The position numbers and the translations under genes were made by a program. From NCBI GenBank assembly GCA_964035545.1, contig CAXIUT010000291.1, positions 1 through 64,000 of the forward strand: a stretch of 64,000 nucleotides of DNA, written 5' to 3'. Source of the DNA: Bugula neritina (taxonomy: Eukaryota; Animalia; Bryozoa). The stretch's first letter is position 1. The number at the start of each line of letters is the position of its first letter. Below are positions 1 to 64,000 of this stretch, piece by piece. The notes beneath the pieces were generated by a model. That model worked only from the letters and a program-made list of their open reading frames with translations, was not told the origin of the DNA and did not search any database.

Positions 1-151
1 GGATCGAATCAAACTTTAGCAGGTGTGCTGACGTTGTCGCATCGCCGGCGATTTCGTTGATTTGGTGAAAGCGGAAGGCCGGATTGCTCCATGCGGCTCT
101 GATACCGAGGCGTCCCATACGGCCAAAGCCGTTGATACCGATTTTTGTCAT
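1..151 (-). CDS. gap: Glyceraldehyde-3-phosphate dehydrogenase, N-terminal part (runs off window); resembles ArsJ-associated GAPDH
   Basis: Manual translation from ATG at 151: [50 protein letters not shown]; GINGFGR Rossmann motif. Not in the ORF track. Confidence 0.85.
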
Positions 152-307
152 TTGGTTGTCTCATCAATGAATGGTTGGATTATTATGTCAGTCTTCAACT
201 TCTACGGTAACCTTAACATTTGGTAATGCACTATCTGGTTTATGGTTGTGGGTAGTCGGGTGTTGGGTATGGTATGTTTCCCAAATGGGAAAAATAGATA
301 ACTTAAT

Positions 308-1340
308 ATGGGAATAAAGATGAAGACAATTATCAGCAGTATCCGGTCATTTTTTATGGTATTGGCACTTGGTTGCGCGGTTAGCCTAACGCCGGCATTT
401 GCCGCCGATGAAGGGGCGTTGTTTCAACTGGGTGATAAGGCTTATGGCGTAAGTGATTTGCCCGATATGCTGCAACAGGCGCTGCATGAGGCTGAGCTTA
501 AATTCCACCAGGAGAAAGAAGCCGTAATCGATGAGGCGCTGGCGGTGATGGAAATTGAGCGGCGTGCTGAGGAGAGTGGCAAGAGCGGCGATGAGATCGC
601 GGCTGAATTATTTTCTGCGGATCAGCCATCGGATGAAGCGGTCACTGCTTTTTATGAAGAGAATAAGGCGCGGATCAATCAGCCATTGGATGCGATTAAG
701 CCACAAATTATGCAGTTGTTAATTCAACAGGCGCAGGCAGAGAAGCAACAGGCATTTTTGTCTGAGCTTAAAGAAAAGGGTGGGTTTAAGCTGTTGATAC
801 AACATCCACAGGCTCCAGAGTCTGAGATTGATATTAGCGGTTTCCCCGGCTAAAGGGCCGGAAGATGCGAAAGTAGTACTGGTTGAATTTGCGGATTATC
901 AGTGCCCACACTGTAAGCATGCTGGTGATGCATTGAAGAAGATAGCGGAGCAGTTTAAAGACGACCTGAAGATCGTATTCATGGACTACCCAATTAACCG
1001 CTCCGGTATTTCGCGTAAGATCGCCGAGGGCGCGGTATGCGCGGCGGAGCAGGATAAGTTCTGGGAATACCACGATCTGGCATTCTCCGATCAGCGTGCG
1101 CTGAAGAAGGACTCTGCGCCTAAGTTTGCGGAAGAACTGGGGCTGGATAGTAGTGCGTTTGCTGAATGTCTGGCGTCTGAGAAGCCTGCTGCGCATGTGA
1201 AGCGTGGTGAGGAAGAAGGCCAGCGCCTGGGGGTTAATAGCACACCGACCTTATTCCTGAATGGGCGTAAGTTGCATGTGCATGACCTTGAGGCTGATCT
1301 GCCGAAAGAAATTCAGCAGGCGTTGAGTGCGGCTGAGTAA
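308..1340 (+). CDS. DsbA/thioredoxin-domain periplasmic protein, split by a +1 frameshift near 845
   Basis: Signal peptide, then ISGFP|AKGPEDAKVVLVEFADYQCPHC and GVNSTPT; ORFs 308-853 and 828-1340 join across TTTCCCCGG. Confidence 0.85.
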
Positions 1341-1362
1341 GGGCGGTTAATATACCCACCCC

Positions 1363-1782
1363 TTAGTGGCTGAACCAGATGCGCCAGTAGTAGCCACAGT
1401 CGTTACAAATGTGTTTGTCTTTCTTGCTATTAATGAAGAAGGCAAGCACATCAAATACCATGTAATTGGAGAAGCGTGACCAGAAACCGGGTTTGCGGGT
1501 GATGTTCTTTGAATTGCATTCCGGGCAGCGTGGCGCGTTGGCTGATATTTGTTCTGGAGTAGGCGATTCCGGCTCATAACTGTTCAGGAAAACAGTGGCG
1601 CGTTCTGCATCTGTTTCTGCCACCATCAGGGTTGCGCTGCTGAGGCCAGCGGTTTGCTGGTGGTTAAAAACTTCGGCTTTGATACCGGCATCTTCCAGTT
1701 TTTGCCTGTCTAGGTTAGCGCCAATGCTATCGGGGTAGGTGGCGATGGGCTTGAATTCATGCATTGTTCTTGTCGCTGTCAT
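1363..1782 (-). CDS. DUF2007-like putative signal-transducing protein with C-terminal Zn ribbon
   Basis: KLEDAGI motif, CPECNS...CNDC; paralog of 2054-2479; true start may be MHEF at 1764. Confidence 0.7.
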   Translation of the reverse strand: MTATRTMHEFKPIATYPDSIGANLDRQKLEDAGIKAEVFNHQQTAGLSSATLMVAETDAERATVFLNSYEPESPTPEQISANAPRCPECNSKNITRKPGFWSRFSNYMVFDVLAFFINSKKDKHICNDCGYYWRIWFSH

Positions 1783-2053
1783 AATAATCCAGAGCCGAGA
1801 GGTATAAGCCCGGTAGGGAGAAAATGATGAAGATTATGAGATAAATCAGCATATCTTCATACAGCTCAGGAGAGACGAATATCCGTTTTATCAAGGGTAA
1901 AAACGCTTCATGCAAAATGGAGCGTAAAACTTTAAACGTAAAGCTTGCTGCAAAAGCAAAGAGAAGCGCTTTAATGCAAGTTCCTAAAAACCCTATTAAT
2001 ACAATTTTGCGGAAACTGTACTTTTTACCTGTTGATCCACTCATGGCGCTCAC
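1757..2053 (-). CDS. Small membrane protein
   Basis: Two hydrophobic segments; tightly packed between the two DUF2007 genes. Confidence 0.5.
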   Translation of the reverse strand: MSAMSGSTGKKYSFRKIVLIGFLGTCIKALLFAFAASFTFKVLRSILHEAFLPLIKRIFVSPELYEDMLIYLIIFIIFSLPGLYLSALDYYDSDKNNA

Positions 2054-2479
2054 TTACTCAAACCACAGGTGCCAGTCGTAGTCGCAATCATTACACCAGT
2101 GATGAATACGGCTCTTCGCCATGATCAATGAGTACAACCCAAAGGTCAGAATGCCCAGAACGATCATTAGCCAGGGTTCTCGACTGGTAATTTTGCCTGA
2201 GCCACAATCCGGGCAGCTTAGCCCATCGCTATAGGAAAGTTCAGGGTTGAGGTCGTACTCACCTTCGGCGTGTTTGTGCAAAATAGCTTTTGCTGCTTTC
2301 AGGTTGCTTTTTGCGACCTTGATTTTTACACCGCCGATGGCATGTGATACGAACCAGTTGGCGCTGATGTGGTGTTCGTCATGGACGATTGCGGGTATGC
2401 CTTCTGCTTCCAGGCGGCCCCTGGCCAGGTGGGCGGCGATAGCGTCGCTGTAGGTTTCTGCGATGACTAGCTTTGGCAT
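2054..2479 (-). CDS. DUF2007-like protein with Zn ribbon and TM segment
   Basis: AHLARGRLEAEGI...AIGGVKIKV, CPDCGS...CNDC; RBS AAGGAG. Confidence 0.8.
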   Translation of the reverse strand: MPKLVIAETYSDAIAAHLARGRLEAEGIPAIVHDEHHISANWFVSHAIGGVKIKVAKSNLKAAKAILHKHAEGEYDLNPELSYSDGLSCPDCGSGKITSREPWLMIVLGILTFGLYSLIMAKSRIHHWCNDCDYDWHLWFE

Positions 2480-2580
2480 GTGCTTTGTCTCCTTGTGGCT
2501 GTTTATTTATTGTTATGTTAAACATTGAGTGAATTTTGATCTGTGAAATAGTTACCTCTGTTGTTGGTATTTTTGCACTT

Positions 2581-3132
2581 TTACCATGAGTAGCGTGTGC
2601 TGACCGGGGCGTGTTTGCAGTTGTTCAGGGGTTGGGTTTTGCTGTTGTCGCACCAGGCCCCTTTTAATTGGTGGCAAGTGTATCCGGTGGGCAGCTCATC
2701 GCCCGGCGTAAAGGTCTGGTTACCGAAAATGCACTCCAGTTTTAACTGAAGTTCAATAGATTCGTAATCAGTTTGACCCGTAGGAAGGTCACGGTCGAAC
2801 CAAGGTGTACTTCCACCTTGCCAGTGCCATCTGACTTTCATGTTGGCACAGCTGTTTTGGGGTTCGGCAAATCTGTTCTGGCACATGGCCCCGGTGCTCA
2901 GGCAGTGGTATGCCTTAGGTAAATTTAAGCCTGGATCATCTGACCTGTAAATGCCTTTATATTTACCTGAGGTGACTTCGCACTCGCCGACTAAATTGTG
3001 TTCGTGGCTCTCCCAGTCGCCGGAGCCACCCGGTAGATCACTATTTAATATGGGTGTTTCCCCAGCTATCAGGTTGGCAGTGATAAGCATTGCGATGGTG
3101 AGGAGTAAGGTTTTATGTTTAAAAGCCATCAT
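2581..3132 (-). CDS. Secreted Cys-rich protein with two mucin/CILP WxxW(CysD)-like repeats
   Basis: Signal peptide; TPILNSDLPGGSGDWE and TPWFDRDLPTGQTDYE motifs; paralog of 4180-4725. Confidence 0.7.
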   Translation of the reverse strand: MMAFKHKTLLLTIAMLITANLIAGETPILNSDLPGGSGDWESHEHNLVGECEVTSGKYKGIYRSDDPGLNLPKAYHCLSTGAMCQNRFAEPQNSCANMKVRWHWQGGSTPWFDRDLPTGQTDYESIELQLKLECIFGNQTFTPGDELPTGYTCHQLKGAWCDNSKTQPLNNCKHAPVSTRYSW

Positions 3133-4037
3133 TTGCTAATCTTTAACAGGTCTTGAGTCAGGCTATTTAACTGGTAGTTACCGGCTATTTGCCCGCTTGG
3201 CTCCCGAATGATCAACTGGTTGCCTGCCGGATCAAAACTCCAGCGACAGGTTTTGTGCTGATGGGCGTCGTTTGGTTCCAGGGAAAGAAACTGGCACTGG
3301 CTGTTCTCGTAAAAAGAGAGGGTTCTGCGGAAGTGAGCTGGTGGGAAAGTTTTGCTGCCTGCTTTGCGCCAGGCTAGCGTAGGTTCTTCATCTTCCTCAT
3401 GAGAATGTACCCAGGTTTGGTTGATGAATTTCAGGCTATCAGAGGTAGGGCGGCCTATGGTGCAGGGGATAAGGCTTACTGTATCAAGCTGTATGCCGAA
3501 GCCGCCGCTGGTATCGCGTAGCTGGCTGAATTCGATGGTTAGGTTGTGTGTATCAGGGCATAAAATATAACTGTATTCCTGCCAGTCTGCTGCGGTTGTG
3601 ATGATGGAATGGTTAGCTGTTCCGCATGTTGCTGCTGAGTGGTTTATTAGTTTTAGGTCAAATATATTGTGTTGTTCTCTATGGAATCTGGCCCAAAATT
3701 TGAGTAAATAATTTTTTCCGGGCTGAGTTTGTATAGTCTGTGCGAGTCTGTATCCTTCGGAAGAGGCGAGTTGCAGGATGTTGTTGCCGGAGTGTGGGTA
3801 GTTAGCAATTACCTGCCCCTTTGGGCCGCCGGAGACTTTCCAGCCCGGTATGTTGTAAGTTTTAGTGAAGCGAACGCCAAATGTATCAGAATTTAGTTTT
3901 ATGTCTTCGAAGCTGCCATTGGTGATTAGGTTTTGGGTGTTGATGGGGTTGCAGTTGTCTTGTGCGTTAGTGGCGTAGGTGTTCTGAGCGATGGTTAAGG
4001 TAGTAAAGAGTAGTAGGATGAGCCGAAATATGTTCAT
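3129..4037 (-). CDS. Secreted protein with CBM-like (DUF642/CBM4-9-type) jelly-roll domain
   Basis: Signal peptide; NLITNGSFE...IPGW...LAQTIQTQPGKNYLLKF...LDTVSL. Confidence 0.65.
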   Translation of the reverse strand: MNIFRLILLLFTTLTIAQNTYATNAQDNCNPINTQNLITNGSFEDIKLNSDTFGVRFTKTYNIPGWKVSGGPKGQVIANYPHSGNNILQLASSEGYRLAQTIQTQPGKNYLLKFWARFHREQHNIFDLKLINHSAATCGTANHSIITTAADWQEYSYILCPDTHNLTIEFSQLRDTSGGFGIQLDTVSLIPCTIGRPTSDSLKFINQTWVHSHEEDEEPTLAWRKAGSKTFPPAHFRRTLSFYENSQCQFLSLEPNDAHQHKTCRWSFDPAGNQLIIREPSGQIAGNYQLNSLTQDLLKISK

Positions 4038-4179
4038 AACACGATAAATTTAGTACTGTTTCCTGAATTAGTCTGTAAGAATGTTTGTCGATTGTGGTGC
4101 TGGAAGGCCACCTTCTGTGGTTGAAAGTGGCTTGATTGGTGAGTTGGACTGGAGGGTTAGCTCCATATCTACATCGCCG

Positions 4180-4725
4180 TTACCAAAAGTACCTGACCCT
4201 TACCGGTCGGTTTCGGCAGCTTCTTCTCGGTTGAGTCTGTTTGTTTACACACCAGGCTCCTCGCATTTTATTACAGGTATAGCCTGCTGGAATGTTATTG
4301 CTGGTAGGAGTGAATTTATTGCTGCTAACTCCCGGTGGGCCAAAATAGCACTCTGTTCTTAGCTGATGTTCAATGGTTTCATAATCGCCATTGCCGCTTG
4401 GGCGGTCACGATCAAACCATGGTGTTGCACCTCCCCGCCATGTCCATCTGACTTTCATATTTTTACAACCACCTCGGGTTCTGTTGTTATCGCACCAGCC
4501 TCCACGTGCTTTTTTGCAGGTGTATCCGGCGGGTAAGGATTGGCCTGGTCTATAAACAGTGCCTCCGATGTTGCACTCTACGTTTAAATAGCGCTCGTTG
4601 TTTTCCCAGTCGCCTGAGCCACCGGGCCTGTCTGAATTGAATATGGGGGTTTGGCCTGCTGTTGCAGTACTTGCAAAACCAATTAACAATGTGACTAATA
4701 ATAGCTTATTAAGATTTTTTAACAT
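4180..4725 (-). CDS. Secreted Cys-rich protein with two WxxW(CysD)-like repeats
   Basis: Signal peptide; FNSDRPGGSGDWE, WFDRDRPSGNGDYET, GAWCVNKQTQPRRSCRN..VRVRYFW; RBS AAGGAG. Confidence 0.75.
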   Translation of the reverse strand: MLKNLNKLLLVTLLIGFASTATAGQTPIFNSDRPGGSGDWENNERYLNVECNIGGTVYRPGQSLPAGYTCKKARGGWCDNNRTRGGCKNMKVRWTWRGGATPWFDRDRPSGNGDYETIEHQLRTECYFGPPGVSSNKFTPTSNNIPAGYTCNKMRGAWCVNKQTQPRRSCRNRPVRVRYFW

Positions 4726-4825
4726 TTTGATGCTCCTTGGGTGTGGAATTGTACATTAATAGATCTAATGATTTGAAAAGACTAGCCTATGAAAAGAGAG
4801 TTCTAGAAGTCGCTGGTATTTGCTA

Positions 4826-5509
4826 TTAATCCCAGCAGTTAGCAGGTTGGTTGTTGTTTTTCACCCAAAAGCGAGTTCTTTTATTACTATTATTTGGGTA
4901 GTTGTGTTTCAGCATTTTGCGTTTGTTATTATTATTCCATTGGTGAAACCTCGCATGGAAAGCCCAGCCACCTGACCTGGCGTTAGCATGGTTCCAGTTT
5001 CCACCAAAATGTTGATTAGCGCCCATGCCAGGCATCCATTTCCCCATATGATGTTCAGCCATGCGCCATCCATTGCCACAAATGTTATCAGCAGTGGCAG
5101 GGCTAGTTAAAGCTGTCCCTACGATTGGCGTAGTTAGTTTTATTTTTTGATCAACCCAACCCGAATAGAATTCTTTGGGCATGGCAGCACTCCCTGTGTT
5201 GACTACATAGCGTGGTCGGGGTTTGCTGTTACCTCCTACGCATAATATTGGTAAAGATTCGGTACAACTTGTTTCTCCTTGGTAGGCATTGCAAAAAGTT
5301 TTATTGCCTGTTGGTGATTTTGTCTCGCTGTTGCAACCTACATTAACTATTTTCTTTTGGTAGTTATTTGCAGGGCTGGAGAAGGTTTTGGCTCTGAAAC
5401 CCCAAGTCATACCATTACCACCCGCAGCCATTACCGGTGCACTAATAAATGCCAATGCCAAGCTGATCGCACAAAGATTGCGGCCTAAAATTATAGTCTT
5501 GCTTTTCAT
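4826..5509 (-). CDS. Secreted Cys/Trp-rich protein (GMTW...CxxYxGxTSC...GWRxAE...GGW...RFWV...NCW family)
   Basis: Start reassigned to ATG 5509 (GAGGT RBS); signal peptide; homologous to 13333-13902. Confidence 0.7.
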   Translation of the reverse strand: MKSKTIILGRNLCAISLALAFISAPVMAAGGNGMTWGFRAKTFSSPANNYQKKIVNVGCNSETKSPTGNKTFCNAYQGETSCTESLPILCVGGNSKPRPRYVVNTGSAAMPKEFYSGWVDQKIKLTTPIVGTALTSPATADNICGNGWRMAEHHMGKWMPGMGANQHFGGNWNHANARSGGWAFHARFHQWNNNNKRKMLKHNYPNNSNKRTRFWVKNNNQPANCWD

Positions 5510-5597
5510 GAGTAAATTACCTCGTGGTTGTTTGAAAATAAGGTTGTTTTTTTTGTTTTGTGTTACCATTTATATCAAAATAAACTTATGCGTTTAT

Positions 5598-5644
5598 GTA
5601 TTGATGCGACAATTTTTCAGGAAAATGCATCTAGATGACAAAAG
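5598..5644. promoter_or_regulatory. Conserved tandem direct-repeat motif, copy A
   Basis: GTATTGATGCGACAA and GCATCTAGATGACAA at a 29-bp period; same arrangement at 8878 and 14799. Confidence 0.55.
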
Positions 5645-5814
5645 CCTTTTTTAAATTTTTTCTGGGTATCAACAATTGATTTTTTTGGAGTTAATGGTGG
5701 GTTTTTAAAGGTCAGTAGGCAGAAGTTGAGTTTATAAAGATGGCTATCCGTAATAAAAAATAGGATCGAATATGTGTTGTCCATCCGATCCAAAAAAATA
5801 TTTGTGACTCAGCA

Positions 5815-6327
5815 TTATTGGTTTCGAACCAAGCGAACGTGGCGTTTTGCACTCTTTGTGTTAAAGTTATAGTAACCCGCTCCAAAATTCACAACCCAGG
5901 CAGCATGAGGCCAGTAAGCTGAGGTTGATGATGACCAATAATGGCCTGTGACAATATTGTTGGGAAATGCTGTTAAATTTAGCGAAGGGCCAATGCATTG
6001 GTGTTCAACGATAGAAGCCAGTTCTTTAATATTAGGCAGCCGCCAATTACCCCCGGCGCTGGCTGCTAAATCCAGCGCTTCCTTCCAGTTGTATATCGGC
6101 GGGGAAGCAGTACAGGTTAAAGTTGTGTCATTCCAACTTTGGCCTTCGGCGCACCGTTTCCAGATTAAACCGGTTTTGGTGTCTTTCACCGTACCATTAT
6201 TTTTACCAATCAGATGCCCTGTTGTCGCGGCGATAGTGTTGGTATTACAGGTCTGTGCATATGCATTAAACGATAACAACAGCAGGCTAACTGCCGTCAG
6301 TATGGTCAGTTTAAATTTGGTATTCAT
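5815..6327 (-). CDS. DUF1566 (Lcl C-terminal, C-type-lectin-like) secreted protein
   Basis: GTVKDTKTGLIWKRC, WRLPNIKEL, YWSSS, HVRLVR. Confidence 0.9.
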   Translation of the reverse strand: MNTKFKLTILTAVSLLLLSFNAYAQTCNTNTIAATTGHLIGKNNGTVKDTKTGLIWKRCAEGQSWNDTTLTCTASPPIYNWKEALDLAASAGGNWRLPNIKELASIVEHQCIGPSLNLTAFPNNIVTGHYWSSSTSAYWPHAAWVVNFGAGYYNFNTKSAKRHVRLVRNQ

Positions 6328-6347
6328 AATTGATCTCCACTGAAATG

Positions 6348-7493
6348 TTAATTGCCACGTACCAAACGGACCGGACGTGGGGTATTTTTGTTATTTGATG
6401 GCCCTGTGCCCGTGTTAAAGGTAACGCCCCATATCTGTACGGCATTGCCGATATAAGGTGATGAAGTCAGGTATAAAGTTGAAACCGTGTTGGGGAAATA
6501 TTTGACATCAATAGCCGGATTAAACCTATCGTAATGCACAATAGACTGGAGTTCTTTCTGGGTTGGTAAGCGCCAGTTATTTGCGCCACACAGACCATTA
6601 GCATTTACCGCCTGAACATAAGCAGCAGTGTCACAATGACTCCCAACACAGTTTCCACCGTTTTGTGTGCCGGGAGTGCCGCCATTGATTGCAGGGTTGG
6701 ATTCGTGCCATGTGTATGTCCACTTTCTATCATGCAAGCCGCCATCTTTGGTTTTAGTTTCCCAAATCAAACCAGTGACTTTGTCCTTTACACACGACCA
6801 TTTGGCTGCGTTTCTGGGTAATGCAGCGCCATCTGCTGAGACTTTTGTGAAGGCAAAACCTGCATGACCGTTGTTGTTGTTACCATTGCTTTTATCGCGA
6901 CCATGAGTTGCATCTTGTTTTGGAGGAATCGGGTCGCCTTGTGCATCATTTGCGTTGGAGGTGCAGGTTAGGTCGTTATTGTGGGCTAGGGTGGCGCTGC
7001 CATAGGCATAGTCGCCGCAGGTGATGATGCCTGTGTCATTGAGTTTATTGGTTGCAGCAGCTGGAACTTTGGCAACAACCTTGTACGTCTTATTTGCACT
7101 AAAGTTGCTTTTGTTGAGGTTGCTGTTTGAAGCGGGAAATGCCCTAACTTGCCATTTAATGGTATCGCCCAATGACAAGGGAAATGGAGATGGGCCTTGC
7201 CATGTGGTTGGATGTGAAGTGCAAGTGATGGCTCCGCTTGTAGTGCAAATAGAGCCTGATGACAATAAGGAGCTATTAAAAACGTTACTGCCTTTCTTGA
7301 CACGAATCTTGTAGCTAACAGCACCCTGCACAGCATTCCAAGTGAAAGCAGGCTGTGTCACAGTGCCATTACCTTGCGGTGATATGGTGTCTGGTTTATC
7401 AAGTCTGGCGCTATATGCAGTGTTAGTAGAAAGCAAAAAAACAAGCATTATTAATGGAGTTAATAATTTTGATGAAAAGTATGTAGTAGTCAT
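6348..7493 (-). CDS. Secreted FN3-like + DUF1566 protein
   Basis: LNDTGI..QDATHGRD..CVKDKVTGLIWE..WRLPTQKEL..PVRLVR; start probably MTTTY at 7493 (ORF track gives 7571). Confidence 0.85.
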   Translation of the reverse strand: MTTTYFSSKLLTPLIMLVFLLSTNTAYSARLDKPDTISPQGNGTVTQPAFTWNAVQGAVSYKIRVKKGSNVFNSSLLSSGSICTTSGAITCTSHPTTWQGPSPFPLSLGDTIKWQVRAFPASNSNLNKSNFSANKTYKVVAKVPAAATNKLNDTGIITCGDYAYGSATLAHNNDLTCTSNANDAQGDPIPPKQDATHGRDKSNGNNNNGHAGFAFTKVSADGAALPRNAAKWSCVKDKVTGLIWETKTKDGGLHDRKWTYTWHESNPAINGGTPGTQNGGNCVGSHCDTAAYVQAVNANGLCGANNWRLPTQKELQSIVHYDRFNPAIDVKYFPNTVSTLYLTSSPYIGNAVQIWGVTFNTGTGPSNNKNTPRPVRLVRGN

Positions 7494-7560
7494 TTTTCTA
7501 CCTTTATGATGGTTTTTTAATGAATTAATAAGCTTTGATTTTGTCTTTAGATTAGTGTAT

Positions 7561-7830
7561 CTAATATACAACAGGATCCCAAATGGAACGATATCCTATC
7601 CTTGGTCTTTTAATTCTTGATTTTGAGGTGGAGTTACCTGGGATTCTTTTGGGCTTGATGTGCGGATGTTCATGTTTTGAGTTAGTGGTTTCTTTTGTTT
7701 TTGATTTTTCAATGTCGTCAAGTTTAATATCTCCAAAGCCACCTTTCATCCCAGGAGGAGGCCCGGCAGTTAGCTGAATAGGGGTTGCGCTCATAATTAG
7801 AAGGCATATAAAAGCTATTTTAATATTCAT
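7561..7830 (-). CDS. Small secreted basic protein
   Basis: Signal-like N-terminus; GGAG RBS; co-oriented with neighbours. Confidence 0.5.
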   Translation of the reverse strand: MNIKIAFICLLIMSATPIQLTAGPPPGMKGGFGDIKLDDIEKSKTKETTNSKHEHPHIKPKRIPGNSTSKSRIKRPRIGYRSIWDPVVY

Positions 7831-7884
7831 AATATTCTCCGTTCGTGAATAGTTAATTTTTTTCCTACTGTGCTTTTTGAGGCT

Positions 7885-8715
7885 TTAACTGTCGTGCTGT
7901 AGTTGTCTTGGTGTTTGACTGGTTGGTGCAGGTCTAATTACTCTGCTTCTGTTTCTAGGGCCATCACGTACTATTCTTTGCAAGGCTTGTTTGACAGGTA
8001 CTGACTGTTGCCTGTGCATTGACGCATTTGGTTCATGTTTAGTTGCTCCCTCTTTAAGACAGCAGTATCGCCGATATAAATGTGCTACCCGGATGTCAGT
8101 ATCTTCGGCAATAACAAATGTGTATCTACCGTCTTGGACATTACTGGCGCTGATTGGACGCCACCACCATGTCCAGGTTGGGCCAACTGCTGGTGGATCT
8201 ATAGGCGCTGAAGTCATTGTTTGACCATTATTAAAATCCATAAAAATGTCATCAGTTGCGTTATCACCGTTTGGGCCATAGGGTGGGGGATTGCTATTAC
8301 GTAATTCAGCAGCTATTCTTGCATCTTGCAAAATGCAACATTTTCTTCTTGGAGGGCGAGATGTGTTAAAAGTATGCCCAAATATTTGGTTAACATAATG
8401 CTTATTATCATTTTGCGCGTTAAAATTTCTGATGCCAAGCGTTGATGGCGGGTTGCTAAATAAATTAGCAATGATAGGATCCATATCACTTAAGTCAGGG
8501 TTGGCTGGCCCGTATGTTGTCATTTTATCCCAGTGTTCATCAAAGTAGTGCCTGTCACACGGCGTCATGGGGGCTTTTCCACGAGCATTAGGAGGAGGCA
8601 TTAATTTCCTAATTTCGTTTGGATTTACTTCAGCTGCATAGGTTGGAAAAGCATTAAAATTAATACCTAAAATTGCGGCCATGAGTCCAGTTTTTAAATA
8701 GGTTTGCATAGTCAT
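7885..8715 (-). CDS. Secreted Cys-containing hypothetical protein
   Basis: Signal peptide; AAGGAG RBS; FGHTF...CC...EDTD...YCC. Confidence 0.7.
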   Translation of the reverse strand: MTMQTYLKTGLMAAILGINFNAFPTYAAEVNPNEIRKLMPPPNARGKAPMTPCDRHYFDEHWDKMTTYGPANPDLSDMDPIIANLFSNPPSTLGIRNFNAQNDNKHYVNQIFGHTFNTSRPPRRKCCILQDARIAAELRNSNPPPYGPNGDNATDDIFMDFNNGQTMTSAPIDPPAVGPTWTWWWRPISASNVQDGRYTFVIAEDTDIRVAHLYRRYCCLKEGATKHEPNASMHRQQSVPVKQALQRIVRDGPRNRSRVIRPAPTSQTPRQLQHDS

Positions 8716-8724
8716 TCTCCTTCA

Positions 8725-8772
8725 TTAATTCCAGCAGCTAGCATTGATTGTGTTATTTTTCACCCAATATGG
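8725..8772 (-). pseudogene. Relic 3' end of a third GMTW...NCW-family gene
   Basis: Reads PYWVKNNTINASCWN* versus RFWVKNNNQPANCWD* at 4826; preceded by an in-frame stop. Confidence 0.55.
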
Positions 8773-8877
8773 CTAATAGGTATAGCCTTTTGTGCGATAG
8801 GCTATTCGGAATAAACCAGGGGGTTCTTATCTCACATTTATACTATAAATTATATTGTATATTGGGTTAATTTGAAT

Positions 8878-8924
8878 GCATCAATACGACAATTTTCAGT
8901 GGATTTGCACCTATATGCCAAAAA
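8878..8924. promoter_or_regulatory. Conserved tandem direct-repeat motif, copy B
   Basis: GCATCAATACGACAA and GCACCTATATGCCAA at a 29-bp period. Confidence 0.55.
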
Positions 8925-9070
8925 TACTATTTTTATTTATGGATGAGTTTTTTAGGCTTTATGCGAAGTAAGCTTGAAATGTTGTCCGTGGTCTTGGTGA
9001 TTCAGTATCGAAAGCCTGCCGTGGATAATCAGATAGTTTTCTGGGTAAGTACAAAAAAAGTAAGCCAGTA

Positions 9071-10226
9071 AGTACCGATGTAGAAGTTTTCAGAGATTAG
9101 TGGTGGTATAATGATCGGCACTATTTTACCGACATTCTGACCCCAACTAATGAAATTTGTCTCTCGTCTCAGTGCAGAAGTTAAGCTGACTTTGAGTGAA
9201 GCACAGCAGCATCACCCATCCTCCCGCACGCGTCAACGTGCTCATGCCATACAGCTCAGTAACAAAAGTTATACACTGTCACAATTAGCGGATGTGTTTA
9301 GTGTACGTAGCCATACCATCAGCCAGTGGATTGATGCCTGGGAAGCCTCGGGAGTGGTTGGCTTGTTTGACCTGCCGAGGAGTGGGCGACCGGCGACTTT
9401 AACCGCTGATGAAGTCGAGCGTTTTCGGCATTATCTTGATAAGAATCCGCATCAGCCCAAGAGCGCTATCGCTCTGTTGGAAGCAGAGACGAATAAGACT
9501 GCCAGTGATGACACCTACAAACGCTGTTTGAAAAAAATTTTACCGTTGGAAACGACTACGGACTTCCAGCAAGGAGCAACGTGACGAAGAGACCTTCCGT
9601 AAAGACCAACAGGTGATGATCTATCTACAAGAGAAGGAAGACGCGGGTGAGATTTGCTTGCGCTACTTTGATGAAGCTGGCTTTAGCCTCACCCCCAGCG
9701 TCCCTTATGGATGGCAAAAGGTGGGAGAAACTTGTCGTATCCCGTCTCAAAAGAGCAAACGTCAGAATGTACTCGGATTTATGGGCCGTCAGGGTGAGTG
9801 GTTTTATCAGGTTAAAGAAGGCTCAGTGACCACAGAGACTGTGATTGAAGCTTTCGATGCATTCTCGCAGAAATACTACGAAGAGGAGTTTTTGAAAACG
9901 GGCAAGCTGTGTTTTGTGGCCATTGATAATGCATCCATGCATACCAGTGCTGCCTTCAGGGCACGAATGGAAGACTGGCTCTTGCGTGGTGTCATACCAC
10001 GTTACCTTCCGACCTATTCACCGGAATTGAATTTAATCGAAATTTTGTGGCGGAAGATAAAGTACGAATGGCTACCTTTGCAGGCATTCAGAGACACTAT
10101 CCACTTCAAATATTGGTTGAACAAAATTCTTGAATCGATAGGTGATGAATATCAAATTAATTTTGCTCAAACGGCAAAGTGAGCATTATACGGCCACGAA
10201 ATTGCGAAAACTTTTGCGGAGGTACT
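9071..10226 (+). mobile_element. IS630-family element, type 1, copy 1 (1156 bp)
   Basis: orfA 9150-9584 (HTH) and orfB to 10182 (DDE, YSPELNLIE) joined at an A7 run; ends AGTACC/GGTACT; TA duplication. Confidence 0.95.
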
Positions 10227-10246
10227 TAACTCTGATTATCTACTAG

Positions 10247-11978
10247 GTGGCCGTCCGAGAACGGATCCTCTAACCACCCCACTTTTAGTCAGATCACTTT
10301 TTTAGCAGCACCATCCATCCTGCGACCAGGAGGCCGCTTATTTTCGCCCAAATAGCGATCAATTAACTGCTATTGCAGGCATTTCCGGCCCTTTTAGCCT
10401 CATTATCTGGCTTGTGCCACCCAATTTCCAGATTCCGGACGCACTAATCCTGTCACCGCCGCTTTCACCATTTTTTTCAGGTTGTGTGCCGCGCAGACCA
10501 GCGAAAATTCACCCGCCACTTTTTCTGCACCCCGCAGACTAAACGCCCGGAATCCACCGTTCTTAATATGACCAAACACTGGCTCAACAATCACCTTGCG
10601 TTGTTTGTAAATCGCTTTGGCTTCGCCAGTTGCCATCTGTTCACGCATTTGCTGACGTATCACTTCCTGTCCATCAGAATTGATGGTGCGGGCTTCACCG
10701 GTCTTTGAGCGGCAACAACGTTGATGATACGGGCAGCTCTGGCAGGTGGCTGCTTCACCCTGATAAACCCGCTTACCGTCCTTACCCTGTGTTTTCAAGG
10801 GGAGAATCTGGTCAGCAGGGCAGCGAAAGCTATCACTGGCTTCATCGTAAATAAAATCAGCTTTGACCAGCTTGCGATCAGAATTTGCCAGTGCATCCGC
10901 TACGCTCTGTTCACCCCGGTCAACCGCGACATAAGCCTCAACCTCTGCTGCTTCCAGCGCTTCAAGGTTATCGCCCGAATAATAGCCGTTGTCCAGACTC
11001 ATCTTCTCAGGCAACTCGCCACTTGTATCTTTCAGGGCTGCCAGTGCCGGTTCAACTTCCTGCTTGTCGTTGGCATTTTGGCTGACATGCTGCCCAACAA
11101 TAATTTGCTGCTTACTGTCCACGCTAATCTGACCATTGTAGCAATAATCAAAATCACCCTTCTTACCCATGATACGGGCATCTTCATCCGCAAAGCTGAT
11201 CTGCTTTTTATCGTCAATCACCTTGCCCGGATGTAGCGCTTCTTCCCGTTTTTCCAGAGCGGCTTTTGCCGCTTTGATCGTCGCCAGCCGCTGCTGTTTA
11301 AAGGCCAGTTCTTTAGGCAGTTCATCACCCCGGTCAGTGCCATGCGCCGCGTCTTCTTCCTGATCACAGGCTGTGCCCTGTTTGATCAGCTCATCAATCG
11401 CAGCGGTTAACGCTGCCTCTTTCGCTTTCAGGTGTTTATAACTCATCGCTTTATGCTTTGAGCTGTTCGCTTTGAATTTGGAACCATCCAGACTAACATG
11501 ACCCAGTGAAGCCAGCTTCATCTCCAGGGCCAGCTTCACTGTCTGCTTAAAACAGGCGTGAAAAAACTCAGCATTATCCTTGCGAAAGTCGCTGAGCACC
11601 CGGAAGTTCGGGCAGTTCCGGCCTGCAATGTACATAAACGATAAATCTTCGTTGCACCGTTTTTCCAACTGACGCGAACTGAACACGCCGTGGCTATAGC
11701 CATAAATCAGAATGCTGGTGATTTGGCGGGGATGGTAAGCATGTTGGCCCTTCGGGCTGTATTTCGCTTCAATGCTACTGGTATCCAGTTGCTGAAAAAG
11801 ATCATGGAAAAGAAAGCAGTCGTGATCGGAGGGCAGCAAGTCAAAAACATTGCCCGGAAATAAGGCACGCTGGTGGAGGTCTGCCGGTTCAGATTTAAAG
11901 GGGATAGACATCTATGTTGAGGTCGTCAGTCAGACAAAATTTGATTTTAGCAAAAGTTGGGTGTTGTCGGACAGCCAC
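10247..11978 (-). mobile_element. IS1182-family element (transposase 10403-11911)
   Basis: SSRQLE, LDGSKFKANSS, RKVIVEPVFGHIK motifs; IRs GTGGCCGTCCGA/TCGGACAGCCAC; flanking CTAG duplication. Confidence 0.9.
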
Positions 11979-11981
11979 CTA

Positions 11982-13309
11982 GTACCTCACCTTGAAACTA
12001 TCATGGATAACCCCCATCTCTCTATCATCTGAGAGTTATGGTAGCTAATTCGATGTCCCGTCCTGTTTCTGTAGTTGAACTGAGTTCTGGCCAGCAAGCA
12101 CTGCTGGAAAGTTTTGTGAAGAGTGGAAAAACGGCTTACAGTTTATTCCAACGTAGTCAGGTCGTTTTGTTGGCGGCTTTGGGAAACAGCAATAAAGCGA
12201 TCAGCCAACAAGTTAGCTTGAATGAAAATGCTGTGGGGCTGTGGCGTCGTCGCTGGGTTGAAGGCCATTCAAAACTGTCGCGTTGGGAAGATAAACCCCG
12301 GTTGCTGGGTCAGGGTATTCGTCACCTACTCAGTGACCTTCCCCGCAGTGGCAGCCCACCCACTTTTACTGCTGAGCAGGTTTGTCGGATTATCGCCCTG
12401 GCTTGCGAGAAACCGCCGACTCACCTAAGCCACTGGACACAGGCCGAATTGGCCCGGATGGCGGTAGAACGCGGCATTGTTAATAGCATCTCGAAAAGCA
12501 GTATCGAGCGTTTTTTAAAATCAGGCTGATTTAAAGCCCCACCGTATTCAGTACTGGCTTAATCAGGGTGTTGAAGATAGCCCCGAATTTCGCCAGGCTG
12601 TTCATGCTATCTGTAAACTGTACCATCAGGCTGAAGCCCTCCATGAACAAGGAATACACCTGGTGAGTACGGATGAGAAAACGGGTATGCAAGCGATTGA
12701 ACGTATCCATCCTGACCACCTGATGGAGTCCGGGCAACCGGAACGGCACGAGTTTGAATATACCCGGCATGGCACTCAATGCCTGATCGCTAATTTCGAA
12801 ATTGCGACCGGGCAAGTGATCGACTCAACCGTTGGTGATACCCGAACTGAAACTGATTTTGTCGCCCACATTAAGCGTACGGTTGGTACTGCGGCTAAGG
12901 ATCAGTGGATATTTGTAGTGGATCAGCTCAATACACACAAGTCAGCCGGATTGGTCGAGTACGTCGCGCAAGCCTGTCAGTTAAACCAGCCGCTGGGGGA
13001 AAAGGGGAAATCAGGTATTCTGAAAAGTATGGCATCAAGAATGGCCTTCCTGCAAGATGAAGCGCATCGCATTCGATTCGTATTCACGCCGAAGCATTGC
13101 TCCTGGCTCAATCAAGTGGAAATTTGGTTTGGCATTCTCAGTCGACGCTTACTCAGGCGAGGCAGCTTTACCTCACAGGAAAATCTTAAGCAAAGAGTGG
13201 AAGCCTTTATCGATTATTTCAACAAATACTTGGCTAAGCCTTTTCAATGGACTTACATCGGGAAGCCGCTGGTGGCATGATTATCAATCATATCTCCAAG
13301 GCGAGGTAC
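11982..13309 (+). mobile_element. IS630-family element, type 2, copy 1 (1328 bp)
   Basis: orfA 12038-12529 and orfB to 13280 (SWLNQVEIWF) joined near TTTTTTAAAATCAG; IR GTACCTC(A/G)CCTTG; inserted at CTAG. Confidence 0.95.
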
Positions 13310-13332
13310 TAGTTGTGGGGGGGGGGGTAAAT

Positions 13333-14487
13333 TCACTTAAGAGACTTGTTAGGACTCCAACAATTAGCACCCTGATTCTTGATATGAACCCAAAACCGCT
13401 CAGTTTTCAGCTTATCAAGCATTTCATCATCACCATCAAACCGAGCATTAAAATTCCACCCCCCACTACTATTAGCATCAGCCAAATTCCAAGGCGGCTC
13501 TGAATCAGCATGATAATTTTCCACACCCATCCCCTCAATCCAATGCCCATCATGAAACTCAGCAATCCGCCAGCCATTCCCACAAGCGCCATTAGCAGCC
13601 TCAAGACTCGTCAGCTGCTCCCCTCTGGTTCTAGGACTAAGCTTGATCGCCCTGGGCGACCAGCCCGCAGAACTTTCTTTACCCAGCTTCACAGAATATG
13701 CGGGTCGGGGAATATCCCCCGTTTCTTCCACACACAAAATATGACGCTCAGCAGCACAACTAGTCTCTCCTTTATAAGGGTCACACATACCGCCTTGCCC
13801 CGTTGCCCATTCCGTCACGCTATTGCAGCCAACCTGTACCAAATTAGCCGGGCCATCGGGAATAGTTTGAGCGCGAAAACCCCAGGTCATACCTTTTCTC
13901 ACCGGTGCGGGCGGTGGCGCAGAGCAACTAAAGCTTAAGTTAACTTTTTATCCAGTGATCTTTAGACCATTTAGCATAACGCTTGCCGTTCTCCCGAAGA
14001 GTGTCGCCACCAAAAACAACCGTGATTTTATCGTCTGAGAATGTGGACTTGGCATTAAGCCAGCTTGCTTCGGGGTTATTGGACTGGATGTACATTCCCG
14101 CTACTTTAGTTGTGCAGTTGCCATCGGTAGCTGTGGATTTATACCGTCAAAGTGTAAGGCCGCATCTACCCCGTAACCCGGTTGTTCGTCATCAAAACCA
14201 TGGTCGAAATCAATGCGTATTGTTGATTGTCCTACATCGATATTGAAGCGATGCGGTGTTGGGTTAGATGTCATCTGATCGTTGACCTGGGGCAGCTCTA
14301 TCGTATTGTTAACCGTGATCTGCCTCTTGGCGTTTGGAAGCATATAAACATCCATTTGATCGCCATGAAGTGATGCATTAGCACAGTTACAGGCAGACGC
14401 ACCAGGACTGGAAAGCAGGAATATTCCGGCTAAAATAGACTTTCTGCTAAAGCATATCCTGATGACTGGCACGGAGGTCTCCTGCAT
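13333..14487 (-). pseudogene. Secreted two-domain protein with C-terminal GMTW...NCW domain; two compensating frameshifts (~14127, ~13945)
   Basis: ORFs 14101-14487 and 13333-13902 share a frame; the intervening DGNCTTKVAGMY...KDHWIK reads openly in a shifted frame. Confidence 0.65.
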
Positions 14488-14798
14488 TAATCGGGGCGAA
14501 GATGAAAATAATGTCTACTATTAAATGGGGTGAATCCTGACTGCTTGATATGTGAGCTTAGTAGTAAAATGATTGGATTTAAATGTGAATTTTTCACAAA
14601 AGATATGTGAGGCGTACACTTTTTTTGTGACGATAATTCACTGATAATAAATGAGGTTAGCATAGCCAGCATGCCCCATTTAAGATGAATAATATTGATT
14701 AATGTTATGAGTAACCACTCGGTATGAGTGGAAAACCATGCTGTTAACTTAAAGCACATAAGCTATTTTTACTAAAATAAAACTATCTATGAATGCAT

Positions 14799-14845
14799 GC
14801 ATTAATACGCCAATCCTCATGAAAGTTGCACTTACATGCCAAAAA
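14799..14845. promoter_or_regulatory. Conserved tandem direct-repeat motif, copy C (overlaps the sensor kinase start codon)
   Basis: GCATTAATACGCCAA and GCACTTACATGCCAA at a 29-bp period. Confidence 0.55.
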
Positions 14846-17800
14846 TACTGTTTTTCTTACTGATCGCTTTTTTTTCAGAGACTTTATATGCAGCAGATCT
14901 GCGCTTTTCCCATTTGGGTATAAGTACCTCCGCAAAAGTTTTCGCAATTTCGTGGCCGTATAATGCTCACTTTGCCGTTTGAGCAAAATTAATTTGATAT
15001 TCATCACCTATCGATTCAAGAATTTTGTTCAACCAATATTTGAAGTGGATAGTGTCTCTGAATGCCTGCAAAGGTAGCCATTCGTACTTTATCTTCCGCC
15101 ACAAAATTTCGATTAAATTCAATTCCGGTGAATAGGTCGGAAGGTAACGTGGTATGACACCACGCAAGAGCCAGTCTTCCATTCGTGCCCTGAAGGCAGC
15201 ACTGGTATGCATGGATGCATTATCAATGGCCACAAAACACAGCTTGCCCGTTTTCAAAAACTCCTCTTCGTAGTATTTCTGCGAGAATGCATCGAAAGCT
15301 TCAATCACAGTCTCTGTGGTCACTGAGCCTTCTTTAACCTGATAAAACCACTCACCCTGACGGCCCATAAATCCGAGTACATTCTGACGTTTGCTCTTTT
15401 GAGACGGGATACGACAAGTTTCTCCCACCTTTTGCCATCCATAAGGGACGCTGGGGGTGAGGCTAAAGCCAGCTTCATCAAAGTAGCGCAAGCAAATCTC
15501 ACCCGCGTCTTCCTTCTCTTGTAGATAGATCATCACCTGTTGGTCTTTACGGAAGGTCTCTTCGTCACGTTGCTCCTTGCTGGAAGTCCGTAGTCGTTTC
15601 CAACGGTAAAATTTTTTTCAAACAGCGTTTGTAGGTGTCATCACTGGCAGTCTTATTCGTCTCTGCTTCCAACAGAGCGATAGCGCTCTTGGGCTGATGC
15701 GGATTCTTATCAAGATAATGCCGAAAACGCTCGACTTCATCAGCGGTTAAAGTCGCCGGTCGCCCACTCCTCGGCAGGTCAAACAAGCCAACCACTCCCG
15801 AGGCTTCCCAGGCATCAATCCACTGGCTGATGGTATGGCTACGTACACTAAACACATCCGCTAATTGTGACAGTGTATAACTTTTGTTACTGAGCTGTAT
15901 GGCATGAGCACGTTGACGCGTGCGGGAGGATGGGTGATGCTGCTGTGCTTCACTCAAAGTCAGCTTAACTTCTGCACTGAGACGAGAGACAAATTTCATT
16001 AGTTGGGGTCAGAATGTCGGTAAAATAGTGCCGATCATTATACCACCACTAATCTCTGAAAACTTCTACATCGGTACTTACAGCAGGGCGGTATCGATGC
16101 GCTAGCTCAGGACAAGCATGGCTTTCTCTGGATAGGTACAAGAAATGGATTGGTGCGCTACGATGGTAATGCCATAAAAACCTACCGTAATATTCCTGAT
16201 AAACCTGAAACCCTGCAAGATGATGCCATCATCGCCCTGCACTATGGTAAAGACGGGCGATTATGGGTCGGCACAGCGGAAAATGGAGCGAGTTACTATA
16301 ACTACACAACGGGGCAATTCACCCGAATTGACACCAAGGCGGCTGGTAAGCATGTCTACCGTTTCTACGATGATGAATCGGGGGAGGGTATTTATGCGCA
16401 AACGACAGCTGGTCTGTTTTTTATCGACCTGAGCAATAACGCCAAACTTGTTCTGAGTGCAGAATATTCAGAGTTAGTATTGGGCCTGTATGTCAGTGCA
16501 TCCGGTACGCACGCTATTCTCGAAACAGGGCAAAAGCTCACCTTAGGCCAGAACCCTGAACGACCAGAAATATACCAAATTATCCCGAAAACGCTGATGC
16601 AATACTGGCAGGCTACGTTCTGCCCACACCTGATTAGAGAGGCAATACAGGTAGGCGGTGGTTCTGGCCTGTTCTATTGTTTGCAGGGCAACAAGGTCAT
16701 CGACACCAAATTGAATGAGGTCTTATTTCAGGCCGGTATTAATCCCGGCCAGCTGGTGGTCTATGACCTGACGGAAGATGATAACGGTGTCATCTGGATA
16801 AATAGTGGTCGGGGGTTGCTGCGGATTACGGGCGATCTGGTCTCTAAGATTAAAAGCCCCGGTTTTGATGGCCAGAGCCTGTCCGGCAATAAGCTATCAG
16901 TTCTGCTGGCCGGGCAGAAGAATACCTTGTTTGTTGGCACGCAGGAGCGGGGGCTAAGTACACTCACGCTGGATGACTCGGGTATCAGTTATTTCAACAC
17001 TCTCTATACGGCGTCTCCGGCTGAAAATAAAATTGTCCCTATTGCGCCCGCGAAACCTTGTCAGACTGACGATGACAATGGACAAGCCATGACCTGGAGT
17101 ACGCTGAAAGACGCGGATGGTGATCTATGGGTAGGGAATAACGCAGGTTTGACCCGCAGGCCAGTCGGTTCAGCTACTTTTCAACACTACCACCAGCTGG
17201 GTAGTAAAGCGTTAGTCGATGTATGTGCAGTGCGGGCGTTGGCAGAGGCGGATGGCAAAATCTGGGTCGGTACACCGACAGGGTTGCTCGCCTATGATAA
17301 GCGTAGCCAGGCTGTTACCCACTATACATCTCAGCGGGGTGATGAGGGCGAGCATCATAAAGCGCTTACTGCGATGCGATCAGTGTTCTGTTGCATGATA
17401 ATAAGCGTGGCAGCTTGTGGGTAGGTACTGAGCAGTCTGGGCTGAACCGGATTGATTTGAACAGCGGTAAAATGCGTCATTTTTCTTCTATGGCTAACAA
17501 CCCGGCCATGCTGTCACATGCACAGGTACATAGCCTGTATCTGGATCGGAATAACCGCCTGTGGGTAGGGACGGGGGCAGGTCTGTCGTTATGGAGTGAG
17601 GATAGTGATTCCTTTAAAACCATTCGGGCTTCTGATGAACCCGCAACATTGAGTGGTGCTGTGGTTCATACGATCTACCAGTCCGATGAGGATACCTTAT
17701 GGGCCGGTACGAATAACGGCTTGAATCGGATTAAGATTAGTCAGTTCACTGTGGAAAAACGCTGGTTTGAACGTGATGGGTTACCACATCCGGCAATCTA

Positions 17801-19163
17801 TCAATTTGTCGCTGATGATTATGGTCACTATTGGCTGAGTACGGCTAATGGTTTAAGCCGCTTTGATCCGGCACAGGATAGTTTCAGCAATTATTACCCG
17901 CAGCATGAAACTCAGGCTGATACGGTTAATGTCAATGCCTGGTACCAGGAGAAACAGGGTTTGCTCTACCTGAGTGGGACAGATGGATTTAGTGTTATCA
18001 ATCCGCAAGCATTTGCTACGACTGAGAAATCATATCCTCCGCTTATTACCCGGGTTGATAGCTTAGATCGGCAGGGTGACGAGTCAAAGCTGGAGACGCA
18101 CCCTGCGTTAACTCAGGTGCTGCCCTTAACCGGGGAAGAAGTGCCGACCAAGTTGACGCGTAATGTCCGCCTCAACTTTACCTACCCGTTTTTTGGTGAT
18201 AGCGATTTAGTAAAAAGCCAGTATCGTCTGTTGCCTGCTGTTGATGTTTGGTCAAAGACTTCTCCCGGTTCGCATTATGTGGACTACACCGGCCTGAAAC
18301 CAGGCGCTTATGAATTTCAGCTCAAAGCGAATCTGGCTGGCAATCAGATCAGCAGCTTCCGCTTTGAGATTGAACCTTATTTTTGGGAAACGCCCTGGTT
18401 TCGGGCGCTGGCGTTGATCGCACTGTTAATATCAACCGTATTGTTCACGATTTACTGCTACCGGGTTTGGGGCAAGTTTTCCGCCGACAAAATGACACGT
18501 CAGCATTACCGCATTGTTGAACACGAACTGCGCCCGCATCTGCATGAGGCGAATAAGCAGTTGCAATCGATGCTGCAATCGCCTGGTTTGGCGATTAAAG
18601 ACAAGCAAACCATTCGCTTTTCCATTATGCCGTTAATTGGCAAATCCATTGACTTTATTGCAGAACTACGGACGTTGGTGGATTTACGCCGTACCGTGAA
18701 ACAACCGAAGCAGCTTTATATGCTGGAAGATGTACTGGACGAAGTGCTGCTGTTTTTCCGGGATCAACAGCAGCGTATTGTGTTGGGTGAGGTGGAAGAT
18801 ATTAATGTTCTGACACATCAGGACGCAGTGTATTTACTGGTGAAAAACCTCATCTCTAATGCGATTAAGTATTCGCCGGGCGGTGAGTCGGTACAGGTAA
18901 ATGTGTACTCTGAGGGCAAGACGCTGGTCGTCGAGTGTAATGATCAGGGTATCGGTATTAGTAAAGATAAGCGCAAGGTTATTTATGAGCCGTATAAGCG
19001 CTTTGCCGGGGAGTATAAAAATATTAATGGTCAGGGTATCGGTTTAGCGATTGTACGCTTTGTTGTTCATACTTATCAGGGCAGTATCACTATCACAGAC
19101 AATCAGCCACAGGGGAGTTGTTTCATTGTCCGTCTAAAGGGAGTAGTCGTAGATGAATCATAA
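14836..19163 (+). pseudogene. Beta-propeller/Y_Y_Y periplasmic sensor histidine kinase (HTCS-like), interrupted by IS630 and frameshifted near 17370
   Basis: Removing the IS restores MPKILFFLLIAFFSETLYAADLRFSHLGIQQGGIDALAQDKHGFLWIGT; repeated LWVGT blades, YTGLKPGAYEF, TM, HELR, NAIKYS, DQGIGI, GQGIGL. Confidence 0.85.
14923..16078 (-). mobile_element. IS630-family element, type 1, copy 2
   Basis: Same proteins and same length as 9071-10226, inverted; TA duplication at 14921 and 16079. Confidence 0.95.
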
Positions 19164-19938
19164 AACCAACGGAACTGTCGTATTGATTGAAGACGAGCCA
19201 GCTTCAATTCAGCGTTTGTTGCCCCTGTTGCGTAAGTACCATGAATGCTATTTTGCTACTAATGGCGAGGGCGGGATAAATCTGTATCGTAAGGTCATGG
19301 CTAAGAACCCGCTGGTGATTTGCGATGTGAATCTGCCGGATATGCTGGGGTTTGATGTTTGCCGGGCGATTAAGGCCCACAATCCGGCGACTTATGTCAT
19401 GTTATTGACCGCTTATAATGACAGTGAGCTGAGAATGGCGGGGCTGAACGCTTATGCGGATAGTTATGTCGATAAGGTGCTGAGCGATGAGGAGATTCGG
19501 CTCAAAGTCCGGAATGCCTTTAATACGGTACAGCTCAATCATGCGGTAGAACCGCCGGTTATAACAGAGAAGTCTTCGTGCCGGTGCAAACTGGAAAATT
19601 TTGAAACTTTGGTGCGGGATCGTTTGCTGGATTATTATAAACAGCCGTTTTTTGAGCGTGATAAGCACGGGTGTAATCTGGAAATCATGGCGGAATTTGT
19701 GCATCAGTCTCCACGTACCTTTCAGCGCAAGATGCATGCACAGGTCGGTATGCCATTTAAGACCTTTCAATTAAAAGTTCGCTTGCAAAGAAGCCGGGAA
19801 TTATTGGTGGATGAATTCAGCGTGACCCAGATTGCGGATATTCTGGAATTTTCCAGTCCATCGCACTTTTCACGTGCCTTTCGCGATGAGTATGGGATGA
19901 CGCCGGGTAAGTATAAAAAGCACCAGTTGACGGTGTAA
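19153..19938 (+). CDS. Response regulator, REC + AraC-type HTH
   Basis: IEDE...CDVNLPDMLG...LLTA...K; C-terminal SVTQIADILEFSSPSHFSRAFRDEYGMTPGKY; overlaps kinase stop. Confidence 0.9.
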   Translation: MNHKTNGTVVLIEDEPASIQRLLPLLRKYHECYFATNGEGGINLYRKVMAKNPLVICDVNLPDMLGFDVCRAIKAHNPATYVMLLTAYNDSELRMAGLNAYADSYVDKVLSDEEIRLKVRNAFNTVQLNHAVEPPVITEKSSCRCKLENFETLVRDRLLDYYKQPFFERDKHGCNLEIMAEFVHQSPRTFQRKMHAQVGMPFKTFQLKVRLQRSRELLVDEFSVTQIADILEFSSPSHFSRAFRDEYGMTPGKYKKHQLTV

Positions 19939-20020
19939 TCTCGATAGTTTTTGTGGTGCCTACTTTTCAATAAATACTTGCGCTAGACTGTGAGTTTGCC
20001 CCAACGGCGGTCATCACCTC

Positions 20021-21883
20021 ATGCTGCAAAAATTCCTAACCTCCCTGGTCAAACCAGCCGACTTCGGCCCAATAGAGCAGCCGCCCCGCAACACGTTGGC
20101 GTTCTTTAAATACTACCTCTACCCCATCCGGTATTTATTACTCATCACGCTCATCGTATCCGGTATCGCCACTGGTACCGAGTTATTGCTGTATGTCTAC
20201 CTCGGCCAGATCGTTGACTGGATGAGCAGCAATGAACCCGCACAATTCTTTGAGCAGTACACGCCTGCACTATTAACCATGCTGGTGGTCGCAATGTTTA
20301 TCCGGCCCATTGCGTTATTAGCAGCACGCGGACTGATAACGTTTGCGCTGACCGTCGGTTGGGGCAATCTCATCCGCTGGCATAATCACCGTTATATGGT
20401 GCGCCAGAGCCTGACCTATTTCCAGAATGATTTTGCCGGGCGTATCGCACAGAAAGTGATGCAGACCGGGAATTCATCGCGTGAAGCGGTGTTGAATGTG
20501 GTCGATGGCTTGTGGTTACTGGTGATTTATCTGGTGGGGATTATCTGGCTGTTTATCGAGATGGATTGGCGCTTGTTGCTGCCGGTTTTGCTGTGGGTTG
20601 TTGGGTATGTTGTGGTGATTGTGACGCGGGTGCCGCCGGTACGCGGGCGTTCGGCAGCGTTATCGGAGGCAAATTCACAGTGGTTGGGTCAGGTGGTCGA
20701 TAGCTATTCTAATATTCAGTCGGTCAAATTGTTCGCCACGCCTGAGTTAGAAGATGCACATACCGGTAAGTATATGCAGGAACACACCAATGCGTTTTAT
20801 GGCCTGATGTGGGCGATTTTCCAGATGACGGCGGCGCTGGTGGTTCTGAACACACTGTTGATTGTGAGTACGGCGGTGGTATCTATTTATCTGTGGCAGG
20901 CGGGTGAGGTGTCGCTTGGCGCGATTACGATCGCCAACGGCATTATTATGCGGGTTAACCAGATGTCCAGCTGGATACTGCGCACGATTACGTCGATGTT
21001 TGAGCATATTGGTACGGTGCAGAACGGGATTGAAACCATTGCGCAGGACAATGCCGTCACTGATAAGCCTGCTGCGCCAGTCTTACAGCTGACACAGGGG
21101 GAGATTGCCTATAAGGATGTTGGTTTCGCTTATAACGCCGGCAATAGCGTGATGCGCGATTTCAATCTGTTGATTAAGCCCGGTGAGAAGATTGGCGTTG
21201 TCGGGCGTTCCGGGGCGGGTAAGTCCACGCTGGTGAATTTATTGCTGCGCTTTCATGATGTGGATGAGGGGGAGATTCTGATTGATGGTCAGAATATTGC
21301 GGCGGTAACGCAGAATAGTCTGCGTGCTGAGATTGCGATGGTGACTCAGGATACGGCGCTCTTGCATCGCTCTGTGCGCGATAATATTCGTTATGGCCGT
21401 CCGCAGGCGAGTGATACTGAGATTGAGCGTGCGGCGCGGCTGGCCGGGGTGGATCAGTTTATTGAGCAGCTGGTTGACCCGAAGGGTAATCAGGGTTTTG
21501 ATGCGCTGGTTGGGGAGCGTGGGGTCAAGCTTTCGGGCGGACAGCGCCAGCGGATTGCGATTGCGCGGGTGATTCTGAAGGATGCGCCGATTCTGATTCT
21601 GGATGAAGCGACGTCGGCGCTGGACTCCGAGGTGGAAGAGGTGATCCAGAGTCGCCTGACTACGTTGATGGAAGGGAAGACGGTGATCGCGATTGCGCAT
21701 CGTTTATCGACGATAGCGGCGATGGATCGGCTGATTGTGGTGGACGAAGGCCAGATTATCGAGCAGGGTTCACATGCGGAGTTGCTGGAGAGACAGGGTT
21801 TGTATGCAAAATTATGGGGGCGGCAATCCGGTGGCTTTCTGGGAGCGGGGCAAAACCCGCATGAGGGGCCTGTTTCCGGATAG
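20021..21883 (+). CDS. ABC transporter fused permease/ATPase (exporter)
   Basis: TM domain; GRSGAGKS, LSGGQRQR, ILDEATSALD. Confidence 0.95.
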   Translation: MLQKFLTSLVKPADFGPIEQPPRNTLAFFKYYLYPIRYLLLITLIVSGIATGTELLLYVYLGQIVDWMSSNEPAQFFEQYTPALLTMLVVAMFIRPIALLAARGLITFALTVGWGNLIRWHNHRYMVRQSLTYFQNDFAGRIAQKVMQTGNSSREAVLNVVDGLWLLVIYLVGIIWLFIEMDWRLLLPVLLWVVGYVVVIVTRVPPVRGRSAALSEANSQWLGQVVDSYSNIQSVKLFATPELEDAHTGKYMQEHTNAFYGLMWAIFQMTAALVVLNTLLIVSTAVVSIYLWQAGEVSLGAITIANGIIMRVNQMSSWILRTITSMFEHIGTVQNGIETIAQDNAVTDKPAAPVLQLTQGEIAYKDVGFAYNAGNSVMRDFNLLIKPGEKIGVVGRSGAGKSTLVNLLLRFHDVDEGEILIDGQNIAAVTQNSLRAEIAMVTQDTALLHRSVRDNIRYGRPQASDTEIERAARLAGVDQFIEQLVDPKGNQGFDALVGERGVKLSGGQRQRIAIARVILKDAPILILDEATSALDSEVEEVIQSRLTTLMEGKTVIAIAHRLSTIAAMDRLIVVDEGQIIEQGSHAELLERQGLYAKLWGRQSGGFLGAGQNPHEGPVSG

Positions 21884-21901
21884 GCTGCGGAGTGATCGGT
21901 G

Positions 21902-22066
21902 GGGTGACAGAATGCTGTCACCCGATTGTCACCTGTCACCTGTGTTGCGTCACTAACTGACAGCTTAACAAGCCTTGTTGTCTTTTCTCTGAAAAGTGCT
22001 TTTTATTTAAATTTTATGTTTATCAGTGGGTTATGGGTTTTTTGCGAAGTTGGCACGCGGGTTGCA
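21902..22066 (+). promoter_or_regulatory. Sigma54 promoter with upstream enhancer-like TGTCAC/GTGACA sites and IHF-like site
   Basis: TGGCACGCGGGTTGCA at 22051-22066 (GG-N10-GC); palindrome GGGTGACAG-N4-CTGTCACCC at 21902-21923; TATCAGTGGGTTA at 22021. Confidence 0.8.
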
Positions 22067-22076
22067 ATAAGGTAAA

Positions 22077-22305
22077 TAACAAAAAAACGATAACAACAAA
22101 ATAAAATAACAACAATAATAAAATAAAGAAATAATAATAAAAACAAAACCATAAGCCCCGAGGCTGAGTAATACAATCCCCTGTTTACGTGTTACGAAGC
22201 CTGTTTCAGTCCTCCCCCTTACCCCGGGGGGAGTACACTGAAAAACATCCCTAATCCCCTTTGTTGTAAGCCCTTAATCAGCCTCGTTTCGCGGGGCTGC
22301 TTTTT
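22077..22305 (+). ncRNA. Putative CrcZ-like A-rich small RNA
   Basis: No ORF; ~75 nt of AANAANAA/ARN repeats, internal hairpin, intrinsic terminator; starts at the predicted +1 of the sigma54 promoter. Confidence 0.6.
22279..22305 (+). terminator. Intrinsic terminator
   Basis: CAGCCTCG-TTTCG-CGGGGCTG followed by CTTTTT. Confidence 0.7.
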
Positions 22306-22415
22306 ACCTGAATTTCCCTTTATCACCCGAAAACCCTGTATAAACGGAGGATATTATTTTCTGTTGCCCGCCGCTTGTGATAAAGTTTTGCTAAGTAATA
22401 AAAAAGACATATGTT

Positions 22416-23120
22416 ATGCAAAAATCTAATTTATTGTGCATTGGGCATCGTGGTGCTATGGGGCATGCACCGGAAAACACATTGGCTTCGATCAGTAAGG
22501 CGCTGGAACTGGGTGCGCCGTGGATTGAAGTTGATATTTATGCCGTGGATGGACAGTTGCTGGTCTTCCATGACGATCGTCTGGATAAGAAAACCAATGG
22601 CAAAGGCTATATCCAGGAGCAATCCTTTGAGTACCTACGCTCATTACAGGTGAAAAAGAGTGATCAGCACATTCCGACGCTGGAAGAAGTGTGCGCGCTG
22701 ATCGCAGGCCGGGCCGGTTTGAATGTCGAGTTAAAGGGAGCGGGCACCGCCCAACCAGTGAGTGATTTGCTGGAACGCCTGATTACCGAAGGCTGGTCGC
22801 GTGAGCAGTTTCTGGTGTCTTCGTTTAATCACCGTGAACTACTGGCGTTTCGGGAAACTAATCCCGCGATTCGTGTTGGCCTGCTGCATTGTAGTTTACC
22901 CGTGGATGATGCCAAATCTGCTGAGGAGTTGGGAGCGTATTCGGTGAACCCCTCGCTGGAATTCATTGACCAGCGCTATGTGGATGATGCACACCGGCGT
23001 GGTCTCAAGGTTTATGTGTATACCGTGAACCATCCCGAAGATATTGCGCGTATGCGTGACCTTGGGGTTGATGGCGTGTTTACCAATTATCCGGAACGGG
23101 TGTTACAGGCGGCGGCCTGA
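22416..23120 (+). CDS. Glycerophosphodiester phosphodiesterase
   Basis: GHRGA..APENTL, EVD, HD, NVELK, GVDGVFTNYP. Confidence 0.92.
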   Translation: MQKSNLLCIGHRGAMGHAPENTLASISKALELGAPWIEVDIYAVDGQLLVFHDDRLDKKTNGKGYIQEQSFEYLRSLQVKKSDQHIPTLEEVCALIAGRAGLNVELKGAGTAQPVSDLLERLITEGWSREQFLVSSFNHRELLAFRETNPAIRVGLLHCSLPVDDAKSAEELGAYSVNPSLEFIDQRYVDDAHRRGLKVYVYTVNHPEDIARMRDLGVDGVFTNYPERVLQAAA

Positions 23121-23168
23121 GCCTGTGTTGTATAATGCCCTGTGCCAGCGGTGAGCGCTTGCTCACTA

Positions 23169-24496
23169 GTACCTCGCCTTGGAGATATGATTGATAATCA
23201 TGCCACCAGCGGCTTCCCGATGTAAGTCCATTGAAAAGGCTTAGCCAAGTATTTGTTGAAATAATCGATAAAGGCTTCCACTCTTTGCTTAAGATTTTCC
23301 TGTGAGGTAAAGCTGCCTCGCCTGAGTAAGCGTCGACTGAGAATGCCAAACCAAATTTCCACTTGATTGAGCCAGGAGCAATGCTTCGGCGTGAATACGA
23401 ATCGAATGCGATGCGCTTCATCTTGCAGGAAGGCCATTCTTGATGCCATACTTTTCAGAATACCTGATTTCCCCTTTTCCCCCAGCGGCTGGTTTAACTG
23501 ACAGGCTTGCGCGACGTACTCGACCAATCCGGCTGACTTGTGTGTATTGAGCTGATCCACTACAAATATCCACTGATCCTTAGCCGCAGTACCAACCGTA
23601 CGCTTAATGTGGGCGACAAAATCAGTTTCAGTTCGGGTATCACCAACGGTTGAGTCGATCACTTGCCCGGTCGCAATTTCGAAATTAGCGATCAGGCATT
23701 GAGTGCCATGCCGGGTATATTCAAACTCGTGCCGTTCCGGTTGCCCGGACTCCATCAGGTGGTCAGGATGGATACGTTCAATCGCTTGCATACCCGTTTT
23801 CTCATCCGTACTCACCAGGTGTATTCCTTGTTCATGGAGGGCTTCAGCCTGATGGTACAGTTTACAGATAGCATGAACAGCCTGGCGAAATTCGGGGCTA
23901 TCTTCAACACCCTGATTAAGCCAGTACTGAATACGGTGGGGCTTTAAATCAGCCTGATTTTAAAAAACGCTCGATACTGCTTTTCGAGATGCTATTAACA
24001 ATGCCGCGTTCTACCGCCATCCGGGCCAATTCGGCCTGTGTCCAGTGGCTTAGGTGAGTCGGCGGTTTCTCGCAAGCCAGGGCGATAATCCGACAAACCT
24101 GCTCAGCAGTAAAAGTGGGTGGGCTGCCACTGCGGGGAAGGTCACTGAGTAGGTGACGAATACCCTGACCCAGCAACCGGGGTTTATCTTCCCAACGCGA
24201 CAGTTTTGAATGGCCTTCAACCCAGCGACGACGCCACAGCCCCACAGCATTTTCATTCAAGCTAACTTGTTGGCTGATCGCTTTATTGCTGTTTCCCAAA
24301 GCCGCCAACAAAACGACCTGACTACGTTGGAATAAACTGTAAGCCGTTTTTCCACTCTTCACAAAACTTTCCAGCAGTGCTTGCTGGCCAGAACTCAGTT
24401 CAACTACAGAAACAGGACGGGACATCGAATTAGCTACCATAACTCTCAGATGATAGAGAGATGGGGGTTATCCATGATAGTTTCAAGGTGAGGTAC
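23169..24496 (-). mobile_element. IS630-family element, type 2, copy 2
   Basis: Same proteins and same 1328-bp length as 11982-13309; inserted at CTAG. Confidence 0.95.
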
Positions 24497-25293
24497 TAGG
24501 TTTTCCACATCGGATCAATGCCATCAATTAGCCTAAGTAAGGCGGGCCACTCCGGGTGACGTACTTTGGCCCCGGCCTGTGCCGCACCACCCTCAAACTG
24601 ATCACGGGTATGTGCCATTACCGCTTCATCAATCAGGTTCACTTTACCGCTCGCCATCGCCTGGAGCTGCACTTCAGCGTTACGAATGAAAGCATAATGA
24701 CGTACAAAGGCCCAGGTTGGTGTGGTACCCGCCGTAATCAGGCCGTGGTTCTTCAGCACCAGCGTATGATTCTCCGCCCCCAGCGCGGCCCGCACCCGGC
24801 TCTGCTCAGCCTCATTCAGCACAATACCCTCAAAATCATGATAGCCGACGCGCTGATAAAACTGACAGCCTTCCTGTGTCACCGGAATCACTTCCGTTTG
24901 GGTCGCACACAGTGCCTGTGATACCGCTTCATGGGTATGAATAATACAGTGCAGGTCGTCCGGGCGGGCTTTGTGGATAGCTGAGTGAATCAGATAGCCC
25001 GCCTGATTCACCGGCCAGTCGCTGGCACAGCTGCTGTCGTTAATCTTATTGCCGTCAATATCAATCTTAATCAGGTCGCTGGCGCGGATTTCATCGTAAC
25101 GCAGCCCAAACGGATTAATTAGCAGTGCATCGCTGTCCGGGATGCGACAGGTGATGTGGTTATAAACCACGCTTGTCCAGCCGAAGTAATCCACCATGCG
25201 GTAACAGGCTGCGAGCTGGAGACGGGTGTCCCATTCGGTTTGGGACATGCCGTTGGGGGCGGGTGGGTATGTGATATTGAAGCGGTTATCCAT
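24496..25293 (-). CDS. Class II aldolase/adducin family protein
   Basis: YNHIT, LINPFGL, IHSAIH, IIHTH, LKNHG. Confidence 0.9.
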   Translation of the reverse strand: MDNRFNITYPPAPNGMSQTEWDTRLQLAACYRMVDYFGWTSVVYNHITCRIPDSDALLINPFGLRYDEIRASDLIKIDIDGNKINDSSCASDWPVNQAGYLIHSAIHKARPDDLHCIIHTHEAVSQALCATQTEVIPVTQEGCQFYQRVGYHDFEGIVLNEAEQSRVRAALGAENHTLVLKNHGLITAGTTPTWAFVRHYAFIRNAEVQLQAMASGKVNLIDEAVMAHTRDQFEGGAAQAGAKVRHPEWPALLRLIDGIDPMWKT

Positions 25294-25319
25294 ATTGGTT
25301 TCCTCTGATTTTCAGTGCC

Positions 25320-25480
25320 CTTCGGCTCCGCTCAGGGAACTGAAAGGGCGGTGTCACATCTTGTCAGGTGGCTGAGCGGAGCCGAAGCCTCATGCCACCG
25401 CCTCCTCAGGGAACTGCAAGAGCGGTGTCACACCTTGTCAGGTGGCTGAGCGGAGTCGAAGCCTCATGCCACCGCCTCCT
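25320..25480. repeat. REP-like inverted repeat plus 74-bp tandem duplication
   Basis: CTTCGGCTCCGCTCAG (25320) / CTGAGCGGAGCCGAAG (25372); unit repeats at 25331 and 25405. Confidence 0.75.
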
Positions 25481-26891
25481 GCAATAATTCCCACAGCCGT
25501 TCCACATGCGTCCGCTCGGTGCTCTCCACTCCAATCGACACCCGCACCATCCAGCGCCCGTCCAGCATAGACGGACTCATAAACGCAGCGCCCGAACTAT
25601 TAATCCGGTTTACCCAGTCCAACGTGTGTTTATCCAGTGCTTCACCACTCAGCTTATTGCCATCATCGTCTTTGGGTGTATGGCGAATACAAATAGTCTG
25701 TAAGTCCACCGGAGCCAGCACTTCCCAATCATCTGCCGCTTCGACCTGTTGTTTAAACCAGTGCGCATTTTCCAGATCACGCTGTAAACGCTGGCGAATC
25801 GCTTCCGGCCCTTCGAGGCGCAGATGGAACCATAATTTCAGCGCCCGGAAACGCCGCCCTAACGGTATGCCCCAGTCGCGGTATTGGGTGACTTCTCCAT
25901 CAGCGGTAGAGCGCAGGTAAGCCGGATTGGTGGACATAACCCGCTCCAGATGCTCAACATCTTTCACATAAAACAGCGCGGTATCCAGTATGGTGCCCAT
26001 CCATTTATGTGGGTTCCATGACAGTGAGTCCGCCTGTTCTATGCCTTCCCATAGGTGGCGGCATTCCGGTAGTAGCATAGCCGATCCCGCCATCGCCGCA
26101 TCAACATGGAGCCAGATGGCTTCCGCGTTGGCGATTGCTGCGATTGCTGCGACCGGATCCATCGCGGTGGTACCGGTTGCGCCGACGGAACAGACGATGC
26201 CCGCCGGGATATTGCCTGCTGCGCGATCCGCTTTGATCGCTGCGGCTAGTGCTTCCGGTAGCATGGCGCGGGTGTAAGGGTCTTCGTCGATAAAACGCAG
26301 GTTGTCGTTCCCAAAGCCCGCGAGTTGTACGGCTTTGGCGATGGAGGAGTGGGCTTGTCGGGTGCTGTAAACAATGAGTGGCGCATCGAGTGCTTGCAGG
26401 CCGCTGCTGTTTTTACTGAAGTCACTGGCTTTTTCCCGCGCCAGAATCATCGCGGTCACGCAGGCGGTGGAGGCGGTATCGTGAATCGTGCCATGCCAGT
26501 TTTCACTCAGGCCGGTGAGTTGGCGCAGCCAGTCGCAGGTGACTTCCTCGACTTCAGTGAGCGAGGGGCAGCTTTCCCAGGATATACCCAGTGTGCCCAT
26601 ACCGGAGCTGGCGATGTCGCCGAGGACGGAAGCCAGTGAGGCGTTGGAGGGGAACCAGCCGTAGTGCATGGGGTGTTGCACCTGAGTGACGCCGGGGACG
26701 ACGATGTTGTTGAGATCGCTGAGGACGCTGCTGAAGTCGTTGGCTTGTTCTGGTGGTTGAGCGGGGAGAGCGTTGCGCACTGCGCCGGGTTCGACCTGAG
26801 CGCGTACCGGTAATTCGGGGATGCGCTGGCGGTAATCGGCGATCCAGTCGATGAGTTCGTGACCGGCTGTGCGGAAGTCTTCGGGTGTCAT
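25464..26891 (-). CDS. PLP-dependent group II decarboxylase (aromatic L-amino acid decarboxylase-like)
   Basis: MTPEDFR..GHELIDWIADY, HVDAAMAG, NPHKW, DWGIPLGRRFRALKLW. Confidence 0.9.
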   Translation of the reverse strand: MTPEDFRTAGHELIDWIADYRQRIPELPVRAQVEPGAVRNALPAQPPEQANDFSSVLSDLNNIVVPGVTQVQHPMHYGWFPSNASLASVLGDIASSGMGTLGISWESCPSLTEVEEVTCDWLRQLTGLSENWHGTIHDTASTACVTAMILAREKASDFSKNSSGLQALDAPLIVYSTRQAHSSIAKAVQLAGFGNDNLRFIDEDPYTRAMLPEALAAAIKADRAAGNIPAGIVCSVGATGTTAMDPVAAIAAIANAEAIWLHVDAAMAGSAMLLPECRHLWEGIEQADSLSWNPHKWMGTILDTALFYVKDVEHLERVMSTNPAYLRSTADGEVTQYRDWGIPLGRRFRALKLWFHLRLEGPEAIRQRLQRDLENAHWFKQQVEAADDWEVLAPVDLQTICIRHTPKDDDGNKLSGEALDKHTLDWVNRINSSGAAFMSPSMLDGRWMVRVSIGVESTERTHVERLWELLQEAVA

Positions 26892-27039
26892 GCTTGTTCC
26901 TCCCCTGATGTTTGGTTATAGCTTCAGCATAATAGGGGAGGTCGTGGTTTGTGGAAAGAGGGGGTTCTTATGTTAATCTGCTCAATCCGATAAATTCAGG
27001 TTCAGACAATGCCGTTATAGCGGTGAAAAAGGAATATTA

Positions 27040-27696
27040 ATGTTGAAACTTCACCTGTCCATCCTGTTATGCCTTAGCGTTATGAGTACAAATCTCTCCG
27101 CAGATAGCACCACCGCCCCGGTTGACCCGCAGCAGTTATTTTACGATGTCGTATTTGAACGCCTCAGCGCAGACGGTGAACAACTGTTATGCGAACAGGA
27201 AGCTTATACCGCCTGTTATGATGTTGATAAGGCCGGTTGTATGGAGGCACAAGTAGCCCACAAGCCCGATTGCCTCGAAGCTTACCAGGCCAGTATTAAA
27301 GGAAACCCGGCGGCGAATCACACCTTCGCGTTTATGCAATGCATGAAGGAAAAACAGGTCGAAGCAGCGGGCGGCGCTGAGTCTGAAGCGGGTATTTGTA
27401 CCGAAAAGGCGATGCAGACTTTTAAGTCCTCGCCGTACTCACAGCGCATTGAAACCGTGTTTTCGCTGGTGTTATCGAATCACCATATTGCTGATGATTT
27501 ATGCGACCGTAAGACACTGTTTGCCTGCCCGATGGATGAGCCGGATTCGTGTAAAACCCGTATTAATGGCAATAAAGACGAGTGTATGGCGCAGGTGAAA
27601 CAGGAAATTCTGGCGATTGAGCCGCCGCTCGATCAAAGTCAGGCGGCACAAAAGTATATGTCGTGTCTGCTAATTAAAAATGATTGTAAGGAATAA
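27040..27696 (+). CDS. Secreted Cys-rich hypothetical protein with internal duplication
   Basis: Signal peptide; two LC..AC..C..C..(F/Y)MxC units; AAGGA RBS. Confidence 0.65.
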   Translation: MLKLHLSILLCLSVMSTNLSADSTTAPVDPQQLFYDVVFERLSADGEQLLCEQEAYTACYDVDKAGCMEAQVAHKPDCLEAYQASIKGNPAANHTFAFMQCMKEKQVEAAGGAESEAGICTEKAMQTFKSSPYSQRIETVFSLVLSNHHIADDLCDRKTLFACPMDEPDSCKTRINGNKDECMAQVKQEILAIEPPLDQSQAAQKYMSCLLIKNDCKE

Positions 27697-27706
27697 TGGT
27701 TGGCTG

Positions 27707-28159
27707 TTAGCGGTTCGCAATCATAGCGATATTTGCATGATCATTGACAGCGAGACTTGCTAAAAAATGATCAATACCCGCCTGTGCGCATTCCATATCC
27801 TGGTGCGGGGTGCCTGAACTGAGGCCGATACCGCCGACAACTTCGCCCGCGACATTAACCGGTAAGCCGCCGCCAACAACCGACAGGGAGTTGTGAATAC
27901 CAAACACCAGATTGCCAGGCTGGCAGGCGGCATTGTATTCATGTGTTGCCTTGCGTGCGGCGGCGGCAGTGTAGGCTTTTTCCTGTGCAATCACTACACT
28001 GCTGGTTTTGCCGCCATCCATACGCTCAAAGGCGATCAGGTTACCGGATTCGTCGGTGATGGCGATACACATCGGAACGCCGATTTCATTAGCTTTAGCT
28101 CTCGATCCGGCGATTAGGGTTTGAGCATCCTGTTGATCCAGTCTTTGCATGCTTATCAT
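27707..28159 (-). CDS. GlcG/HbpS family heme-binding protein
   Basis: IAITDESGNLIAFERMDG, KAYTAA, GGLPV..G.VVGGIGLS; start reassigned by RBS spacing. Confidence 0.88.
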   Translation of the reverse strand: MISMQRLDQQDAQTLIAGSRAKANEIGVPMCIAITDESGNLIAFERMDGGKTSSVVIAQEKAYTAAAARKATHEYNAACQPGNLVFGIHNSLSVVGGGLPVNVAGEVVGGIGLSSGTPHQDMECAQAGIDHFLASLAVNDHANIAMIANR

Positions 28160-28463
28160 GATCATATTCCTTTGTCTGTGGCTGACTTCTTTACATATAG
28201 ATAGCAAATAGCGACGGGACTGGAAAGCAAATCACCTCTGATAGGAGATAGTGTTATCCCCACTGATAGATTCAGGGGGAAAGGTTCTATGCCTGTGTGC
28301 TTATCTCTATCGGGGGTATTTATACTTTTTGTTGGCAATTCTGGTGGAGTGGTCGTCATAAAGTTGAACTTTATGCCGATAAGTTGAACAATGCGCTCAT
28401 CGTGAGCAAACCAGTGATGGTCATAACGATAAGAAAATACGAGTGTTAACGGGAGTGTTACAG

Positions 28464-29288
28464 ATGAAGTCGATTGCTGCGCTACAAATGGCGTCCGGGC
28501 CACAGGTACAGGCCAATCTTATGGAAGCTAAGCGTTTAATTCGTGAGGCGGTAGAAGGCGGTGCGGGGATGGTGGTATTGCCGGAAGTGTTTGGCATTAT
28601 GGGACAGCATGATACTGATACCGTGAATGCGGCTGAAACCTTTGGTAAAGGCCCGATGCAGGACTTTATTCGTCGTGCTGCTAAAGAATTTAAGGTCTGG
28701 ATTGTGGCTGGCACGATACCTCTGTTTACGGATAATCCGAATAAATACTCTGCCAGTTCCCTATTGTTTGCGGATAATGGCGAGACGGTAGCGCGCTATG
28801 ACAAGATTCACTTATTCGATGTTAAGGTCGAAGAAGAGGATCAGGTCTATACTGAAAGTCGCACGGTGCGGCCTGGAAAAGAAGCGACGATTGTTGATAC
28901 GCCATTTGGCCGCTTGGGCATGAGCGTGTGTTACGACTTGCGTTTCCCCGAACTATACCGGTATCTTTCCGAACAGGGGGCTGAAATTATAACCATTCCC
29001 TCAGCGTTTACCGAAGTCACCGGTATGGCGCACTGGGAACCTCTCTTGCGGGCAAGAGCCATAGAAAACCTGTGTTATGTGGTCGCACCGGCGCAGGGCG
29101 GTTATCATGTGAATGGGCGCACGACCTGGGGTCATAGTATGGTTATCGACTATTGGGGGCGGGTTCGTGGTCAACTGGATAAAGGCGCTGGTGTGGTAAT
29201 GATCGAGCCTGACCTGGATACTTTACGTGCAACACGTAATAGTTTTCCGGTGTTAGAGCATCGTTGCCCCGTTGGCACATTGAGATAA
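28464..29288 (+). CDS. Carbon-nitrogen hydrolase (Nit1-like, deaminated glutathione amidase)
   Basis: LPE, YDKIHLFD, CYDLRFPE, RARAIEN; adjacent to tldD. Confidence 0.92.
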   Translation: MKSIAALQMASGPQVQANLMEAKRLIREAVEGGAGMVVLPEVFGIMGQHDTDTVNAAETFGKGPMQDFIRRAAKEFKVWIVAGTIPLFTDNPNKYSASSLLFADNGETVARYDKIHLFDVKVEEEDQVYTESRTVRPGKEATIVDTPFGRLGMSVCYDLRFPELYRYLSEQGAEIITIPSAFTEVTGMAHWEPLLRARAIENLCYVVAPAQGGYHVNGRTTWGHSMVIDYWGRVRGQLDKGAGVVMIEPDLDTLRATRNSFPVLEHRCPVGTLR

Positions 29289-29375
29289 ACAGCCGGGATA
29301 GCTATTTCATCCTGGCTTTAGGTGATTAGTGGAAAGTAGCGCTTTTCAGGTATCACCTCAAAACAGGATAAAATA

Positions 29376-30839
29376 ATGCAAGAAGCAATGATTCTTGAGC
29401 CAATGAATATCGCCCGTGCCGCATTCTTTGCGCCCGGCGATCTGGATGAGCAGCATCTGGATAAAGTATTTGCTCAACTCATGACCAGCGATACCACGCT
29501 GGCCGATTTATACTTCCAGTCCGCCCGCTATGAGGCGTGGGGGCTGGAAGAAGGTATCGTTAAAAGCGGTAGCTACAGTATCGAGCGCGGCGTGGGTGTG
29601 CGTTCAGTCTGTGGCGAACAAACCGGCTTTGCTTACAGTGATGAAATCTCTATGCCTGCGTTACTGGATTCTGCGAAAGCGGCCAGGGCGATTAGCCGCG
29701 CCGGGCAGTCGGGCAAGGTACAAAGCTGGCAGGCACGTCAGCCATCCAAGGCTCTCTATGGCCTTGATGATCCACTCATTTCGCTGTCCGAGCAGGACAA
29801 AATCGATTTATTGCACCGTATTGACGCCAAAGCCCGCGCCGCCAGCCCACATGTACAACAGGTAATGGCGAATATGGTGGCGGTGCATGAGATTATCCTG
29901 ATTGTGGATGAAGAAGGTCGCATGACTGCCGATGTGCGTCCACTGGTGCGTACCAATGTGTCGGTCATTGTGGAGAAAGATGGCCAGACTGAAAGCGCGA
30001 TGTCCGGCGGCGGCGGGCGTTTTGATCTGGATTACTTCCTGGACGATGATCGCGCCGATGGCTATGCGGAAGAAGCGGTGCGTATGGCGCTGGTGAATCT
30101 GGAAGCGGAAGCAGCTCCGGCGGGTAATATGACCGTAGTGCTGGGCAATGGCTGGCCCGGTGTGTTGCTGCATGAGGCGATTGGGCACGGCTTGGAAGGT
30201 GATTTCAACCGCAAGGGCACCTCAGCATTCTCCGGGCGCATTGGTGAACAGGTCGCGTCAAAAGGTATCACCGTAGTGGACGACGGCACGCTGGAGAAGC
30301 GTCGTGGTTCTCTCAGTGTGGATGACGAGGGGACACAAACCCAATGCACCACGCTGATTGAGGATGGCATTCTCAAAGGCTATATGATGGATCGCCAGAA
30401 TGCGGCGTTGATGGATACCGCATCTACCGGTAATGGGCGGCGTCAGTCGTATTCACACCTGCCAATGCCACGTATGACCAATACTTATATGCGTGCCGGT
30501 GAGCATGATCCGGAGGAGATTATCGAGTCAGTCGAAAATGGCGTATACGCGGTGAATTTCTCGGGTGGGCAGGTGGATATTACCTCCGGCAAGTTCGTAT
30601 TTTCTGCGTCTGAGGCTTACCTGATTGAGAATGGTAAGAAGACCAAGCCGCTGAAAAATGCCACGCTGATTGGTAATGGCCCGGATGTACTGACGCGGGT
30701 CAGTATGATTGGTAACGATCTGGAGCTGGATACCGGTATTGGTGTTTGCGGTAAGGCGGGGCAAAGCGTACCGGTCGGAGTAGGGCAGCCTACTTTAAAG
30801 GTGGATGGATTAACCGTTGGCGGCACGGCGACAGCCTGA
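29376..30839 (+). CDS. tldD: Metalloprotease TldD
   Basis: [18 protein letters not shown]; [15 protein letters not shown]. Confidence 0.97.
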
Positions 30840-30852
30840 CTGGAGAAGAACA

Positions 30853-32196
30853 ATGATTGAATTGGAAAACAGGGCAGCGCTGGCGGCGGAATTTGAGGAG
30901 CTGGCGGCTGAGGTTTTGAAGTCGGCGAAGGCGAAGGGTGCAACGGCGGCGGAAGTCGGTTTTGATAAAGGCACAGGCTTATCGGTACAGGTGCGCATGG
31001 ATGAGGTGGAGAAGCTACAGTACCACCGCGACCAGGGTGTGAGTCTGACCGTGTATTTTGGTAATAAAAAAGGTTATGCCTCGACCGGTGATTTATCGCG
31101 TCAGGCGTTGGAAGATACCCTGGACGCGGCATGTCGTATTGCGCGTTTTACCGCTGAGGATGAGTTTAACGGTTTGGCTGATGCTGAGTTGATGGCGACC
31201 GAGATTCCTGAGCTGGATTTGTATCATCCGTGGGCGATTACGGCGGATGAGGCGATTGAGCTGGCGCTAAAAGCCGAGTCAGTGGCGCGTGAGCATGATG
31301 CGCGCATCGTGAATAGTGATGGCGCGGGTGTAGATAGCTATGCTGGTTTAGGTTTGTACGCCAATTCGCATGGTTTTAGCGGCGTTAGCACCAGCACCAG
31401 TCACTCGCTTAGCTGTTCGGTGGTGGCACAGGATGGTGAGTCGATGCAACGTGATTACTGGTACGACAGCTCCTGTCTGCCGGGGGCGCTGGAATCGGCG
31501 GAATCCATCGGTTTACAGGCAGCGCAGCGTACCGTGCGGCGCTTGAATGGTCAGGGTTTATCAACACGCGAAGTGCCGGTGATTTATGTGCCGGAACTGG
31601 CGCGTGGTTTAGTGGGTAGTTTGGTGAATGCGTTGAGCGGTGGCTCACAGTATCGTAAGGCAACCTTCCTGCTGGATTCGATTGGGCAACAGGCATTTCC
31701 TGAGTTTGTGCAGTTGCATGAGCGCCCACACCTCAAACAACAGGGCGGCAGCCGGGCTTATGATTCAGAAGGCGTAGCGACGCAGGATCGGGAGATTATC
31801 CTCGACGGTAAGATTCAGGATTATTTCCTTAGTAGTTATTCGGCGCGTAAGCTGGGCCGGCAGACTACGGGTAGTGCGGGTGGCTCCGGTAATTTGCTGC
31901 TGGATCATACCGGGGTGTCGTACGACGACATGATTAAGCAAATGGGCACTGGCTTGCTGGTGACCGAGCTGATTGGACATGGTGGTAACCCGATTACCGG
32001 TGATTACTCACGCGGTGCGGCGGGCTTCTGGGTGGAGAATGGCGAGATTCAGTACCCGGTGGAAGAGATTACCATTGCGGGGAATCTAAAGGATATGTTC
32101 CTCGGCATTCAGGCGATTGGTGATGACGTCGATACGCGAGGGCGGGTGCAGTGTGGCTCGATCCTGATTGATAAGATGACGGTGGCTGGGCAGTAA
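30853..32196 (+). CDS. pmbA: Metalloprotease PmbA/TldE
   Basis: MQRDYWY, TGDYSRGAAGFWVENGEI; start at ATG 30853 with GGAG RBS. Confidence 0.95.
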   Translation: MIELENRAALAAEFEELAAEVLKSAKAKGATAAEVGFDKGTGLSVQVRMDEVEKLQYHRDQGVSLTVYFGNKKGYASTGDLSRQALEDTLDAACRIARFTAEDEFNGLADAELMATEIPELDLYHPWAITADEAIELALKAESVAREHDARIVNSDGAGVDSYAGLGLYANSHGFSGVSTSTSHSLSCSVVAQDGESMQRDYWYDSSCLPGALESAESIGLQAAQRTVRRLNGQGLSTREVPVIYVPELARGLVGSLVNALSGGSQYRKATFLLDSIGQQAFPEFVQLHERPHLKQQGGSRAYDSEGVATQDREIILDGKIQDYFLSSYSARKLGRQTTGSAGGSGNLLLDHTGVSYDDMIKQMGTGLLVTELIGHGGNPITGDYSRGAAGFWVENGEIQYPVEEITIAGNLKDMFLGIQAIGDDVDTRGRVQCGSILIDKMTVAGQ

Positions 32197-32258
32197 AGCT
32201 TTGCATAAAGCGGTTGCGCCTGTGGGTGGAGTTCGGTATATTTCACGGCTTCAACATT

Positions 32259-32335
32259 AGGCGCGTAGCTCAGTTGGTTAGAGCACCACCTTGACATGGT
32301 GGGGGTCGGTGATTCGAGTTCACTCGTGCCTACCA
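32259..32335 (+). tRNA. tRNA-Val(GAC)
   Basis: Cloverleaf; anticodon arm CCACC-TTGACAT-GGTGG; encoded CCA. Confidence 0.97.
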
Positions 32336-32342
32336 AATTTAA

Positions 32343-32382
32343 GAGGCTAATCAGTAACTTAGACGACTGGTTAGCCTTTTTT
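32343..32382 (+). terminator. Terminator after tRNA
   Basis: AGGCTAATCAGT...ACTGGTTAGCCT followed by a T run. Confidence 0.75.
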
Positions 32383-32555
32383 GATTTGGGTGTTTCCTTA
32401 TTTTCTCCGTATTTTTTCCTTATGTATACTGGGCCAATGTTTCCAGAGGTGGTAAGCGTTACCAGCTGGACGGGGAAGTTAGCAGCGACCAGTAAGAACA
32501 TGCAGCTGAACAACTGAAATATGAAAAACAATTAACTGATGGTATCATTACCAAC

Positions 32556-32846
32556 ATGGCAAAAGCAGAGCTGATATTCAGGCGGCGGCGGGAACTGGCA
32601 GATGGCGCAATCATTGAGGGCGTAGCATGGCAGTTACCGGAACCGGTTGAAGCCTCTGAACACCTGTATAAATATCGCCTGTTTTACGGCTATCCCGGTC
32701 AGCGGGTTATTGGATACGACAATGAACGCGGCAAGGGTGATCATAAGCATTATTATGATACAGAGTCACCCTATATGTTCAGTACACCTGAACAGGTATG
32801 GTCTGATTTCGTCGCTGATATTATCAAAGAGAGGGAAGGCAAATGA
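32556..32846 (+). CDS. DUF6516 (TumE-like) putative toxin
   Basis: YKYRLFYG...GYDNERGKGDHKH motif. Confidence 0.8.
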   Translation: MAKAELIFRRRRELADGAIIEGVAWQLPEPVEASEHLYKYRLFYGYPGQRVIGYDNERGKGDHKHYYDTESPYMFSTPEQVWSDFVADIIKEREGK

Positions 32847-33208
32847 GATATGCAATTATAAAAATTGAACCTGATCTTGAAACCGACCTGTTAGAGATGG
32901 GATCGGCCTTTTCTGATGCCCTGAACACAGGCACCTATCAGGGCGAACACTTCACCTTTGAGACACCAGGCGCTTTATTTTCTGCGATCACTCCCCGGCG
33001 TTGGGATGTGCTGAACTATTTGCAGGGTAAACCGGCAATGAGTATCAGAGAGTTAGCCAAACGGCTAAAACGGGATGTTAAAAACGTGCATGCGGACGTT
33101 ACCAAGTTGAGGAATATTGGCCTGATTGAACATGATGAATCCGGTGCGGTATTGTCGCCATTTGCTGAGATTAGAACGGAATTTACGCTTAAAGGTGTGG
33201 CTGCATAA
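32843..33208 (+). CDS. HTH DNA-binding protein, cognate antitoxin candidate
   Basis: SIRELAKRLKRDVKNVHADV; ATGA overlap with upstream gene. Confidence 0.8.
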   Translation: MRYAIIKIEPDLETDLLEMGSAFSDALNTGTYQGEHFTFETPGALFSAITPRRWDVLNYLQGKPAMSIRELAKRLKRDVKNVHADVTKLRNIGLIEHDESGAVLSPFAEIRTEFTLKGVAA

Positions 33209-33283
33209 GCATATTGCTAAGTGATGGTGCTGAAAAATGAAACTGATTTTGGTTTTTCGTGCAAAGATGATCCGGGCACTATT

Positions 33284-33628
33284 TTATTCCAGCAGCGTAA
33301 TAGCTCGTGCCAATACCTCATCTGTTAATACATCTGGCACTGACTCAACCAGTCGCGCCTCTCGCGCTTTATAATCAACTGTTCTTATTTGATTACAGAG
33401 AATAGCACCCTGTGTCTCTGTTCCGGTGCCCATTAACGGCACAGCCCAATGGTTTTCTCTGGCAAAGTTGCCGCCTTGTGTAATGGGGCATAACAACACA
33501 CTACCGAATCTATTGAATTCCACTGGCGAGAGAACAAAGGCTGGTCGGTAGCCGTGCTGCTCCTTTCCCAGTGCCGGATCAAATGATAATTTGATAATGT
33601 CGCCGCGCTTCGGGGTAAACCTGCTCAT
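33284..33628 (-). CDS. PemK/MazF-family toxin (ChpB-like)
   Basis: RGDI..FDP..G.EQ.G.RPAFVLSP..FN, CPIT, CNQIRTVD. Confidence 0.92.
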   Translation of the reverse strand: MSRFTPKRGDIIKLSFDPALGKEQHGYRPAFVLSPVEFNRFGSVLLCPITQGGNFARENHWAVPLMGTGTETQGAILCNQIRTVDYKAREARLVESVPDVLTDEVLARAITLLE

Positions 33629-33876
33629 ATTTCTTCATTTCCGGCTAGCGGGGCATTTTCAAAGGCCGGGTCTGTGGGCAAAGTGTCGCCTTCTTCCATG
33701 CCTTCCAGCAGTTCCGCCAGTGTGTAGCGTTTGCGTGCTGGTTTCATCGTGATTTGGTCGCCATCCATCATCAGCTCTACTTTTGAACCGGCGGACAGGT
33801 GAAGGGATGAGAGGAAGCCGGGAGGTATAGCAAGGACGACGGAGCCGCCCAGTGGTCTGAGTGTTGCATTTGCCAT
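33625..33876 (-). CDS. AbrB/MazE-family antitoxin
   Basis: LRPLGGSVVLAIPP...YTLAELL; overlaps toxin start. Confidence 0.9.
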   Translation of the reverse strand: MANATLRPLGGSVVLAIPPGFLSSLHLSAGSKVELMMDGDQITMKPARKRYTLAELLEGMEEGDTLPTDPAFENAPLAGNEEI

Positions 33877-33921
33877 TTTCGTTACTCCATAACATCATTG
33901 TGTACGAAAAGACTATAGCAT

Positions 33922-33945
33922 AAAGTTAAACTTTTATTTAACTTT
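33922..33945. promoter_or_regulatory. Palindromic operator of the mazEF-like operon
   Basis: AAAGTTAAA-N6-TTTAACTTT just upstream of an extended -10 (TGCTATAGT on the minus strand). Confidence 0.6.
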
Positions 33946-33998
33946 GGTTAATCTTAGCGTCTCGGTTGAGTATGCTACCTGGTCGCCGGGAGGGGGCT

Positions 33999-34673
33999 TT
34001 AACGCTGATATCGACTCAGCATATTCACCATTGCACCATTACGTATCGCATAAGCCATATCAAAAACGGTTTTGTTGTCTCGTGTGCTGGCGTGAACCGG
34101 AGAACCGATACGGATTAGGTATTGCGCGGCTTTTACATGCCCAAAGCGCACCGCATGATGCAGCGGGAGCCAGCCATTGGTGGTTTTTACGTTATGCCGA
34201 GCGCCTCTGCTGTGGAGATAATGAAGTACATCCACCTTGCCTGCCGAAGCGGCGGCATGCATCGCTGTTTCTCTGGATTGGTTCTTGAAGTTCAGATTAG
34301 CGCCCTGCTGAATTAGTTCGGCGACCTGCTTGATATGAGAATCCCGGGCAGCAAAGAACAGTGCCTGGCTCGGATGCATTTTGCCCTCTGCTTTCTGTTG
34401 TGTGTCTGCACCCGCTATGTCTTTCGCGCAGGGGACTTCCAGTTTTTGTCCAACCCGAATGGATGAGGGGCCGTTCTTTAAAACATGGCTGTTTGTGGAA
34501 TAGATCAGAGTATACAGGCTACTACGTCCATAGACGCGGGAAGCAATTATGCCCAGCGAGTCGCCCGTTTGTACCTGATAAGTGCCGCCGCATTTTGGCC
34601 CGCTAGCCTGTACATTGCCCGCTATGAAAAAAGAGGAAAGGCTATACAACGCCAATAATAAATAACGAACCAT
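33999..34673 (-). CDS. Secreted LysM + ankyrin-repeat protein
   Basis: Signal peptide; YQVQTGDSLGIIASRVYG...IRVGQKLEVP; ETAMHAAA and WLPLHHAV ankyrin motifs. Confidence 0.85.
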   Translation of the reverse strand: MVRYLLLALYSLSSFFIAGNVQASGPKCGGTYQVQTGDSLGIIASRVYGRSSLYTLIYSTNSHVLKNGPSSIRVGQKLEVPCAKDIAGADTQQKAEGKMHPSQALFFAARDSHIKQVAELIQQGANLNFKNQSRETAMHAAASAGKVDVLHYLHSRGARHNVKTTNGWLPLHHAVRFGHVKAAQYLIRIGSPVHASTRDNKTVFDMAYAIRNGAMVNMLSRYQR

Positions 34674-34895
34674 ATGTGCCTCACATGAAAATGTGTTGAT
34701 AACTCTCGCGCTGCTTTCAGTTGTTTGGGGTTCCCGTACCCGGTTAATGGTTGTTGGGAGTTTTGGTGACTATATAGGTTATCTCTGTGTAAGCAGGCAA
34801 GTTGAATGGTTATAAGTATATAATTTGCTGACCTTAGGCTTGAAATAAAGATGATTGATGGGGATGAATGCGCAAGATGTTGCGATGCATGGACA

Positions 34896-35951
34896 TTAAA
34901 CCTTTCCATCACTGGACAAGAGGACGGCTATTGGCCTGCTCGCCGGGAACTGTGCGCAGATAATTAGCATCACCACGGTGATCGGGACAGACAGGATCAT
35001 CCCGGTAATCCCCCAGATTGAACCCCAGATGGCCAGCGCCAGCATAATCACCAGTCCACTCAGGTTCAGGCTTGATCCCATTAAGCGGGGTTCGATGATG
35101 TTTCCAATCGTGAATTGCAGGCCGCCCAGAAATACCAGCACGGCAAAAAATTGCCATGAGGTGTCAAATTGCACCAGAGCGAGCAGAGCCGGGAAAACAA
35201 CGCCTAACATTGAGCCAATAGTCGGGATGTAATTCAGCAGGAAAATAATAAATCCCCAAAACACGGCGTAATCCACGCCAATCAGGGTTAAAAGCAGAAA
35301 GCTCAGTATTCCCGTCATCATGCTAACCAGCGTTTTGACGCTAAGGTAAATCCGAATTTTCTGCATGATTTCTGTGCGGACATGTTGCGCTCTGCTGAGT
35401 TTTTCGGGGTCTTTGAATAACGCTGTAAATTTCTTTTCGAACACGGTTTGTTCCGCAAACAGGAACATCAGGTAAATCATCACCAGCATCAATGTGCCGG
35501 TGACGCTACCTATCATTGATGTCGTCCAGCTGACCAGTTTTTGCAGGTTAAGCAGGTCGCTGAGTTTATCCATGTGGAACTCAGATTTAGGCGTAACTTT
35601 TGCGATTAGCCCCTGCAATTTTTCCTGGATATTTTCCTGATAATCCTGAGCATGGGTTGATAGCTCCGCAACATTTTGTGCAACCATATTGATCACCAGC
35701 ATAACCAGCGTGATCATCACCAGAAAGGCTCCGGCTAAGGCGATGGGGTAAGGAATGCTAAAGTTACTGATGGGAGGTGATTGCAGGACGCGTGCAATAC
35801 TGTCCAACAGATACCAAAGGATCAGCGCAAGAATCAGTGGGATCAGTAGGTTGCGGCCAATGATTAATAGCCAGCCCACTATAATGGTAGCTAATAGTAT
35901 GCTGGCGATATTCAGCGCGCTGATATTCAGGGTCTCGTTCGGGCGGTGCAT
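34896..35951 (-). CDS. AI-2E family transporter
   Basis: LNYIPTIGS, IEPRLMG.SLNLS, WG..GMILSVP. Confidence 0.9.
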   Translation of the reverse strand: MHRPNETLNISALNIASILLATIIVGWLLIIGRNLLIPLILALILWYLLDSIARVLQSPPISNFSIPYPIALAGAFLVMITLVMLVINMVAQNVAELSTHAQDYQENIQEKLQGLIAKVTPKSEFHMDKLSDLLNLQKLVSWTTSMIGSVTGTLMLVMIYLMFLFAEQTVFEKKFTALFKDPEKLSRAQHVRTEIMQKIRIYLSVKTLVSMMTGILSFLLLTLIGVDYAVFWGFIIFLLNYIPTIGSMLGVVFPALLALVQFDTSWQFFAVLVFLGGLQFTIGNIIEPRLMGSSLNLSGLVIMLALAIWGSIWGITGMILSVPITVVMLIICAQFPASRPIAVLLSSDGKV

Positions 35952-36120
35952 AGGGTCTTCCGGTGAAGGCTTTTGAGGGTAACTTTCAATTTATCGCAAA
36001 GCGGCTTAAAAATACATGATCACTTCAGCTTACACAGTAACTCACATGAAAAAGCTTACACTCCGTAGAGCATGTAAGTCTTCGGCTTACACAGTAGACT
36101 ATGGCTTTGGGAGCAAGAAA

Positions 36121-36888
36121 ATGTCAGCTAAGCTATTTGCCTTGGAGAAAGCCGCCTTCGCCGCATGGCCTGCGCTGGAAACACAGGATATTGGTTCATG
36201 GCACCTGCGGTTTGCTAATGGCTATACTAAGCGTGCGAACTCAGCCAATTTACTGCTACACACTGACCAGCTTGTGCCTGACACGCTGGCGGCAATCGAA
36301 GCTGAGTATCGCCAGCGTGATCTCCCGCCAATATTCCGGCTGGCTTCTTTTGCAGCTGATTGTGCTGTGGATGATAAACTGGCTGATTGTGGTTACCGGT
36401 TGAATGATGTGACTCTGGTGCAGACGCAGTCGTTATCGGATCAGCGCTTTGCCATTGATAACGAGTTGCTGAGTATTGAACTGCTATCAGTTGAGGAGTG
36501 GTTTGAAGCGTTCCAGAGTATCTCCGGCAAGGTTGGAGGAGGGCAGGCAACACATCTTAAAATGCTACAGGCGATTCGTGGGGAATGTGCCTTTGCTGTG
36601 CTGAAACAGGAAGGTGTGGCTGTTTGCTGTGGGTTGGCGGCCATCTCGGATGGTTATCTCGGCCTGTTTGATATTGCTACTGCCGTACACGCACGTAGAC
36701 AAGGTTTGGCGACGCGTTTATGTACCGATTTGCTTTTCTGGGGGCGGCGTAAGAGGGCTGAGTCAGCTTATTTGCAGGTAACTGCACATAACCTTGCTGC
36801 GATTAATGTCTATGAAAAGCTCGGATTTAGGCGTGCTTATGAGTATTGGTATCGGGTAGGCGGCGTACCTTCGGTGCAGATAAAGTGA
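36121..36888 (+). CDS. GNAT family N-acetyltransferase
   Basis: GYTKRANS, RRQGLA, YLQV..HN.AA..YEKLGF; start probably ATG 36121. Confidence 0.88.
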   Translation: MSAKLFALEKAAFAAWPALETQDIGSWHLRFANGYTKRANSANLLLHTDQLVPDTLAAIEAEYRQRDLPPIFRLASFAADCAVDDKLADCGYRLNDVTLVQTQSLSDQRFAIDNELLSIELLSVEEWFEAFQSISGKVGGGQATHLKMLQAIRGECAFAVLKQEGVAVCCGLAAISDGYLGLFDIATAVHARRQGLATRLCTDLLFWGRRKRAESAYLQVTAHNLAAINVYEKLGFRRAYEYWYRVGGVPSVQIK

Positions 36889-36933
36889 TTCGGGCTATGT
36901 ATTCAGGGAGTGAAATCTATTCAGGTCTACCGA

Positions 36934-37668
36934 CTACATGCTGTGCAGGACATCGACCAATGCCTTGTTGAGTGTGGCATAACCCGTTGTGTTGAGGTGC
37001 AATAAATCCCTGCTGTATTGCGGATCGATCCTGTTGGGCTGACCAAGCAATAACTGGTAGCCGGGGAAGATAATTACGCCATCAGTTTCCTGTGCCAAAA
37101 TGAATGTGTTGACGTCATTAATGGTTTCGGCCACAGCATCTGACCAGATTAACCGGCGTTCCGGTGGTACTTTACTGAGCGGAAATACTGTGCTGAGAAT
37201 GACTGTGGTGCCTTGTTGTCTGGCCTTGCTGATGATTTCCTGTAAATTATTTTTGCATTGACTGACAATGGCCGCCCGTAATACGGGCTTCAGTGGTATG
37301 ACTTTAAGGTCATTGACGCAGAGTTGCAGCACAATAATGTCTGCCTCCAGCGGTGCAATGTGCTGATCATAACGCAGGCGGATTTGTGCTGAAGTCTGGT
37401 TGCCAATACCCCGGTTGATAAATTCGAAGCCGGTTGTTGCGGATTCATACGGCGCGGGCCAGCTTAGCGCTCGTGAGTCACCAAAGAAAACGACGCGTTT
37501 TTTAGCGACAGATTTAGGCGGCACTTCCTTTTGATAGGTGCTGAGTTGTAATGGATCAAGACGCACTTGATTCACGCTGAGATACAGATTTTTGATCAAT
37601 AAAAATGCGCCGATATTGGCCAGCAGGGATGCAGCTAAAATCAGGCCGGGAATAAGTTTAGTCAGCAT
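36934..37668 (-). CDS. SGNH/GDSL hydrolase
   Basis: FFGDS, NRGIG, ND, DLLHLN. Confidence 0.88.
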   Translation of the reverse strand: MLTKLIPGLILAASLLANIGAFLLIKNLYLSVNQVRLDPLQLSTYQKEVPPKSVAKKRVVFFGDSRALSWPAPYESATTGFEFINRGIGNQTSAQIRLRYDQHIAPLEADIIVLQLCVNDLKVIPLKPVLRAAIVSQCKNNLQEIISKARQQGTTVILSTVFPLSKVPPERRLIWSDAVAETINDVNTFILAQETDGVIIFPGYQLLLGQPNRIDPQYSRDLLHLNTTGYATLNKALVDVLHSM

Positions 37669-37730
37669 ATGCTTCGTTCTGTGATGAGATGTTACAATTT
37701 TAGCTGATTCCGTGATGATAAAGGGAAAAT

Positions 37731-38321
37731 GTGTCCGCATTAAATCAATTGCCGCTGGTGTTGGAAGCGATTTTACTGACCGCTGATAAACCCTTGTCGC
37801 TTGAGCGGCTGGAGAAGTACTTTGCGCCGGAAGAGGGTGTGAGCCGGGCGGTTATCCGTGAAGGGTTAGGGCAGCTCAAATTAAAATGTGAGGGTCGTAG
37901 CTTTGATCTCACTGAGACCGGGGCGGGCTATCGCTTGCAGACGCGGGGTGAGTTTCAACAGTGGGTAGCGCGTCACTACGAAGAGAAGCCACCGAAGTAT
38001 TCCAAAGCGTTTCTGGAGACGCTGGCGTTGATCGCGTGGCGACAACCGATTACCCGGGGCGAAATCGAAGAGGTGCGTGGGGTTAGCACCAATGCAAATG
38101 TGATTAAGACCCTGTTGGAGCGTGAATGGATTCGGGTGCTGGGCCACAAAGAAGTGCCGGGTCGCCCGGAAATGTTAGGCACGACCCGCTTGTTTTTAGA
38201 TTACTTTAATCTAAAGTCGCTGGATGATTTGCCTGGCCTGGCTGAGATTAAAGAGCTGGACATGGCTAGCCTACAGCTTGATTTGTTGAAGGAGCCTCCG
38301 GCAAAGGATGGCTCTGCCTGA
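37731..38321 (+). CDS. scpB: SMC-Scp complex subunit ScpB
   Basis: LETLALIAWRQPITRGEIEEVRGV, PGRP...TT..FLDYF. Confidence 0.96.
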   Translation: MSALNQLPLVLEAILLTADKPLSLERLEKYFAPEEGVSRAVIREGLGQLKLKCEGRSFDLTETGAGYRLQTRGEFQQWVARHYEEKPPKYSKAFLETLALIAWRQPITRGEIEEVRGVSTNANVIKTLLEREWIRVLGHKEVPGRPEMLGTTRLFLDYFNLKSLDDLPGLAEIKELDMASLQLDLLKEPPAKDGSA

Positions 38322-39440
38322 TTATTGCTTATGAGACAACGCCGCTCTCTGCTGTGGGCGATAAGTATTAACCCGCTCCAGCCAGCCATCGAGTAGGCGT
38401 GCTTCGCGCCGTTCAGAGGGGGCATTCGCAATACGTGTTACCAGTGTATCGTCCGCAGCGCGCATAAACTCAGCCAGTGCGCCGGGGCCGGGCTGTACGG
38501 CTTCCATTGTGCTTAAGACCTGTAGTAACCCCCAGCCCTGGCTATTATAGCGTTCCGCCGGGTTGGCACCGGTGCCCTGAAACTGTACATAGTCGAGTAA
38601 CGGGTAGAGACCACCGGGCGTTTTGAGTAGGGTTTGGTAGCTACGTTGTGCTTGCTGGCGTTTATTGGGTGGTAGTTGATTAATAAGCCCGGGCATGCTC
38701 TGGCGGAGCCGCATTGCCATAAAGTTGGCCTGTAGGTTTAACGTCTTTTGTAAGAAATTCTGCAACTCCCGTGTCTGGCTATCGTTTTGCGAACGCCGGA
38801 ATGTTGTGGTATCTGACCATGGGCTGCCGTTATTGCGGCGACTGGCTAGCCATTTTGGTAGGGGTATCGCGTTGGCTGTGACGTAATTGAGGTAGGCCGG
38901 GAATGTTTCATGGTAGCGCCCGCTTTTACCCGCCGGGTACCAAATGAATTGACCAATACCGAGTGTGGTGAAGTTCTCGCGTTCGTTCCAGCGCACCAAA
39001 CGTTTGGCATCACCCGTCGTTTGATTATGGTAAATACGCTGTGCAACCCAGTTCAGGTCTTTTGCCGGTTGTCTGGCTGTGTTTCCGGTAGCTGGTGTAT
39101 TGACCGGTGATATAACGGGTACATTTAAAGAGGGGGGCGGTGTTAGGTGAGGGTTATATGTGACTGCCACAGGCTGTGGTGGCCTGATAATAGGAGCGTG
39201 CGCTGCTATGCTGGTTGGTTTTTGTACTGTATGGGGTGCTGGCCTTACTGTTTGCACCGGAGTGGAAGTTACCGGCATGGATGCTGTGGGAATGGCTACT
39301 GTTTGAGGGAGACGTAGTTGGGGCGTGTAGATCGGGAAATAGCCGGGGTATACCATCGCCGTATTCGTGTTAAACGGTACGGGTGCCACACAGGCTGTCA
39401 GCAAGCCGACAGTAATGCTCAGAGGAATCATTATTTTCAT
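38322..39440 (-). CDS. Lipoprotein with Pro/Thr linker and conserved domain of unknown function
   Basis: LTAC lipobox; WN..E.F..LGIGQFIWYP and ERY..QGWGLLQVL. Confidence 0.7.
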   Translation of the reverse strand: MKIMIPLSITVGLLTACVAPVPFNTNTAMVYPGYFPIYTPQLRLPQTVAIPTASMPVTSTPVQTVRPAPHTVQKPTSIAAHAPIIRPPQPVAVTYNPHLTPPPSLNVPVISPVNTPATGNTARQPAKDLNWVAQRIYHNQTTGDAKRLVRWNERENFTTLGIGQFIWYPAGKSGRYHETFPAYLNYVTANAIPLPKWLASRRNNGSPWSDTTTFRRSQNDSQTRELQNFLQKTLNLQANFMAMRLRQSMPGLINQLPPNKRQQAQRSYQTLLKTPGGLYPLLDYVQFQGTGANPAERYNSQGWGLLQVLSTMEAVQPGPGALAEFMRAADDTLVTRIANAPSERREARLLDGWLERVNTYRPQQRAALSHKQ

Positions 39441-39640
39441 TATTTAGCCCTATTGTAATGATTATATTTTTTTATAATAGGCTAAATTAGTCGTACTTGC
39501 GACTGAAAAGTTCACTCCGAAGGTGGGTTTGCCCGACTTCTGTATATGAAGCCGGGCCGGGTTTTTCCGCAGCAGGACAGTCTGTTGTTGGACAGGCTCT
39601 TGGTTACCTGAACGGTTTTAGGTTTGCCGGGCTAAACACC

Positions 39641-42600
39641 TCAATCATCAGCATGCATCCAAACCGGCTTTTTAGCAGCAGGCTTCACCGGAGCGGAGGC
39701 TTCTTTGTCTGTCGCTGGCTTTGGTTTTGCAGCAGGCTTGCTTTCAGCATTGCTGGCTACAGATGGTGCGGATTTAACTGCCACCGGCGCTTGCGGCTCT
39801 GCTGTCGCAGGCTTTGCTGCCGGTGCTTTTGGCTCTGCTGCCGCAGATTTCGCTGCCACTGGTGCTTTCGACTCTGCTGTCGCAGGCTTTGTAGTCACTG
39901 GTGCTTTCGGCTCTGTTGCTGTCGCAGGCTTCGCTGCTACCGGTGGTGCTTTTGGCTCCGCTTTGGATGCTGCTACTGCGGGCTTTGCCACTGCTGGTTT
40001 GGGCGTTGCCTTTTTTGCAGATTGTTCAGCAGTATCTGTTGTTGTTTTTGCACCGGTTTTTGGCGAAGCCTTTGTGGCCTTGGTATCCGCGTTCTTGTCA
40101 GCAGTGTCCGCCTGTTTGCTCCTAGTTGGTGTAGGTTTGCTGGTATTTTCACCGGCTGCCGTTGTTTCAGCTTTGGCCGCAGGCTTGGTTGCAGTGGCTT
40201 CTGTTGTCGCTACCGGCTTATCCTTTGGCTTATCGCTCTGTTGCCGGGTGCTTTCGTCCGTTTTGCTGGCCGCCTTTGCCTCGGTGCTAGCCTCTGTGTT
40301 TGCTTTGGCGGAGTGCTTGTTGGATTTGGCCTTGTCACCTCTGGTTGATTTTTTGGGCGTGATGTCAATGATCAGGGGTTCCTGATTATCGACCGGAGTA
40401 GTCGCAGTCTTGCGGCGTCCACCGCCGCGTGGCTTCCTGGTACCGGAGCGGCTCTGTGGCTTTTCCGTATTGCCAGTACTGCTACTATCGGCGACGGCTT
40501 TGGCTGGCGTAGTTGTGGTGTTTTCGTTGCTGCCACTTGTTACGACAGTCGTCGATTGAGAGTTCGCAGTTTTATCCTTAGAGGTGTTGGTGTTGCTGAC
40601 AGCGTCAGGCCCGGCTGCTGCCTGAGTCTGGCTTTGAGGTTCCTGCTGCGCCGACTTAGCTGGCCTTGTTGCCTGGTTTGCTGTGGTTATATCAGCAGCT
40701 TTAGCCGGTGTACCGGTAGCCGTTTTATCTTTAGCTTCAACTTTAGTCTCAGCCGGTGCCGTGGCTTTATTTGTTGCAGTGCTTGTGCCGCTTTCTGCTG
40801 ACGTGGCCTGTTTGTCAGTAGCTGACGGCTTTTCCGCAGTGTCGCTGGCCTTTGCGGCTTGAGGTTTTCTGCCCCGGCGGTTGTTTTTAGCGTCACCCGT
40901 ATTTTTCTGGTTGGTCGCTACTGTTGCGCTTGGTGCCGGTAAGGTAATTTCCAGTGGTGTAGTATCGCTATTAACAGCGAGGGTATCGTTCACTACTGGC
41001 TTATCATTAGTCTTGCGTTCGCGATCATTGCGGCGTCCGCCACGGCGGTTGTTGCGTCTTTCTGTTTTATCGCTTGCTGCCTGGGTACTTTGTGTTTCCT
41101 GAACGTTTTGCTTGTTTTCAGGTGTATTAGCTTTGGGAGGCTGGCGGCGATTGTTGCGCTTATTGCCTCTGGCTTCATTGGCATTTGTGGTGCCCTGCTG
41201 GCTTTGATTGCCATGCGTAGTGCTTTGCTGTCCTTGATTGCCATTCGCGCTATTGCTGTCGTTTTGCTTGCGTCCATTGCGGTTACGACGATTTTGCTGT
41301 TTAGCATCGCTGCCGGACGAGTCGTTGTTCTTCCTGCGATTATTTGGTTTTTGCTGATTATTGCGGCGTGCCGGGCGCTCCTTGTCGCCTGTCGCCTGTT
41401 TTTTCTTAGTTTCCTGCGCTTCTTTGACAGCAGCAATAGGCTCTTCAGTTTTGGCATTGCTGCCAAATAAACCATGTAGCAGGCGACGAATCAGTCCCGG
41501 GTTCTTTTGTACATCCAGTACTTCCGGCTTAGCTGGCTCTGGTTTTTTCTCGATATGCGGGGCAGGCTGGCTGTGAGCAACGTTTCCAACGACAGCGGCT
41601 TCCGGTGCTTTAACGGTTTTATCATCTCTATCCGCCTCGCCATTATCCAGTGGATCGGGTGGCGTAGCTATTTGGGTATAGCTGGCCCCCATGTCTTTCA
41701 TTTCGTCGGTACGTAAGCGGGTAATTTCGAAGTGTGGCGTGTCCATATGTGGATTCGGAATCACGGTCAGTTCGATATTGCGCCGTTTCTGTACGTCGGC
41801 GAGGGCGGCACGTTTCTCATTGAGCAGGAAGGTCGCCACCGGTACCGGTAACTGAGCCGTGACCCGCCCGGTCATTTCTTTCATTGACTCTTCTTCCATC
41901 AAACGCAGGATGGAGAGTGCCAGCGAGTCGGTGTTACGAATGCTGCCGTGGCCGGTACAGCGTGGGCAGACAATCTGGCTGGATTCACCCAGTGACGGGC
42001 GCAGACGCTGGCGTGACATTTCCAGTAAGCCGAAGCGTGAAATACGTCCAACCTGTACTCTGGCGCGGTCTACCTTTAGTGCTTCCTTAAGGCGGCGCTC
42101 AACTTCGCGCTGATGTTTGCTTGGTAGCATATCAATGAAGTCGATAACAATGAGGCCACCAAGGTCACGCAGGCGTAGCTGGCGGGCGACTTCGTCCGCT
42201 GCTTCAAGGTTGGTATTGAGCGCGGTTTCCTCGATGCCTTTGCCTTTGGTGGCGCGGGCCGAGTTGATGTCGATGGAAATGAGCGCTTCGGTATGGTCAA
42301 TAACAATCGCGCCGCCCGAAGGTAGATGTACCTCGCGCTGGAACGCGGTTTCGATCTGATGTTCGATCTGATAGCGGCTGAACAGTGGCGTACTGTCCTT
42401 GTACTGCTTGAGCTTGCGCAGATTATGCGGCATAACGGCCTGCATAAAGTCGTGTGCCTGTTGATAAACCTGTGGATCGTCGATCACGATCTCGCCAATA
42501 TCACGCCGGAAATAGTCGCGTAATGCACGAATAATGACGTTGCTTTCCTGATACAGTAATACCGGGGCTTTATGCTGTTTAGAGGCGGTTTGAATGGCGT

Positions 42601-43180
42601 CCCAGATAGTCTTGAGGTAGTCCAGATCCCAGCTCAGTTCTTCCAGCTCACGATCTACACCCGCTGTTCGCACGATTGCACCCATGCCATCCGGGATGTC
42701 GAGGTCAGACAGGGTTTGCTTGATATGCTGGCGATCTTCGCCTTCGATGCGGCGCGAGACGCCACCGGCGCGTGGATTATTGGGCATTAACACCAGATAA
42801 CGCCCGGCGAGGCTGATGTAAGTAGTTAGGGCTGCGCCCTTATTGCCGCGCTCTTCCTTATCGACCTGAAGCAGGATTTCCTGGCCTTCGCGTAGTACAT
42901 CCTTAATGCTTGGACGACTGTTGCCATCGACTTTAGCGTCGGGGTGATAGCATTCGCGTGCTACCTCGCGGAAAGACAAAAAGCCATGACGTTGTGCGCC
43001 ATAGTTTACGAAGGCGGCTTCGAGGCTTGGCTCGATACGGGTGATAACCCCTTTATAGATATTGGCCTTTTTTTGCGCCCGAAATGGATGTTCTATGTCC
43101 AAATCATAAAGTCGTTGACCGTCGACCATTGCAACACGAATTTCTTCCGCCTGTGTCGCATTAATTAAAATTCTTTTCAT
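39641..43180 (-). CDS. rne: Ribonuclease E
   Basis: [28 protein letters not shown]; long disordered C-terminal region. Confidence 0.97.
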
Positions 43181-44078
43181 GTAGTACTACACCACTATTG
43201 TGCAGCACCTGCTTAACCAAATTTGTTTACTGCGGAAATTAAAAATTTCCATGCTTGCGGGGCGCGGCTTTTATGCTGCTGGGTACCAGCCAGCCAAAGC
43301 CATCAGACAGAGGGCATGACGCAGGATTTTATTAACTGTTGTTTTTAATAAAATCAATTGTTTATCCGGGTTTTGTGCTGTGCCTTTCACAGCCTGACCC
43401 CCGGAGTGTCTCTGAATGCTATCCGCTACTAATACTCCGCAATGTTGCTGAATGGATTATCTCGCCAGTTCAGTCTCGCCTATTTTCGATCTGCCCTTTG
43501 TATTATTTGGCAGGTTGAGACTGATCCATATTGTCGTTAAGGGCACGGCAGCTGTGCTGTGAGGCAACTATTTGCTGCGGGAGATCTGCGCCAGCCGGGC
43601 GACAGAAAAATTGCATGCACACTTCAAGGCAAGTCCGGGTTGGTAAGTTTATGTATGTAGTGAGTCATAATGAATCAATGGACTCAGGGCTACACACAAT
43701 AAAATGCTTTTTCCTTTTCAAAATAAACAAAATCTGTGATATGGCAGGGTGCTGAAATTACACACCACACTGTACACGAATTGTCTGCGCCAGCGCTGCT
43801 CATGGGACAAGCTGATCTTGCTATATTGCGTTTACTCAGCTCGCCGCTCCAAATTCCGTATGGGAATTCAATTGAATCATCTGGAGATGCGTCCTATCAT
43901 GCGTGGCTCAAAGGCGCGGCATGAAGCATTTGTTTCCCGCTCGTCTGACGTCATCAACCGTAGGGTGCAATGGTCGGGCAAAAATTCCCATCTATCCATT
44001 AACCCAAACCGAATATATCAACTTGGCTAATTGCATTCAATCTAATTGCGCCAAATAACTGTCTTTGTGGAATATTTA

Positions 44079-45035
44079 ATGGCTGTTTCCTTCCATACGG
44101 TGACCGAGCATGAGGCTGGTCAGCGAATTGATAATTTCCTGTTGAAGCATTTTAAGAAAGTGCCGAAGAGCGTCATCTACCGTATTGTACGTAAAGGTGA
44201 AGTGAGGATTGACAAAAAACGGGTTAAACCTGAGCGCAAACTGGCAATAGGTGAGGAGATTCGTATCCCGCCGGTTAAGGTGGACATTGAGGCTCCGAAT
44301 CGTCAGGAGGCTCCGACAGCACTACTGGAGACGATTGAGCACGCTATTTTGCTGGAAGACGAGTACCTGATTGTGCTGAATAAACCGGCTGGCCTGGCGG
44401 TGCATGGTGGTAGCGGGGTGAAATACGGTTTGATTGAAGCCTTCCGTCAATTGCGACCTAATCTGCCGTTTATCGAACTGGTGCATCGGCTGGATCGCGA
44501 TACCAGCGGCCTGCTATTACTGGCTAAATCGCGTAAAGTGTTAAATGCGCTGCATGATTTGCTGCGCGATGGCGGCGGGATGAAGAAGCATTATCAGGCG
44601 TTGGTGGCGGGACAATGGCGTGATGGCCGCCAACATGTCACGATGGAGCTGGAGCGTGGTAATGGTGGTGGGCGTCACAAAGTACAGGTAGTAGCGCATT
44701 CAGCTAAAACGGCGGAGAGTATTTTTACGCCTGATACCATACTGGGTGATTGCACGCTGATGGATGTGCAGATTCTCACCGGGCGCATGCATCAGATTCG
44801 GGTGCAGCTGGCGCAAATGGAACATCCGGTGCTGGGCGATGACCGTTACGGTGATTTTCCCCTGAACCGTGAATATAAGAAGCTGGGCTTAAAACGCTTG
44901 TTTTTGCATGCGGCTTCTCTGGAATTTATGCTGGAGCTGAATGGTCACAAATACCGTTTGGAGGCACCATTGCCGGATGAATTACGCCGGGTGCTGAAGC
45001 AGGCTAACTCGCATGAAAAAGCTTATACCCCGTAG
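44079..45035 (+). CDS. rluC: 23S rRNA pseudouridine synthase RluC
   Basis: GQRIDNFL, HRLDRDTSG, TGRMHQIR; divergent from rne. Confidence 0.93.
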   Translation: MAVSFHTVTEHEAGQRIDNFLLKHFKKVPKSVIYRIVRKGEVRIDKKRVKPERKLAIGEEIRIPPVKVDIEAPNRQEAPTALLETIEHAILLEDEYLIVLNKPAGLAVHGGSGVKYGLIEAFRQLRPNLPFIELVHRLDRDTSGLLLLAKSRKVLNALHDLLRDGGGMKKHYQALVAGQWRDGRQHVTMELERGNGGGRHKVQVVAHSAKTAESIFTPDTILGDCTLMDVQILTGRMHQIRVQLAQMEHPVLGDDRYGDFPLNREYKKLGLKRLFLHAASLEFMLELNGHKYRLEAPLPDELRRVLKQANSHEKAYTP

Positions 45036-45125
45036 AGCATGCAAGTCTGCGACTTGCACAGAAACGCTCCTGAAAACGCACATAGACAGCTTATGGATAC
45101 AGCTATAAAACCACACAAGATCAAA

Positions 45126-45800
45126 ATGATTAATAAGCCGTATAAGCTGCTCATTTTTGACTGGGACGGGACGCTGATGGATTCGGCGGCGCGGATTGTG
45201 AAATGTATGCAATTTGCTGCGCAGACTGTCGGTATTGCGCCGCCGGATGATGCGGCAGTGCGGAATTTGATTGGGTTGTCGCTGGAGGTAACGGTACGGC
45301 GGCTTTATCCGGAGCTGGAGCATGGGCGCTTAATACAGATGGTGGATGCGTTCCGGTGCTGGTCGCTAAGCGATGAACTGAAAATTAGTCCGTTGTTTAC
45401 CGGAGCTGAAGTGGTATTACGCACGCTGGCGGCGCGGGGTTATTATCTGGCGGTGGCGACGGGTAAGTCGCGGCGCGGACTGGATAGGGATATACGGCTC
45501 GCCGGGGTGGAGGATTTGTTTCCCATTACGCGAACTGCGGATGAAACTTTCACTAAACCGCATCCGTTAATGTTACAGGAAATATTGATTGATTATGATC
45601 TGGGCGCTAATGATGCGTTGATGGTGGGTGATACCACTTACGATTTACAGCTGGCGGCGAATGCAAAAATGGATGCGCTGGCGGTGGGTTATGGTGTGCA
45701 TGCTGCGGAGCGTTTATTAATGCATGAGCCTTGCGGCTTGCTTGAGCGGTTTGACCAGCTACCGGAATGGCTGGAAACACGAAAGGATATAAGAAAATGA
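45126..45800 (+). CDS. HAD-IA family hydrolase
   Basis: FDWDGTL, ATGK, KPHP, GDT.YD; usual neighbour of rluC. Confidence 0.9.
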   Translation: MINKPYKLLIFDWDGTLMDSAARIVKCMQFAAQTVGIAPPDDAAVRNLIGLSLEVTVRRLYPELEHGRLIQMVDAFRCWSLSDELKISPLFTGAEVVLRTLAARGYYLAVATGKSRRGLDRDIRLAGVEDLFPITRTADETFTKPHPLMLQEILIDYDLGANDALMVGDTTYDLQLAANAKMDALAVGYGVHAAERLLMHEPCGLLERFDQLPEWLETRKDIRK

Positions 45801-46742
45801 ATGAAGGACAACAGGCCGTTGAGGCATTAAAAACGATTGCACTGGAGACAGTAAAGGAACAGAAGCGGGCGCGGCGCTGGGTATATTTTTTAAGCTGTTT
45901 TTTGTGGCTTACCTGTTGGGCACGCTGTTTTTATTCTTCGGTTCGTTTGGTGGTAAGGGAGAGGCCACGACGATTGATGCGGATGAAATTACCGCGCTGG
46001 TGGATGTGAATGGTGTGATTATGGACGGGGCGGAGGCGAGTGCGGATATGCTGGTGCCCGGTTTACGTAAGGCATTTGAACATGAAAAAACCAAAGGTGT
46101 GATTATTCGGATCAATAGTCCCGGTGGTAGCCCGGTACAGGCTGGCTACATTAATGATGAAATTCGTCGTCTGAAGGAAAAACATAAGGATATTCCGGTG
46201 TATGCGGTAGTGTCCGATATATGTGCTTCCGGTGGCTATTACATCGCGGTGGCGGCGGATGAGATTTATGCGGACAAGGCGAGCCTGGTTGGTTCTATTG
46301 GGGTGCGTATGGATAGCTTTGGCTTTACTGAGGCGATGAAGAAGTATGGGGTCGAGCGGCGACTTTATACAGCGGGCGCGAATAAGGGCATGCTTGATCC
46401 GTTCCTGCCGGAGAATGATGCGCAGGTCGCGCATGTAGAAGATATGCTGGACGTTACCCATAGACAATTCATTAATGTGGTTAAAGAAGGCCGGGCGACC
46501 GGTTACAGGATGAGCCGGAAATCTTTAGTGGTCTGTTCTGGACAGGTGAGACGGCGGTTGAACTCGGTTTAGTGGATGCTCTGGGGAGCGCAGGCCATGT
46601 GGCACGCGAAGTGATAAAGGCTGAGAAAATAGTCAATTTCACGGTGCAGAAAGACTTAATCCAGCGATTAGCGGATCGGGTAAGTGCGTCGCTGAAGGTG
46701 TTGATTGTGGGCGAGAGTGCGCCGCGCCCGGTTTTGTATTGA
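45797..46742 (+). CDS. S49 family peptidase (SppA-like), with two apparent single-G deletions (~45880, ~46492)
   Basis: INSPGGSP, CASGGYY, GSIGV; restoring one G each gives RRWGIFFK and GRGDRL...FSGLFWTG. Confidence 0.85.
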
Positions 46743-46787
46743 TTTGTTGATTGATTCATTGCTGGATTCGTTTGGAAACCTATCGGT

Positions 46788-48008
46788 TTAAACCAGCCGC
46801 ATGAGCAGTGTTTCGACGGGCACCTTTACGGGATGTGTTGCCGCAAAGCAATCAGCTTCTACATAAGGTTCATTCAACACCACCTGAAAGGCATGCGCTG
46901 CGCCGGTTTTTTGTTGGAACCAGCTGAGATGCTTACTCAGGCTTGCGCTGGCTGAGCTTTTTACTTCCACCAGTAGCCAGGGTTGATTGTCTTTACTGAT
47001 TAAAAAGTCGACTTCTTTCTGATCTTTCGTGCGTAGGTAGTGTAGCTGGTAATTGCCCCAGCCACTATCTGTCCACCAGTGTGTTGCTTTGAGTAAGTGG
47101 CTGGCGACCAGATTTTCATGGCGTGCGCCCGGGTCGTTAATTTGTGACCAATCCCATAAATAAACCTTGGGTTCCTTGCGCAGCGCGGTAGTGATATTTT
47201 GATACCAGGGGCGAATGCGAAAGCTGTAATAAAAACTGTCCAGTACTGTCATCCAGCGTCGGATGGTATCTACACTGACATTGATGTGGTTAGCTAAGGT
47301 GCTATACCGTACAGTTTGACCACTTTGTTCGCGCAACAGGTTGGCCAATACATCCAGCTGGTCAATCGCCTGTATCTGGTTCATGTCGCGAATGTCTTCG
47401 TAGATAAGTTGTTGTTGGCGTAGTTGTTGCCAACGATTGTAAAAGCGGCTGTCGGCCTGTACGAAGGGTTCGGGGAACCCGCCGAACTGTAATAATTGTT
47501 CCAGTGCGCCGGACGGTGGTTTTTTAGGTGCTTGTAAGAGTGTGTTGCGATCAAAGCCACCGCTGATTTCGCGCAGGCTGAGTGGATGCATGCGGTAGTG
47601 AAAGTAACGCCCCATTAAACTATCGCCGCCTTTGCGGAAAATGTCCATACGTGCGCTACCGGTGACCAGAAGTGCAAGTTGATTCTCATATAAATCAAAC
47701 AGGCCTTTTAGGTAGTTCTTCCAATCGTGGTATTTGTGTAATTCATCAAAAACAGCAATGGTGCGCTGGTCTTTAAGTTTATGCACACCGAGCTGATTCA
47801 ATAGTTCAGCGTCAGTACTGTTGTTGGTACTTTCCAGAATCCATTGTCGATGCTGGCGGTTGTCCCAATTATAGTAGTTACCCTTTTGTTGTGTGCTGAC
47901 GGCACGTGCCATCGTGGTTTTGCCAACCTGGCGCGGGCCGGAAACAAACATCATTTGTCGTTGCTTTAACAGGTCGGTTTCGATGGTTTTGGTATAAAAG
48001 CGCTTCAT
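46788..48008 (-). CDS. AAA_14 ATPase with DUF4143 domain
   Basis: GPRQVGKT, FDELHK, TGS, GGFPE, EVDF...EVK. Confidence 0.9.
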   Translation of the reverse strand: MKRFYTKTIETDLLKQRQMMFVSGPRQVGKTTMARAVSTQQKGNYYNWDNRQHRQWILESTNNSTDAELLNQLGVHKLKDQRTIAVFDELHKYHDWKNYLKGLFDLYENQLALLVTGSARMDIFRKGGDSLMGRYFHYRMHPLSLREISGGFDRNTLLQAPKKPPSGALEQLLQFGGFPEPFVQADSRFYNRWQQLRQQQLIYEDIRDMNQIQAIDQLDVLANLLREQSGQTVRYSTLANHINVSVDTIRRWMTVLDSFYYSFRIRPWYQNITTALRKEPKVYLWDWSQINDPGARHENLVASHLLKATHWWTDSGWGNYQLHYLRTKDQKEVDFLISKDNQPWLLVEVKSSASASLSKHLSWFQQKTGAAHAFQVVLNEPYVEADCFAATHPVKVPVETLLMRLV

Positions 48009-48146
48009 GGGTGGCCTGTGGTTATTGTTTCAATTAATAACTATTTTACGATCCATCGTAAAAAATTCCGAACTATTTTACGATGGGCCGTAAAATAGTT
48101 CGGAATTTGGTGGTTTATTTTTCAGATTGTCAGTGTTAACACCGGC

Positions 48147-51100
48147 TCAAAGCTGCTCAGCCACCTTTCGCGCTGTTGCAAAGTCTGTCTTCCCACTACC
48201 CAGCTTCGGCACCTCATCCATCAGGTGAATCGCCGCTGGTATCATCAGTGGATTCATCCCACCATCAATCAGACGCCGCTTCACCGCTTTTGGATCGTGT
48301 TCGCCCGCCAGCAACAGAATCACCTTCTCACCTTTCTTCGCATCCGGTAGGTTAACCGCCACGATTTCCAGCTCCGGGTCGTTCAATTGATCACGCACTT
48401 CCTGTTCTACTGCACTTAGGCTCACCATTTCGCCGCCCAGTTTGGCGAAGCGCGAATAGCGATCCACAATAGTCAGGAAGCCATCTCTATCAATATGACC
48501 TTTGTCGCCCGACTTGTACCAACGCCGCCCATCCAATTCGACGATAACCTCAGCCGTCTTCTCCGGGTTATTCAGATAGCCCAGCATCACCTGTGGCCCG
48601 CCAATCAGAATCAGCCCGTCTTCACCGGTCGGCAGTTTTTCCAGCGTATCCGGATCAACAATACGGAAGCTGGTGCCGGGGACGGGTAGCCCAATCGTGC
48701 CCAGTCTGTTGGCGGGCTGGAATTTCCAGGTATCGGTTTCCAGCTGATCGGGGGCGTTAACCCCGGCTACCGGCGAGGTTTCGGTGGTGCCATAGCCTTC
48801 GAGGATCGGTTTGTTAAAGCGCTCCATAAATAATTGGCGGATGTCCTGCGGCAGCTTTTCTGCGCCCGCTACGATATAACGCAATGACTGCATCATTAGG
48901 GGGTGTACTTTTTTATTGCGGGCGTACAGGCGGAAGAAGGTGGCGGTGCCAAATAATACCGTGGCCTCGTATTTGGCCACGCCTTTGGCGATGGTAACCG
49001 CATCGGTTGGATCGGGGTGGCATACTACCGGCACACCTTCCGACAGGGGCAGTAAGACACCAGCCAGCAGGCCAAAGGCATGAAACGCAGGCAGCGTGCC
49101 CATAATCACATCATTTTCCAGCGTATTCAGCATGTCCGACACCTGGCGCGAATTCGTGGCCAGGTTGCGGTGTGAGAGCTGTACGCCTTTCGGTGCGCCC
49201 TCACTGCCACTGGAAAACAAAATGGCAGCTGTGCTTTCCATATCAACACGCCTGATATGCAAAGATTGCAGCAGAGCCGTTGGCATAATCACTACTTTCA
49301 GCAAAGTCAGCAGGCGTTGCGCTGCGCTAATGTCTTTACGCAGGTCTTCCAGATAAATCAGCGGTGTGTCCGGGTAAATTGCCGCAATATCAATATTGCG
49401 CTCCTTTAGCCGTTTCAGGAACAGGCGCGAGGTATAGATACGTTTAATCTCAGCCTGTTGTACCGCACTCTGTAGTGCTTCGGTGCTGGCGGTATAATTC
49501 AGATTAACCACAGTTTTACCGAGCGAGAGTACCGCCATGTTGGTAATACAGCTGGCCACGCTGGTGGGTAACAAAAGGCCAATATTTTGTTCCGGGCTAT
49601 GTTTTTTAATCAGTCCGGCGAAGAGCAGCGTGCCGGTGATAAAGCGGTTATTGCTTAATGGTTCGCCTTCTACATCGCTGGCCGCGAGGCGAAAACCATT
49701 GCGTTTGGCGGAGCGTAACCAGTTAACCGGCAGCGGGTCGAGTGTTTTCGAATAGGTTTCCCAGGAGCTGAAGGACAGGTCGAAAACCTGTTGTTTGAGG
49801 CGGTGGGCCGGGGTATCGGAGGGCAGTGTTTCTCCAAATGACACCATAATGTCACGCTTAAAGCCGGACTGGCGTGACTGGCGGAAGAAACCACTGGAGC
49901 GTGAGAAACGACTACCCCACAGGCCGTGTAGGTAGAAAGGGATAATAACTGCGTCAGTGCCTTTGACTGCGGTCTCGTAATCGTTACTAAAGGCGGAAAG
50001 CTGGCCGGTGCGGCTAATCGCACCTTCCGGGAACAGGCACACGGCCTCGCCGTTTTGCAGCAGTTCATTAATCTTTGCGCGCATTGCCTCCTTATTATCC
50101 GGGTTAATCCGGATAACATTAAGCATCTTCAACATCTGTTGCAGATACCAGCGCTCGTAATAGCCTTTTTCCACCACAAAATGCAGTTCACGCGGGAACG
50201 CCATTTGTACCAGCGCCCAGTCAATAAAGCTGATGTGGTTACCCATTAGCAGCATGCCACCTTCCGTTGGCAGGTTTTTAAAGCCCTGCACCTTGAGGCG
50301 GTAACGGGCTTTAAATAAACGACTGGCAACAAAGCGCAGAATCGACTGTGGCAGTTTAATAATGGCGTAGATCGCGGTGGCGAATGCGACCAGAATCAGG
50401 AAGGCAAACATATACAGACTGTTAAAGCCGACTAGTGCCATCAAAATCGTCAGCCCCAGAAAGCTCAGCATCAGCACATTATTCAGCATATTGTATGACG
50501 CGAGGACACGGCCAAGGTGTTCTTTGGGCGCATGGTATTGCATCATCGCATTGAGCGGGATAATGAACAGACCACCCATCACACCAAGTGCCATAAAGTT
50601 AACGGCCTGTAAAACCTTACTATCGAGCGAGGCCATTAGGATAAGGCAGATGGCAATACCGATTGCGCCCACCGGCACCAATCCGGTTTCAATGTGATTG
50701 CGCGACAGGTAACCGGCGAGTAATGACCCGGTCATAATCCCTATGCCCGCGAAGGCCATAATTCCCTGTAGCTCTGCTGTGCTGGTGATACCGAGGTGTT
50801 CTTTGGCGAAGGCGGGGTAGGTGGCGAGTACGACCTGTGAAATGGCCCAGAATATCGACACACCCATAATGGTGAGCCAGATAATCTGGTGGTTCCAGAC
50901 ACGTTTTAAATTCGCTTTGGCGGTTTTGCCGGTGAGGTAGTCCTGGCGATCAAATGTAATGTCCGGGTTGGTGTCGCCGGTTTTTGGAATACGGTAAGCC
51001 TGCCACAATTCTAATAAGGTAAAGCCAACCAGTAACCAGCCGAGCGGGGCAACATTTTGCAGTACAGTGGATTTATCCGTCAGTGCGACGTCTTTCAGCA

Positions 51101-51593
51101 TGCTTTCAAATAAGACTGAGAAGAAAAAGGTACTGATCAGGATCGAAATCATCGCGGTGGACTGCGCCAGTGCGTTGCCCTGTGGCAGCTTAGTTTCACC
51201 AACCAGCTCGCGGATATAACCAATTTTTGCCGGGCCATAGAAGGCACTCTGCATCGCCAGTAGAAACGTCATGCCAAAGCCAAACCAAAACCAGCCCATG
51301 TAATAACTAAGCGTGATTAACAGCGTCAGAATGGTCGCGCCCCAGGCACTAAAGCGCATAATCAGGTGTTTGGGGTATTTATCGGAGAGGTAACCCGCCG
51401 GAGTGAATAACATAATAAACGGGAGCAGAATCAACGCGTTCACTATCGCCGTTAAAACGATTTGTGTCGGACTATCGTAGATCTTGAAGATGGTATTCTG
51501 GATGATGATTTTGTGGCCGAGATCGACAAAAGCATTGAGGAATACAACGGTGATGAAGGCGATAAAGCCCTGGATGCGTAACACCTGTAGCAT
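48147..51593 (-). CDS. aas: Acyl-[ACP]--phospholipid O-acyltransferase (MFS + acyltransferase + acyl-ACP synthetase fusion)
   Basis: MFS N-terminus, NHISFID, FPEG, FSSGSEGAPKG, EGYGTTE. Confidence 0.92.
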   Translation of the reverse strand: MLQVLRIQGFIAFITVVFLNAFVDLGHKIIIQNTIFKIYDSPTQIVLTAIVNALILLPFIMLFTPAGYLSDKYPKHLIMRFSAWGATILTLLITLSYYMGWFWFGFGMTFLLAMQSAFYGPAKIGYIRELVGETKLPQGNALAQSTAMISILISTFFFSVLFESMLKDVALTDKSTVLQNVAPLGWLLVGFTLLELWQAYRIPKTGDTNPDITFDRQDYLTGKTAKANLKRVWNHQIIWLTIMGVSIFWAISQVVLATYPAFAKEHLGITSTAELQGIMAFAGIGIMTGSLLAGYLSRNHIETGLVPVGAIGIAICLILMASLDSKVLQAVNFMALGVMGGLFIIPLNAMMQYHAPKEHLGRVLASYNMLNNVLMLSFLGLTILMALVGFNSLYMFAFLILVAFATAIYAIIKLPQSILRFVASRLFKARYRLKVQGFKNLPTEGGMLLMGNHISFIDWALVQMAFPRELHFVVEKGYYERWYLQQMLKMLNVIRINPDNKEAMRAKINELLQNGEAVCLFPEGAISRTGQLSAFSNDYETAVKGTDAVIIPFYLHGLWGSRFSRSSGFFRQSRQSGFKRDIMVSFGETLPSDTPAHRLKQQVFDLSFSSWETYSKTLDPLPVNWLRSAKRNGFRLAASDVEGEPLSNNRFITGTLLFAGLIKKHSPEQNIGLLLPTSVASCITNMAVLSLGKTVVNLNYTASTEALQSAVQQAEIKRIYTSRLFLKRLKERNIDIAAIYPDTPLIYLEDLRKDISAAQRLLTLLKVVIMPTALLQSLHIRRVDMESTAAILFSSGSEGAPKGVQLSHRNLATNSRQVSDMLNTLENDVIMGTLPAFHAFGLLAGVLLPLSEGVPVVCHPDPTDAVTIAKGVAKYEATVLFGTATFFRLYARNKKVHPLMMQSLRYIVAGAEKLPQDIRQLFMERFNKPILEGYGTTETSPVAGVNAPDQLETDTWKFQPANRLGTIGLPVPGTSFRIVDPDTLEKLPTGEDGLILIGGPQVMLGYLNNPEKTAEVIVELDGRRWYKSGDKGHIDRDGFLTIVDRYSRFAKLGGEMVSLSAVEQEVRDQLNDPELEIVAVNLPDAKKGEKVILLLAGEHDPKAVKRRLIDGGMNPLMIPAAIHLMDEVPKLGSGKTDFATARKVAEQL

Positions 51594-51876
51594 GATTTTC
51601 CTCCGGTTTTATTGGTTATAGCGCACAGTGGTGGCGCTGTTTTATTACTGTTGAAGTCGGAGACTTCAATGCTTGTGGGGTGTATGCCCTACATAGCGAG
51701 TTAGTCTATGTGTCAAGATACGTGTTTTTGTGGGATTCGCCAAATTTTGTGGTGAGGTAGTGAAATACGGTACTGGTGGTAGCACAAAGACAGGTATTGT
51801 AGCTAAGATCAATTAATTGACTTTAGTTTTGTTGTTGCTATAGTTAAGGTCAACTAATTGATCTTATTGGCTCTCT

Positions 51877-53301
51877 ATGCTTTCAATATCCCCCAAAGAA
51901 ATCGTAACCCGCTTATATTTTGATAATCCGTGGTGGGAGAGCGGTGCCGTGGAAGACCGGTATCAACAGTACCCGAAGCGCTTTTATTTCGACCCTTTTT
52001 ATCAGCTGGTTAAAGAGCGATCCATTAATAGGGCAGCTGTGTTGATGGGGCCAAGAAGGGTGGGCAAAACAGTTATGGTTTATCATGCCATTGACCAGTT
52101 AATTAGCGAAGGTATACCGCCGAAAAATATCCTGTATGTCTCACTGGAGACGCCGATCTATACCGGTTTGTCGCTGGAAAAAATCATCAACATCTTCCAG
52201 GAGGTGTTCGCTCACCAAAGAGGGGACTCATTATTCATCGTCTTTGACGAAATTCAGTATCTTTCCGGTTGGGAAGTACATTTGAAGTCCCTGGTTGATT
52301 CTTATCCTTCTTATAAATACGTTGCGACCGGTTCTGCGGCGGCTGCCCTAAAGCTTAAAAGTGAGGAGTCGGGGGCCGGACGTTTTACGGATTTTCTACT
52401 CCCGCCCCTCACGTTCGCGGAGTACATTTTCTTTATTGAAAAACAGGAACTCTTTGTTTTAGATGAAGAGCATGGTGGCTATGCTGCGGTTGATATTGAA
52501 GAGGCAAATCATGAGTTTATTAACTACCTTAACTATGGCGGCTACCCTGAGGCGGTATTCTCCAGTGTGATTCAGGGCGATAGCTCAAGGTACATCAAAA
52601 GCGATATTATTGATAAGGTGTTGTTGCGTGACTTGCCCAGCTTGTATGGCATAAATGATGTTCAGGAGTTGAATAAGCTATTTAATGTCATCGCATACAA
52701 TACCGGTAACGAGATCTCACTGGATGCGCTGACGAAGTCTTCCGGCGTGTCGAAAAATACCATCAAAAAGTATATGGAGTATCTGGAAGCTGCGTTTTTA
52801 ATCAAAATTGTGAATCGCGTGGATGTTAACTCCCGTAAATTTAAACGAGCGACCACGTTTAAAGTTTATTTGACGAATCCCACGATGCGGGCGGCTTTGT
52901 TCGGGCCGGTGACCGGTGATCATGAAGCGATGGGCGTGTTGACTGAGACGGCGATTTTTAGTCAGTGGTTGCATAATCAACATCAAACTAATTTGCACTA
53001 TGCCCGCTGGAACAGTGGGGAGGTTGATATGGTTTATGTGTCCGGTGCAAGTCAGCAGCCTGACTGGTGCGTTGAGGTAAAGTGGTCAGACCTTCCCTGT
53101 ACGGATGCAAGAAGGTTGAGGGGGATCCTCGACTTCGCACAAAAGAATAAGCTGTCAGAGGTGAAGGTGACAACGAAAACAATGCGTCAGAACAGTCTGA
53201 TGGATGGCATAAAAGTAAGTTTTTGCCCCAGCGCAGTACATACCTATGCATTGGGTGCTCATGTTCCGGGTAAAAGTGCTTTTGCAGCAGGGGCGATGTG
53301 A
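51877..53301 (+). CDS. AAA_14 ATPase with DUF4143 domain
   Basis: GPRRVGKT, FDEIQY, TGS, GGYPE, EVD...EVKWS. Confidence 0.9.
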   Translation: MLSISPKEIVTRLYFDNPWWESGAVEDRYQQYPKRFYFDPFYQLVKERSINRAAVLMGPRRVGKTVMVYHAIDQLISEGIPPKNILYVSLETPIYTGLSLEKIINIFQEVFAHQRGDSLFIVFDEIQYLSGWEVHLKSLVDSYPSYKYVATGSAAAALKLKSEESGAGRFTDFLLPPLTFAEYIFFIEKQELFVLDEEHGGYAAVDIEEANHEFINYLNYGGYPEAVFSSVIQGDSSRYIKSDIIDKVLLRDLPSLYGINDVQELNKLFNVIAYNTGNEISLDALTKSSGVSKNTIKKYMEYLEAAFLIKIVNRVDVNSRKFKRATTFKVYLTNPTMRAALFGPVTGDHEAMGVLTETAIFSQWLHNQHQTNLHYARWNSGEVDMVYVSGASQQPDWCVEVKWSDLPCTDARRLRGILDFAQKNKLSEVKVTTKTMRQNSLMDGIKVSFCPSAVHTYALGAHVPGKSAFAAGAM

Positions 53302-53391
53302 TTTAGCCCCCATGACACTACATGTTGTTTGCGCTTATCCGTTGGCACGGTGATAATTATCTGCCTCTAATAAATTAAGCTGAGGTGCCCC

Positions 53392-54153
53392 ATGTTTAAG
53401 CATATTCGCGAAGATGTCATGTGCGTCTTTGATCGCGATCCGGCGGCGCGCAATGTCCTTGAGATCATTACCACCAGTCCGGGTATCCACGCCATTATCT
53501 GGCACCGCCTTAATCACTGGCTGTGGGGTAAAGGCTTTAAGTGGCTGGCGCGTTTTCTATCCAATATTCCAAGGTGGTATACCGGGATTGAAATTCACCC
53601 CGGCGCGACTATCGGGCGGCGTTTCTTTATCGATCACGGGATGGGAATTGTGATCGGTGAGACAGCGGAGATCGGCGATGATTGTTCCCTGTATCATGGC
53701 GTCACACTGGGTGGTACCAGCTGGCAGCCGGGTAAGCGCCACCCCACGCTAAAAAACAATGTGGTGGTAGGGGCCGGAGCTAAGGTATTAGGGCCGATTA
53801 CCATTCACGATGGGGCGCGGGTCGGTTCTAATGCGGTGGTAGTGAAAGAGGTACCTAAAAATACCACGGTGGTCGGTGTGCCGGGCAAACAGGTGGTAAA
53901 GAAACCGGCTTTTGCAGATGAGCGACGCGAGGCGATGGCGGAAAAAATTGGCTTTGATGCCTATGGTGCGACGCAGGATATGCCCGATCCGACGGCGAAT
54001 GCGGTGAACCGGATGCTGGATCATATTCATTTGATGGAAGATCGGATGAATAAGATGTGCCAGGAGATTAATCGTCTGAATAGTGAGTTTGATGCCGGGC
54101 CGATGCCGAAGCTGGAAGCGGAACGTATTGTGTGCGAGGCGAGTGAACATTGA
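53392..54153 (+). CDS. cysE: Serine O-acetyltransferase
   Basis: [28 protein letters not shown]. Confidence 0.96.
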
Positions 54154-54231
54154 GAGCCGGGCGGTTTTGGGTTGGTAAATTAATAAATTAATGACTGGGT
54201 AATGGTTGAATTTACCCTGCTGGAGGATGTG

Positions 54232-55008
54232 ATGAGTGATACTGAATATACCCCACCGAAAGTTTGGGAGTGGAATGAAGCCAGTGGCGGAAAATGGGCA
54301 GGTGTGAATCGTCCGATTGCCGGGCCAACGCATGAGAAAACGCTACCGGTTGGCGCTAAGCCAATGCAGCTTTATTCATTAGGTACGCCCAATGGTATTA
54401 AGATTACAGTGATGTTGGAGGAGTTGCTGGCGTTGGGGAATGAGGGCGCTGCCTATGATCTGCATATCATCAATATTGGTAAGGGTGAGCAGTTTGGTTC
54501 GGACTTTGTGCGGCTGAATCCAAATTCAAAAATTCCGGTGCTGCTGGATACCTCGAATGCCCCCGATCAGGCTGTGTTTGAGTCCTGCGCTATTCTGAAT
54601 TACCTGGCGGAGAAATTTGGTGCGTTCCTGCCGGAAAGCCCGGTTGAACGGACGGAATGTATATCATGGTTATTCTGGCAGGAGAGCAGTGCCTCGTTTC
54701 TCGGCGGTGGATTCGGCCACTTCTATAGCTATGCGCCGTATCCGATGGAATATCCGATTAATCGCTATGCGATGGAAGCGAAGCGCCAGCTGGATGTGTT
54801 GGATCGGCATTTGGCGGAGCGGGATTATATGTGCGCCGGTGGTTATTCGATTGCTGATATTGCGATTTGGCCGTGGTATGGGCGTTTAGTGCTGGGTGAG
54901 ATTTATGATGCGGCTGAGTTTCTTGATGTGGCGTCGTATAAAAATGTAGTGCGCTGGGCGCGGTCAATTGCGACCCGGCCAGCAGTTAAGGCCGGGGTGG
55001 CGGCTTAA
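54232..55008 (+). CDS. yghU: Glutathione-dependent disulfide-bond oxidoreductase
   Basis: YTPPKVW.W, NRPIAG, YSLGTPNG, LGGGFGHFY. Confidence 0.92.
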   Translation: MSDTEYTPPKVWEWNEASGGKWAGVNRPIAGPTHEKTLPVGAKPMQLYSLGTPNGIKITVMLEELLALGNEGAAYDLHIINIGKGEQFGSDFVRLNPNSKIPVLLDTSNAPDQAVFESCAILNYLAEKFGAFLPESPVERTECISWLFWQESSASFLGGGFGHFYSYAPYPMEYPINRYAMEAKRQLDVLDRHLAERDYMCAGGYSIADIAIWPWYGRLVLGEIYDAAEFLDVASYKNVVRWARSIATRPAVKAGVAA

Positions 55009-55125
55009 GGTTAGCCTTTGCTCTCTTACCCCCACAGAGGGGGGAAGGGAGACAAGCGTTTTTAGTTTTGCAACACCCTCTCACAGAAGGTAGCTGTGGG
55101 CTTTGTGTATAAGCGCTAATAATCG

Positions 55126-58100
55126 CTATTCCACGGTCACCTGATAAGACACAGTGCCCGAAGAACCCGGATTCAGCTTATCATTCACTGTCCACGCCCA
55201 GTCCAGACTGCCATCCGGGTTTTCATTGGTGGTACATAGCGGCAGTTCGGCGGGCTTGTCGGTACATAACATGCTTCCCTGAACGATTTCGGTGAATGCG
55301 GGTATCGCGTCATTAATTACCAGTTCATTAAGCGGGCCATTACCAATATTCCGGTAGCTGATGGTATAGCGCAGGGTTTCGCCCGGTAGAACCACATTAC
55401 CATCAATATTACGTGTCACGTTCCATACTGATTTGACCAAAGCCAGTTTGCCTTCACCAGCAACGGGGTCAGGCGTACCGACCGGGTCAACCACAGGGTC
55501 AACCGGTGGTGCTGTTGTGGTTCCGGCGAGGCTACGGGTAATATTCTGATGGATTTGGCGGTTGTTCGTGAGGCCAAGGGAGTCATCTCCGTAGCTAAAG
55601 TCACTTTGGATGTCGATAACATGCATTGCGCCCGTGGTGGCGTTAGGCGGCGAAACCACCTTAACTAATACACAAACCCGTTGCCCGGCGGTTACATTGA
55701 TACTGGCGGGCATGGCGCTATCGCCATTGGCGCTGCTCAGGCGGCCATCACAGTTAGCGTCTAATAATAGCTGGCGACCCCAGTTTAAGGTGGTGGGGTT
55801 AGCGTTTTCGGCGGCAATAGTGAAGCTGACGCTGCCATCGCTTTGAGCCGTGAAGATATGCGGGTGTAAGATCGCACTGTTCGGCAGGATGGTTTGTTCA
55901 TTATCCAGCTCAAATGCCGGGGGTTTAATGTCGCCAAAGTTGAGGCCGCTGACATGTGTATTGCTAACGGTGAAGGTCACAGAATTATTAGCGGTGGTGG
56001 ACAGATAGCCGCTGGGATCTCTGGCATTCGCCGGGTCACAGTGTTGTGGGTTCGGCGCAGATTCACCGGCAGCTTCATATACCTGGTAATCCCCCGGTAG
56101 TACACGAGTAAACAGATAATCGCCGTTGGCATTAGTACGGGTACTGATACAGGTGTTGCTATTGGTATCGTACAGCACGATAGCGACACCACCGATACCG
56201 GCTTCCGTCGCATCGTTGTTTGTGTTGGCATTGCTATCGTTAAATACCCGGCCACCCACATTAAAGCCACCCGGCTCGACGGTCAGCATATAATCCTCGA
56301 CCTCGCCATCGTTGGCGGCGGTCGTGTGATCCAGTCCCGCCGTGGTTGACCAGCGGAAGCGGGCAAAGGTTGGGTTAGTGATAGCATTAAGTGGTACGGT
56401 GACCGGTATAGTGATAGAGCCATCGGTATCACCATCCTGTAAATCAATGGCAATCTGTTCGCCGCTATCCGTAAAGTCTCCGTCCCCGTTGAAATCAATC
56501 CAGCCTTGCAGGTAGCCGTTTGCACCATTGACGGTGGCTGTGATGTCAGCGCTTTTACCCTGAGTTAGGGTGGGTATATTGATACCATTATCATCATTCG
56601 CACCATCGCTATCATCGCCATCGGCGTTGGGGGATGCCTGGTTGGCACTGTCCGCATCCGGTGTAGTTGAGCCGAGGTAGATGCTACTGATAATGGCGTG
56701 ACTGGCTGCACCATAGGTATTGGTGTTGCTACCGTTGGGTGCTGAGCCTGACACCGGAGCGTCGCCGTAATCAGTGATAATGGTACAAACCGCAGGCACT
56801 TCGAGATTCCGACAGTAATTATTGTCATCAACACCGCCCCAGCCGAAGTTGGTGAATTGGTTAGCGGGTCGGGTTCCGGCTGAATTAGGTAACACGTTAA
56901 ACGGGTCACTATTTTCGATTAGCGCTACTTGTCCCAGACAGGCTCCGGTGTTCTCAAAACTAAATACTTCCTGTTCGACCCCGGTCTGCCAGTTAAAGGC
57001 GGCTGCGTTAGAGGCTGCGAGACTGAAGGACAGATAATCGACACTGGTATCTTCGGGCGGAGCATCTTGCCGTGAGTCGAAGCTCCACGCGGTTCCGGTA
57101 ATGGAACTTTGAATATCCTGTGGGATAAACTGAGAAATTCCGGTTGCCGTAGGAACACGTATTGTCACCTGTCCGGTCGAGCTGAGGTCGGGCGACGGTA
57201 CGCTATTAGGTGTCATAAAGACCCGGTAGCGCCGGTTCACATCGTCCCAGCGAATAGTGTAGTCGAGTTCGCAGCCAGCAGGCTGTACCTCGAAAACCCT
57301 TAAGCTATAATCCTCGACCTCGCCATCACTGGTTGTGGTCGTGTGATCCAGCCCCGCCGTGGTTGACCAGCGGAAGCGGGCAAAGGTCGGATTAGTGGTG
57401 GTGGAAGAGGGCGGCGTGACGTTAAAGGTAATCGTGCCATCGCTGGCGGTTGTATCGTCGGCGTTGCCATCATCCTGTAAATCGGTGGCTACCTGTTCGC
57501 CCGCCTCAAAGGTACCGTTACCATTCCAGTCAATCCAGCCCTGTAGGTAACCACCGGCACCACTAACGGTAGCGGTAATGGTTGCCACCGTACCCTGAGT
57601 GAGGGTCGGGATACTGATACCATCGTCGTCATCCGTGCCATCGTTGTCGTCACCCTCTGCGCTGGGGCTGGCCTGATTGGCACTGTCAGCATCCGGCGCG
57701 GCGCTACCGAGGTAGGTGCTGCTCACGATATTATGACTGGCTTCACCATAACTATTGGTGCTGCTGCCATCCGGCGCTGTGCCTGATACCGGCGCATCAC
57801 CATAATCCATACTACTGGTACAGGCGGCGGGTAGTTCGAGATTCTGGCAGTAGTTATTGTCATTCGCACCGCCCCAGCCCAGATTGGTGAACTGGTTCCC
57901 CGGTCGGTTACCAACTGAATTCGGGGAGATATTAAACGGATCGCTGTCCTCGAACAGTGCTACATCACCGAGACAGGCTCCGCCATTCTCAAAGCTGAAC
58001 ACTTCCTGTTCGACACCGCTCTGCCAGTTAAAAGCACTGGCTGTTGAGGCCGCGAGGCTGAATGACAGGTAATCGGCCGTATTATCTTCGGTTGGTGCGT

Positions 58101-61100
58101 CGGCGCGTGAACTCTGACTCCAGGTGGTACCGGTGATCGGGTTTTGAATATCCTGGGCGACAAAGCGACCAGCTCCGGTGGCGGTGGGTACACGAATGGT
58201 CACCTGACCGGTCATACTGAGGTCAGGCGAAGGCGTCCGGTTCGGCGTCATAAAGACACGGTAGCGCGCATTCGCGGCATCCCAGCGAATAGTGTAGTCG
58301 AGCGCACAACTGTCGGCCTGTGCGGTCACCGTTAAGCGGTAGTCCTCGACCTCGCCATCGCTGGTTGTGGTCGTGTGATCCAGCCCCGCCGTGGTTGACC
58401 AGCGGAAGCGGGCAAAGGTCGGATTAGTGGTCGCGGAAGAGGGCGGCGTGACGTTAAAGGTAATCGTGCCATCACTAGCGGTTGTATCGTCGGCGTTGCC
58501 ATCATCCTGTAAGTCGGTGGCGACCTGTTCGCCCGCATCAAAAGCACCGTTACCATTCCAGTCAATCCAGCCCTGTAGGTAACCACCGGCACCACTCACG
58601 GTAGCGGTAATGGTTGCCACCGTACCCTGAGTTAGCGTCGGGATACTGATACCATCGTCGTCATCCGTGCCATCGTTATCATCACCCTCTGCGCTGGGGC
58701 TGGCCTGATTGGCACTGTCAGCATCCGGCGCGGCGCTACCGAGGTAGGTGCTGCTCACGATATTATGACTGGCTTCACCGTAACTATTGGTGCTGCTGCC
58801 ATCCGGCGCTGTGCCTGATACCGGCGCATCACCATAATCCATACTACTGGTACAGGCGGCGGGTAGTTCCAGATTCTGGCAGTAGTTATTGTCATTTGCA
58901 CCGCCCCAGCCCAGATTGGTGAACTGGTTACCTGGTCGGTTACCAACTGAATTCGGGGAGATATTAAACGGATCGCTGTCCTCGAACAGTGCTACATCAC
59001 CGAGACAGGCTCCGCCATTCTCAAAGCTGAACACTTCCTGTTCAACACCGCTCTGCCAGTTAAAAGCACTGGCTGTTGAGGCTGCGAGGCTGAATGACAG
59101 GTAATCGGCCGTATTATCTTCGGTTGGCGCATCCGCCCGTGAACTCTGACTCCAGGTGGTACCAGTGATCGGGTTTTGAATATCCTGGGCGACAAAGCGA
59201 TCCGCTCCGGTGGCGGTGGGGACGCGTATGGTCACCTGACCGGTCATACTGAGGTCAGGCGAAGGCGTCCGGTTCGGCGTCATAAAGACACGGTAGCGCG
59301 CATTCGCTGCATCCCAGCGAATAGTGTAGTCGAGCGCACAACTGTCGGCCTGTGCGGTCACCGTTAAGCGGTAATCCTCGACCTCGCCATCACTGGCGGC
59401 AGTAGTACTATCCAGCCCCTGTGTCGCGGACCAGCGGAAGCGGGCAAAGGTCGGATTAGTGGTGGCGGAAGAAGGCGGCGTGACGTTAAAGGTAATCGTG
59501 CCATCGCTGGCGGTTGTATCGTCGGCGTTGCCATCATCCTGTAAATCGGTAGCGACCTGTTCGCCCGCCTCAAAAGCACCGTTACCATTCCAGTCAATCC
59601 AGCCCTGTAGGTAGCCGCCGGCACCACTAACGGTAGCGGTAATAGTAGCCACCGTATCCTGAGTTAGCGTCGGGATATTGATACCATCATCGTCATTCGT
59701 ACCATCGTTGTCGTCACCCTCCGCGCTGGGGCTGGCCTGATTAGCACTGTCAGCATCCGGCGCGGCGCTACCGAGGTAGGTGCTGCTCACGATATTATGA
59801 CTGGCTTCACCATAACTATTGGTGCTGCTGCCATCCGGCGCTGTGCCTGATACCGGCGCATCACCATAATCCATGCTGCTGCTACAAGCGGCGGGTAGTT
59901 CCAGATTCTGGCAGTAGTTATTGTCATTTGCACCGCCCCAGCCCAGATTGGTGAACTGGTTACCCGGTCGGTTACCGACTGAATTCGGGGAGATATTAAA
60001 CGGATCGCTGTCCTCGAACAGTGCCACATCACCGAGACAGGCTCCGCCATTCTCAAAGCTGAACACTTCCTGTTCGACACCGCTCTGCCAGTTAAAAGCA
60101 CTGGCTGTTGAGGCCGCGAGGCTGAATGACAGGTAATCGGCCGTATTATCTTCGGTTGGTGCGTCGGCGCGTGAACTCTGGCTCCAGGTGGTACCGGTGA
60201 TCGGGTTTTGAATATCCTGGGCGACAAAGCGATCCGCTCCGGTGGCGGTGGGTACACGAATGGTCACCTGACCGGTCATACTGAGGTCGGGCGAAGGCGT
60301 CCGGTTCGGCGTCATAAAGACACGGTAGCGCGCATTCGCTGCATCCCAGCGAATAGTGTAGTCGAGCGCACAACTGTCGGCCTGTGCGGTCACAGTTAAG
60401 CGGTAATCCTCGACCTCGCCATCACTGGCGGCAGTAGTACTATCCAGCCCCTGTGTCGCGGACCAGCGGAAGCGGGCAAAGGTCGGATTAGTGGTGGTGG
60501 AAGAAGGCGGCGTGACGTTAAAGGTAATCGTGCCATCGCTGGCGGTTGTATCGTCGGCGTTGCCATCATCCTGTAAATCGGTAGCGACCTGTTCGCCCGC
60601 ATCAAAGGTACCGTTACCATTCCAGTCAATCCAGCCCTGTAGGTAACCACCAGCACCACTCACCGTAGCGGTAATAGTAGCCACCGTACCCTGAGTTAGC
60701 GTCGGGATACTGATACCATCATCATCATTCGTACCATCGTTATCATCACCCTCTGCGCTGGGGCTGGCCTGATTGGCACTGTCAGCATCCGGCGCGGCAC
60801 TACCGAGATAGGTGCTACTTACGATAGTGTGACTGGCTTCACCATAACTATTAGTACTACTGCCATCCGGCGCTGTGCCTGATACCGGCGCATCACCATA
60901 ATCCACGCTGCTGCTACAGGCGGCGGGTAGTTCCAGATTCTGGCAGTAGTTATTGGCGCTAAATGCGCCCCAGCCCAAATTAGTGAACTGGTTGCCTGGT
61001 CGGTTGCCGGCTGAATTTGGGAAGACATTAAACGGATCACTGTTCTCTAGCAGTGCCACATCACCGAGGCAGGCTCCGCCATTTTCGAAGCTGAACACTT

Positions 61101-64000
61101 CCTGTTCGACGCCGCTCTGCCAGTTAAAGGCCGCCACGTTGCTGGCCGCGAGGCTGAATGAGAGGTAATCGGCGCTGGTATCTTCGGTCGGTGCATCCGC
61201 CCGTGAACTCTGGCTCCAGGCGGTACCGGTGATCGGGTTTTGAATATCTTGTGCCACAAAGCGATCCGCTCCGGTGGCGGTGGGTACACGAATGGTCACC
61301 TGGCCGGTCATACTAAGGTCGGGTGAAGGCGTCCGGTTTGGTGTCATAAAGACACGGTAGCGCGCATTCGCTGCATCCCAGCGAATAGTGTAGTCGAGCG
61401 CACAACTGTCGGCTTGTGCGGTCACCGTTAAGCGGTAATCCTCGACCTCACCGTCACTGGCGGCAGTAGTACTATCCAGTCCCTGCGTCGCGGACCAGCG
61501 GAAGCGGGCAAAGGTCGGATTAGTGGTCGCGGAAGAGGGCGGCGTGACGTTAAAAGTAATCGTGCCATCGCTGGCGGTTGTATCGTCGGCGTTGCCATCA
61601 TCCTGTAAATCGGTGGCGACCTGTTCGCCCGCCTCAAAAGCACCGTTACCATTCCAGTCAATCCAGCCCTGTAGGTAACCACTGGCACCACTCACGGTAG
61701 CGGTAATAGTAGCCACCGTACCCTGGGTTAGGGTTGGGATACTGATACCATCATCATCATTCGTACCATCGTTGTCGTCACCGTCGGCACCGGGACTGGC
61801 CTGACTGGTGCTATCAGCATCCGGCGCAGCGCTACCGAGATAGGTGCCGCTCACGATAGTGTGACTGGCTTCACCATAACTATTAGTACTGCTGCCATCC
61901 GGCGCTGTGCCCGATACCGGCGCATCACCGTAATCCATGCTGCTGCTACAAGCGGCGGGTAGTTCGAGATTCTGACAGTAGTTATTGTCATTTGCACCGC
62001 CCCAGCCCAGATTGGTGAATTGGTTACCCGGTATTGTATTGGCTGAATTCGGGAAGACATTAAACGGATCACTGTTCGCCAGTAACGAGACATCACCGAG
62101 GCAGGCTCCGCCATTTTCGAAGCTGAATACTTCCTGCTCGACACCGGTCTGCCAGTTAAAGGCTGCCACGTTGTTGGCCGCGAGGCTGAATGAGAGGTAA
62201 TCGGCCGTATTATCTTCGTTCGGTGCGTCGGTGCGTGAATTCTGACTCCAGGTGGTACCAGTGATCGGGTTTTGCAGATCCTGGGCCACAAAGCGATCAG
62301 CTCCGCTCGCGGTGGGGACGCGTATGGTTACCTGACCGGTCAGACTGAGGTCAGGCGAAGGTGTCCGGTTCGGCGTCATAAAGACACGGTAACGTGCATT
62401 CGCGGCATCCCAGCGAATAGTGTAGTCGAGCGCACAACTGGCAGCTTGTGCGATCACTGCTAAGCGGTAATCCTCCACTTCACCGTCACTGGCGGCGGTG
62501 GTGCTATCCAGCCCCTGTGTCGCGGACCAGCGGAAGCGGGCAAAGGTCGGATTAGTTGTTGCGGAAGAGGGCGGCGTGACGTTAAAGGTAATCGTGCCAT
62601 CGCTGGCGGTTGTATCGTCAGCGTTGCCATCATCCTGTAAATCGGTGGCGACCTGTTCGCCCGCCTCAAAAGCACCGTTACCATTCCAGTCAATCCAGCC
62701 CTGTAGGTAACCACCGGCACCACTCACCGTAGCGGTAATAGTAGCCACCGTGCCCTGGGTTAGGGTCGGGATACTGATACCATCATCATCATTCGTACCA
62801 TCGTTATCGTCACCCTCTGCGCTGGAGCTGGCCTGATTGGCACTGTCAGCATCCGGCGCGGCGCTACCGAGATAGGTGCCGCTCACGATAGTGTGACTGG
62901 CTTCACCGTAACTATTAGTACTGCTGCCATCCGGCGCTGTGCCTGATACCGGCGCATCACCGTAATCCACGCTGCTGCTACAAGCGGCGGGTAGTTCGAG
63001 ATTCTGACAATAGTTATTGTCATTTGCACCGCCCCAGCCCAGATTGGTGAACTGGTTACCCGGTATTGTATTGGCTGAATTCGGGAAGACATTAAACGGA
63101 TCACTGTTCGCCAGTAACGAGACATCACCGAGGCAGGCTCCGCCATTCTCGAAGCTGAATACTTCCTGCTCGACACCGCTCTGCCAGTTAAAGGCTGCCA
63201 CGTTGTTGGCCGCCAGGCTGAACGAGAGGTAATCGGCCGTATTATCTTCGTTCGGTGCGTCGGTGCGTGAATTCTGACTCCAGGTGGTACCAGTGATCGG
63301 GTTTTGCAGATCCTGGGCCACAAAGCGATCCGCTCCGCTCGCGGTGGGGACGCGTATGGTTACCTGACCGGTCAGGCTGAGGTCAGGCGAAGGTGTCCGG
63401 TTCGGCGTCATAAAGACACGGTAACGTGCATTCGCTGCGTCCCAGCGAATAGTGTAGTCGAGTGCGCAACTGGCAGCTTGTGCGATCACTGCTAAGCGGT
63501 AATCCTCCACTTCACCGTCACTGGCGGCGGTGGTGCTATCCAGTCCCTGCGTCGCGGACCAGCGGAAGCGGGCAAAGGTCGGATTAGTGGTGGCGGAAGA
63601 GGGCGGTGTGACGTTAAAGGTAATCGTGCCATCGCTGGCGGTTGTATCGTCAGCGTTGCCATCATCCTGTAAATCGGTGGCGACCTGTTCGCCCGCCTCA
63701 AAGGCACCGTTACCATTCCAGTCAATCCAGCCCTGTAGGTAACCACCAGCACCACTTACCGTAGCGGTAATAGTAGCCACCGTGCCCTGGGTTAGCGTCG
63801 GGATATTGATACCATCGTCATCATTCGTACCATCGTTATCGTCACCGTCGGCACCGGGACTGGCCTGACTGGTGCTATCAGCATCCGGCGCAGCGCTACC
63901 GAGATAGGTGCCGCTCACGATAGTGTGGCTGGCTTCACCGTAACTATTGGTGCTGCTGCCATCCGGCGCTGTGCCCGATACCGGCGCATCACCGTAATCC
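55126..64000 (-). CDS. Giant repetitive surface protein (8 GEVED domains alternating with 7 beta-sandwich modules, then SdrD-B-like and DUF11-like domains); 5' end outside window
   Basis: DYGDAP...WIDWNGNG.F...RFRW...DGEVEDY units; the frame stays open to the window edge. Confidence 0.9.
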   Translation of the reverse strand, partial: DYGDAPVSGTAPDGSSTNSYGEASHTIVSGTYLGSAAPDADSTSQASPGADGDDNDGTNDDDGINIPTLTQGTVATITATVSGAGGYLQGWIDWNGNGAFEAGEQVATDLQDDGNADDTTASDGTITFNVTPPSSATTNPTFARFRWSATQGLDSTTAASDGEVEDYRLAVIAQAASCALDYTIRWDAANARYRVFMTPNRTPSPDLSLTGQVTIRVPTASGADRFVAQDLQNPITGTTWSQNSRTDAPNEDNTADYLSFSLAANNVAAFNWQSGVEQEVFSFENGGACLGDVSLLANSDPFNVFPNSANTIPGNQFTNLGWGGANDNNYCQNLELPAACSSSVDYGDAPVSGTAPDGSSTNSYGEASHTIVSGTYLGSAAPDADSANQASSSAEGDDNDGTNDDDGISIPTLTQGTVATITATVSGAGGYLQGWIDWNGNGAFEAGEQVATDLQDDGNADDTTASDGTITFNVTPPSSATTNPTFARFRWSATQGLDSTTAASDGEVEDYRLAVIAQAASCALDYTIRWDAANARYRVFMTPNRTPSPDLSLTGQVTIRVPTASGADRFVAQDLQNPITGTTWSQNSRTDAPNEDNTADYLSFSLAANNVAAFNWQTGVEQEVFSFENGGACLGDVSLLANSDPFNVFPNSANTIPGNQFTNLGWGGANDNNYCQNLELPAACSSSMDYGDAPVSGTAPDGSSTNSYGEASHTIVSGTYLGSAAPDADSTSQASPGADGDDNDGTNDDDGISIPTLTQGTVATITATVSGASGYLQGWIDWNGNGAFEAGEQVATDLQDDGNADDTTASDGTITFNVTPPSSATTNPTFARFRWSATQGLDSTTAASDGEVEDYRLTVTAQADSCALDYTIRWDAANARYRVFMTPNRTPSPDLSMTGQVTIRVPTATGADRFVAQDIQNPITGTAWSQSSRADAPTEDTSADYLSFSLAASNVAAFNWQSGVEQEVFSFENGGACLGDVALLENSDPFNVFPNSAGNRPGNQFTNLGWGAFSANNYCQNLELPAACSSSVDYGDAPVSGTAPDGSSTNSYGEASHTIVSSTYLGSAAPDADSANQASPSAEGDDNDGTNDDDGISIPTLTQGTVATITATVSGAGGYLQGWIDWNGNGTFDAGEQVATDLQDDGNADDTTASDGTITFNVTPPSSTTTNPTFARFRWSATQGLDSTTAASDGEVEDYRLTVTAQADSCALDYTIRWDAANARYRVFMTPNRTPSPDLSMTGQVTIRVPTATGADRFVAQDIQNPITGTTWSQSSRADAPTEDNTADYLSFSLAASTASAFNWQSGVEQEVFSFENGGACLGDVALFEDSDPFNISPNSVGNRPGNQFTNLGWGGANDNNYCQNLELPAACSSSMDYGDAPVSGTAPDGSSTNSYGEASHNIVSSTYLGSAAPDADSANQASPSAEGDDNDGTNDDDGINIPTLTQDTVATITATVSGAGGYLQGWIDWNGNGAFEAGEQVATDLQDDGNADDTTASDGTITFNVTPPSSATTNPTFARFRWSATQGLDSTTAASDGEVEDYRLTVTAQADSCALDYTIRWDAANARYRVFMTPNRTPSPDLSMTGQVTIRVPTATGADRFVAQDIQNPITGTTWSQSSRADAPTEDNTADYLSFSLAASTASAFNWQSGVEQEVFSFENGGACLGDVALFEDSDPFNISPNSVGNRPGNQFTNLGWGGANDNNYCQNLELPAACTSSMDYGDAPVSGTAPDGSSTNSYGEASHNIVSSTYLGSAAPDADSANQASPSAEGDDNDGTDDDDGISIPTLTQGTVATITATVSGAGGYLQGWIDWNGNGAFDAGEQVATDLQDDGNADDTTASDGTITFNVTPPSSATTNPTFARFRWSTTAGLDHTTTTSDGEVEDYRLTVTAQADSCALDYTIRWDAANARYRVFMTPNRTPSPDLSMTGQVTIRVPTATGAGRFVAQDIQNPITGTTWSQSSRADAPTEDNTADYLSFSLAASTASAFNWQSGVEQEVFSFENGGACLGDVALFEDSDPFNISPNSVGNRPGNQFTNLGWGGANDNNYCQNLELPAACTSSMDYGDAPVSGTAPDGSSTNSYGEASHNIVSSTYLGSAAPDADSANQASPSAEGDDNDGTDDDDGISIPTLTQGTVATITATVSGAGGYLQGWIDWNGNGTFEAGEQVATDLQDDGNADDTTASDGTITFNVTPPSSTTTNPTFARFRWSTTAGLDHTTTTSDGEVEDYSLRVFEVQPAGCELDYTIRWDDVNRRYRVFMTPNSVPSPDLSSTGQVTIRVPTATGISQFIPQDIQSSITGTAWSFDSRQDAPPEDTSVDYLSFSLAASNAAAFNWQTGVEQEVFSFENTGACLGQVALIENSDPFNVLPNSAGTRPANQFTNFGWGGVDDNNYCRNLEVPAVCTIITDYGDAPVSGSAPNGSNTNTYGAASHAIISSIYLGSTTPDADSANQASPNADGDDSDGANDDNGINIPTLTQGKSADITATVNGANGYLQGWIDFNGDGDFTDSGEQIAIDLQDGDTDGSITIPVTVPLNAITNPTFARFRWSTTAGLDHTTAANDGEVEDYMLTVEPGGFNVGGRVFNDSNANTNNDATEAGIGGVAIVLYDTNSNTCISTRTNANGDYLFTRVLPGDYQVYEAAGESAPNPQHCDPANARDPSGYLSTTANNSVTFTVSNTHVSGLNFGDIKPPAFELDNEQTILPNSAILHPHIFTAQSDGSVSFTIAAENANPTTLNWGRQLLLDANCDGRLSSANGDSAMPASINVTAGQRVCVLVKVVSPPNATTGAMHVIDIQSDFSYGDDSLGLTNNRQIHQNITRSLAGTTTAPPVDPVVDPVGTPDPVAGEGKLALVKSVWNVTRNIDGNVVLPGETLRYTISYRNIGNGPLNELVINDAIPAFTEIVQGSMLCTDKPAELPLCTTNENPDGSLDWAWTVNDKLNPGSSGTVSYQVTVE
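56280..64000 (-). repeat. Tandem ~1032-bp (344-aa) intragenic repeats, ~7.5 units
   Basis: Shadow ORFs recur at 57857, 58889, 59921, 60953, 61985, 63017 (period 1032). Confidence 0.95.

Follow-up and report, generated by a model that had tools for sequence, protein, structure and literature searches.

A candidate regulon of secreted binding-type proteins linked by gene order and a conserved direct-repeat operator to a propeller-type sensor kinase and a REC-AraC regulator

The window (the whole 64,000-nucleotide stretch analysed, from a Bugula neritina assembly) carries on its minus strand, between 2581 and 14487, nine same-direction genes with signal peptides and, divergent from them on the plus strand, the genes for a sensor kinase and a response regulator (Table 1). 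Four copies of insertion sequences (ISs) break up the cluster. The source bacterium is gammaproteobacterium-like, and a relative is represented by a dolphin-mouth MAG that bears the label Thiothrix nivea. A first-pass annotation of this DNA had described nine co-oriented signal-peptide genes opposite a sensor and a regulator. We confirm that observation: the open reading frames (ORFs) and domains lie where they had been placed, and a hydrophobic, signal-like N-terminus is present in every ORF of the cluster except 13333-13902, which is a signal-less fragment of a gene for a protein of about 370 aa. The products had also been called Cys-rich, which holds for the pair of WxxW proteins (4.4% Cys); the other cluster proteins are only moderately so (1-3%).

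Table 1. Features of the locus; coordinates are counted from the first nucleotide of the window.
Feature	Position	Strand	Remarks
183-aa secreted protein, two WxxW-like repeats	2581..3132	-	Mucin2_WxxW 19.7 bits, below Pfam cut-off; signal peptide; 8 Cys
302-aa secreted DUF642/CBM4_9-like protein	3129..4037	-	DUF642 37.5 bits vs cut-off 27, residues 36-181; CBM_4_9
181-aa secreted Mucin2_WxxW protein	4180..4725	-	43.2 bits vs cut-off 22.4
247-aa secreted GMTW..NCW-domain protein	4826..5569	-	translation probably begins at the ATG at 5509; family alignment A3
Operator P1	5596..5642	-	-10-like TATAAA 21 nt downstream
170-aa secreted Lcl_C (DUF1566) protein	5815..6327	-	112 bits vs cut-off 34.9
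407-aa secreted protein, Lcl_C (DUF1566) at C-terminus	6348..7571	-	104.6 bits vs cut-off 34.9
89-aa ORF, signal peptide and basic tail; candidate gene, reality uncertain	7561..7830	-	
276-aa secreted protein, very rare family, predicted CBM-like jelly-roll core	7885..8715	-	
Operator P2	8876..8922	-	followed by the region's best sigma-70-like promoter, TTCAAA-16-TATAAT, 8876..8849
IS630-family element A, copy 1	9068..10228	+	HTH_32 and DDE_3
IS1182/IS5-like element, transposase 10403-11911	10229..11976	-	DDE_Tnp_1_6, DUF772, DDE_Tnp_1; element ends approximate
IS630-family element B	11977..13313	+	identical inverted copy at 23165-24501
~370-aa lipoprotein-like gene, N-terminal domain and GMTW..NCW domain	13333..14487	-	first gene divergent from kinase, conserved; two frame changes here
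Operator P3	14797..14843	-	distal half-site includes kinase start codon on opposite strand
Kinase gene 5' fragment, signal peptide, ~29 codons	14836..14920	+	MPKILFFLLIAFFSETLYAADLRFSHLGI, 66% identical to L001 kinase residues 1-29
IS630-family element A, copy 2, inside kinase gene	14921..16081	-	100% identical to 9068-10228, inverted
Kinase gene remainder (Reg_prop/Y_Y_Y/HATPase_c), ORF 16150-19163	16082..19163	+	Pfam; frame change near 17371
REC and AraC-type (HTH_18) response regulator, intact	19153..19938	+	start overlaps kinase stop by 11 nt, in another frame

Pfam searches found no catalytic, CAZyme or transport domain among the cluster products of the window or of the related loci L001, L003 and L007, and no SusC/SusD or glycan-degrading families in the neighbouring genes (window, L001, L003 and L005-8); the earlier statement that no CAZymes or transporters lie nearby thus holds in the window, L001, L003 and L007. 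In NCBIfam, no family reached its cut-off. The assignment of the 183-aa protein to the WxxW family is indirect, by way of its L001 orthologue, which is 46% identical to the 181-aa Mucin2_WxxW protein. The founding member of the Lcl_C family, the Legionella collagen-like adhesin Lcl, binds sulphated glycosaminoglycans (PMC11162425). Judged by its families and folds, the cargo looks glycan-binding.

Two of the secreted families are barely represented in current resources. The 247-aa GMTW..NCW protein matches nothing in Pfam or NCBIfam, and its domain has no counterpart in the PDB, whether sought with a sequence profile, with Foldseek or with VIA-align. Searches of the Atlas by shape returned unannotated clusters only (TM 0.64-0.70), and searches by feature only unnamed ones. 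A reading of GMTW..NCW as a diverged DUF1566/C-type-lectin-like domain is unsupported (hhalign probability 0.2%). The total lack of VIA-align matches at Z>=2 is unusual, and we therefore do not claim a new fold. Distant GMTW proteins occur alone. The 276-aa protein likewise has no Pfam hit, and its family has 10 representatives among 1.84 billion proteins in a full profile search, while the Atlas feature search and a word search with this protein both came back empty. Its structure model (pLDDT 72) matches CBM35/CBM6/BcsB-type proteins at Z 7-8, a range that the tool calls common.

The regulator exceeds the Pfam cut-offs for both of its domains (Response_reg, 60.1 bits; HTH_18, 75.5 bits), and its receiver sequence shows the DE of the acidic pocket, the Asp of ICDVNLPD as phospho-acceptor, and both the Thr and the Lys. 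This classical two-component REC-AraC regulator lies beside its kinase, and the two are likewise separate genes in L001, L003, L007, L095 and L097. The orthologous kinases are intact proteins of 1027-1056 aa with a signal peptide, a periplasmic Reg_prop double propeller and Y_Y_Y domain, one transmembrane helix, the H-box EHELRP and an ATPase domain. The window kinase is not intact, being split by IS630-A and altered by a frame change: in tblastn, residues 26-460 of the L001 kinase align in frame 1 and residues 456-1042 in frame 3. Reg_prop scores 56 bits in each window kinase piece, as against 112.8 bits in the intact L003 orthologue, and Y_Y_Y, present in L092, gives a weak match to the window piece (17.6 bits, E 0.0035). 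Beyond its orthologues, the kinase is closest to Reg_prop kinases 23-27% identical to it, mostly from Bacteroidota and many of them fused hybrids, and the label "HTCS-like" given to the system at first reading is fair. A genome-collection scan with the kinase alignment, whose patterns would miss the window kinase itself, found one orthologue in GTDB species representatives, the rest being at most 27% identical. Eight window proteins were also looked up by exact match, and none was present in the collection searched. The sensor had also been called split, which is correct in that kinase and regulator are separate genes; what had been missed is that the kinase gene itself is broken.

The break in the kinase gene falls after about codon 29, where copy 2 of IS630-A is inserted; one contig of run X1 crosses the left junction of this copy. 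Sequencing depth in run X1 is about 58 for IS630-A and 2-5.5 for its flanks, indicating that the element is abundant in the genome, and the 100% identity of the IS copies indicates that the insertions are recent. We considered whether the kinase had lost its 5' end through an inversion between copies 1 and 2 of IS630-A, which are inverted, and rejected this: the 5' end is found immediately to the left of copy 2, so a simple insertion accounts for the break, and the genes follow the order seen in L001. The ~370-aa gene appears as two ORFs, 14101-14487 for its N-terminal and 13333-13902 for its C-terminal part. In tblastn, the 370-aa protein of L007 aligns here in one piece over its residues 3-368, with the middle part in another frame, and in-frame stops occur at 14101 and at about 13951. 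Contigs of run X1 were compared over a stretch of 5,901 nt: a nucleotide at 13945 is missing from one of them, and contig ends fall at 14125 and 17371. An independent contig contradicts at least one of the frame changes, and the other two lie where contigs end, at 2-5x depth; the frame breaks in the ~370-aa gene and the kinase may be low-coverage assembly errors. The reading frames of eight secreted-protein genes and the regulator are intact. The stretch was matched in one DNA run and in 0 RNA runs.

The gene arrangement is shared with related loci. Regulator orthologues are 65-82% identical, and in four other lineages the kinase-regulator pair divergently adjoins homologues of the window genes, the families common to these loci being GMTW..NCW, the 276-aa family, WxxW and DUF642. 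Co-occurrence of the pair with these families outside the window, which the first-pass annotation had named as a check, is therefore observed. In L001 the neighbours encode proteins of 368, 300, 184 (WxxW), 303 (DUF642) and 183 aa, and the window order matches once the ISs are removed, in agreement with the earlier view of one compact locus. The neighbours in L003 are a Tectonin gene, a 302-aa DUF642/CBM gene and a WxxW fragment; those in L006/L007 encode GMTW proteins of 370 and 192 aa, and that in L097 a GMTW protein of 218 aa. Individual products are recognisably related: the 183-aa window protein is 68% identical to the product of the 183-aa gene at the equivalent position in L001, the DUF642 protein shares 65% identity with the 303-aa protein of L001 and 46% with the 302-aa protein of L003, the 181-aa WxxW protein is 49% identical to the L001 184-aa protein, the 247-aa protein shares 40-45% identity with the C-terminal domain of the proteins encoded next to the kinase in L001, L007 and L097, and the 276-aa protein is 35% identical to the L001 300-aa protein. 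The two Lcl_C genes have no homologue in L001, L003 or L005-8. Counted as module members before, they are indeed present in the window, but by sequence comparison they are a lineage-specific addition outside the conserved set. The 89-aa ORF has no BLAST match to small ORFs at the equivalent place in L001. More distant kinase-regulator pairs (L092 and L093; regulator 36-44% identical) have other neighbours and no clear operator.

Three transcription units of the window, 14487->13333, 8715->5815 and 5569->2581, are headed by candidate promoters, and ahead of each lies a bipartite direct repeat of two 18-bp half-sites with a 29-bp period (TTTGGCrTrTArrTGCAa, then 11 bp, then ATTGTCGyrTnrATGCAT). 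This pattern matches three times in the window, where 0.22 matches are expected. A weight matrix derived solely from the three sites in the window scored 43.4 bits in L097, 42.6 in L003, 36.9 and 24.7 in L001, 31.1 in L007 and 30.6 in L095, in each case at the expected intergenic place; its best score elsewhere was 19.9 bits in 1.44 Mb of unrelated Reg_prop-kinase loci and 13.2 bits in the rest of the window. Conservation is focused on the half-sites (1.12 and 1.44 bits per position) and is lower in the flanks and spacer (0.49-0.87). Altogether, ten sites in the six lineages that make up the known set have a common layout in which the proximal site abuts the -35, and in most of them a -10-like hexamer (TAtAAw) occupies +22..+27, 21 nt after the proximal site. 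In a consensus scan at P2, the promoter begins at the last base of the proximal half-site. The 29-bp period is a non-integer number of helical turns; AraC-type repeats usually have a 21-bp period. When JGI metagenome contigs were scanned with the operator pattern, only the dolphin-oral contig, already known, was found. The proposal that these genes form a regulon is thus strengthened, since transcription units are linked by a common operator kept in six lineages. No operator directly precedes the WxxW and DUF642 genes; they would belong to the regulon only if transcripts from P1 run on into them over intergenic gaps of 100 and 142 nt, and there is a promoter-like site upstream of 4725.

We assign a probability of roughly 0.6 to the explanation that the locus is a locus-specific regulon of secreted binding-type proteins run by a classical two-component system. 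The kinase would sense its signal through the periplasmic Reg_prop/Y_Y_Y region, and its partner, the REC-AraC regulator translated from an overlapping frame, would, once phosphorylated, bind as a dimer to the direct repeat. That the neighbouring regulator is the operator-binding protein is suggested by the conserved adjacency of operator and regulator gene. Activation rather than repression appears the more plausible outcome: the proximal site abuts the -35 of what seems to be a weak sigma-70 promoter with the -10 21 nt further on, the layout of activator-dependent AraC/XylS promoters, and three such operator-headed promoters would drive the three units. The products are exported, belong to glycan-binding-type folds or families and contain no catalytic or transport domains, and they therefore probably make up a set of binding proteins, on the cell surface or outside the cell, whose production is induced by a signal. 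A surface, matrix or host-interaction role, as originally proposed, may follow, as may a glycan ligand. In this genome, the IS630 copy has split the kinase gene after its signal peptide and parted the kinase-regulator operon from its promoter.

Three other explanations bear on this reading. It is unlikely, in our estimation, that the pair controls only itself and the conserved divergent GMTW lipoprotein gene, with the other secreted genes as passengers of a variable islet. The GMTW gene is the only neighbour found in nearly all lineages, cargo varies by lineage (DUF1566 is confined to the window and Tectonin to L003), and the WxxW/DUF642 genes lack their own operator, but the operator also stands ahead of the unrelated 276/300-aa gene (window, L001), the 247-aa gene (window) and the 192-aa gene (L007), and the WxxW-DUF642-WxxW block is found at an equivalent position with the same gene order in the window and L001, and in part in L003. 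Far less probable still is that the shared motif is a sigma-54 promoter (TGGCAT-N5-TGCA) or a global-factor site instead of the operator of the neighbouring regulator. Sigma-54 promoters have GG and GC exactly 10 nt apart at -24/-12. The distal half-site TTGGCATnTAnGTGCA resembles such an element, but in TTGGCATATAGGTGCA and TTGGCATGTAAGTGCA the two dinucleotides are 9 nt apart, P1 and every proximal half-site (TTGTCG) lack GG, the motif is directly repeated and followed at a fixed distance by a sigma-70-like -10, and no sigma-54 activator gene is present in the locus; on spacing and conservation we reject the sigma-54 reading. Against a global factor, no other copy exceeds 13.2 bits in a scan that covered only the 64-kb window of the genome.

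The remaining explanation, that the entire locus is decaying in this genome and no longer has a function, is quite possible, though we lean against it. It concerns the present state of the locus and is compatible with the regulon explanation. The IS in the kinase gene, the frame changes in the kinase and ~370-aa genes, the three IS types within the cluster and the abundance of IS630-A all fit decay; they are countered by the intact frames of the eight secreted-protein genes and the regulator, by the recent date of the insertions, and by the contig evidence on the frame changes. Either way, the IS interrupts the sensor gene, so the locus as it stands cannot be the ligand-induced module it was initially taken for; the system in this genome is probably blind to its signal and possibly silent. 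The first interpretation is accordingly supported in part.

To our knowledge, propeller/Y_Y_Y sensors are understood almost only as switches of polysaccharide-degrading loci in Bacteroidota. Here the same sensor type occurs in a two-gene form and in a different phylum, tied by gene order and operator to exported binding-type proteins. It is a rather doubtful suggestion, made tentatively, that the locus represents a lineage-restricted signalling module of epibiotic Thiotrichales-like gammaproteobacteria in which a split Bacteroides-type glycan sensor induces a changeable secreted lectin-like set and not catabolic enzymes. In that case the HTCS type of sensor would have been taken over to serve attachment or matrix formation instead of feeding, and the operator defined here would let the whole regulon be read from sequence. 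The locus offers a testable case for what else such sensors control: its DNA site is defined, its regulator is small, and relatives carry intact kinases. Two barely known secreted families (GMTW..NCW and the 276-aa family) gain a regulatory context, and this genome provides a recent sensor knockout by an insertion sequence.

Several known systems share parts of this arrangement. Legionella Lcl has the Lcl_C domain in common with two window proteins that score above the Pfam cut-off, but the window proteins are short and lack collagen-like repeats. The YesM/YesN systems of Firmicutes are two-gene systems whose response regulator joins REC to an AraC-type HTH; they resemble the window pair as classical two-gene systems with a REC-AraC regulator, yet YesM is a different sensor, without propellers, and controls polysaccharide-utilisation enzymes and transporters. 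Activator-dependent promoters of the AraC/XylS family include those of XylS at Pm, RhaS and the MarA type. As in the predicted layout here, their binding site is a direct repeat of two units, within each of which two conserved blocks are separated by roughly one helical turn, and the proximal unit reaches the -35 of a promoter whose -35 is poor but whose -10 is good; the differences are the 29-bp period and a regulator that would be activated via its receiver and not via a ligand-binding domain. The closest likeness in domain content is to the Bacteroides HTCS (e.g., BT4663 and BT3172), which likewise combine a Reg_prop double propeller, Y_Y_Y, a kinase core, REC and an AraC-type output and control adjacent genes, as the window pair probably does. 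Their regulators are predicted to bind direct repeats of similar general form, with a spacer and a mean period of 21 bp (PMC3878776), compared with 29 bp here. The window kinase is only 23-27% identical to HTCS-type kinases, and its host is gammaproteobacterium-like. Whereas an HTCS is one polypeptide, kinase and REC-AraC regulator are here two overlapping genes; and whereas HTCS adjoin SusC/SusD, glycoside hydrolases or lyases, the pair described here adjoins only exported binding-type proteins.

The locus is best read as a classical two-component system with a sensor of the type found in Bacteroides hybrid two-component systems (HTCS). The REC-AraC regulator would activate two or three promoters adjoining its own gene, and the outputs of these promoters would be exported binding proteins. 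Which protein binds the operator, whether it activates or represses, which ligand is sensed and any role in attachment or in a matrix are inferences.

ORF calls and Pfam searches across the locus bear out the ORF and domain layout proposed in the first-pass annotation. Eight minus-strand ORFs are arranged head to tail between 2581 and 8715, and each starts with a basic stretch, continues into a hydrophobic one and closes with an AxA-type end. Four insertion sequence (IS) copies lie to the right of these ORFs. Just past the left end of the cluster is an adjacent pair of DUF2007 (putative signal-transducing) genes (1363-1782 and 2054-2479). At a distance of 1.2 kb from this cluster of exported Cys-containing proteins is a DsbA-like thioredoxin gene (828-1340; Thioredoxin_4 96 bits, DSBA 71.5 bits); its position is not conserved in the related locus L001, which has Rrf2/IscS at that place. 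Elsewhere in the window, a 2930-aa minus-strand ORF (55126-63918) is made of 1032-nt (344-aa) units, seven to eight in tandem, that are 88-98% identical among themselves.

Coordinates of genes, insertion sequences and putative operator sites at the locus
Feature	Position	Strand	Evidence or remark
WxxW-like ORF	2581-3132	minus	sub-threshold Pfam match
DUF642 + CBM_4_9 ORF	3129-4037	minus	Pfam, DUF642 37.5 bits
Mucin2_WxxW ORF	4180-4725	minus	Pfam 43.2 bits
GMTW..NCW ORF	4826-5569	minus	no Pfam match
Operator site P1	5596-5642	minus	upstream of 247-aa gene
Lcl_C/DUF1566 ORF	5815-6327	minus	Pfam 112 bits
Lcl_C/DUF1566 ORF	6348-7571	minus	Pfam 104.6 bits
ORF	7561-7830	minus	no Pfam match
ORF	7885-8715	minus	no Pfam match
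Operator site P2	8876-8922	minus	upstream of 276-aa gene
IS630-A, copy 1	9068-10228	plus	first IS right of cluster
IS1182-like element (transposase)	10403-11911		
IS630-B	11977-13313		
Two further ORFs	13333-13902, 14101-14487	minus	between IS630-B and second IS630-A
Operator site P3	14797-14843	minus	upstream of 370-aa gene
IS630-A, copy 2	14921-16081		inverted, 100% identical to copy 1
Sensor kinase (Reg_prop repeats, weak Y_Y_Y match, HATPase_c)	16150-17424, 17391-19163	plus	Pfam
REC + HTH_18/AraC regulator	19153-19938	plus	Pfam
IS630-B, second copy	23165-24501		inverted relative to first copy, 100% identical

Regulator orthologues number 11 at 65-82% identity, with more distant ones besides, and wherever the contig is long enough the kinase (1027-1056 aa) and regulator are divergent from genes for exported proteins. 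The association of the kinase-regulator pair with these protein families recurs in relatives, since the pairs of L001, L003, L006/L007 and L097 adjoin homologues of window genes; the refuting condition named in the first-pass annotation, that such pairs never occur alongside these families, thus does not hold. L001 comes from a dolphin-oral MAG that carries the label Thiothrix nivea. There, by BLASTP, the gene nearest the kinase encodes a 368-aa orthologue of the broken 370-aa window gene. Next come a 300-aa protein with 35% identity to the 276-aa protein, then two small ORFs, and finally a WxxW protein of 184 aa (49% to 4180-4725), a DUF642 protein of 303 aa (65% to its window counterpart) and a WxxW-like protein of 183 aa (68%). 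Without its ISs, its 247-aa gene and its two DUF1566 genes, the window would show this same order. By the same method, L003 has a Tectonin protein beside the pair, together with a DUF642/CBM protein of 302 aa (46%) and a WxxW fragment. The neighbours are 370-aa and 192-aa GMTW proteins in L006/L007, and in L097 a GMTW protein of 218 aa that is 44% identical to the 247-aa protein of the window. The DUF1566 genes, a lineage-specific addition, have no counterparts in the related loci.

Synteny weakens with distance. The L092 and L093 regulators, at 36-44% identity, accompany a similar kinase and different neighbours. In L092 (2-2257), the pair (regulator 36% identical) is divergent from genes for exported surface-type proteins (cadherin-like/Big_9 and IPTL-CTERM), and a TonB-dependent receptor comes after it; in L093, the neighbours are glutamine-synthetase-like genes. 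GMTW proteins at 33-37% identity are solitary and occur in unrelated contexts. Among GTDB species genomes, an orthologue is present only in the MAG of L001, and every other match is at most 27% identical. By a rough BLAST test, 27 of these 79 other matches are fused hybrids, and in only one does a separate REC-AraC gene lie immediately downstream.

The pattern TTTTGGCATnTArGTGCAA has three matches in the window, compared with 0.22 expected, with ATTGkCGyATyrATrCAT 29 bp further on in every case. A weight matrix made from these three window sites alone was run on the related loci. It scores 43.4 bits in L097 (kinase/GMTW intergenic region), 42.6 bits in L003 (kinase/Tectonin intergenic region), 36.9 bits in L001 (upstream of the 300-aa gene), 31.1 bits in L007 (upstream of the 192-aa gene), 30.6 bits in L095 (at the kinase start) and 24.7 bits in L001 (kinase/368-aa intergenic region). 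The next best scores within those loci are at most 12.7 bits, and the best scores elsewhere are 19.9 bits in 1.44 Mb of unrelated Reg_prop-kinase loci and 13.2 bits in the rest of the window. Information content peaks in the half-sites, at 1.12 and 1.44 bits per position compared with 0.49-0.87 around them.

Most sites have a TAtAAw hexamer 21 nt past the proximal half-site. At P2, a consensus scan returns TTCAAA-16-TATAAT, the first base of which is the last base of the proximal half-site. Activator-dependent promoters of the AraC/XylS family have this same layout. A sigma-54 promoter fails as a reading of these sites because the GG-GC spacing is 9 nt rather than 10 and the GG is not conserved. 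Inside the distal half-site, the CAT of TTTGGCAT (14836-14843), read on the other strand, forms the start codon of the kinase; L001 (6883-6892) and L003 (2579-2588) have the same arrangement. This placement suggests autoregulation, as a bound regulator would cover the start of its own operon.

The recognised cargo families are DUF642/CBM4_9 and Lcl_C, along with Tectonin in L003. The founding member of Lcl_C binds sulphated glycosaminoglycans (PMC11162425). GMTW..NCW is an exported domain of roughly 150-200 residues with conserved Cys and Trp. Its model has pLDDT 78 and pTM 0.81. Searches of the PDB with Foldseek, VIA-align and a sequence profile yield no match to the domain, and a shape search returns only unannotated Atlas clusters (TM 0.64-0.70). 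A direct comparison shows no relation to Lcl_C. Among 1.84 billion proteins, the 276-aa family counts 10 representatives with E <= 0.001. In its model (pLDDT 72), residues 60-220 are similar to CBM35, CBM6, CBM8 and CBM4 modules and the BcsB carbohydrate-binding domain (Z 7-8, Foldseek 7e-5), a range of matches that can reflect a common arrangement. Upstream of P0033, the closest stand-alone homologue of the 276-aa protein (49% identity), there is no operator of the window type in L100 1-362; another direct repeat, GGCATTT..TTCATAGTAAAAnCAATAAT, occurs there two times at a distance of about 77 nt. Domain searches of the cargo in the window and related loci detect no catalytic, transporter or secretion-system domain, and the cargo as a whole looks like a set of glycan-binding proteins.

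In the assembled sequence, two genes of the locus are broken. The ORFs at 13333-13902 and 14101-14487 are one gene: with the L007 370-aa or L001 368-aa protein as query, one tblastn alignment runs from 14466 to 13357 (46-50% identity). The middle 50 residues of this joined 370-aa gene are readable in another frame only, with in-frame stops at 14101 and about 13951. The N-termini of its orthologues end in VSAC or LVAC, so by the lipobox rule, judged by eye, the product would be a lipoprotein. In the kinase, the first 29 codons (MPKILFFLLIAFFSETLYAADLRFSHLGI) lie at 14836-14920, immediately left of IS630-A copy 2, and the remainder starts at 16082. The kinase also has a frame change near 17371.

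Contigs of the single public run with this stretch (X1) were placed on the locus. The IS630-A insertion in the kinase is solid: its left junction is spanned by an X1 contig, and no IS-free kinase joint was found among the X1 contigs. X1 word depth is about 58x for IS630-A versus 2-5.5x for the flanks, and several differing loose ends occur at both borders of the element, indicating that it is present in many copies in the genome. All three frame changes (two in the 370-aa gene, one in the kinase) may instead be assembly errors, since one X1 contig lacks a letter at 13945, within the A-run at the site of the second frame change in the 370-aa gene, and the other two places, 14125 and 17371, coincide with X1 contig ends. 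The IS630-B pair brackets the 370-aa gene, kinase, regulator, an ABC exporter and a GDPD gene. This 9.9-kb block could be inverted by recombination between the two copies, and its present gene order is collinear with L001.

IS630-A parts the kinase signal peptide and the upstream region of the operon from the remainder. Because the regulator start overlaps the kinase end, the regulator probably depends on the same promoter as the kinase. Therefore, the two-component system in the window has probably lost the ability to sense its signal, and it may be silent. The loss of the sensor is recent, given that the IS copies are 100% identical and that neither the regulator nor any of eight target genes is disrupted.

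The operator is alike in general form to those predicted for Bacteroides HTCS, which are direct repeats with a spacer, but its period is 29 bp whereas theirs has a mean of 21 bp (PMC3878776). Direct-repeat operators for AraC outputs are already known, and non-hybrid Reg_prop kinases are common. Literature searches covering HTCS, Lcl/DUF1566 and propeller/Y_Y_Y sensors turned up no description of such a system. New here is the combination of an HTCS-like system that is split over two genes and belongs to a rare gammaproteobacterial lineage, a defined putative operator with this longer period, and an exported binding-type cargo that includes two nearly unknown families.

Follow-up and report, generated by a model that had tools for sequence, protein, structure and literature searches.

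The window, a stretch of 64,000 nucleotides, is a Thiothrix-like (sulfur-bacterium-like) bacterial contig within an animal assembly, and the features considered here lie in a low-GC accessory island that is absent from the closest sequenced relatives. On the plus strand, this island carries the genes of a two-component system. The 5' end of the sensor gene (14836–14920) comprises 28 codons with a signal peptide, opens at the ATG at 14836 with MPKILFFLLIAFFSETLYAADLRFSHLG, and is truncated by the insertion of an IS630-family element (14921–16081, minus strand; a 144-aa HTH ORF and a 189-aa DDE_3 ORF, with a TA target duplication). Past this copy the reading resumes as a Reg_prop sensor (16081–19163, plus strand) with Reg_prop repeats, Y_Y_Y and HATPase_c, and a 5-bp tandem duplication (GCGAT GCGAT) near 17368–17377 breaks this remainder into two ORFs, one running to 17424 and the other from 17391. 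The REC-AraC response regulator (19153–19938, plus strand; 261 aa, HTH_18/HTH_AraC and Response_reg) is intact; its orthologs show no variation in the receiver residues D14, D58, T86 and K108 or in either HTH helix, the helices being compared across 12 orthologs of 65–82% identity. In a related MAG, G366 (contig C94), an orthologous sensor kinase (55–63% identity) and an orthologous regulator (71%) are found; there, the sensor is a single intact ORF of 1042 aa from its ATG that stops past HATPase_c, and an ORF of its own, overlapping that of the sensor, encodes the regulator, the same layout as in the window.

Three copies of a 45-bp element are present in the window, each consisting of two similar 16-bp boxes (TGYAYYNANRYGMCAA) exactly 29 bp apart. 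In copy A (5597–5641), box 2 (5597–5612, TGTATTGATGCGACAA) is followed by a 13-nt spacer and box 1 (5626–5641, TGCATCTAGATGACAA); in copy B (8877–8921), box 2 lies at 8877–8892 (TGCATCAATACGACAA) and box 1 at 8906–8921 (TGCACCTATATGCCAA). Copy C (14798–14842; box 2 at 14798–14813, TGCATTAATACGCCAA; box 1 at 14827–14842, TGCACTTACATGCCAA) occupies the divergent region between the sensor gene on the plus strand and the pseudogene 13333–14487 on the minus strand, and the sensor ATG falls inside its box 1, as the first-pass annotation had stated for the kinase start codon. That annotation had also described two boxes 29 bp apart at three sites, and the full 45-nt pattern indeed matches copies A, B and C with 0 mismatches and has 0 matches in 100 dinucleotide-preserving shuffles with 3 mismatches permitted. 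The single-box pattern has 7 matches against 1.5 expected, six of which are the boxes of copies A–C. In a position-weight scan of the 79-kb contig, the three sites have pair scores of 42, 41 and 37, and the next best is 15.5. Across the 216-Mb assembly, the pair pattern occurs solely at the three window sites, and when 2 mismatches are allowed, the extra matches all fall on host chromosomes, at a frequency no higher than that of a reversed control pattern. The 45-bp element is non-random and restricted to the island. The conserved parts of each box are TGCA at positions 1–4 and RYGMCAA at positions 10–16, one helical turn apart, which are kept in 9 of the 10 boxes when the two G366 copies described below are included, and inside single copies box 2 and box 1 are 0.56–0.75 identical. 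The 29-bp period amounts to 2.8 helical turns, which puts the two boxes on different faces of the helix. A second IS630 copy (9068–10228, plus strand), 100% identical to that in the sensor gene and inverted, lies 147 bp upstream of copy B, outside the element. An origin of the element as an IS or MITE end was rejected: the IS630 arms begin 79 bp from copy C and 147 bp from copy B and are oppositely oriented, and no IS adjoins copy A or either of the G366 copies.

Each copy precedes a gene on the minus strand whose product has an N-terminal signal sequence, which bears out the earlier description of the targets as secreted-protein genes, the one behind copy C being a pseudogene. The target of copy A is the unit starting at 5509, whose first gene (4826–5509) encodes a secreted Cys-rich protein of 227 aa without a Pfam family, a paralog of the C-terminal domain of the 13333–14487 gene. 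The rest of this unit (2581–4725, minus strand) encodes a WxxW protein (4180–4725), a DUF642/CBM-like protein (3129–4037) and a second WxxW protein (2581–3132), and all three genes have orthologs in the G366 island. The target of copy B is the unit starting at 8715, with a first gene (7885–8715) for a secreted protein of 276 aa, likewise without a Pfam family, followed on the same strand (5815–7830) by an 89-aa ORF (7561–7830) and two Lcl_C (DUF1566) genes (6348–7571 and 5815–6327). The gene behind copy C (13333–14487, minus strand) is a 46% ortholog of a 368-aa lipoprotein-like gene of G366; about 55 of its mid-gene codons are out of frame and stops occur in frame, so that it either is a pseudogene or carries assembly indels. 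With two disruptions in the sensor and a pseudogene among the targets, the circuit in this genome is probably no longer signal-responsive, and since the sensor is inactivated here, a present-day function of the element in this genome is doubtful. Pfam scans covered most island ORFs of at least 80 aa, among which WxxW, DUF642/CBM_4_9, Lcl_C and DUF2007 domains and transposases were found, and no SusC/D proteins or glycoside hydrolases.

Two further copies of the element occur in G366 at equivalent places: copy D on the sensor start, upstream of the ortholog of 13333–14487, and copy E upstream of the ortholog of 7885–8715, to which the window product is 35% identical. These are the 2 matches of a composite pattern in G366; in the other 106 family genomes there are 0 matches, and the control has none. 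Within the family genomes, the regulator ortholog is likewise found in G366 alone, so element and regulator occur together in 1 of 107.

The box limits were set on window copies A–C and then applied to copies D and E. Over the five copies, mean pairwise identity per column is 0.77 in the boxes versus 0.46 outside them (Mann–Whitney p = 2.7e-6) and 0.42 in the spacer (p = 3e-4), values that refer to five copies from two species related by descent, so that the samples are not independent. By part, identity is 0.76 in box 2, 0.69 in box 1 and 0.42 in the spacer, in agreement with the earlier remark that the spacers diverge. The first-pass annotation had held that boxes no better conserved than spacers would mark a duplication relic; for the G366 pair D–E, identity is 0.69 in box 2 and 0.71 in box 1, compared with 0.38 in the spacer and 0.32 and 0.46 in the flanks, so in the second species too the boxes exceed both spacer and flanks. 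The spacer is 13 nt long in all five copies, with offsetting indels within it between B and E. In copy E, the ATG is replaced by ACG and the box is retained, so a role as start codon is not what conserves the box. In the ortholog pair C–D, the spacer is conserved as well (0.69), of which the ribosome-binding region of the sensor could be the cause. In copy D, the TGCA and GCCAA parts of box 1 stand 2 nt closer together, a change that would be incompatible with a rigid two-part site.

On the gene side of the element, promoters can be predicted. A −10 hexamer TATAAA (5569–5574, minus strand), predicted by position, lies 22 nt past box 2 of copy A, and TATAAT (8849–8854, minus strand) lies 22 nt past box 2 of copy B, where a consensus scan gives it 10/12 in combination with TTCAAA across a 16-nt spacer; at the same distance, copy C has TTAGTA (14770–14775, minus strand), a poor −10. 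With TATAAA at copy E and TACAAA at copy D, a TATAAW-like hexamer stands exactly 22 nt past box 2 in four of the five copies, and the adjoining −35 is weak. The identity of the 22 nt separating box 2 from the hexamer is just 0.36 over the five copies. Counted from the start that this hexamer predicts, box 2 would extend from about −35 to −50 and box 1 from about −64 to −79, which would be the layout of an AraC-type activator.

On balance, the element probably serves as operator for the two-component system encoded in the island itself, formed by the Reg_prop/Y_Y_Y sensor and the REC-AraC regulator. The periplasmic kinase would signal to the separate response regulator, and as one 16-bp box has the size of a site for a single two-HTH AraC-type DNA-binding domain, two regulator molecules, presumably dimerised via their phosphorylated receiver domains, would fill both direct-repeat boxes. 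The promoter would be activator-dependent, with the proximal box 2 abutting a −35 region that is itself poor, and the element would activate three transcription units that encode secreted, Cys-rich or lectin-like proteins. Occupancy of box 1 over the sensor start codon could also dampen the sensor–regulator operon. What the sequence shows is the element itself, how it is conserved, where it lies and which genes surround it; that the adjacent regulator binds the boxes, that it activates, where transcription starts and that the sensor–regulator operon is autoregulated are inferred. The earlier proposal of the AraC regulator at 19153 as the candidate is partly supported: the direct-repeat pair is conserved at orthologous places in G366, and the REC-AraC regulator with its sensor is the sole regulator common to the island in both species; against it, the 29-bp period is longer than the ~21 bp typical of AraC and of Bacteroides HTCS sites.

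The copies have left traces of their origin. Beside copy B, a decayed stub of the sensor 5' end (8915–8971, plus strand) reads MPKILFLFMDEFFRLYAK and then a stop, beside copy A a similar stub (5635–5679, plus strand) reads MTKAFFKFFLGINN and then a stop, and copy E in G366 likewise adjoins a decayed stub of the sensor signal-peptide coding region; the alignment of copies B and C spans 81 nt, with 74% identity. These stubs beside other copies indicate that the copies arose by duplication: the sensor promoter and its 5' coding stub were duplicated to other places, where the stubs decayed and the boxes stayed. On the same evidence of recognisable stubs at A, B and E and of the B–C alignment, it might be argued that the element is a pure relic of segmental duplication of the sensor 5' region, with boxes that have no function of their own. 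We regard this as improbable: conservation is far higher in the boxes than in the spacer, the two flanks or the stubs, the spacer length is held in spite of internal indels, and the −10 hexamer is retained at a fixed distance. Moreover, the correspondence of B with E and of C with D makes the duplication older than the split between the two species, in which neutral DNA on either side is already unalignable. The earlier idea of a duplication relic therefore applies to how the copies arose and fails as an account of the retained boxes, whose selective retention a duplication origin would not explain.

A real operator of another protein, whether a regulator encoded elsewhere or a repressor, with the two-component neighbourhood incidental, is unlikely, though it has points in its favour: the link between regulator and boxes consists of co-location and co-occurrence alone, the 29-bp period is atypical of AraC-type sites (PMC3878776, PMC11983282), and the comparison of regulators spans the islands rather than the rest of the bacterium's genome, which is inseparable from the host assembly. 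In both species, however, the element is found solely inside the island and in no other family genome, one copy sits on the sensor's own start, and no other DNA-binding regulator common to the two islands was found besides the sensor and REC-AraC pair. The boxes could also be parts of promoters. In a sigma-70 reading, the −35 would be box 1 (TTGKCA, minus strand), an 18-nt gap would separate it from a −10 formed by the purine-rich hexamer that closes the spacer and ends in AT, and the transcript would start with box 2; TTGTCA-18-AAAAAT in copy A and TTGGCA-18-GAAAAT in copy B each reach 9/12 in the consensus scan, but such scores are at the level expected from shuffles, the arrangement is broken in copy D by the 2-nt deletion, and the repetition of box 1 by box 2 is left unexplained, which makes this reading very unlikely. 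Sigma-54 (−24/−12) promoters are more unlikely still. TTGGCAT-N5-TGCA (minus strand) superficially resembles TGGCAC-N5-TTGCA, and the window contains a canonical sigma-54 promoter at 22051–22066, yet that is the only exact match and no box comes within one mismatch of the consensus; the GG-to-GC spacing is one base below the canonical one, GT replaces GG in copy A, a tandem pair at each site would make no sense in a promoter, and no sigma-54 activator is encoded in the island.

If the assignment to the island's own system is true, the Reg_prop/Y_Y_Y sensor/REC-AraC family, whose DNA sites have so far been mostly computational predictions in Bacteroides, would gain a defined operator with a regulon that is small and clean, and its direct-repeat logic would reach the Gammaproteobacteria with a different spacing. 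The decayed stubs next to well-kept boxes form a natural experiment that sets binding-site selection against mere common descent, and together they illustrate the growth of a regulon via promoter duplication. The WxxW, DUF642, Lcl_C and Cys-rich targets and the IS-driven decay are relevant to how a sulfur bacterium presents itself to an animal host. A wider picture may be offered only tentatively: a split Reg_prop/Y_Y_Y kinase and REC-AraC pair outside Bacteroidota, with a direct-repeat operator of unusually long period (29 bp), might have enlarged its regulon by a copied "promoter cassette" (operator plus sensor 5' stub) placed before new secreted-protein genes, might link the sensing of some ligand (perhaps a host glycan) to a set of lectin-like proteins, secreted or on the surface, in a Thiothrix relative associated with animals, and might here be caught decaying (IS insertion, frameshift, target pseudogene). 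Current understanding is not overturned; this would be an ordinary type of gene switch in a new setting.

In pairs such as YesM/YesN of Bacillus, the genes for a membrane kinase and for a separate REC-AraC regulator are neighbours, as here. The sensor domain of such pairs differs from the Reg_prop beta-propellers and Y_Y_Y found here, and we know of no defined operator with which to compare the element. Another parallel is found in the hybrid two-component systems (HTCS) of Bacteroides, which have a periplasmic Reg_prop/Y_Y_Y sensor and an output of REC plus AraC-type HTH, and several of whose target promoters adjoin the regulator gene, as in the island. Predicted operators of the AraC-type HTCS are direct repeats of two ~14–16 bp sites with a non-conserved spacer and a mean period of 21 bp (Ravcheev et al. 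2013, PMC3878776); the present element, known by sequence, is likewise a direct repeat of two ~16 bp sites with a non-conserved spacer upstream of neighbouring operons, but its period is 29 bp (13-nt spacer) in five of five copies. In addition, the HTCS is a single polypeptide, whereas kinase and regulator are separate proteins in both species here, the host is a gammaproteobacterium and not a member of Bacteroidota (the sensor is just 22–26% identical to Bacteroidota proteins), and small secreted Cys-rich, WxxW, DUF642 and Lcl_C proteins take the place of SusC/D polysaccharide-utilisation loci as targets. As at PBAD for AraC and PrhaBAD for RhaS in E. coli, where two ~17 bp half-sites are each read by a two-HTH domain and the proximal half-site overlaps the −35 box (PMC11983282), the promoter-proximal box is predicted to extend as far as a −35 region that is itself weak, and one copy lies in a divergent region beside the regulator's own operon. 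The repeats of AraC are direct and 4 bp apart and those of RhaS inverted and 16 bp apart, whereas here they are direct and 13 bp apart, and in place of a sugar-binding dimerisation domain, the regulator is predicted to be controlled through phosphorylation of its receiver domain.

The 45-nt pattern of the element, in which a 16-bp box is followed by 13 nt and a second 16-bp box, was matched with 0 mismatches at all three sites of the window, namely copy A (5597-5641), copy B (8877-8921) and copy C (14798-14842), and in shuffled sequence it gave 0 matches, even with 3 mismatches allowed. The single-box pattern was found 7 times against 1.5 expected, and six of the seven were the element's own boxes. 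When the whole contig was scanned with a weight matrix, the three pairs scored 37–42 bits, against 15.5 for the best remaining candidate; no more copies were detected by such a scan in the remainder of the window contig or in the contig of G366, a related metagenome-assembled genome (MAG). No box pair was found elsewhere in the 216-Mb assembly, and the extra matches of looser pair searches were all on host chromosomes, at the frequency of the reversed control pattern. The first strict pattern returned only background matches in 107 family genomes. Box 1 and box 2 of the same copy are 56–75% identical, which indicates that the 29-bp direct repeat is real. The observation of three paired-box sites 29 bp apart, made in the first-pass annotation, is thus confirmed. 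The loci of the host matches (L004-L030) were left out of the analysis. Separately, a 29-bp unit (ATGACAACACATGTATACATAGTATCACC) that was matched by chance on host chromosome G000 C3 is repeated there in long tandem arrays (16.89-17.00 Mb); these are a host satellite unrelated to the element.

Copy A lies 88 bp upstream of the minus-strand gene 4826-5509, which encodes a 227-aa secreted Cys-rich protein (protein A) and is followed by genes for a WxxW protein, a DUF642/CBM-like protein and a second WxxW protein. Copy B lies 162 bp upstream of 7885-8715 (minus strand), encoding a 276-aa secreted protein (protein B), after which come an 89-aa ORF and two Lcl_C (DUF1566) proteins. For copy C the upstream distance is 311 bp, to a gene running from 14487 down to 13333, the C-terminal half of which is paralogous to the copy-A gene. 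The units behind A and B are intact; behind copy C, about 55 mid-gene codons of 13333-14487 are out of frame, and this gene is either a pseudogene or a bearer of assembly indels. Proteins A and B have no Pfam match and no PDB sequence match, and an Atlas search with both returned unnamed clusters only, plus a weak DUF1554 lead. Two very long minus-strand ORFs, of 2930 aa and 1179 aa, are also present in the window at 55126-63918 and 39641-43180, respectively.

The window takes up the initial 64 kb of a contig that is 79,462 bp long, in an assembly of 321 contigs. This contig, within a eukaryote assembly, is itself bacterial. Its TldD has 84% identity to that of two genomes, G104 and G287, of a gammaproteobacterial family (107 species representatives). 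G+C is 0.43–0.48 around the element vs. 0.50–0.57 further along the contig, and the low-G+C stretch holds four insertion-sequence copies. This island also contains the sensor, a Reg_prop/Y_Y_Y kinase gene, and the regulator, a REC-AraC protein. Searches of the closest relatives, G104 and G287, found neither the sensor nor protein A, and an ortholog of the regulator occurs in one of the 107 family genomes, G366 alone, a MAG with the source label Thiothrix nivea. A search of genome contigs with the sensor yielded only relatives that are 20–26% identical along the entire match, in which some short segments scored higher; a metagenome scan with protein A gave no match, and one with the sensor alignment matched a single contig, PDWJ01000659.1, which is the same G366 contig (C94). 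Eleven database orthologs of the regulator (P0001-P0011) show 65–82% identity, and P0006 is evidently encoded on this contig. The G350 regulator (40% identical) was set aside because its gene context is different. A literature search on the present system found nothing.

In G366, the sensor is one intact ORF of 1042 aa from its ATG, 55–63% identical to that of the window, and is followed by the regulator, 71% identical. Its minus-strand neighbours encode a 368-aa protein, the ortholog of 13333-14487, and a 300-aa protein with 35% identity to the product of 7885-8715; beyond the 300-aa gene come WxxW, DUF642 and WxxW genes in that order. It was found that C94 carries two more box pairs, same-strand and 29 bp apart: copy D, which lies on the start codon of the sensor and precedes the 368-aa gene, and copy E, upstream of the 300-aa gene. 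The orthologous positions of C and D and of B and E indicate that the duplication is older than the split of the two species. The G366 island adjoins the isc operon (IscR, IscS, IscA-like, HscB, HscA; L129 9719-5127 = C94 29719-25127) and the window island adjoins DUF2007 and thioredoxin/DsbA-like genes, so the two species have the island at different sites of the chromosome. They also share a second conserved block (CATGCTRTTA...AAAGCACAT; window 14737-14762 and L129 15866-15899), which is placed between the divergent sensor and minus-strand genes, 40–65 bp gene-side of box 2; it might be the minus-strand transcript start or the sensor's own promoter.

A central question is whether the boxes are conserved beyond their surroundings. 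Mean pairwise identity among the five copies is 0.76 for box 2, 0.69 for box 1 and 0.42 for the spacer; of the flanks, the 22 nt towards the gene reach 0.36 and the 26 nt away from it 0.42. Per column, identity is 0.77 in the boxes vs. 0.46 in the others (Mann–Whitney p = 2.7e-6; p = 3e-4 vs. the spacer alone), in a sample of only five copies related by descent. Because the window copies had served to define the boxes, the fairer test comes from the G366 pair D-E; here the boxes are 0.69 and 0.71 identical, the spacer 0.38 and the flanks 0.32 and 0.46. All five copies keep a 13-nt spacer, although B and E differ by offsetting indels inside it. The orthologs C and D are about 75% identical over the element, while the surrounding intergenic DNA is largely unalignable; in this pair the spacer is conserved as well (0.69), perhaps as the ribosome-binding region of the sensor. 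The first-pass annotation had named equal conservation of boxes and spacers as the outcome that would speak for a mere duplication relic; the boxes proved better conserved in the five copies together and in D-E, so that the idea stands up to this test.

As to origin, the word relic is apt. Copies A and B have an ATG at the same box position as the sensor ATG of copy C, the short dead ORFs that follow are still similar to the sensor signal peptide (MPKILFLFMDEFFRLYAK-stop in B, MTKAFFKFFLGINN-stop in A), and the B-C alignment spans 81 nt; the copies are thus duplications of the sensor promoter and 5' end. That the element is nothing but a functionless remnant of this event is improbable, given the differential conservation of its boxes. 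Copy E has ACG instead of ATG, with stops right behind, and still keeps the box, so that the box conservation is not that of a start codon; for the same reason, a leader peptide or translation signal of the plus-strand ORF was rejected. An RNA element was discarded because every copy lacked an Rfam match at E <= 0.1 and the boxes, being direct and not inverted repeats, form no hairpin. The element is not the end of an IS or MITE either, since the identical IS630 arms stop well short of it and other copies have no IS nearby. A sigma-54 promoter was rejected for its wrong spacing and a negative consensus search, whereas the only canonical sigma-54 site of the window, at 22051, has the standard spacing. 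The latter, a perfect consensus at 22051-22066 (TGGCACGCGGGTTGCA), stands just upstream of a weak CrcZ-like Rfam match at 22106-22214 (23 bits, far under gathering).

Copy C overlaps the kinase start codon, as had been proposed, though the gene is interrupted. ATG 14836 (plus strand), inside box 1, starts the signal peptide MPKILFFLLIAFFSETLYA/ADLRFSHLG, and the reading frame crosses an IS630-family element (14921-16081, with TA duplication, interrupting at codon 29) straight into the Reg_prop repeats at 16081. A second copy at 9068-10228, inverted and 100% identical, lies 147 bp from copy B; both are 1161 bp long, with a 144-aa HTH ORF, a 189-aa DDE_3 ORF and a TA duplication, and recombination between them could invert the intervening 4.7 kb. 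Between copies B and C there are also an IS5/IS1182-like transposase (10403-11911; 502 aa; DDE_Tnp_1_6, DUF772) and another IS630-family element (12038-13280), different from these two copies and split in two (ORFs of 163 and 205 aa). The first IS630 copy is flanked at 9026-9035 and 10231-10240 by a short inverted repeat, GATAATCAGA / TCTGATTATC, which may be the termini of an older element that the IS had entered. The sensor is also split at 17391-17424, its frame being shifted by a 5-bp tandem duplication (GCGAT GCGAT, 17368-17377), which is not a homopolymer and is thus more likely a genuine mutation than an error of sequencing. The regulator gene (19153-19938, plus strand, 261 aa; Response_reg and HTH_18/HTH_AraC) is intact. 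Taking the two single-base shifts in 13333-14487 as they stand in the assembly, the circuit is probably decaying in the present animal-associated strain.

Exactly 22 nt beyond box 2 on the minus strand, the hexamers TATAAA (A), TATAAT (B), TATAAA (E), TACAAA (D) and TTAGTA (C) are found, in sequence otherwise diverged between the copies. The consensus scan reached 10/12 in copy B (TTCAAA-16-TATAAT), and no copy has more than a poor -35 in the hexamer adjoining box 2. A reading of the element itself as a sigma-70 promoter is disfavoured, as such matches occur at shuffle level and fail in copy D. If the hexamers are -10 elements, box 2 would lie at about -50 to -35 and box 1 at about -79 to -64. 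It has been reported that in AraC-family activator-dependent promoters the proximal half-site reaches the -35 box (PMC11983282), and the predicted geometry here, by position only, is the same arrangement.

Of the regulatory genes, only those of the sensor and the REC-AraC regulator are shared by both islands. The five-copy pattern has 2 matches in G366, none in the 106 other family genomes and 0 control matches, and the regulator is distributed alike, which is weak evidence, as the entire island is missing from those other genomes. Twelve orthologs of the regulator (65–82% identity) show no variation in the receiver residues or in either HTH helix, in keeping with a conserved DNA site. The proposal that this AraC-family protein binds the element is therefore supported by comparative sequence evidence, though not proven; a different, unlinked regulator is the less likely binder. 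The 29-bp period is a non-integral number of helical turns and box 1 of copy D is 2 nt shorter internally, both of which count against a simple rigid model of binding. AraC half-sites are direct repeats with 4 bp between them, and those of RhaS are inverted repeats with 16 bp between them (PMC11983282). For Bacteroides hybrid two-component systems, the operators are predicted to be direct repeats of two 14–16-bp sites with a non-conserved spacer and a mean period of 21 bp (PMC3878776). Against all these spacings, the period of the element is unusual. The Bacteroides systems have the same sensor and output domains and a direct-repeat operator as here, with a period of 21 bp compared to 29 bp in the present element.

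Follow-up and report, generated by a model that had tools for sequence, protein, structure and literature searches.

Here, we describe a predicted small RNA (sRNA) of about 229 nucleotides, encoded in the window, by which we mean the whole 64,000-nucleotide stretch of DNA that was analysed and which is itself bacterial. By genome comparison, it is a member of a new multi-copy sRNA family, which is specific to the order Thiotrichales and whose expression is predicted. We tentatively favour, with a confidence just short of even, the reading that this RNA acts in trans, that it is driven by PilR and sigma54, that it occupies Hfq, and that its C-rich motifs provide a second interaction surface. 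The first-pass annotation had proposed that a non-coding RNA is transcribed here, outside Pseudomonas, from an unannotated, self-contained sigma54 unit. This proposal is supported by the comparison; the activator and regulatory circuit proposed with it are not.

The sRNA unit (window 21903-22305) lies in the gap that separates an ABC-transporter gene (20021-21883) from a glycerophosphodiester phosphodiesterase gene (22416-23120). The ABC transporter has 91% identity with that of a Thiolinea MAG, 83% with that of an uncultured Thiotrichaceae MAG and 67% with that of Leucothrix arctica. On the basis of these identities, the contig is assigned to a Thiotrichaceae bacterium, which would be an associate or contaminant within a larger genome. 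The source assembly (GCA_964035545.1; 216 Mb, 321 contigs) holds this bacterium in pieces only, and for this reason a search for rpoN, hfq, pilR and pilA in the window's own assembly returned none of them, nor did one for sigma54 activators give anything relevant. All evidence on the partner genes (RpoN, Hfq, PilR and pilA) was therefore taken from relatives, which were found via the ABC-transporter gene of the window. Enhancer half-sites, an IHF-like site, a sigma54 promoter, an A-rich stretch, hairpins and a terminator had all been reported for this gap, and all of them are present. The features of the unit are as follows.

21903-21922, no strand assigned: distal enhancer palindrome GGTGACA-N6-TGTCACC, read from the sequence.
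21927-21939, no strand assigned: enhancer half-sites, two direct TGTCAC repeats; the family has a TGTCA peak at -130 from the promoter.
21949-21962, no strand assigned: proximal enhancer GTCA-N5-TGACA (GTCACTAACTGACA), a predicted PilR site, found in nearly all members.
22021-22033, plus strand: IHF consensus WATCAR-N4-TTR (TATCAGTGGGTTA), its position kept in 22 of 33 members.
22051-22066, plus strand: sigma54 promoter TGGCACGCGGGTTGCA, with GG at 22052-53 and GC at 22064-65, invariant across the family.
22077-22305, plus strand: predicted sRNA of about 229 nt, with the +1 position inferred from promoter geometry.
22073-22150, plus strand: A-rich (A-R-N) tract, predicted to be unpaired from composition and fold.
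22152-22159, plus strand: unpaired UAAGCCCC, the near-invariant family motif (CAGCAAGCCCC in most members), from alignments and fold.
22161-22202, plus strand: stem-loop P1 with the C-rich apical loop AAUCCCCUGUUUAC, from fold and compensatory changes.
22205-22241, plus strand: C-rich hairpin UUCAGU..CCUCCCCC-loop UUACCCC-GGGGGGAG..ACUGAA, from fold and both-sided changes.
22256-22273, plus strand: CCCCUUUGUUGUAAGCCC, conserved, directly before the terminator and invariant in the window, its orthologues L002 and L003, and L090.
22279-22305, plus strand: intrinsic terminator with a stem at 22279-22299 (9 bp, 6 G-C pairs), followed by CUUUUU.

The promoter is composed of TGGCAC and TTGCA, separated by five nucleotides, with a GG-N10-GC spacing. 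The half-sites upstream of it are GTGACA at 21904-21909 and TGTCAC at 21916-21921, 21927-21932 and 21934-21939, and the TGACA of the proximal enhancer is located 93 nt 5' of TGGCAC. An AT-rich stretch, which contains the IHF consensus, lies between the enhancer palindrome and the sigma54 promoter. The sRNA promoter is the single case in the 64-kb window in which such a promoter has enhancer sites 5' of it. This arrangement is shared by the family. In a non-redundant set of 33 members, hexamers containing TGTCA or TGACA are enriched 8- to 11-fold in the upstream region, and nearly all members have GTCA-N5-TGACA about 90-100 nt before TGGCAC. Furthermore, 22 of the 33 have the IHF consensus at a constant position, -29 to -31 from TGGCAC, compared with 0.6% of shuffled sequences. 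In the proposed mechanism, an activator bound to GTCA-N5-TGACA would switch on the sRNA promoter with the help of IHF-assisted looping, and sigma54 RNA polymerase would start at about 22077. A search for sequencing runs that contain the stretch returned a single run, its type not recorded, and none recorded as RNA, so that transcription, the +1 and the length of the RNA are predictions.

The 5' part of the RNA is defined by its composition. In segment 22073-22150, 73% of the bases are A, compared with 23% in the window on average, and no other 78-nt stretch of the 64 kb, on either strand, is as rich in A. Of the window's 28 plus-strand AANAANAA starts, 11 lie in this tract, and so do the two A-R-N runs that are the longest on this strand, one of 6 triplets, which starts at 22105, and one of 7, which starts at 22127. 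The tract had been described as almost pure AAC/AAT/AAA triplets; the A-richness is borne out, but a single-register run is not, as the tract consists of several phased A-R-N blocks. A coding reading was considered and rejected, as the unit has no conserved frame and no start codon is preceded by a ribosome-binding site. Moreover, the A-rich part differs among orthologues by indels of 16-17, 5 and 1 nt, which are not multiples of three and thus rule out coding.

The 229-nt RNA folds with a minimum free energy (MFE) of -57.3 kcal/mol (z = -5.3 against dinucleotide shuffles), leaving the A-tract largely unpaired. In the MFE fold only, CCCCUUUGUUGUAAGCCC has a possible pairing partner in AACAACAA of the 5' tract, and in the predicted fold UUUGUUGU in the 3' half may pair with part of the A-rich tract. 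Stem-loop P1 can be divided into an outer helix, AGGCU/AGCCU, which shows compensatory changes, and an inner helix, GUAAUAC/GUGUUAC, which covaries by eye between the window, L002, L003 and L090. In the C-rich hairpin, which comprises helices 2 and 3, 9 of 11 pairs have changed on both sides. The terminator differs from that of L002 by two compensatory changes, U-G to C-G and C-G to U-A. Over all window-type modules, 93.9% of helix cells are paired and 12 of 15 pairs have double changes, in an alignment that was fitted to the structure model; none of 500 shuffles paired as well and slid controls reached at most 59%. When the 140-nt forms of the family were aligned with MAFFT and folded with RNAalifold, two subtypes were misaligned and the terminator alone was recovered, so that support for the structure is drawn from the window-type modules. 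The trinucleotide GGA occurs once in the 229-nt RNA, in agreement with the earlier opinion that a CsrB/RsmZ type is unlikely.

Conservation of the unit in relatives, which the first-pass annotation had asked for, was found. In the two closest relatives, the orthologues L002 and L003 lie between the same two genes and keep the promoter, the IHF site, the enhancer, the A-rich blocks, the C-rich motifs, the hairpins and the terminator. The elements are also found at other places, in dozens of further paralogues and orthologues. Because they recur both in orthologues with kept gene order and in these dozens of further copies, chance is excluded, on comparative grounds, as their origin. A DNA search was followed by one with R1, a sequence model that covers the promoter and the 5' region. 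R1 matches 61 of 107 Thiotrichales species genomes, typically with 2-4 copies, some of them in tandem; the order-level and family-level samples are these same 107 genomes. Among 149 other Gammaproteobacteria sampled, R1 matched none, which doubles as a control of its specificity. R1 under-detects a divergent clade that was exposed later by the enhancer pattern. A structured model, R2, found its own subfamily and two weak matches only. No Rfam family reached threshold with any of eight family members.

Members of the family range from forms of about 140 nt with one module, which are the commonest, to forms of 400-560 nt, in which 2-4 modules follow a single promoter. All forms have an A-rich leader or loop, an unpaired AGCAAGCCCC, a stem with an A- or C-rich apical loop, exposed C-runs and a terminator. 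The AGCAAGCCCC motif is the most conserved element of the family, nearly invariant and predicted to be unpaired. The first-pass annotation had not taken the invariant unpaired C-rich motifs into account, and they speak for base pairing or for another partner. The A-rich loop sequence of the AAUAAUAAAAAUAA type is also conserved across the order, which shows selection on its sequence beyond composition.

The place of the unit upstream of the phosphodiesterase gene (22416-23120) could suggest a cis-acting leader or attenuator of this gene, or a transcript that reads into it, and the order of sRNA and phosphodiesterase gene is kept in L002, L003 and L090. However, this order is kept in close relatives only, and a strong predicted terminator precedes the ATG by 110 nt. 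Most family members adjoin unrelated genes, such as a tRNA gene, a membrane-protein gene on the opposite strand or other sRNA copies, and each has its own terminator. The varied contexts and the individual terminators indicate that the sRNA is an independent gene, and on these two grounds the leader reading, which we find hardly credible, was rejected.

The activator of the sRNA was approached through its enhancer. We searched genomes for GTCA-N5-TGACA followed at 70-100 nt by a sigma54 promoter, with the reversed pattern as a control. Five complete genomes gave 13 matches, to 10 sRNA genes and 3 type IV pilin genes, and no match to the reversed control. The 107 Thiotrichales genomes gave about 200 matches, distributed over 91 genomes, against a single control match. 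A further 29 matches, all in the clade under-detected by R1, were inspected and proved to be 22 divergent sRNA members and 7 pilin genes. The 42 matches inspected in total thus comprise 32 members of the sRNA family and 10 type IV pilin genes, and nothing else. Because of this, the sRNA family and pilA appear to form one compact sigma54 regulon. In the same genomes, the pilA promoter of the PilS-PilR regulon has the same GTCA-N5-TGACA, at the same distance from the sigma54 promoter as that of the sRNA; it differs in that it drives pilin, while that of the sRNA drives a non-coding RNA. Since this arrangement is otherwise found only before type IV pilin genes, the activator of the sRNA is probably PilR. 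The sites of FleQ, NtrC, NifA, GlrR and NorR are not known to have a spacing that fits GTCA-N5-TGACA.

Gene order is consistent with this assignment. In the genome G062, the pilin gene is located directly 3' of a histidine kinase gene and a sigma54 activator gene, which is the order pilS-pilR-pilA. The G062 activator has full-length orthologues, with 63-71% identity, in G001, G002 and G051, while other activators have at most 43%. In G002, which is closely related to the window's bacterium, pilA likewise follows directly on a histidine kinase-activator pair with the orthologous activator, and its promoter carries TGTCAtgtttTGACA. PilR was assigned by context and orthology, NCBIfam having no specific PilR model. 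PilR is the established activator of pilA in many Proteobacteria (PMC6058289). The Thiotrichales enhancer, TGT-N9-ACA, differs in spacing from the PilR site of P. aeruginosa, TGT-N11-ACA (PMC8035640, PMC6058289), and the assignment therefore rests on the shared enhancer and on the gene neighbourhood within the lineage. In the searchable literature, the coverage of which is incomplete, we found neither a PilR-dependent sRNA, which may nevertheless exist, nor sRNA work on Thiothrix.

Sigma54 and an enhancer-binding response regulator are known to drive small, terminator-ended and often multi-copy RNAs, namely Qrr1-5 (LuxO), GlmY/GlmZ (GlrR) and NrsZ (NtrC). The sRNA family would likewise be activated by a two-component system. 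The general features of such sRNAs (GG-N10-GC, activator sites, terminator and rpoN in relatives) were all found in silico. Unlike these RNAs, the sRNA has a predicted activator in PilR, and its sequence is unrelated to theirs and has no Rfam match.

In its design, the sRNA resembles CrcZ of Pseudomonas. Both the CrcZ/CrcY/CrcX family (RF01675) and the family described here have a sigma54 promoter, hexamer half-sites upstream of it, an IHF site, an A-rich start of the ACAACAA type, and several paralogues per genome, some in tandem. The load of A-R-N motifs, which had been likened to that of CrcZ, is indeed comparable: AANAANAA occurs 10 times in the 229-nt window RNA and 15-21 times in the long family forms, compared with 12-13 times in the 380-nt CrcZ. 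Moreover, the half-sites are one base off the CbrB subsites, TGTTAC/GTAACA (PMC6296734), and R1 gives weak matches at the promoters and 5' ends of Pseudomonas crcZ and crcY (9-16 bits, against 40-60 for family members). These likenesses would suit the circuit suggested by the first-pass annotation, in which a CrcZ-type RNA, switched on by a CbrB-like activator, relieves carbon catabolite repression by Hfq and Crc. We consider such a circuit very improbable here. In the comparison with Rfam, the window RNA scored 23.1 bits with the CrcZ model, under the gathering threshold of 95, and aligned over the A-tract only, while genuine Pseudomonas CrcZ scores 277-305 bits. The CrcZ gene is located downstream of cbrB, while the neighbours of the sRNA in the window are the ABC-transporter and phosphodiesterase genes, with no activator gene beside it. 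The enhancer is built from TGTCA/TGACA as GTCA-N5-TGACA, not from TGTTAC/GTAACA, and is common to pilin genes instead of catabolic genes. Exposed C-rich motifs, which define the new family, further set it apart from CrcZ.

The partner genes point in the same direction. The search that had been proposed found rpoN and one or two hfq genes in all five relatives examined, but no crc orthologue and no clear cbrAB. With Pseudomonas CbrA and CbrB as queries, no clear cbrAB-like pair was found in the five relatives, which have generic NtrC-family regulators instead; the sodium-solute-symporter-fused kinases present in some of them are paired with small regulators that are not of the sigma54 type. No Crc orthologue was found in the five relatives either. 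Their best Crc-like protein has 41-45% identity to Crc but scores higher against a Neisseria exonuclease (305 bits) than against Crc (228 bits), as judged via solved structures, NCBIfam having no specific Crc model. CbrAB has been described as exclusive to pseudomonads (PMC6296734). By these comparisons, the sRNA is not a homologue or member of the CrcZ family and is predicted to belong to a different regulatory circuit; the CrcZ-type reading is largely refuted with regard to homology and activator.

The likeness to CrcZ that concerns Hfq is retained in the reading that we favour. In the E. coli protein, the residues of the Hfq distal face that bind A-R-N are Y25, G29, I30 and K31, and the canonical Hfq of the relatives keeps all four (SIYLVNGIK in G002). 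Each of the two A-R-N runs in the window RNA, of 6 and 7 triplets, is long enough for the six pockets of one Hfq hexamer. A distal-face ligand is expected to offer at least 4-6 consecutive unpaired A-R-N triplets to an intact distal face, and both were found in silico. Binding of Hfq by the sRNA is thus likely, as predicted from these data. The long unpaired A-R-N tract would be offered to the distal face of Hfq, with room for more than one hexamer. Like CrcZ in Pseudomonas, the sRNA would thus keep Hfq occupied or titrated while PilR is active, and the invariant unpaired C-rich motifs would form a second surface, either a seed for G-rich sites in mRNAs or a contact for another partner.

A distinct possibility is that the RNA is a conventional pairing sRNA, either dependent on Hfq and using both of its faces, or independent of Hfq like sX13. 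The seeds would be AAGCCCC, the CCCC of the loop and CCCCUUUG, and they would pair with G-rich sites near translation starts, while the A-R-N tract would merely anchor the RNA on the distal face and its expansion in the window would be lineage-specific drift. It would agree with this that the unpaired AGCAAGCCCC is conserved more than any other element, that each module exposes three C-runs, that the terminator has a U-tail and that genomes hold sibling copies, as is typical of pairing sRNAs. There is also a precedent in Xanthomonas, where the C-rich loops of sX13 repress G-rich start regions, including those of pilH and hfq (PMC3771888). Like the sRNA, sX13, RsaE/RoxS and RepG begin with a 5' region that lacks structure and continue with stem-loops in which the loops expose CCCC. 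However, sX13 acts without Hfq and has neither an A-R-N tract nor a sigma54 promoter, both of which are found in the sRNA family, and sX13 gave no match to the sRNA in the Rfam search. RsaE/RoxS (RF01820) scored 23.5 bits (E = 0.3), below its threshold of 79, and has only the motif AUCCCCUUUGU in common with the sRNA. This weak match stems from the CCCCUUUGUUGUAAGCCC region (22256-22273).

Occupation or titration of Hfq is favoured by the A-R-N load, which matches that of CrcZ, by the order-wide conservation of the A-rich loop sequence itself and by the repetition of whole modules within one transcript, which is more typical of protein-titrating RNAs. On the other hand, the commonest form, of about 140 nt, has only one or two Hfq-sized A-R-N blocks, which would be expected equally of an ordinary Hfq-dependent base-pairing sRNA and of a sponge. 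Either titration or seed pairing may apply, or both.

The C-rich motifs allow one more explanation, in which the RNA sequesters an unnamed protein that recognises AAGCCCC and the C-rich loops. Hfq would then be irrelevant and the A-rich segments would be spacers or sites for ribosomal protein S1. Each module exposes three motifs of the GCCCC type and some transcripts contain 2-4 modules, a display that resembles that of the GGA loops in CsrB/RsmZ. We regard this explanation as improbable, since the sequence of the A-R-N segments is conserved and their size fits Hfq. We know of no established bacterial regulator specific for C-rich loops in the Gammaproteobacteria.

The Hfq-occupying RNA could also act on the pilin gene with which it shares its predicted activator. 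In the pilA leaders of the genomes examined, A-R-N motifs (AAUAAUAAGGA, AAUAACAAGGAG) abut the ribosome-binding site, which suggests that the RNA would relieve repression of pilin translation by Hfq. PilS-PilR would then drive both pilin and an Hfq-titrating RNA that lifts the repression of pilin, forming a coherent feed-forward loop. We put this extension forward as a speculation that is rather unlikely. If it is true, the state of the pilus would be coupled to global post-transcriptional control, for example in the switch of these filamentous bacteria between dispersing and attaching cells. The sRNA would then be the first sRNA arm of a PilSR regulon, and the Hfq sponge would have been invented independently.

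To our knowledge, titration of Hfq by an A-rich, sigma54-dependent RNA has so far been described in Pseudomonas only, where it is tied to the choice of carbon source. If the favoured reading is true, the Hfq-sponge principle would have evolved more than once and could serve decisions on surface life and motility. Through the predicted compact PilR regulon, composed of pilin and the sRNAs, PilSR signalling would gain an output at the post-transcriptional level, of a kind not described before. Whatever its mechanism, the predicted family, which is found in about 90 of the 107 species genomes with several copies in each and lacks an Rfam match, is an addition to the sRNAs of a whole bacterial order.

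The G000 assembly comprises 321 contigs and 216 Mb, within which the window (contig C300, 1-64000) is Thiotrichaceae bacterial sequence. No bacterial rpoN, hfq or pil genes were found in the rest of this 216-Mb assembly, and contig C300 probably comes from an associated bacterium or a contaminant that was incompletely assembled. The genes near the sRNA in the window include:

17391-19938, + strand, upstream of the ABC transporter gene, histidine kinase carrying a two-component-regulator propeller domain, and after it a response regulator of the AraC type
23198-23815, - strand, DDE_3 transposase ORF, just past the phosphodiesterase gene
23949-24440, - strand, separate helix-turn-helix ORF, also just past the phosphodiesterase gene

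A connection between the kinase/AraC-type regulator pair and the sRNA is not evident. The DDE_3 and helix-turn-helix ORFs (23198-24440, - strand) look like an IS630-type transposase in two pieces, split by a frameshift or by decay.

In the minimum free energy fold of the window sRNA, the segment ACAACAAA of the A-rich tract (22093-22100) is predicted to pair with the pre-terminator segment UUUGUUGU (22259-22266). Both segments are kept in the window-type subfamily, without covariation between them. The family also has a divergent member in the relative G051 (L183), which lies about 5 kb away from hfq and has the same enhancer and promoter as the family, but lacks the AGCAAGCCCC motif. In the long multi-module transcripts (L184, L106, L185 and L186), weak U-runs (GGGGGAAUUUUA) follow the internal C-rich hairpins; these may be leaky terminators, giving nested short and long isoforms. 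Family members are also found as tandem pairs, spaced by 1-2.5 kb, in which each copy has a separate promoter. The two CrcZ-like copies of the Pseudomonas genome G109 are likewise in tandem.

G051:C1:4136174-4136276, - strand, divergent family member L183
G003:C29:82030-84530, tandem sRNA pair
G105:C1:1460561-1461722, tandem sRNA pair
G086:C1:3497659-3499496, tandem sRNA pair

Some relatives have a second, divergent Hfq paralogue, in which F replaces Y25, the rim arginines are absent and an insertion is present:

L118:1501-1692, - strand, divergent Hfq paralogue of G001
G002:C23:49950-50141, divergent Hfq paralogue of G002
G071:C1:151960-152121, divergent Hfq paralogue of G071

The pilin (pilA) mRNA leaders of relatives (L179:1614-1684, L180, L190 and L142) carry A-R-N motifs, the motif bound by the Hfq distal face, immediately beside the ribosome-binding site (AAUAAUAAGGA, AAUAACAAGGAG), and are in this respect similar to the Hfq-repressed leaders of Pseudomonas.
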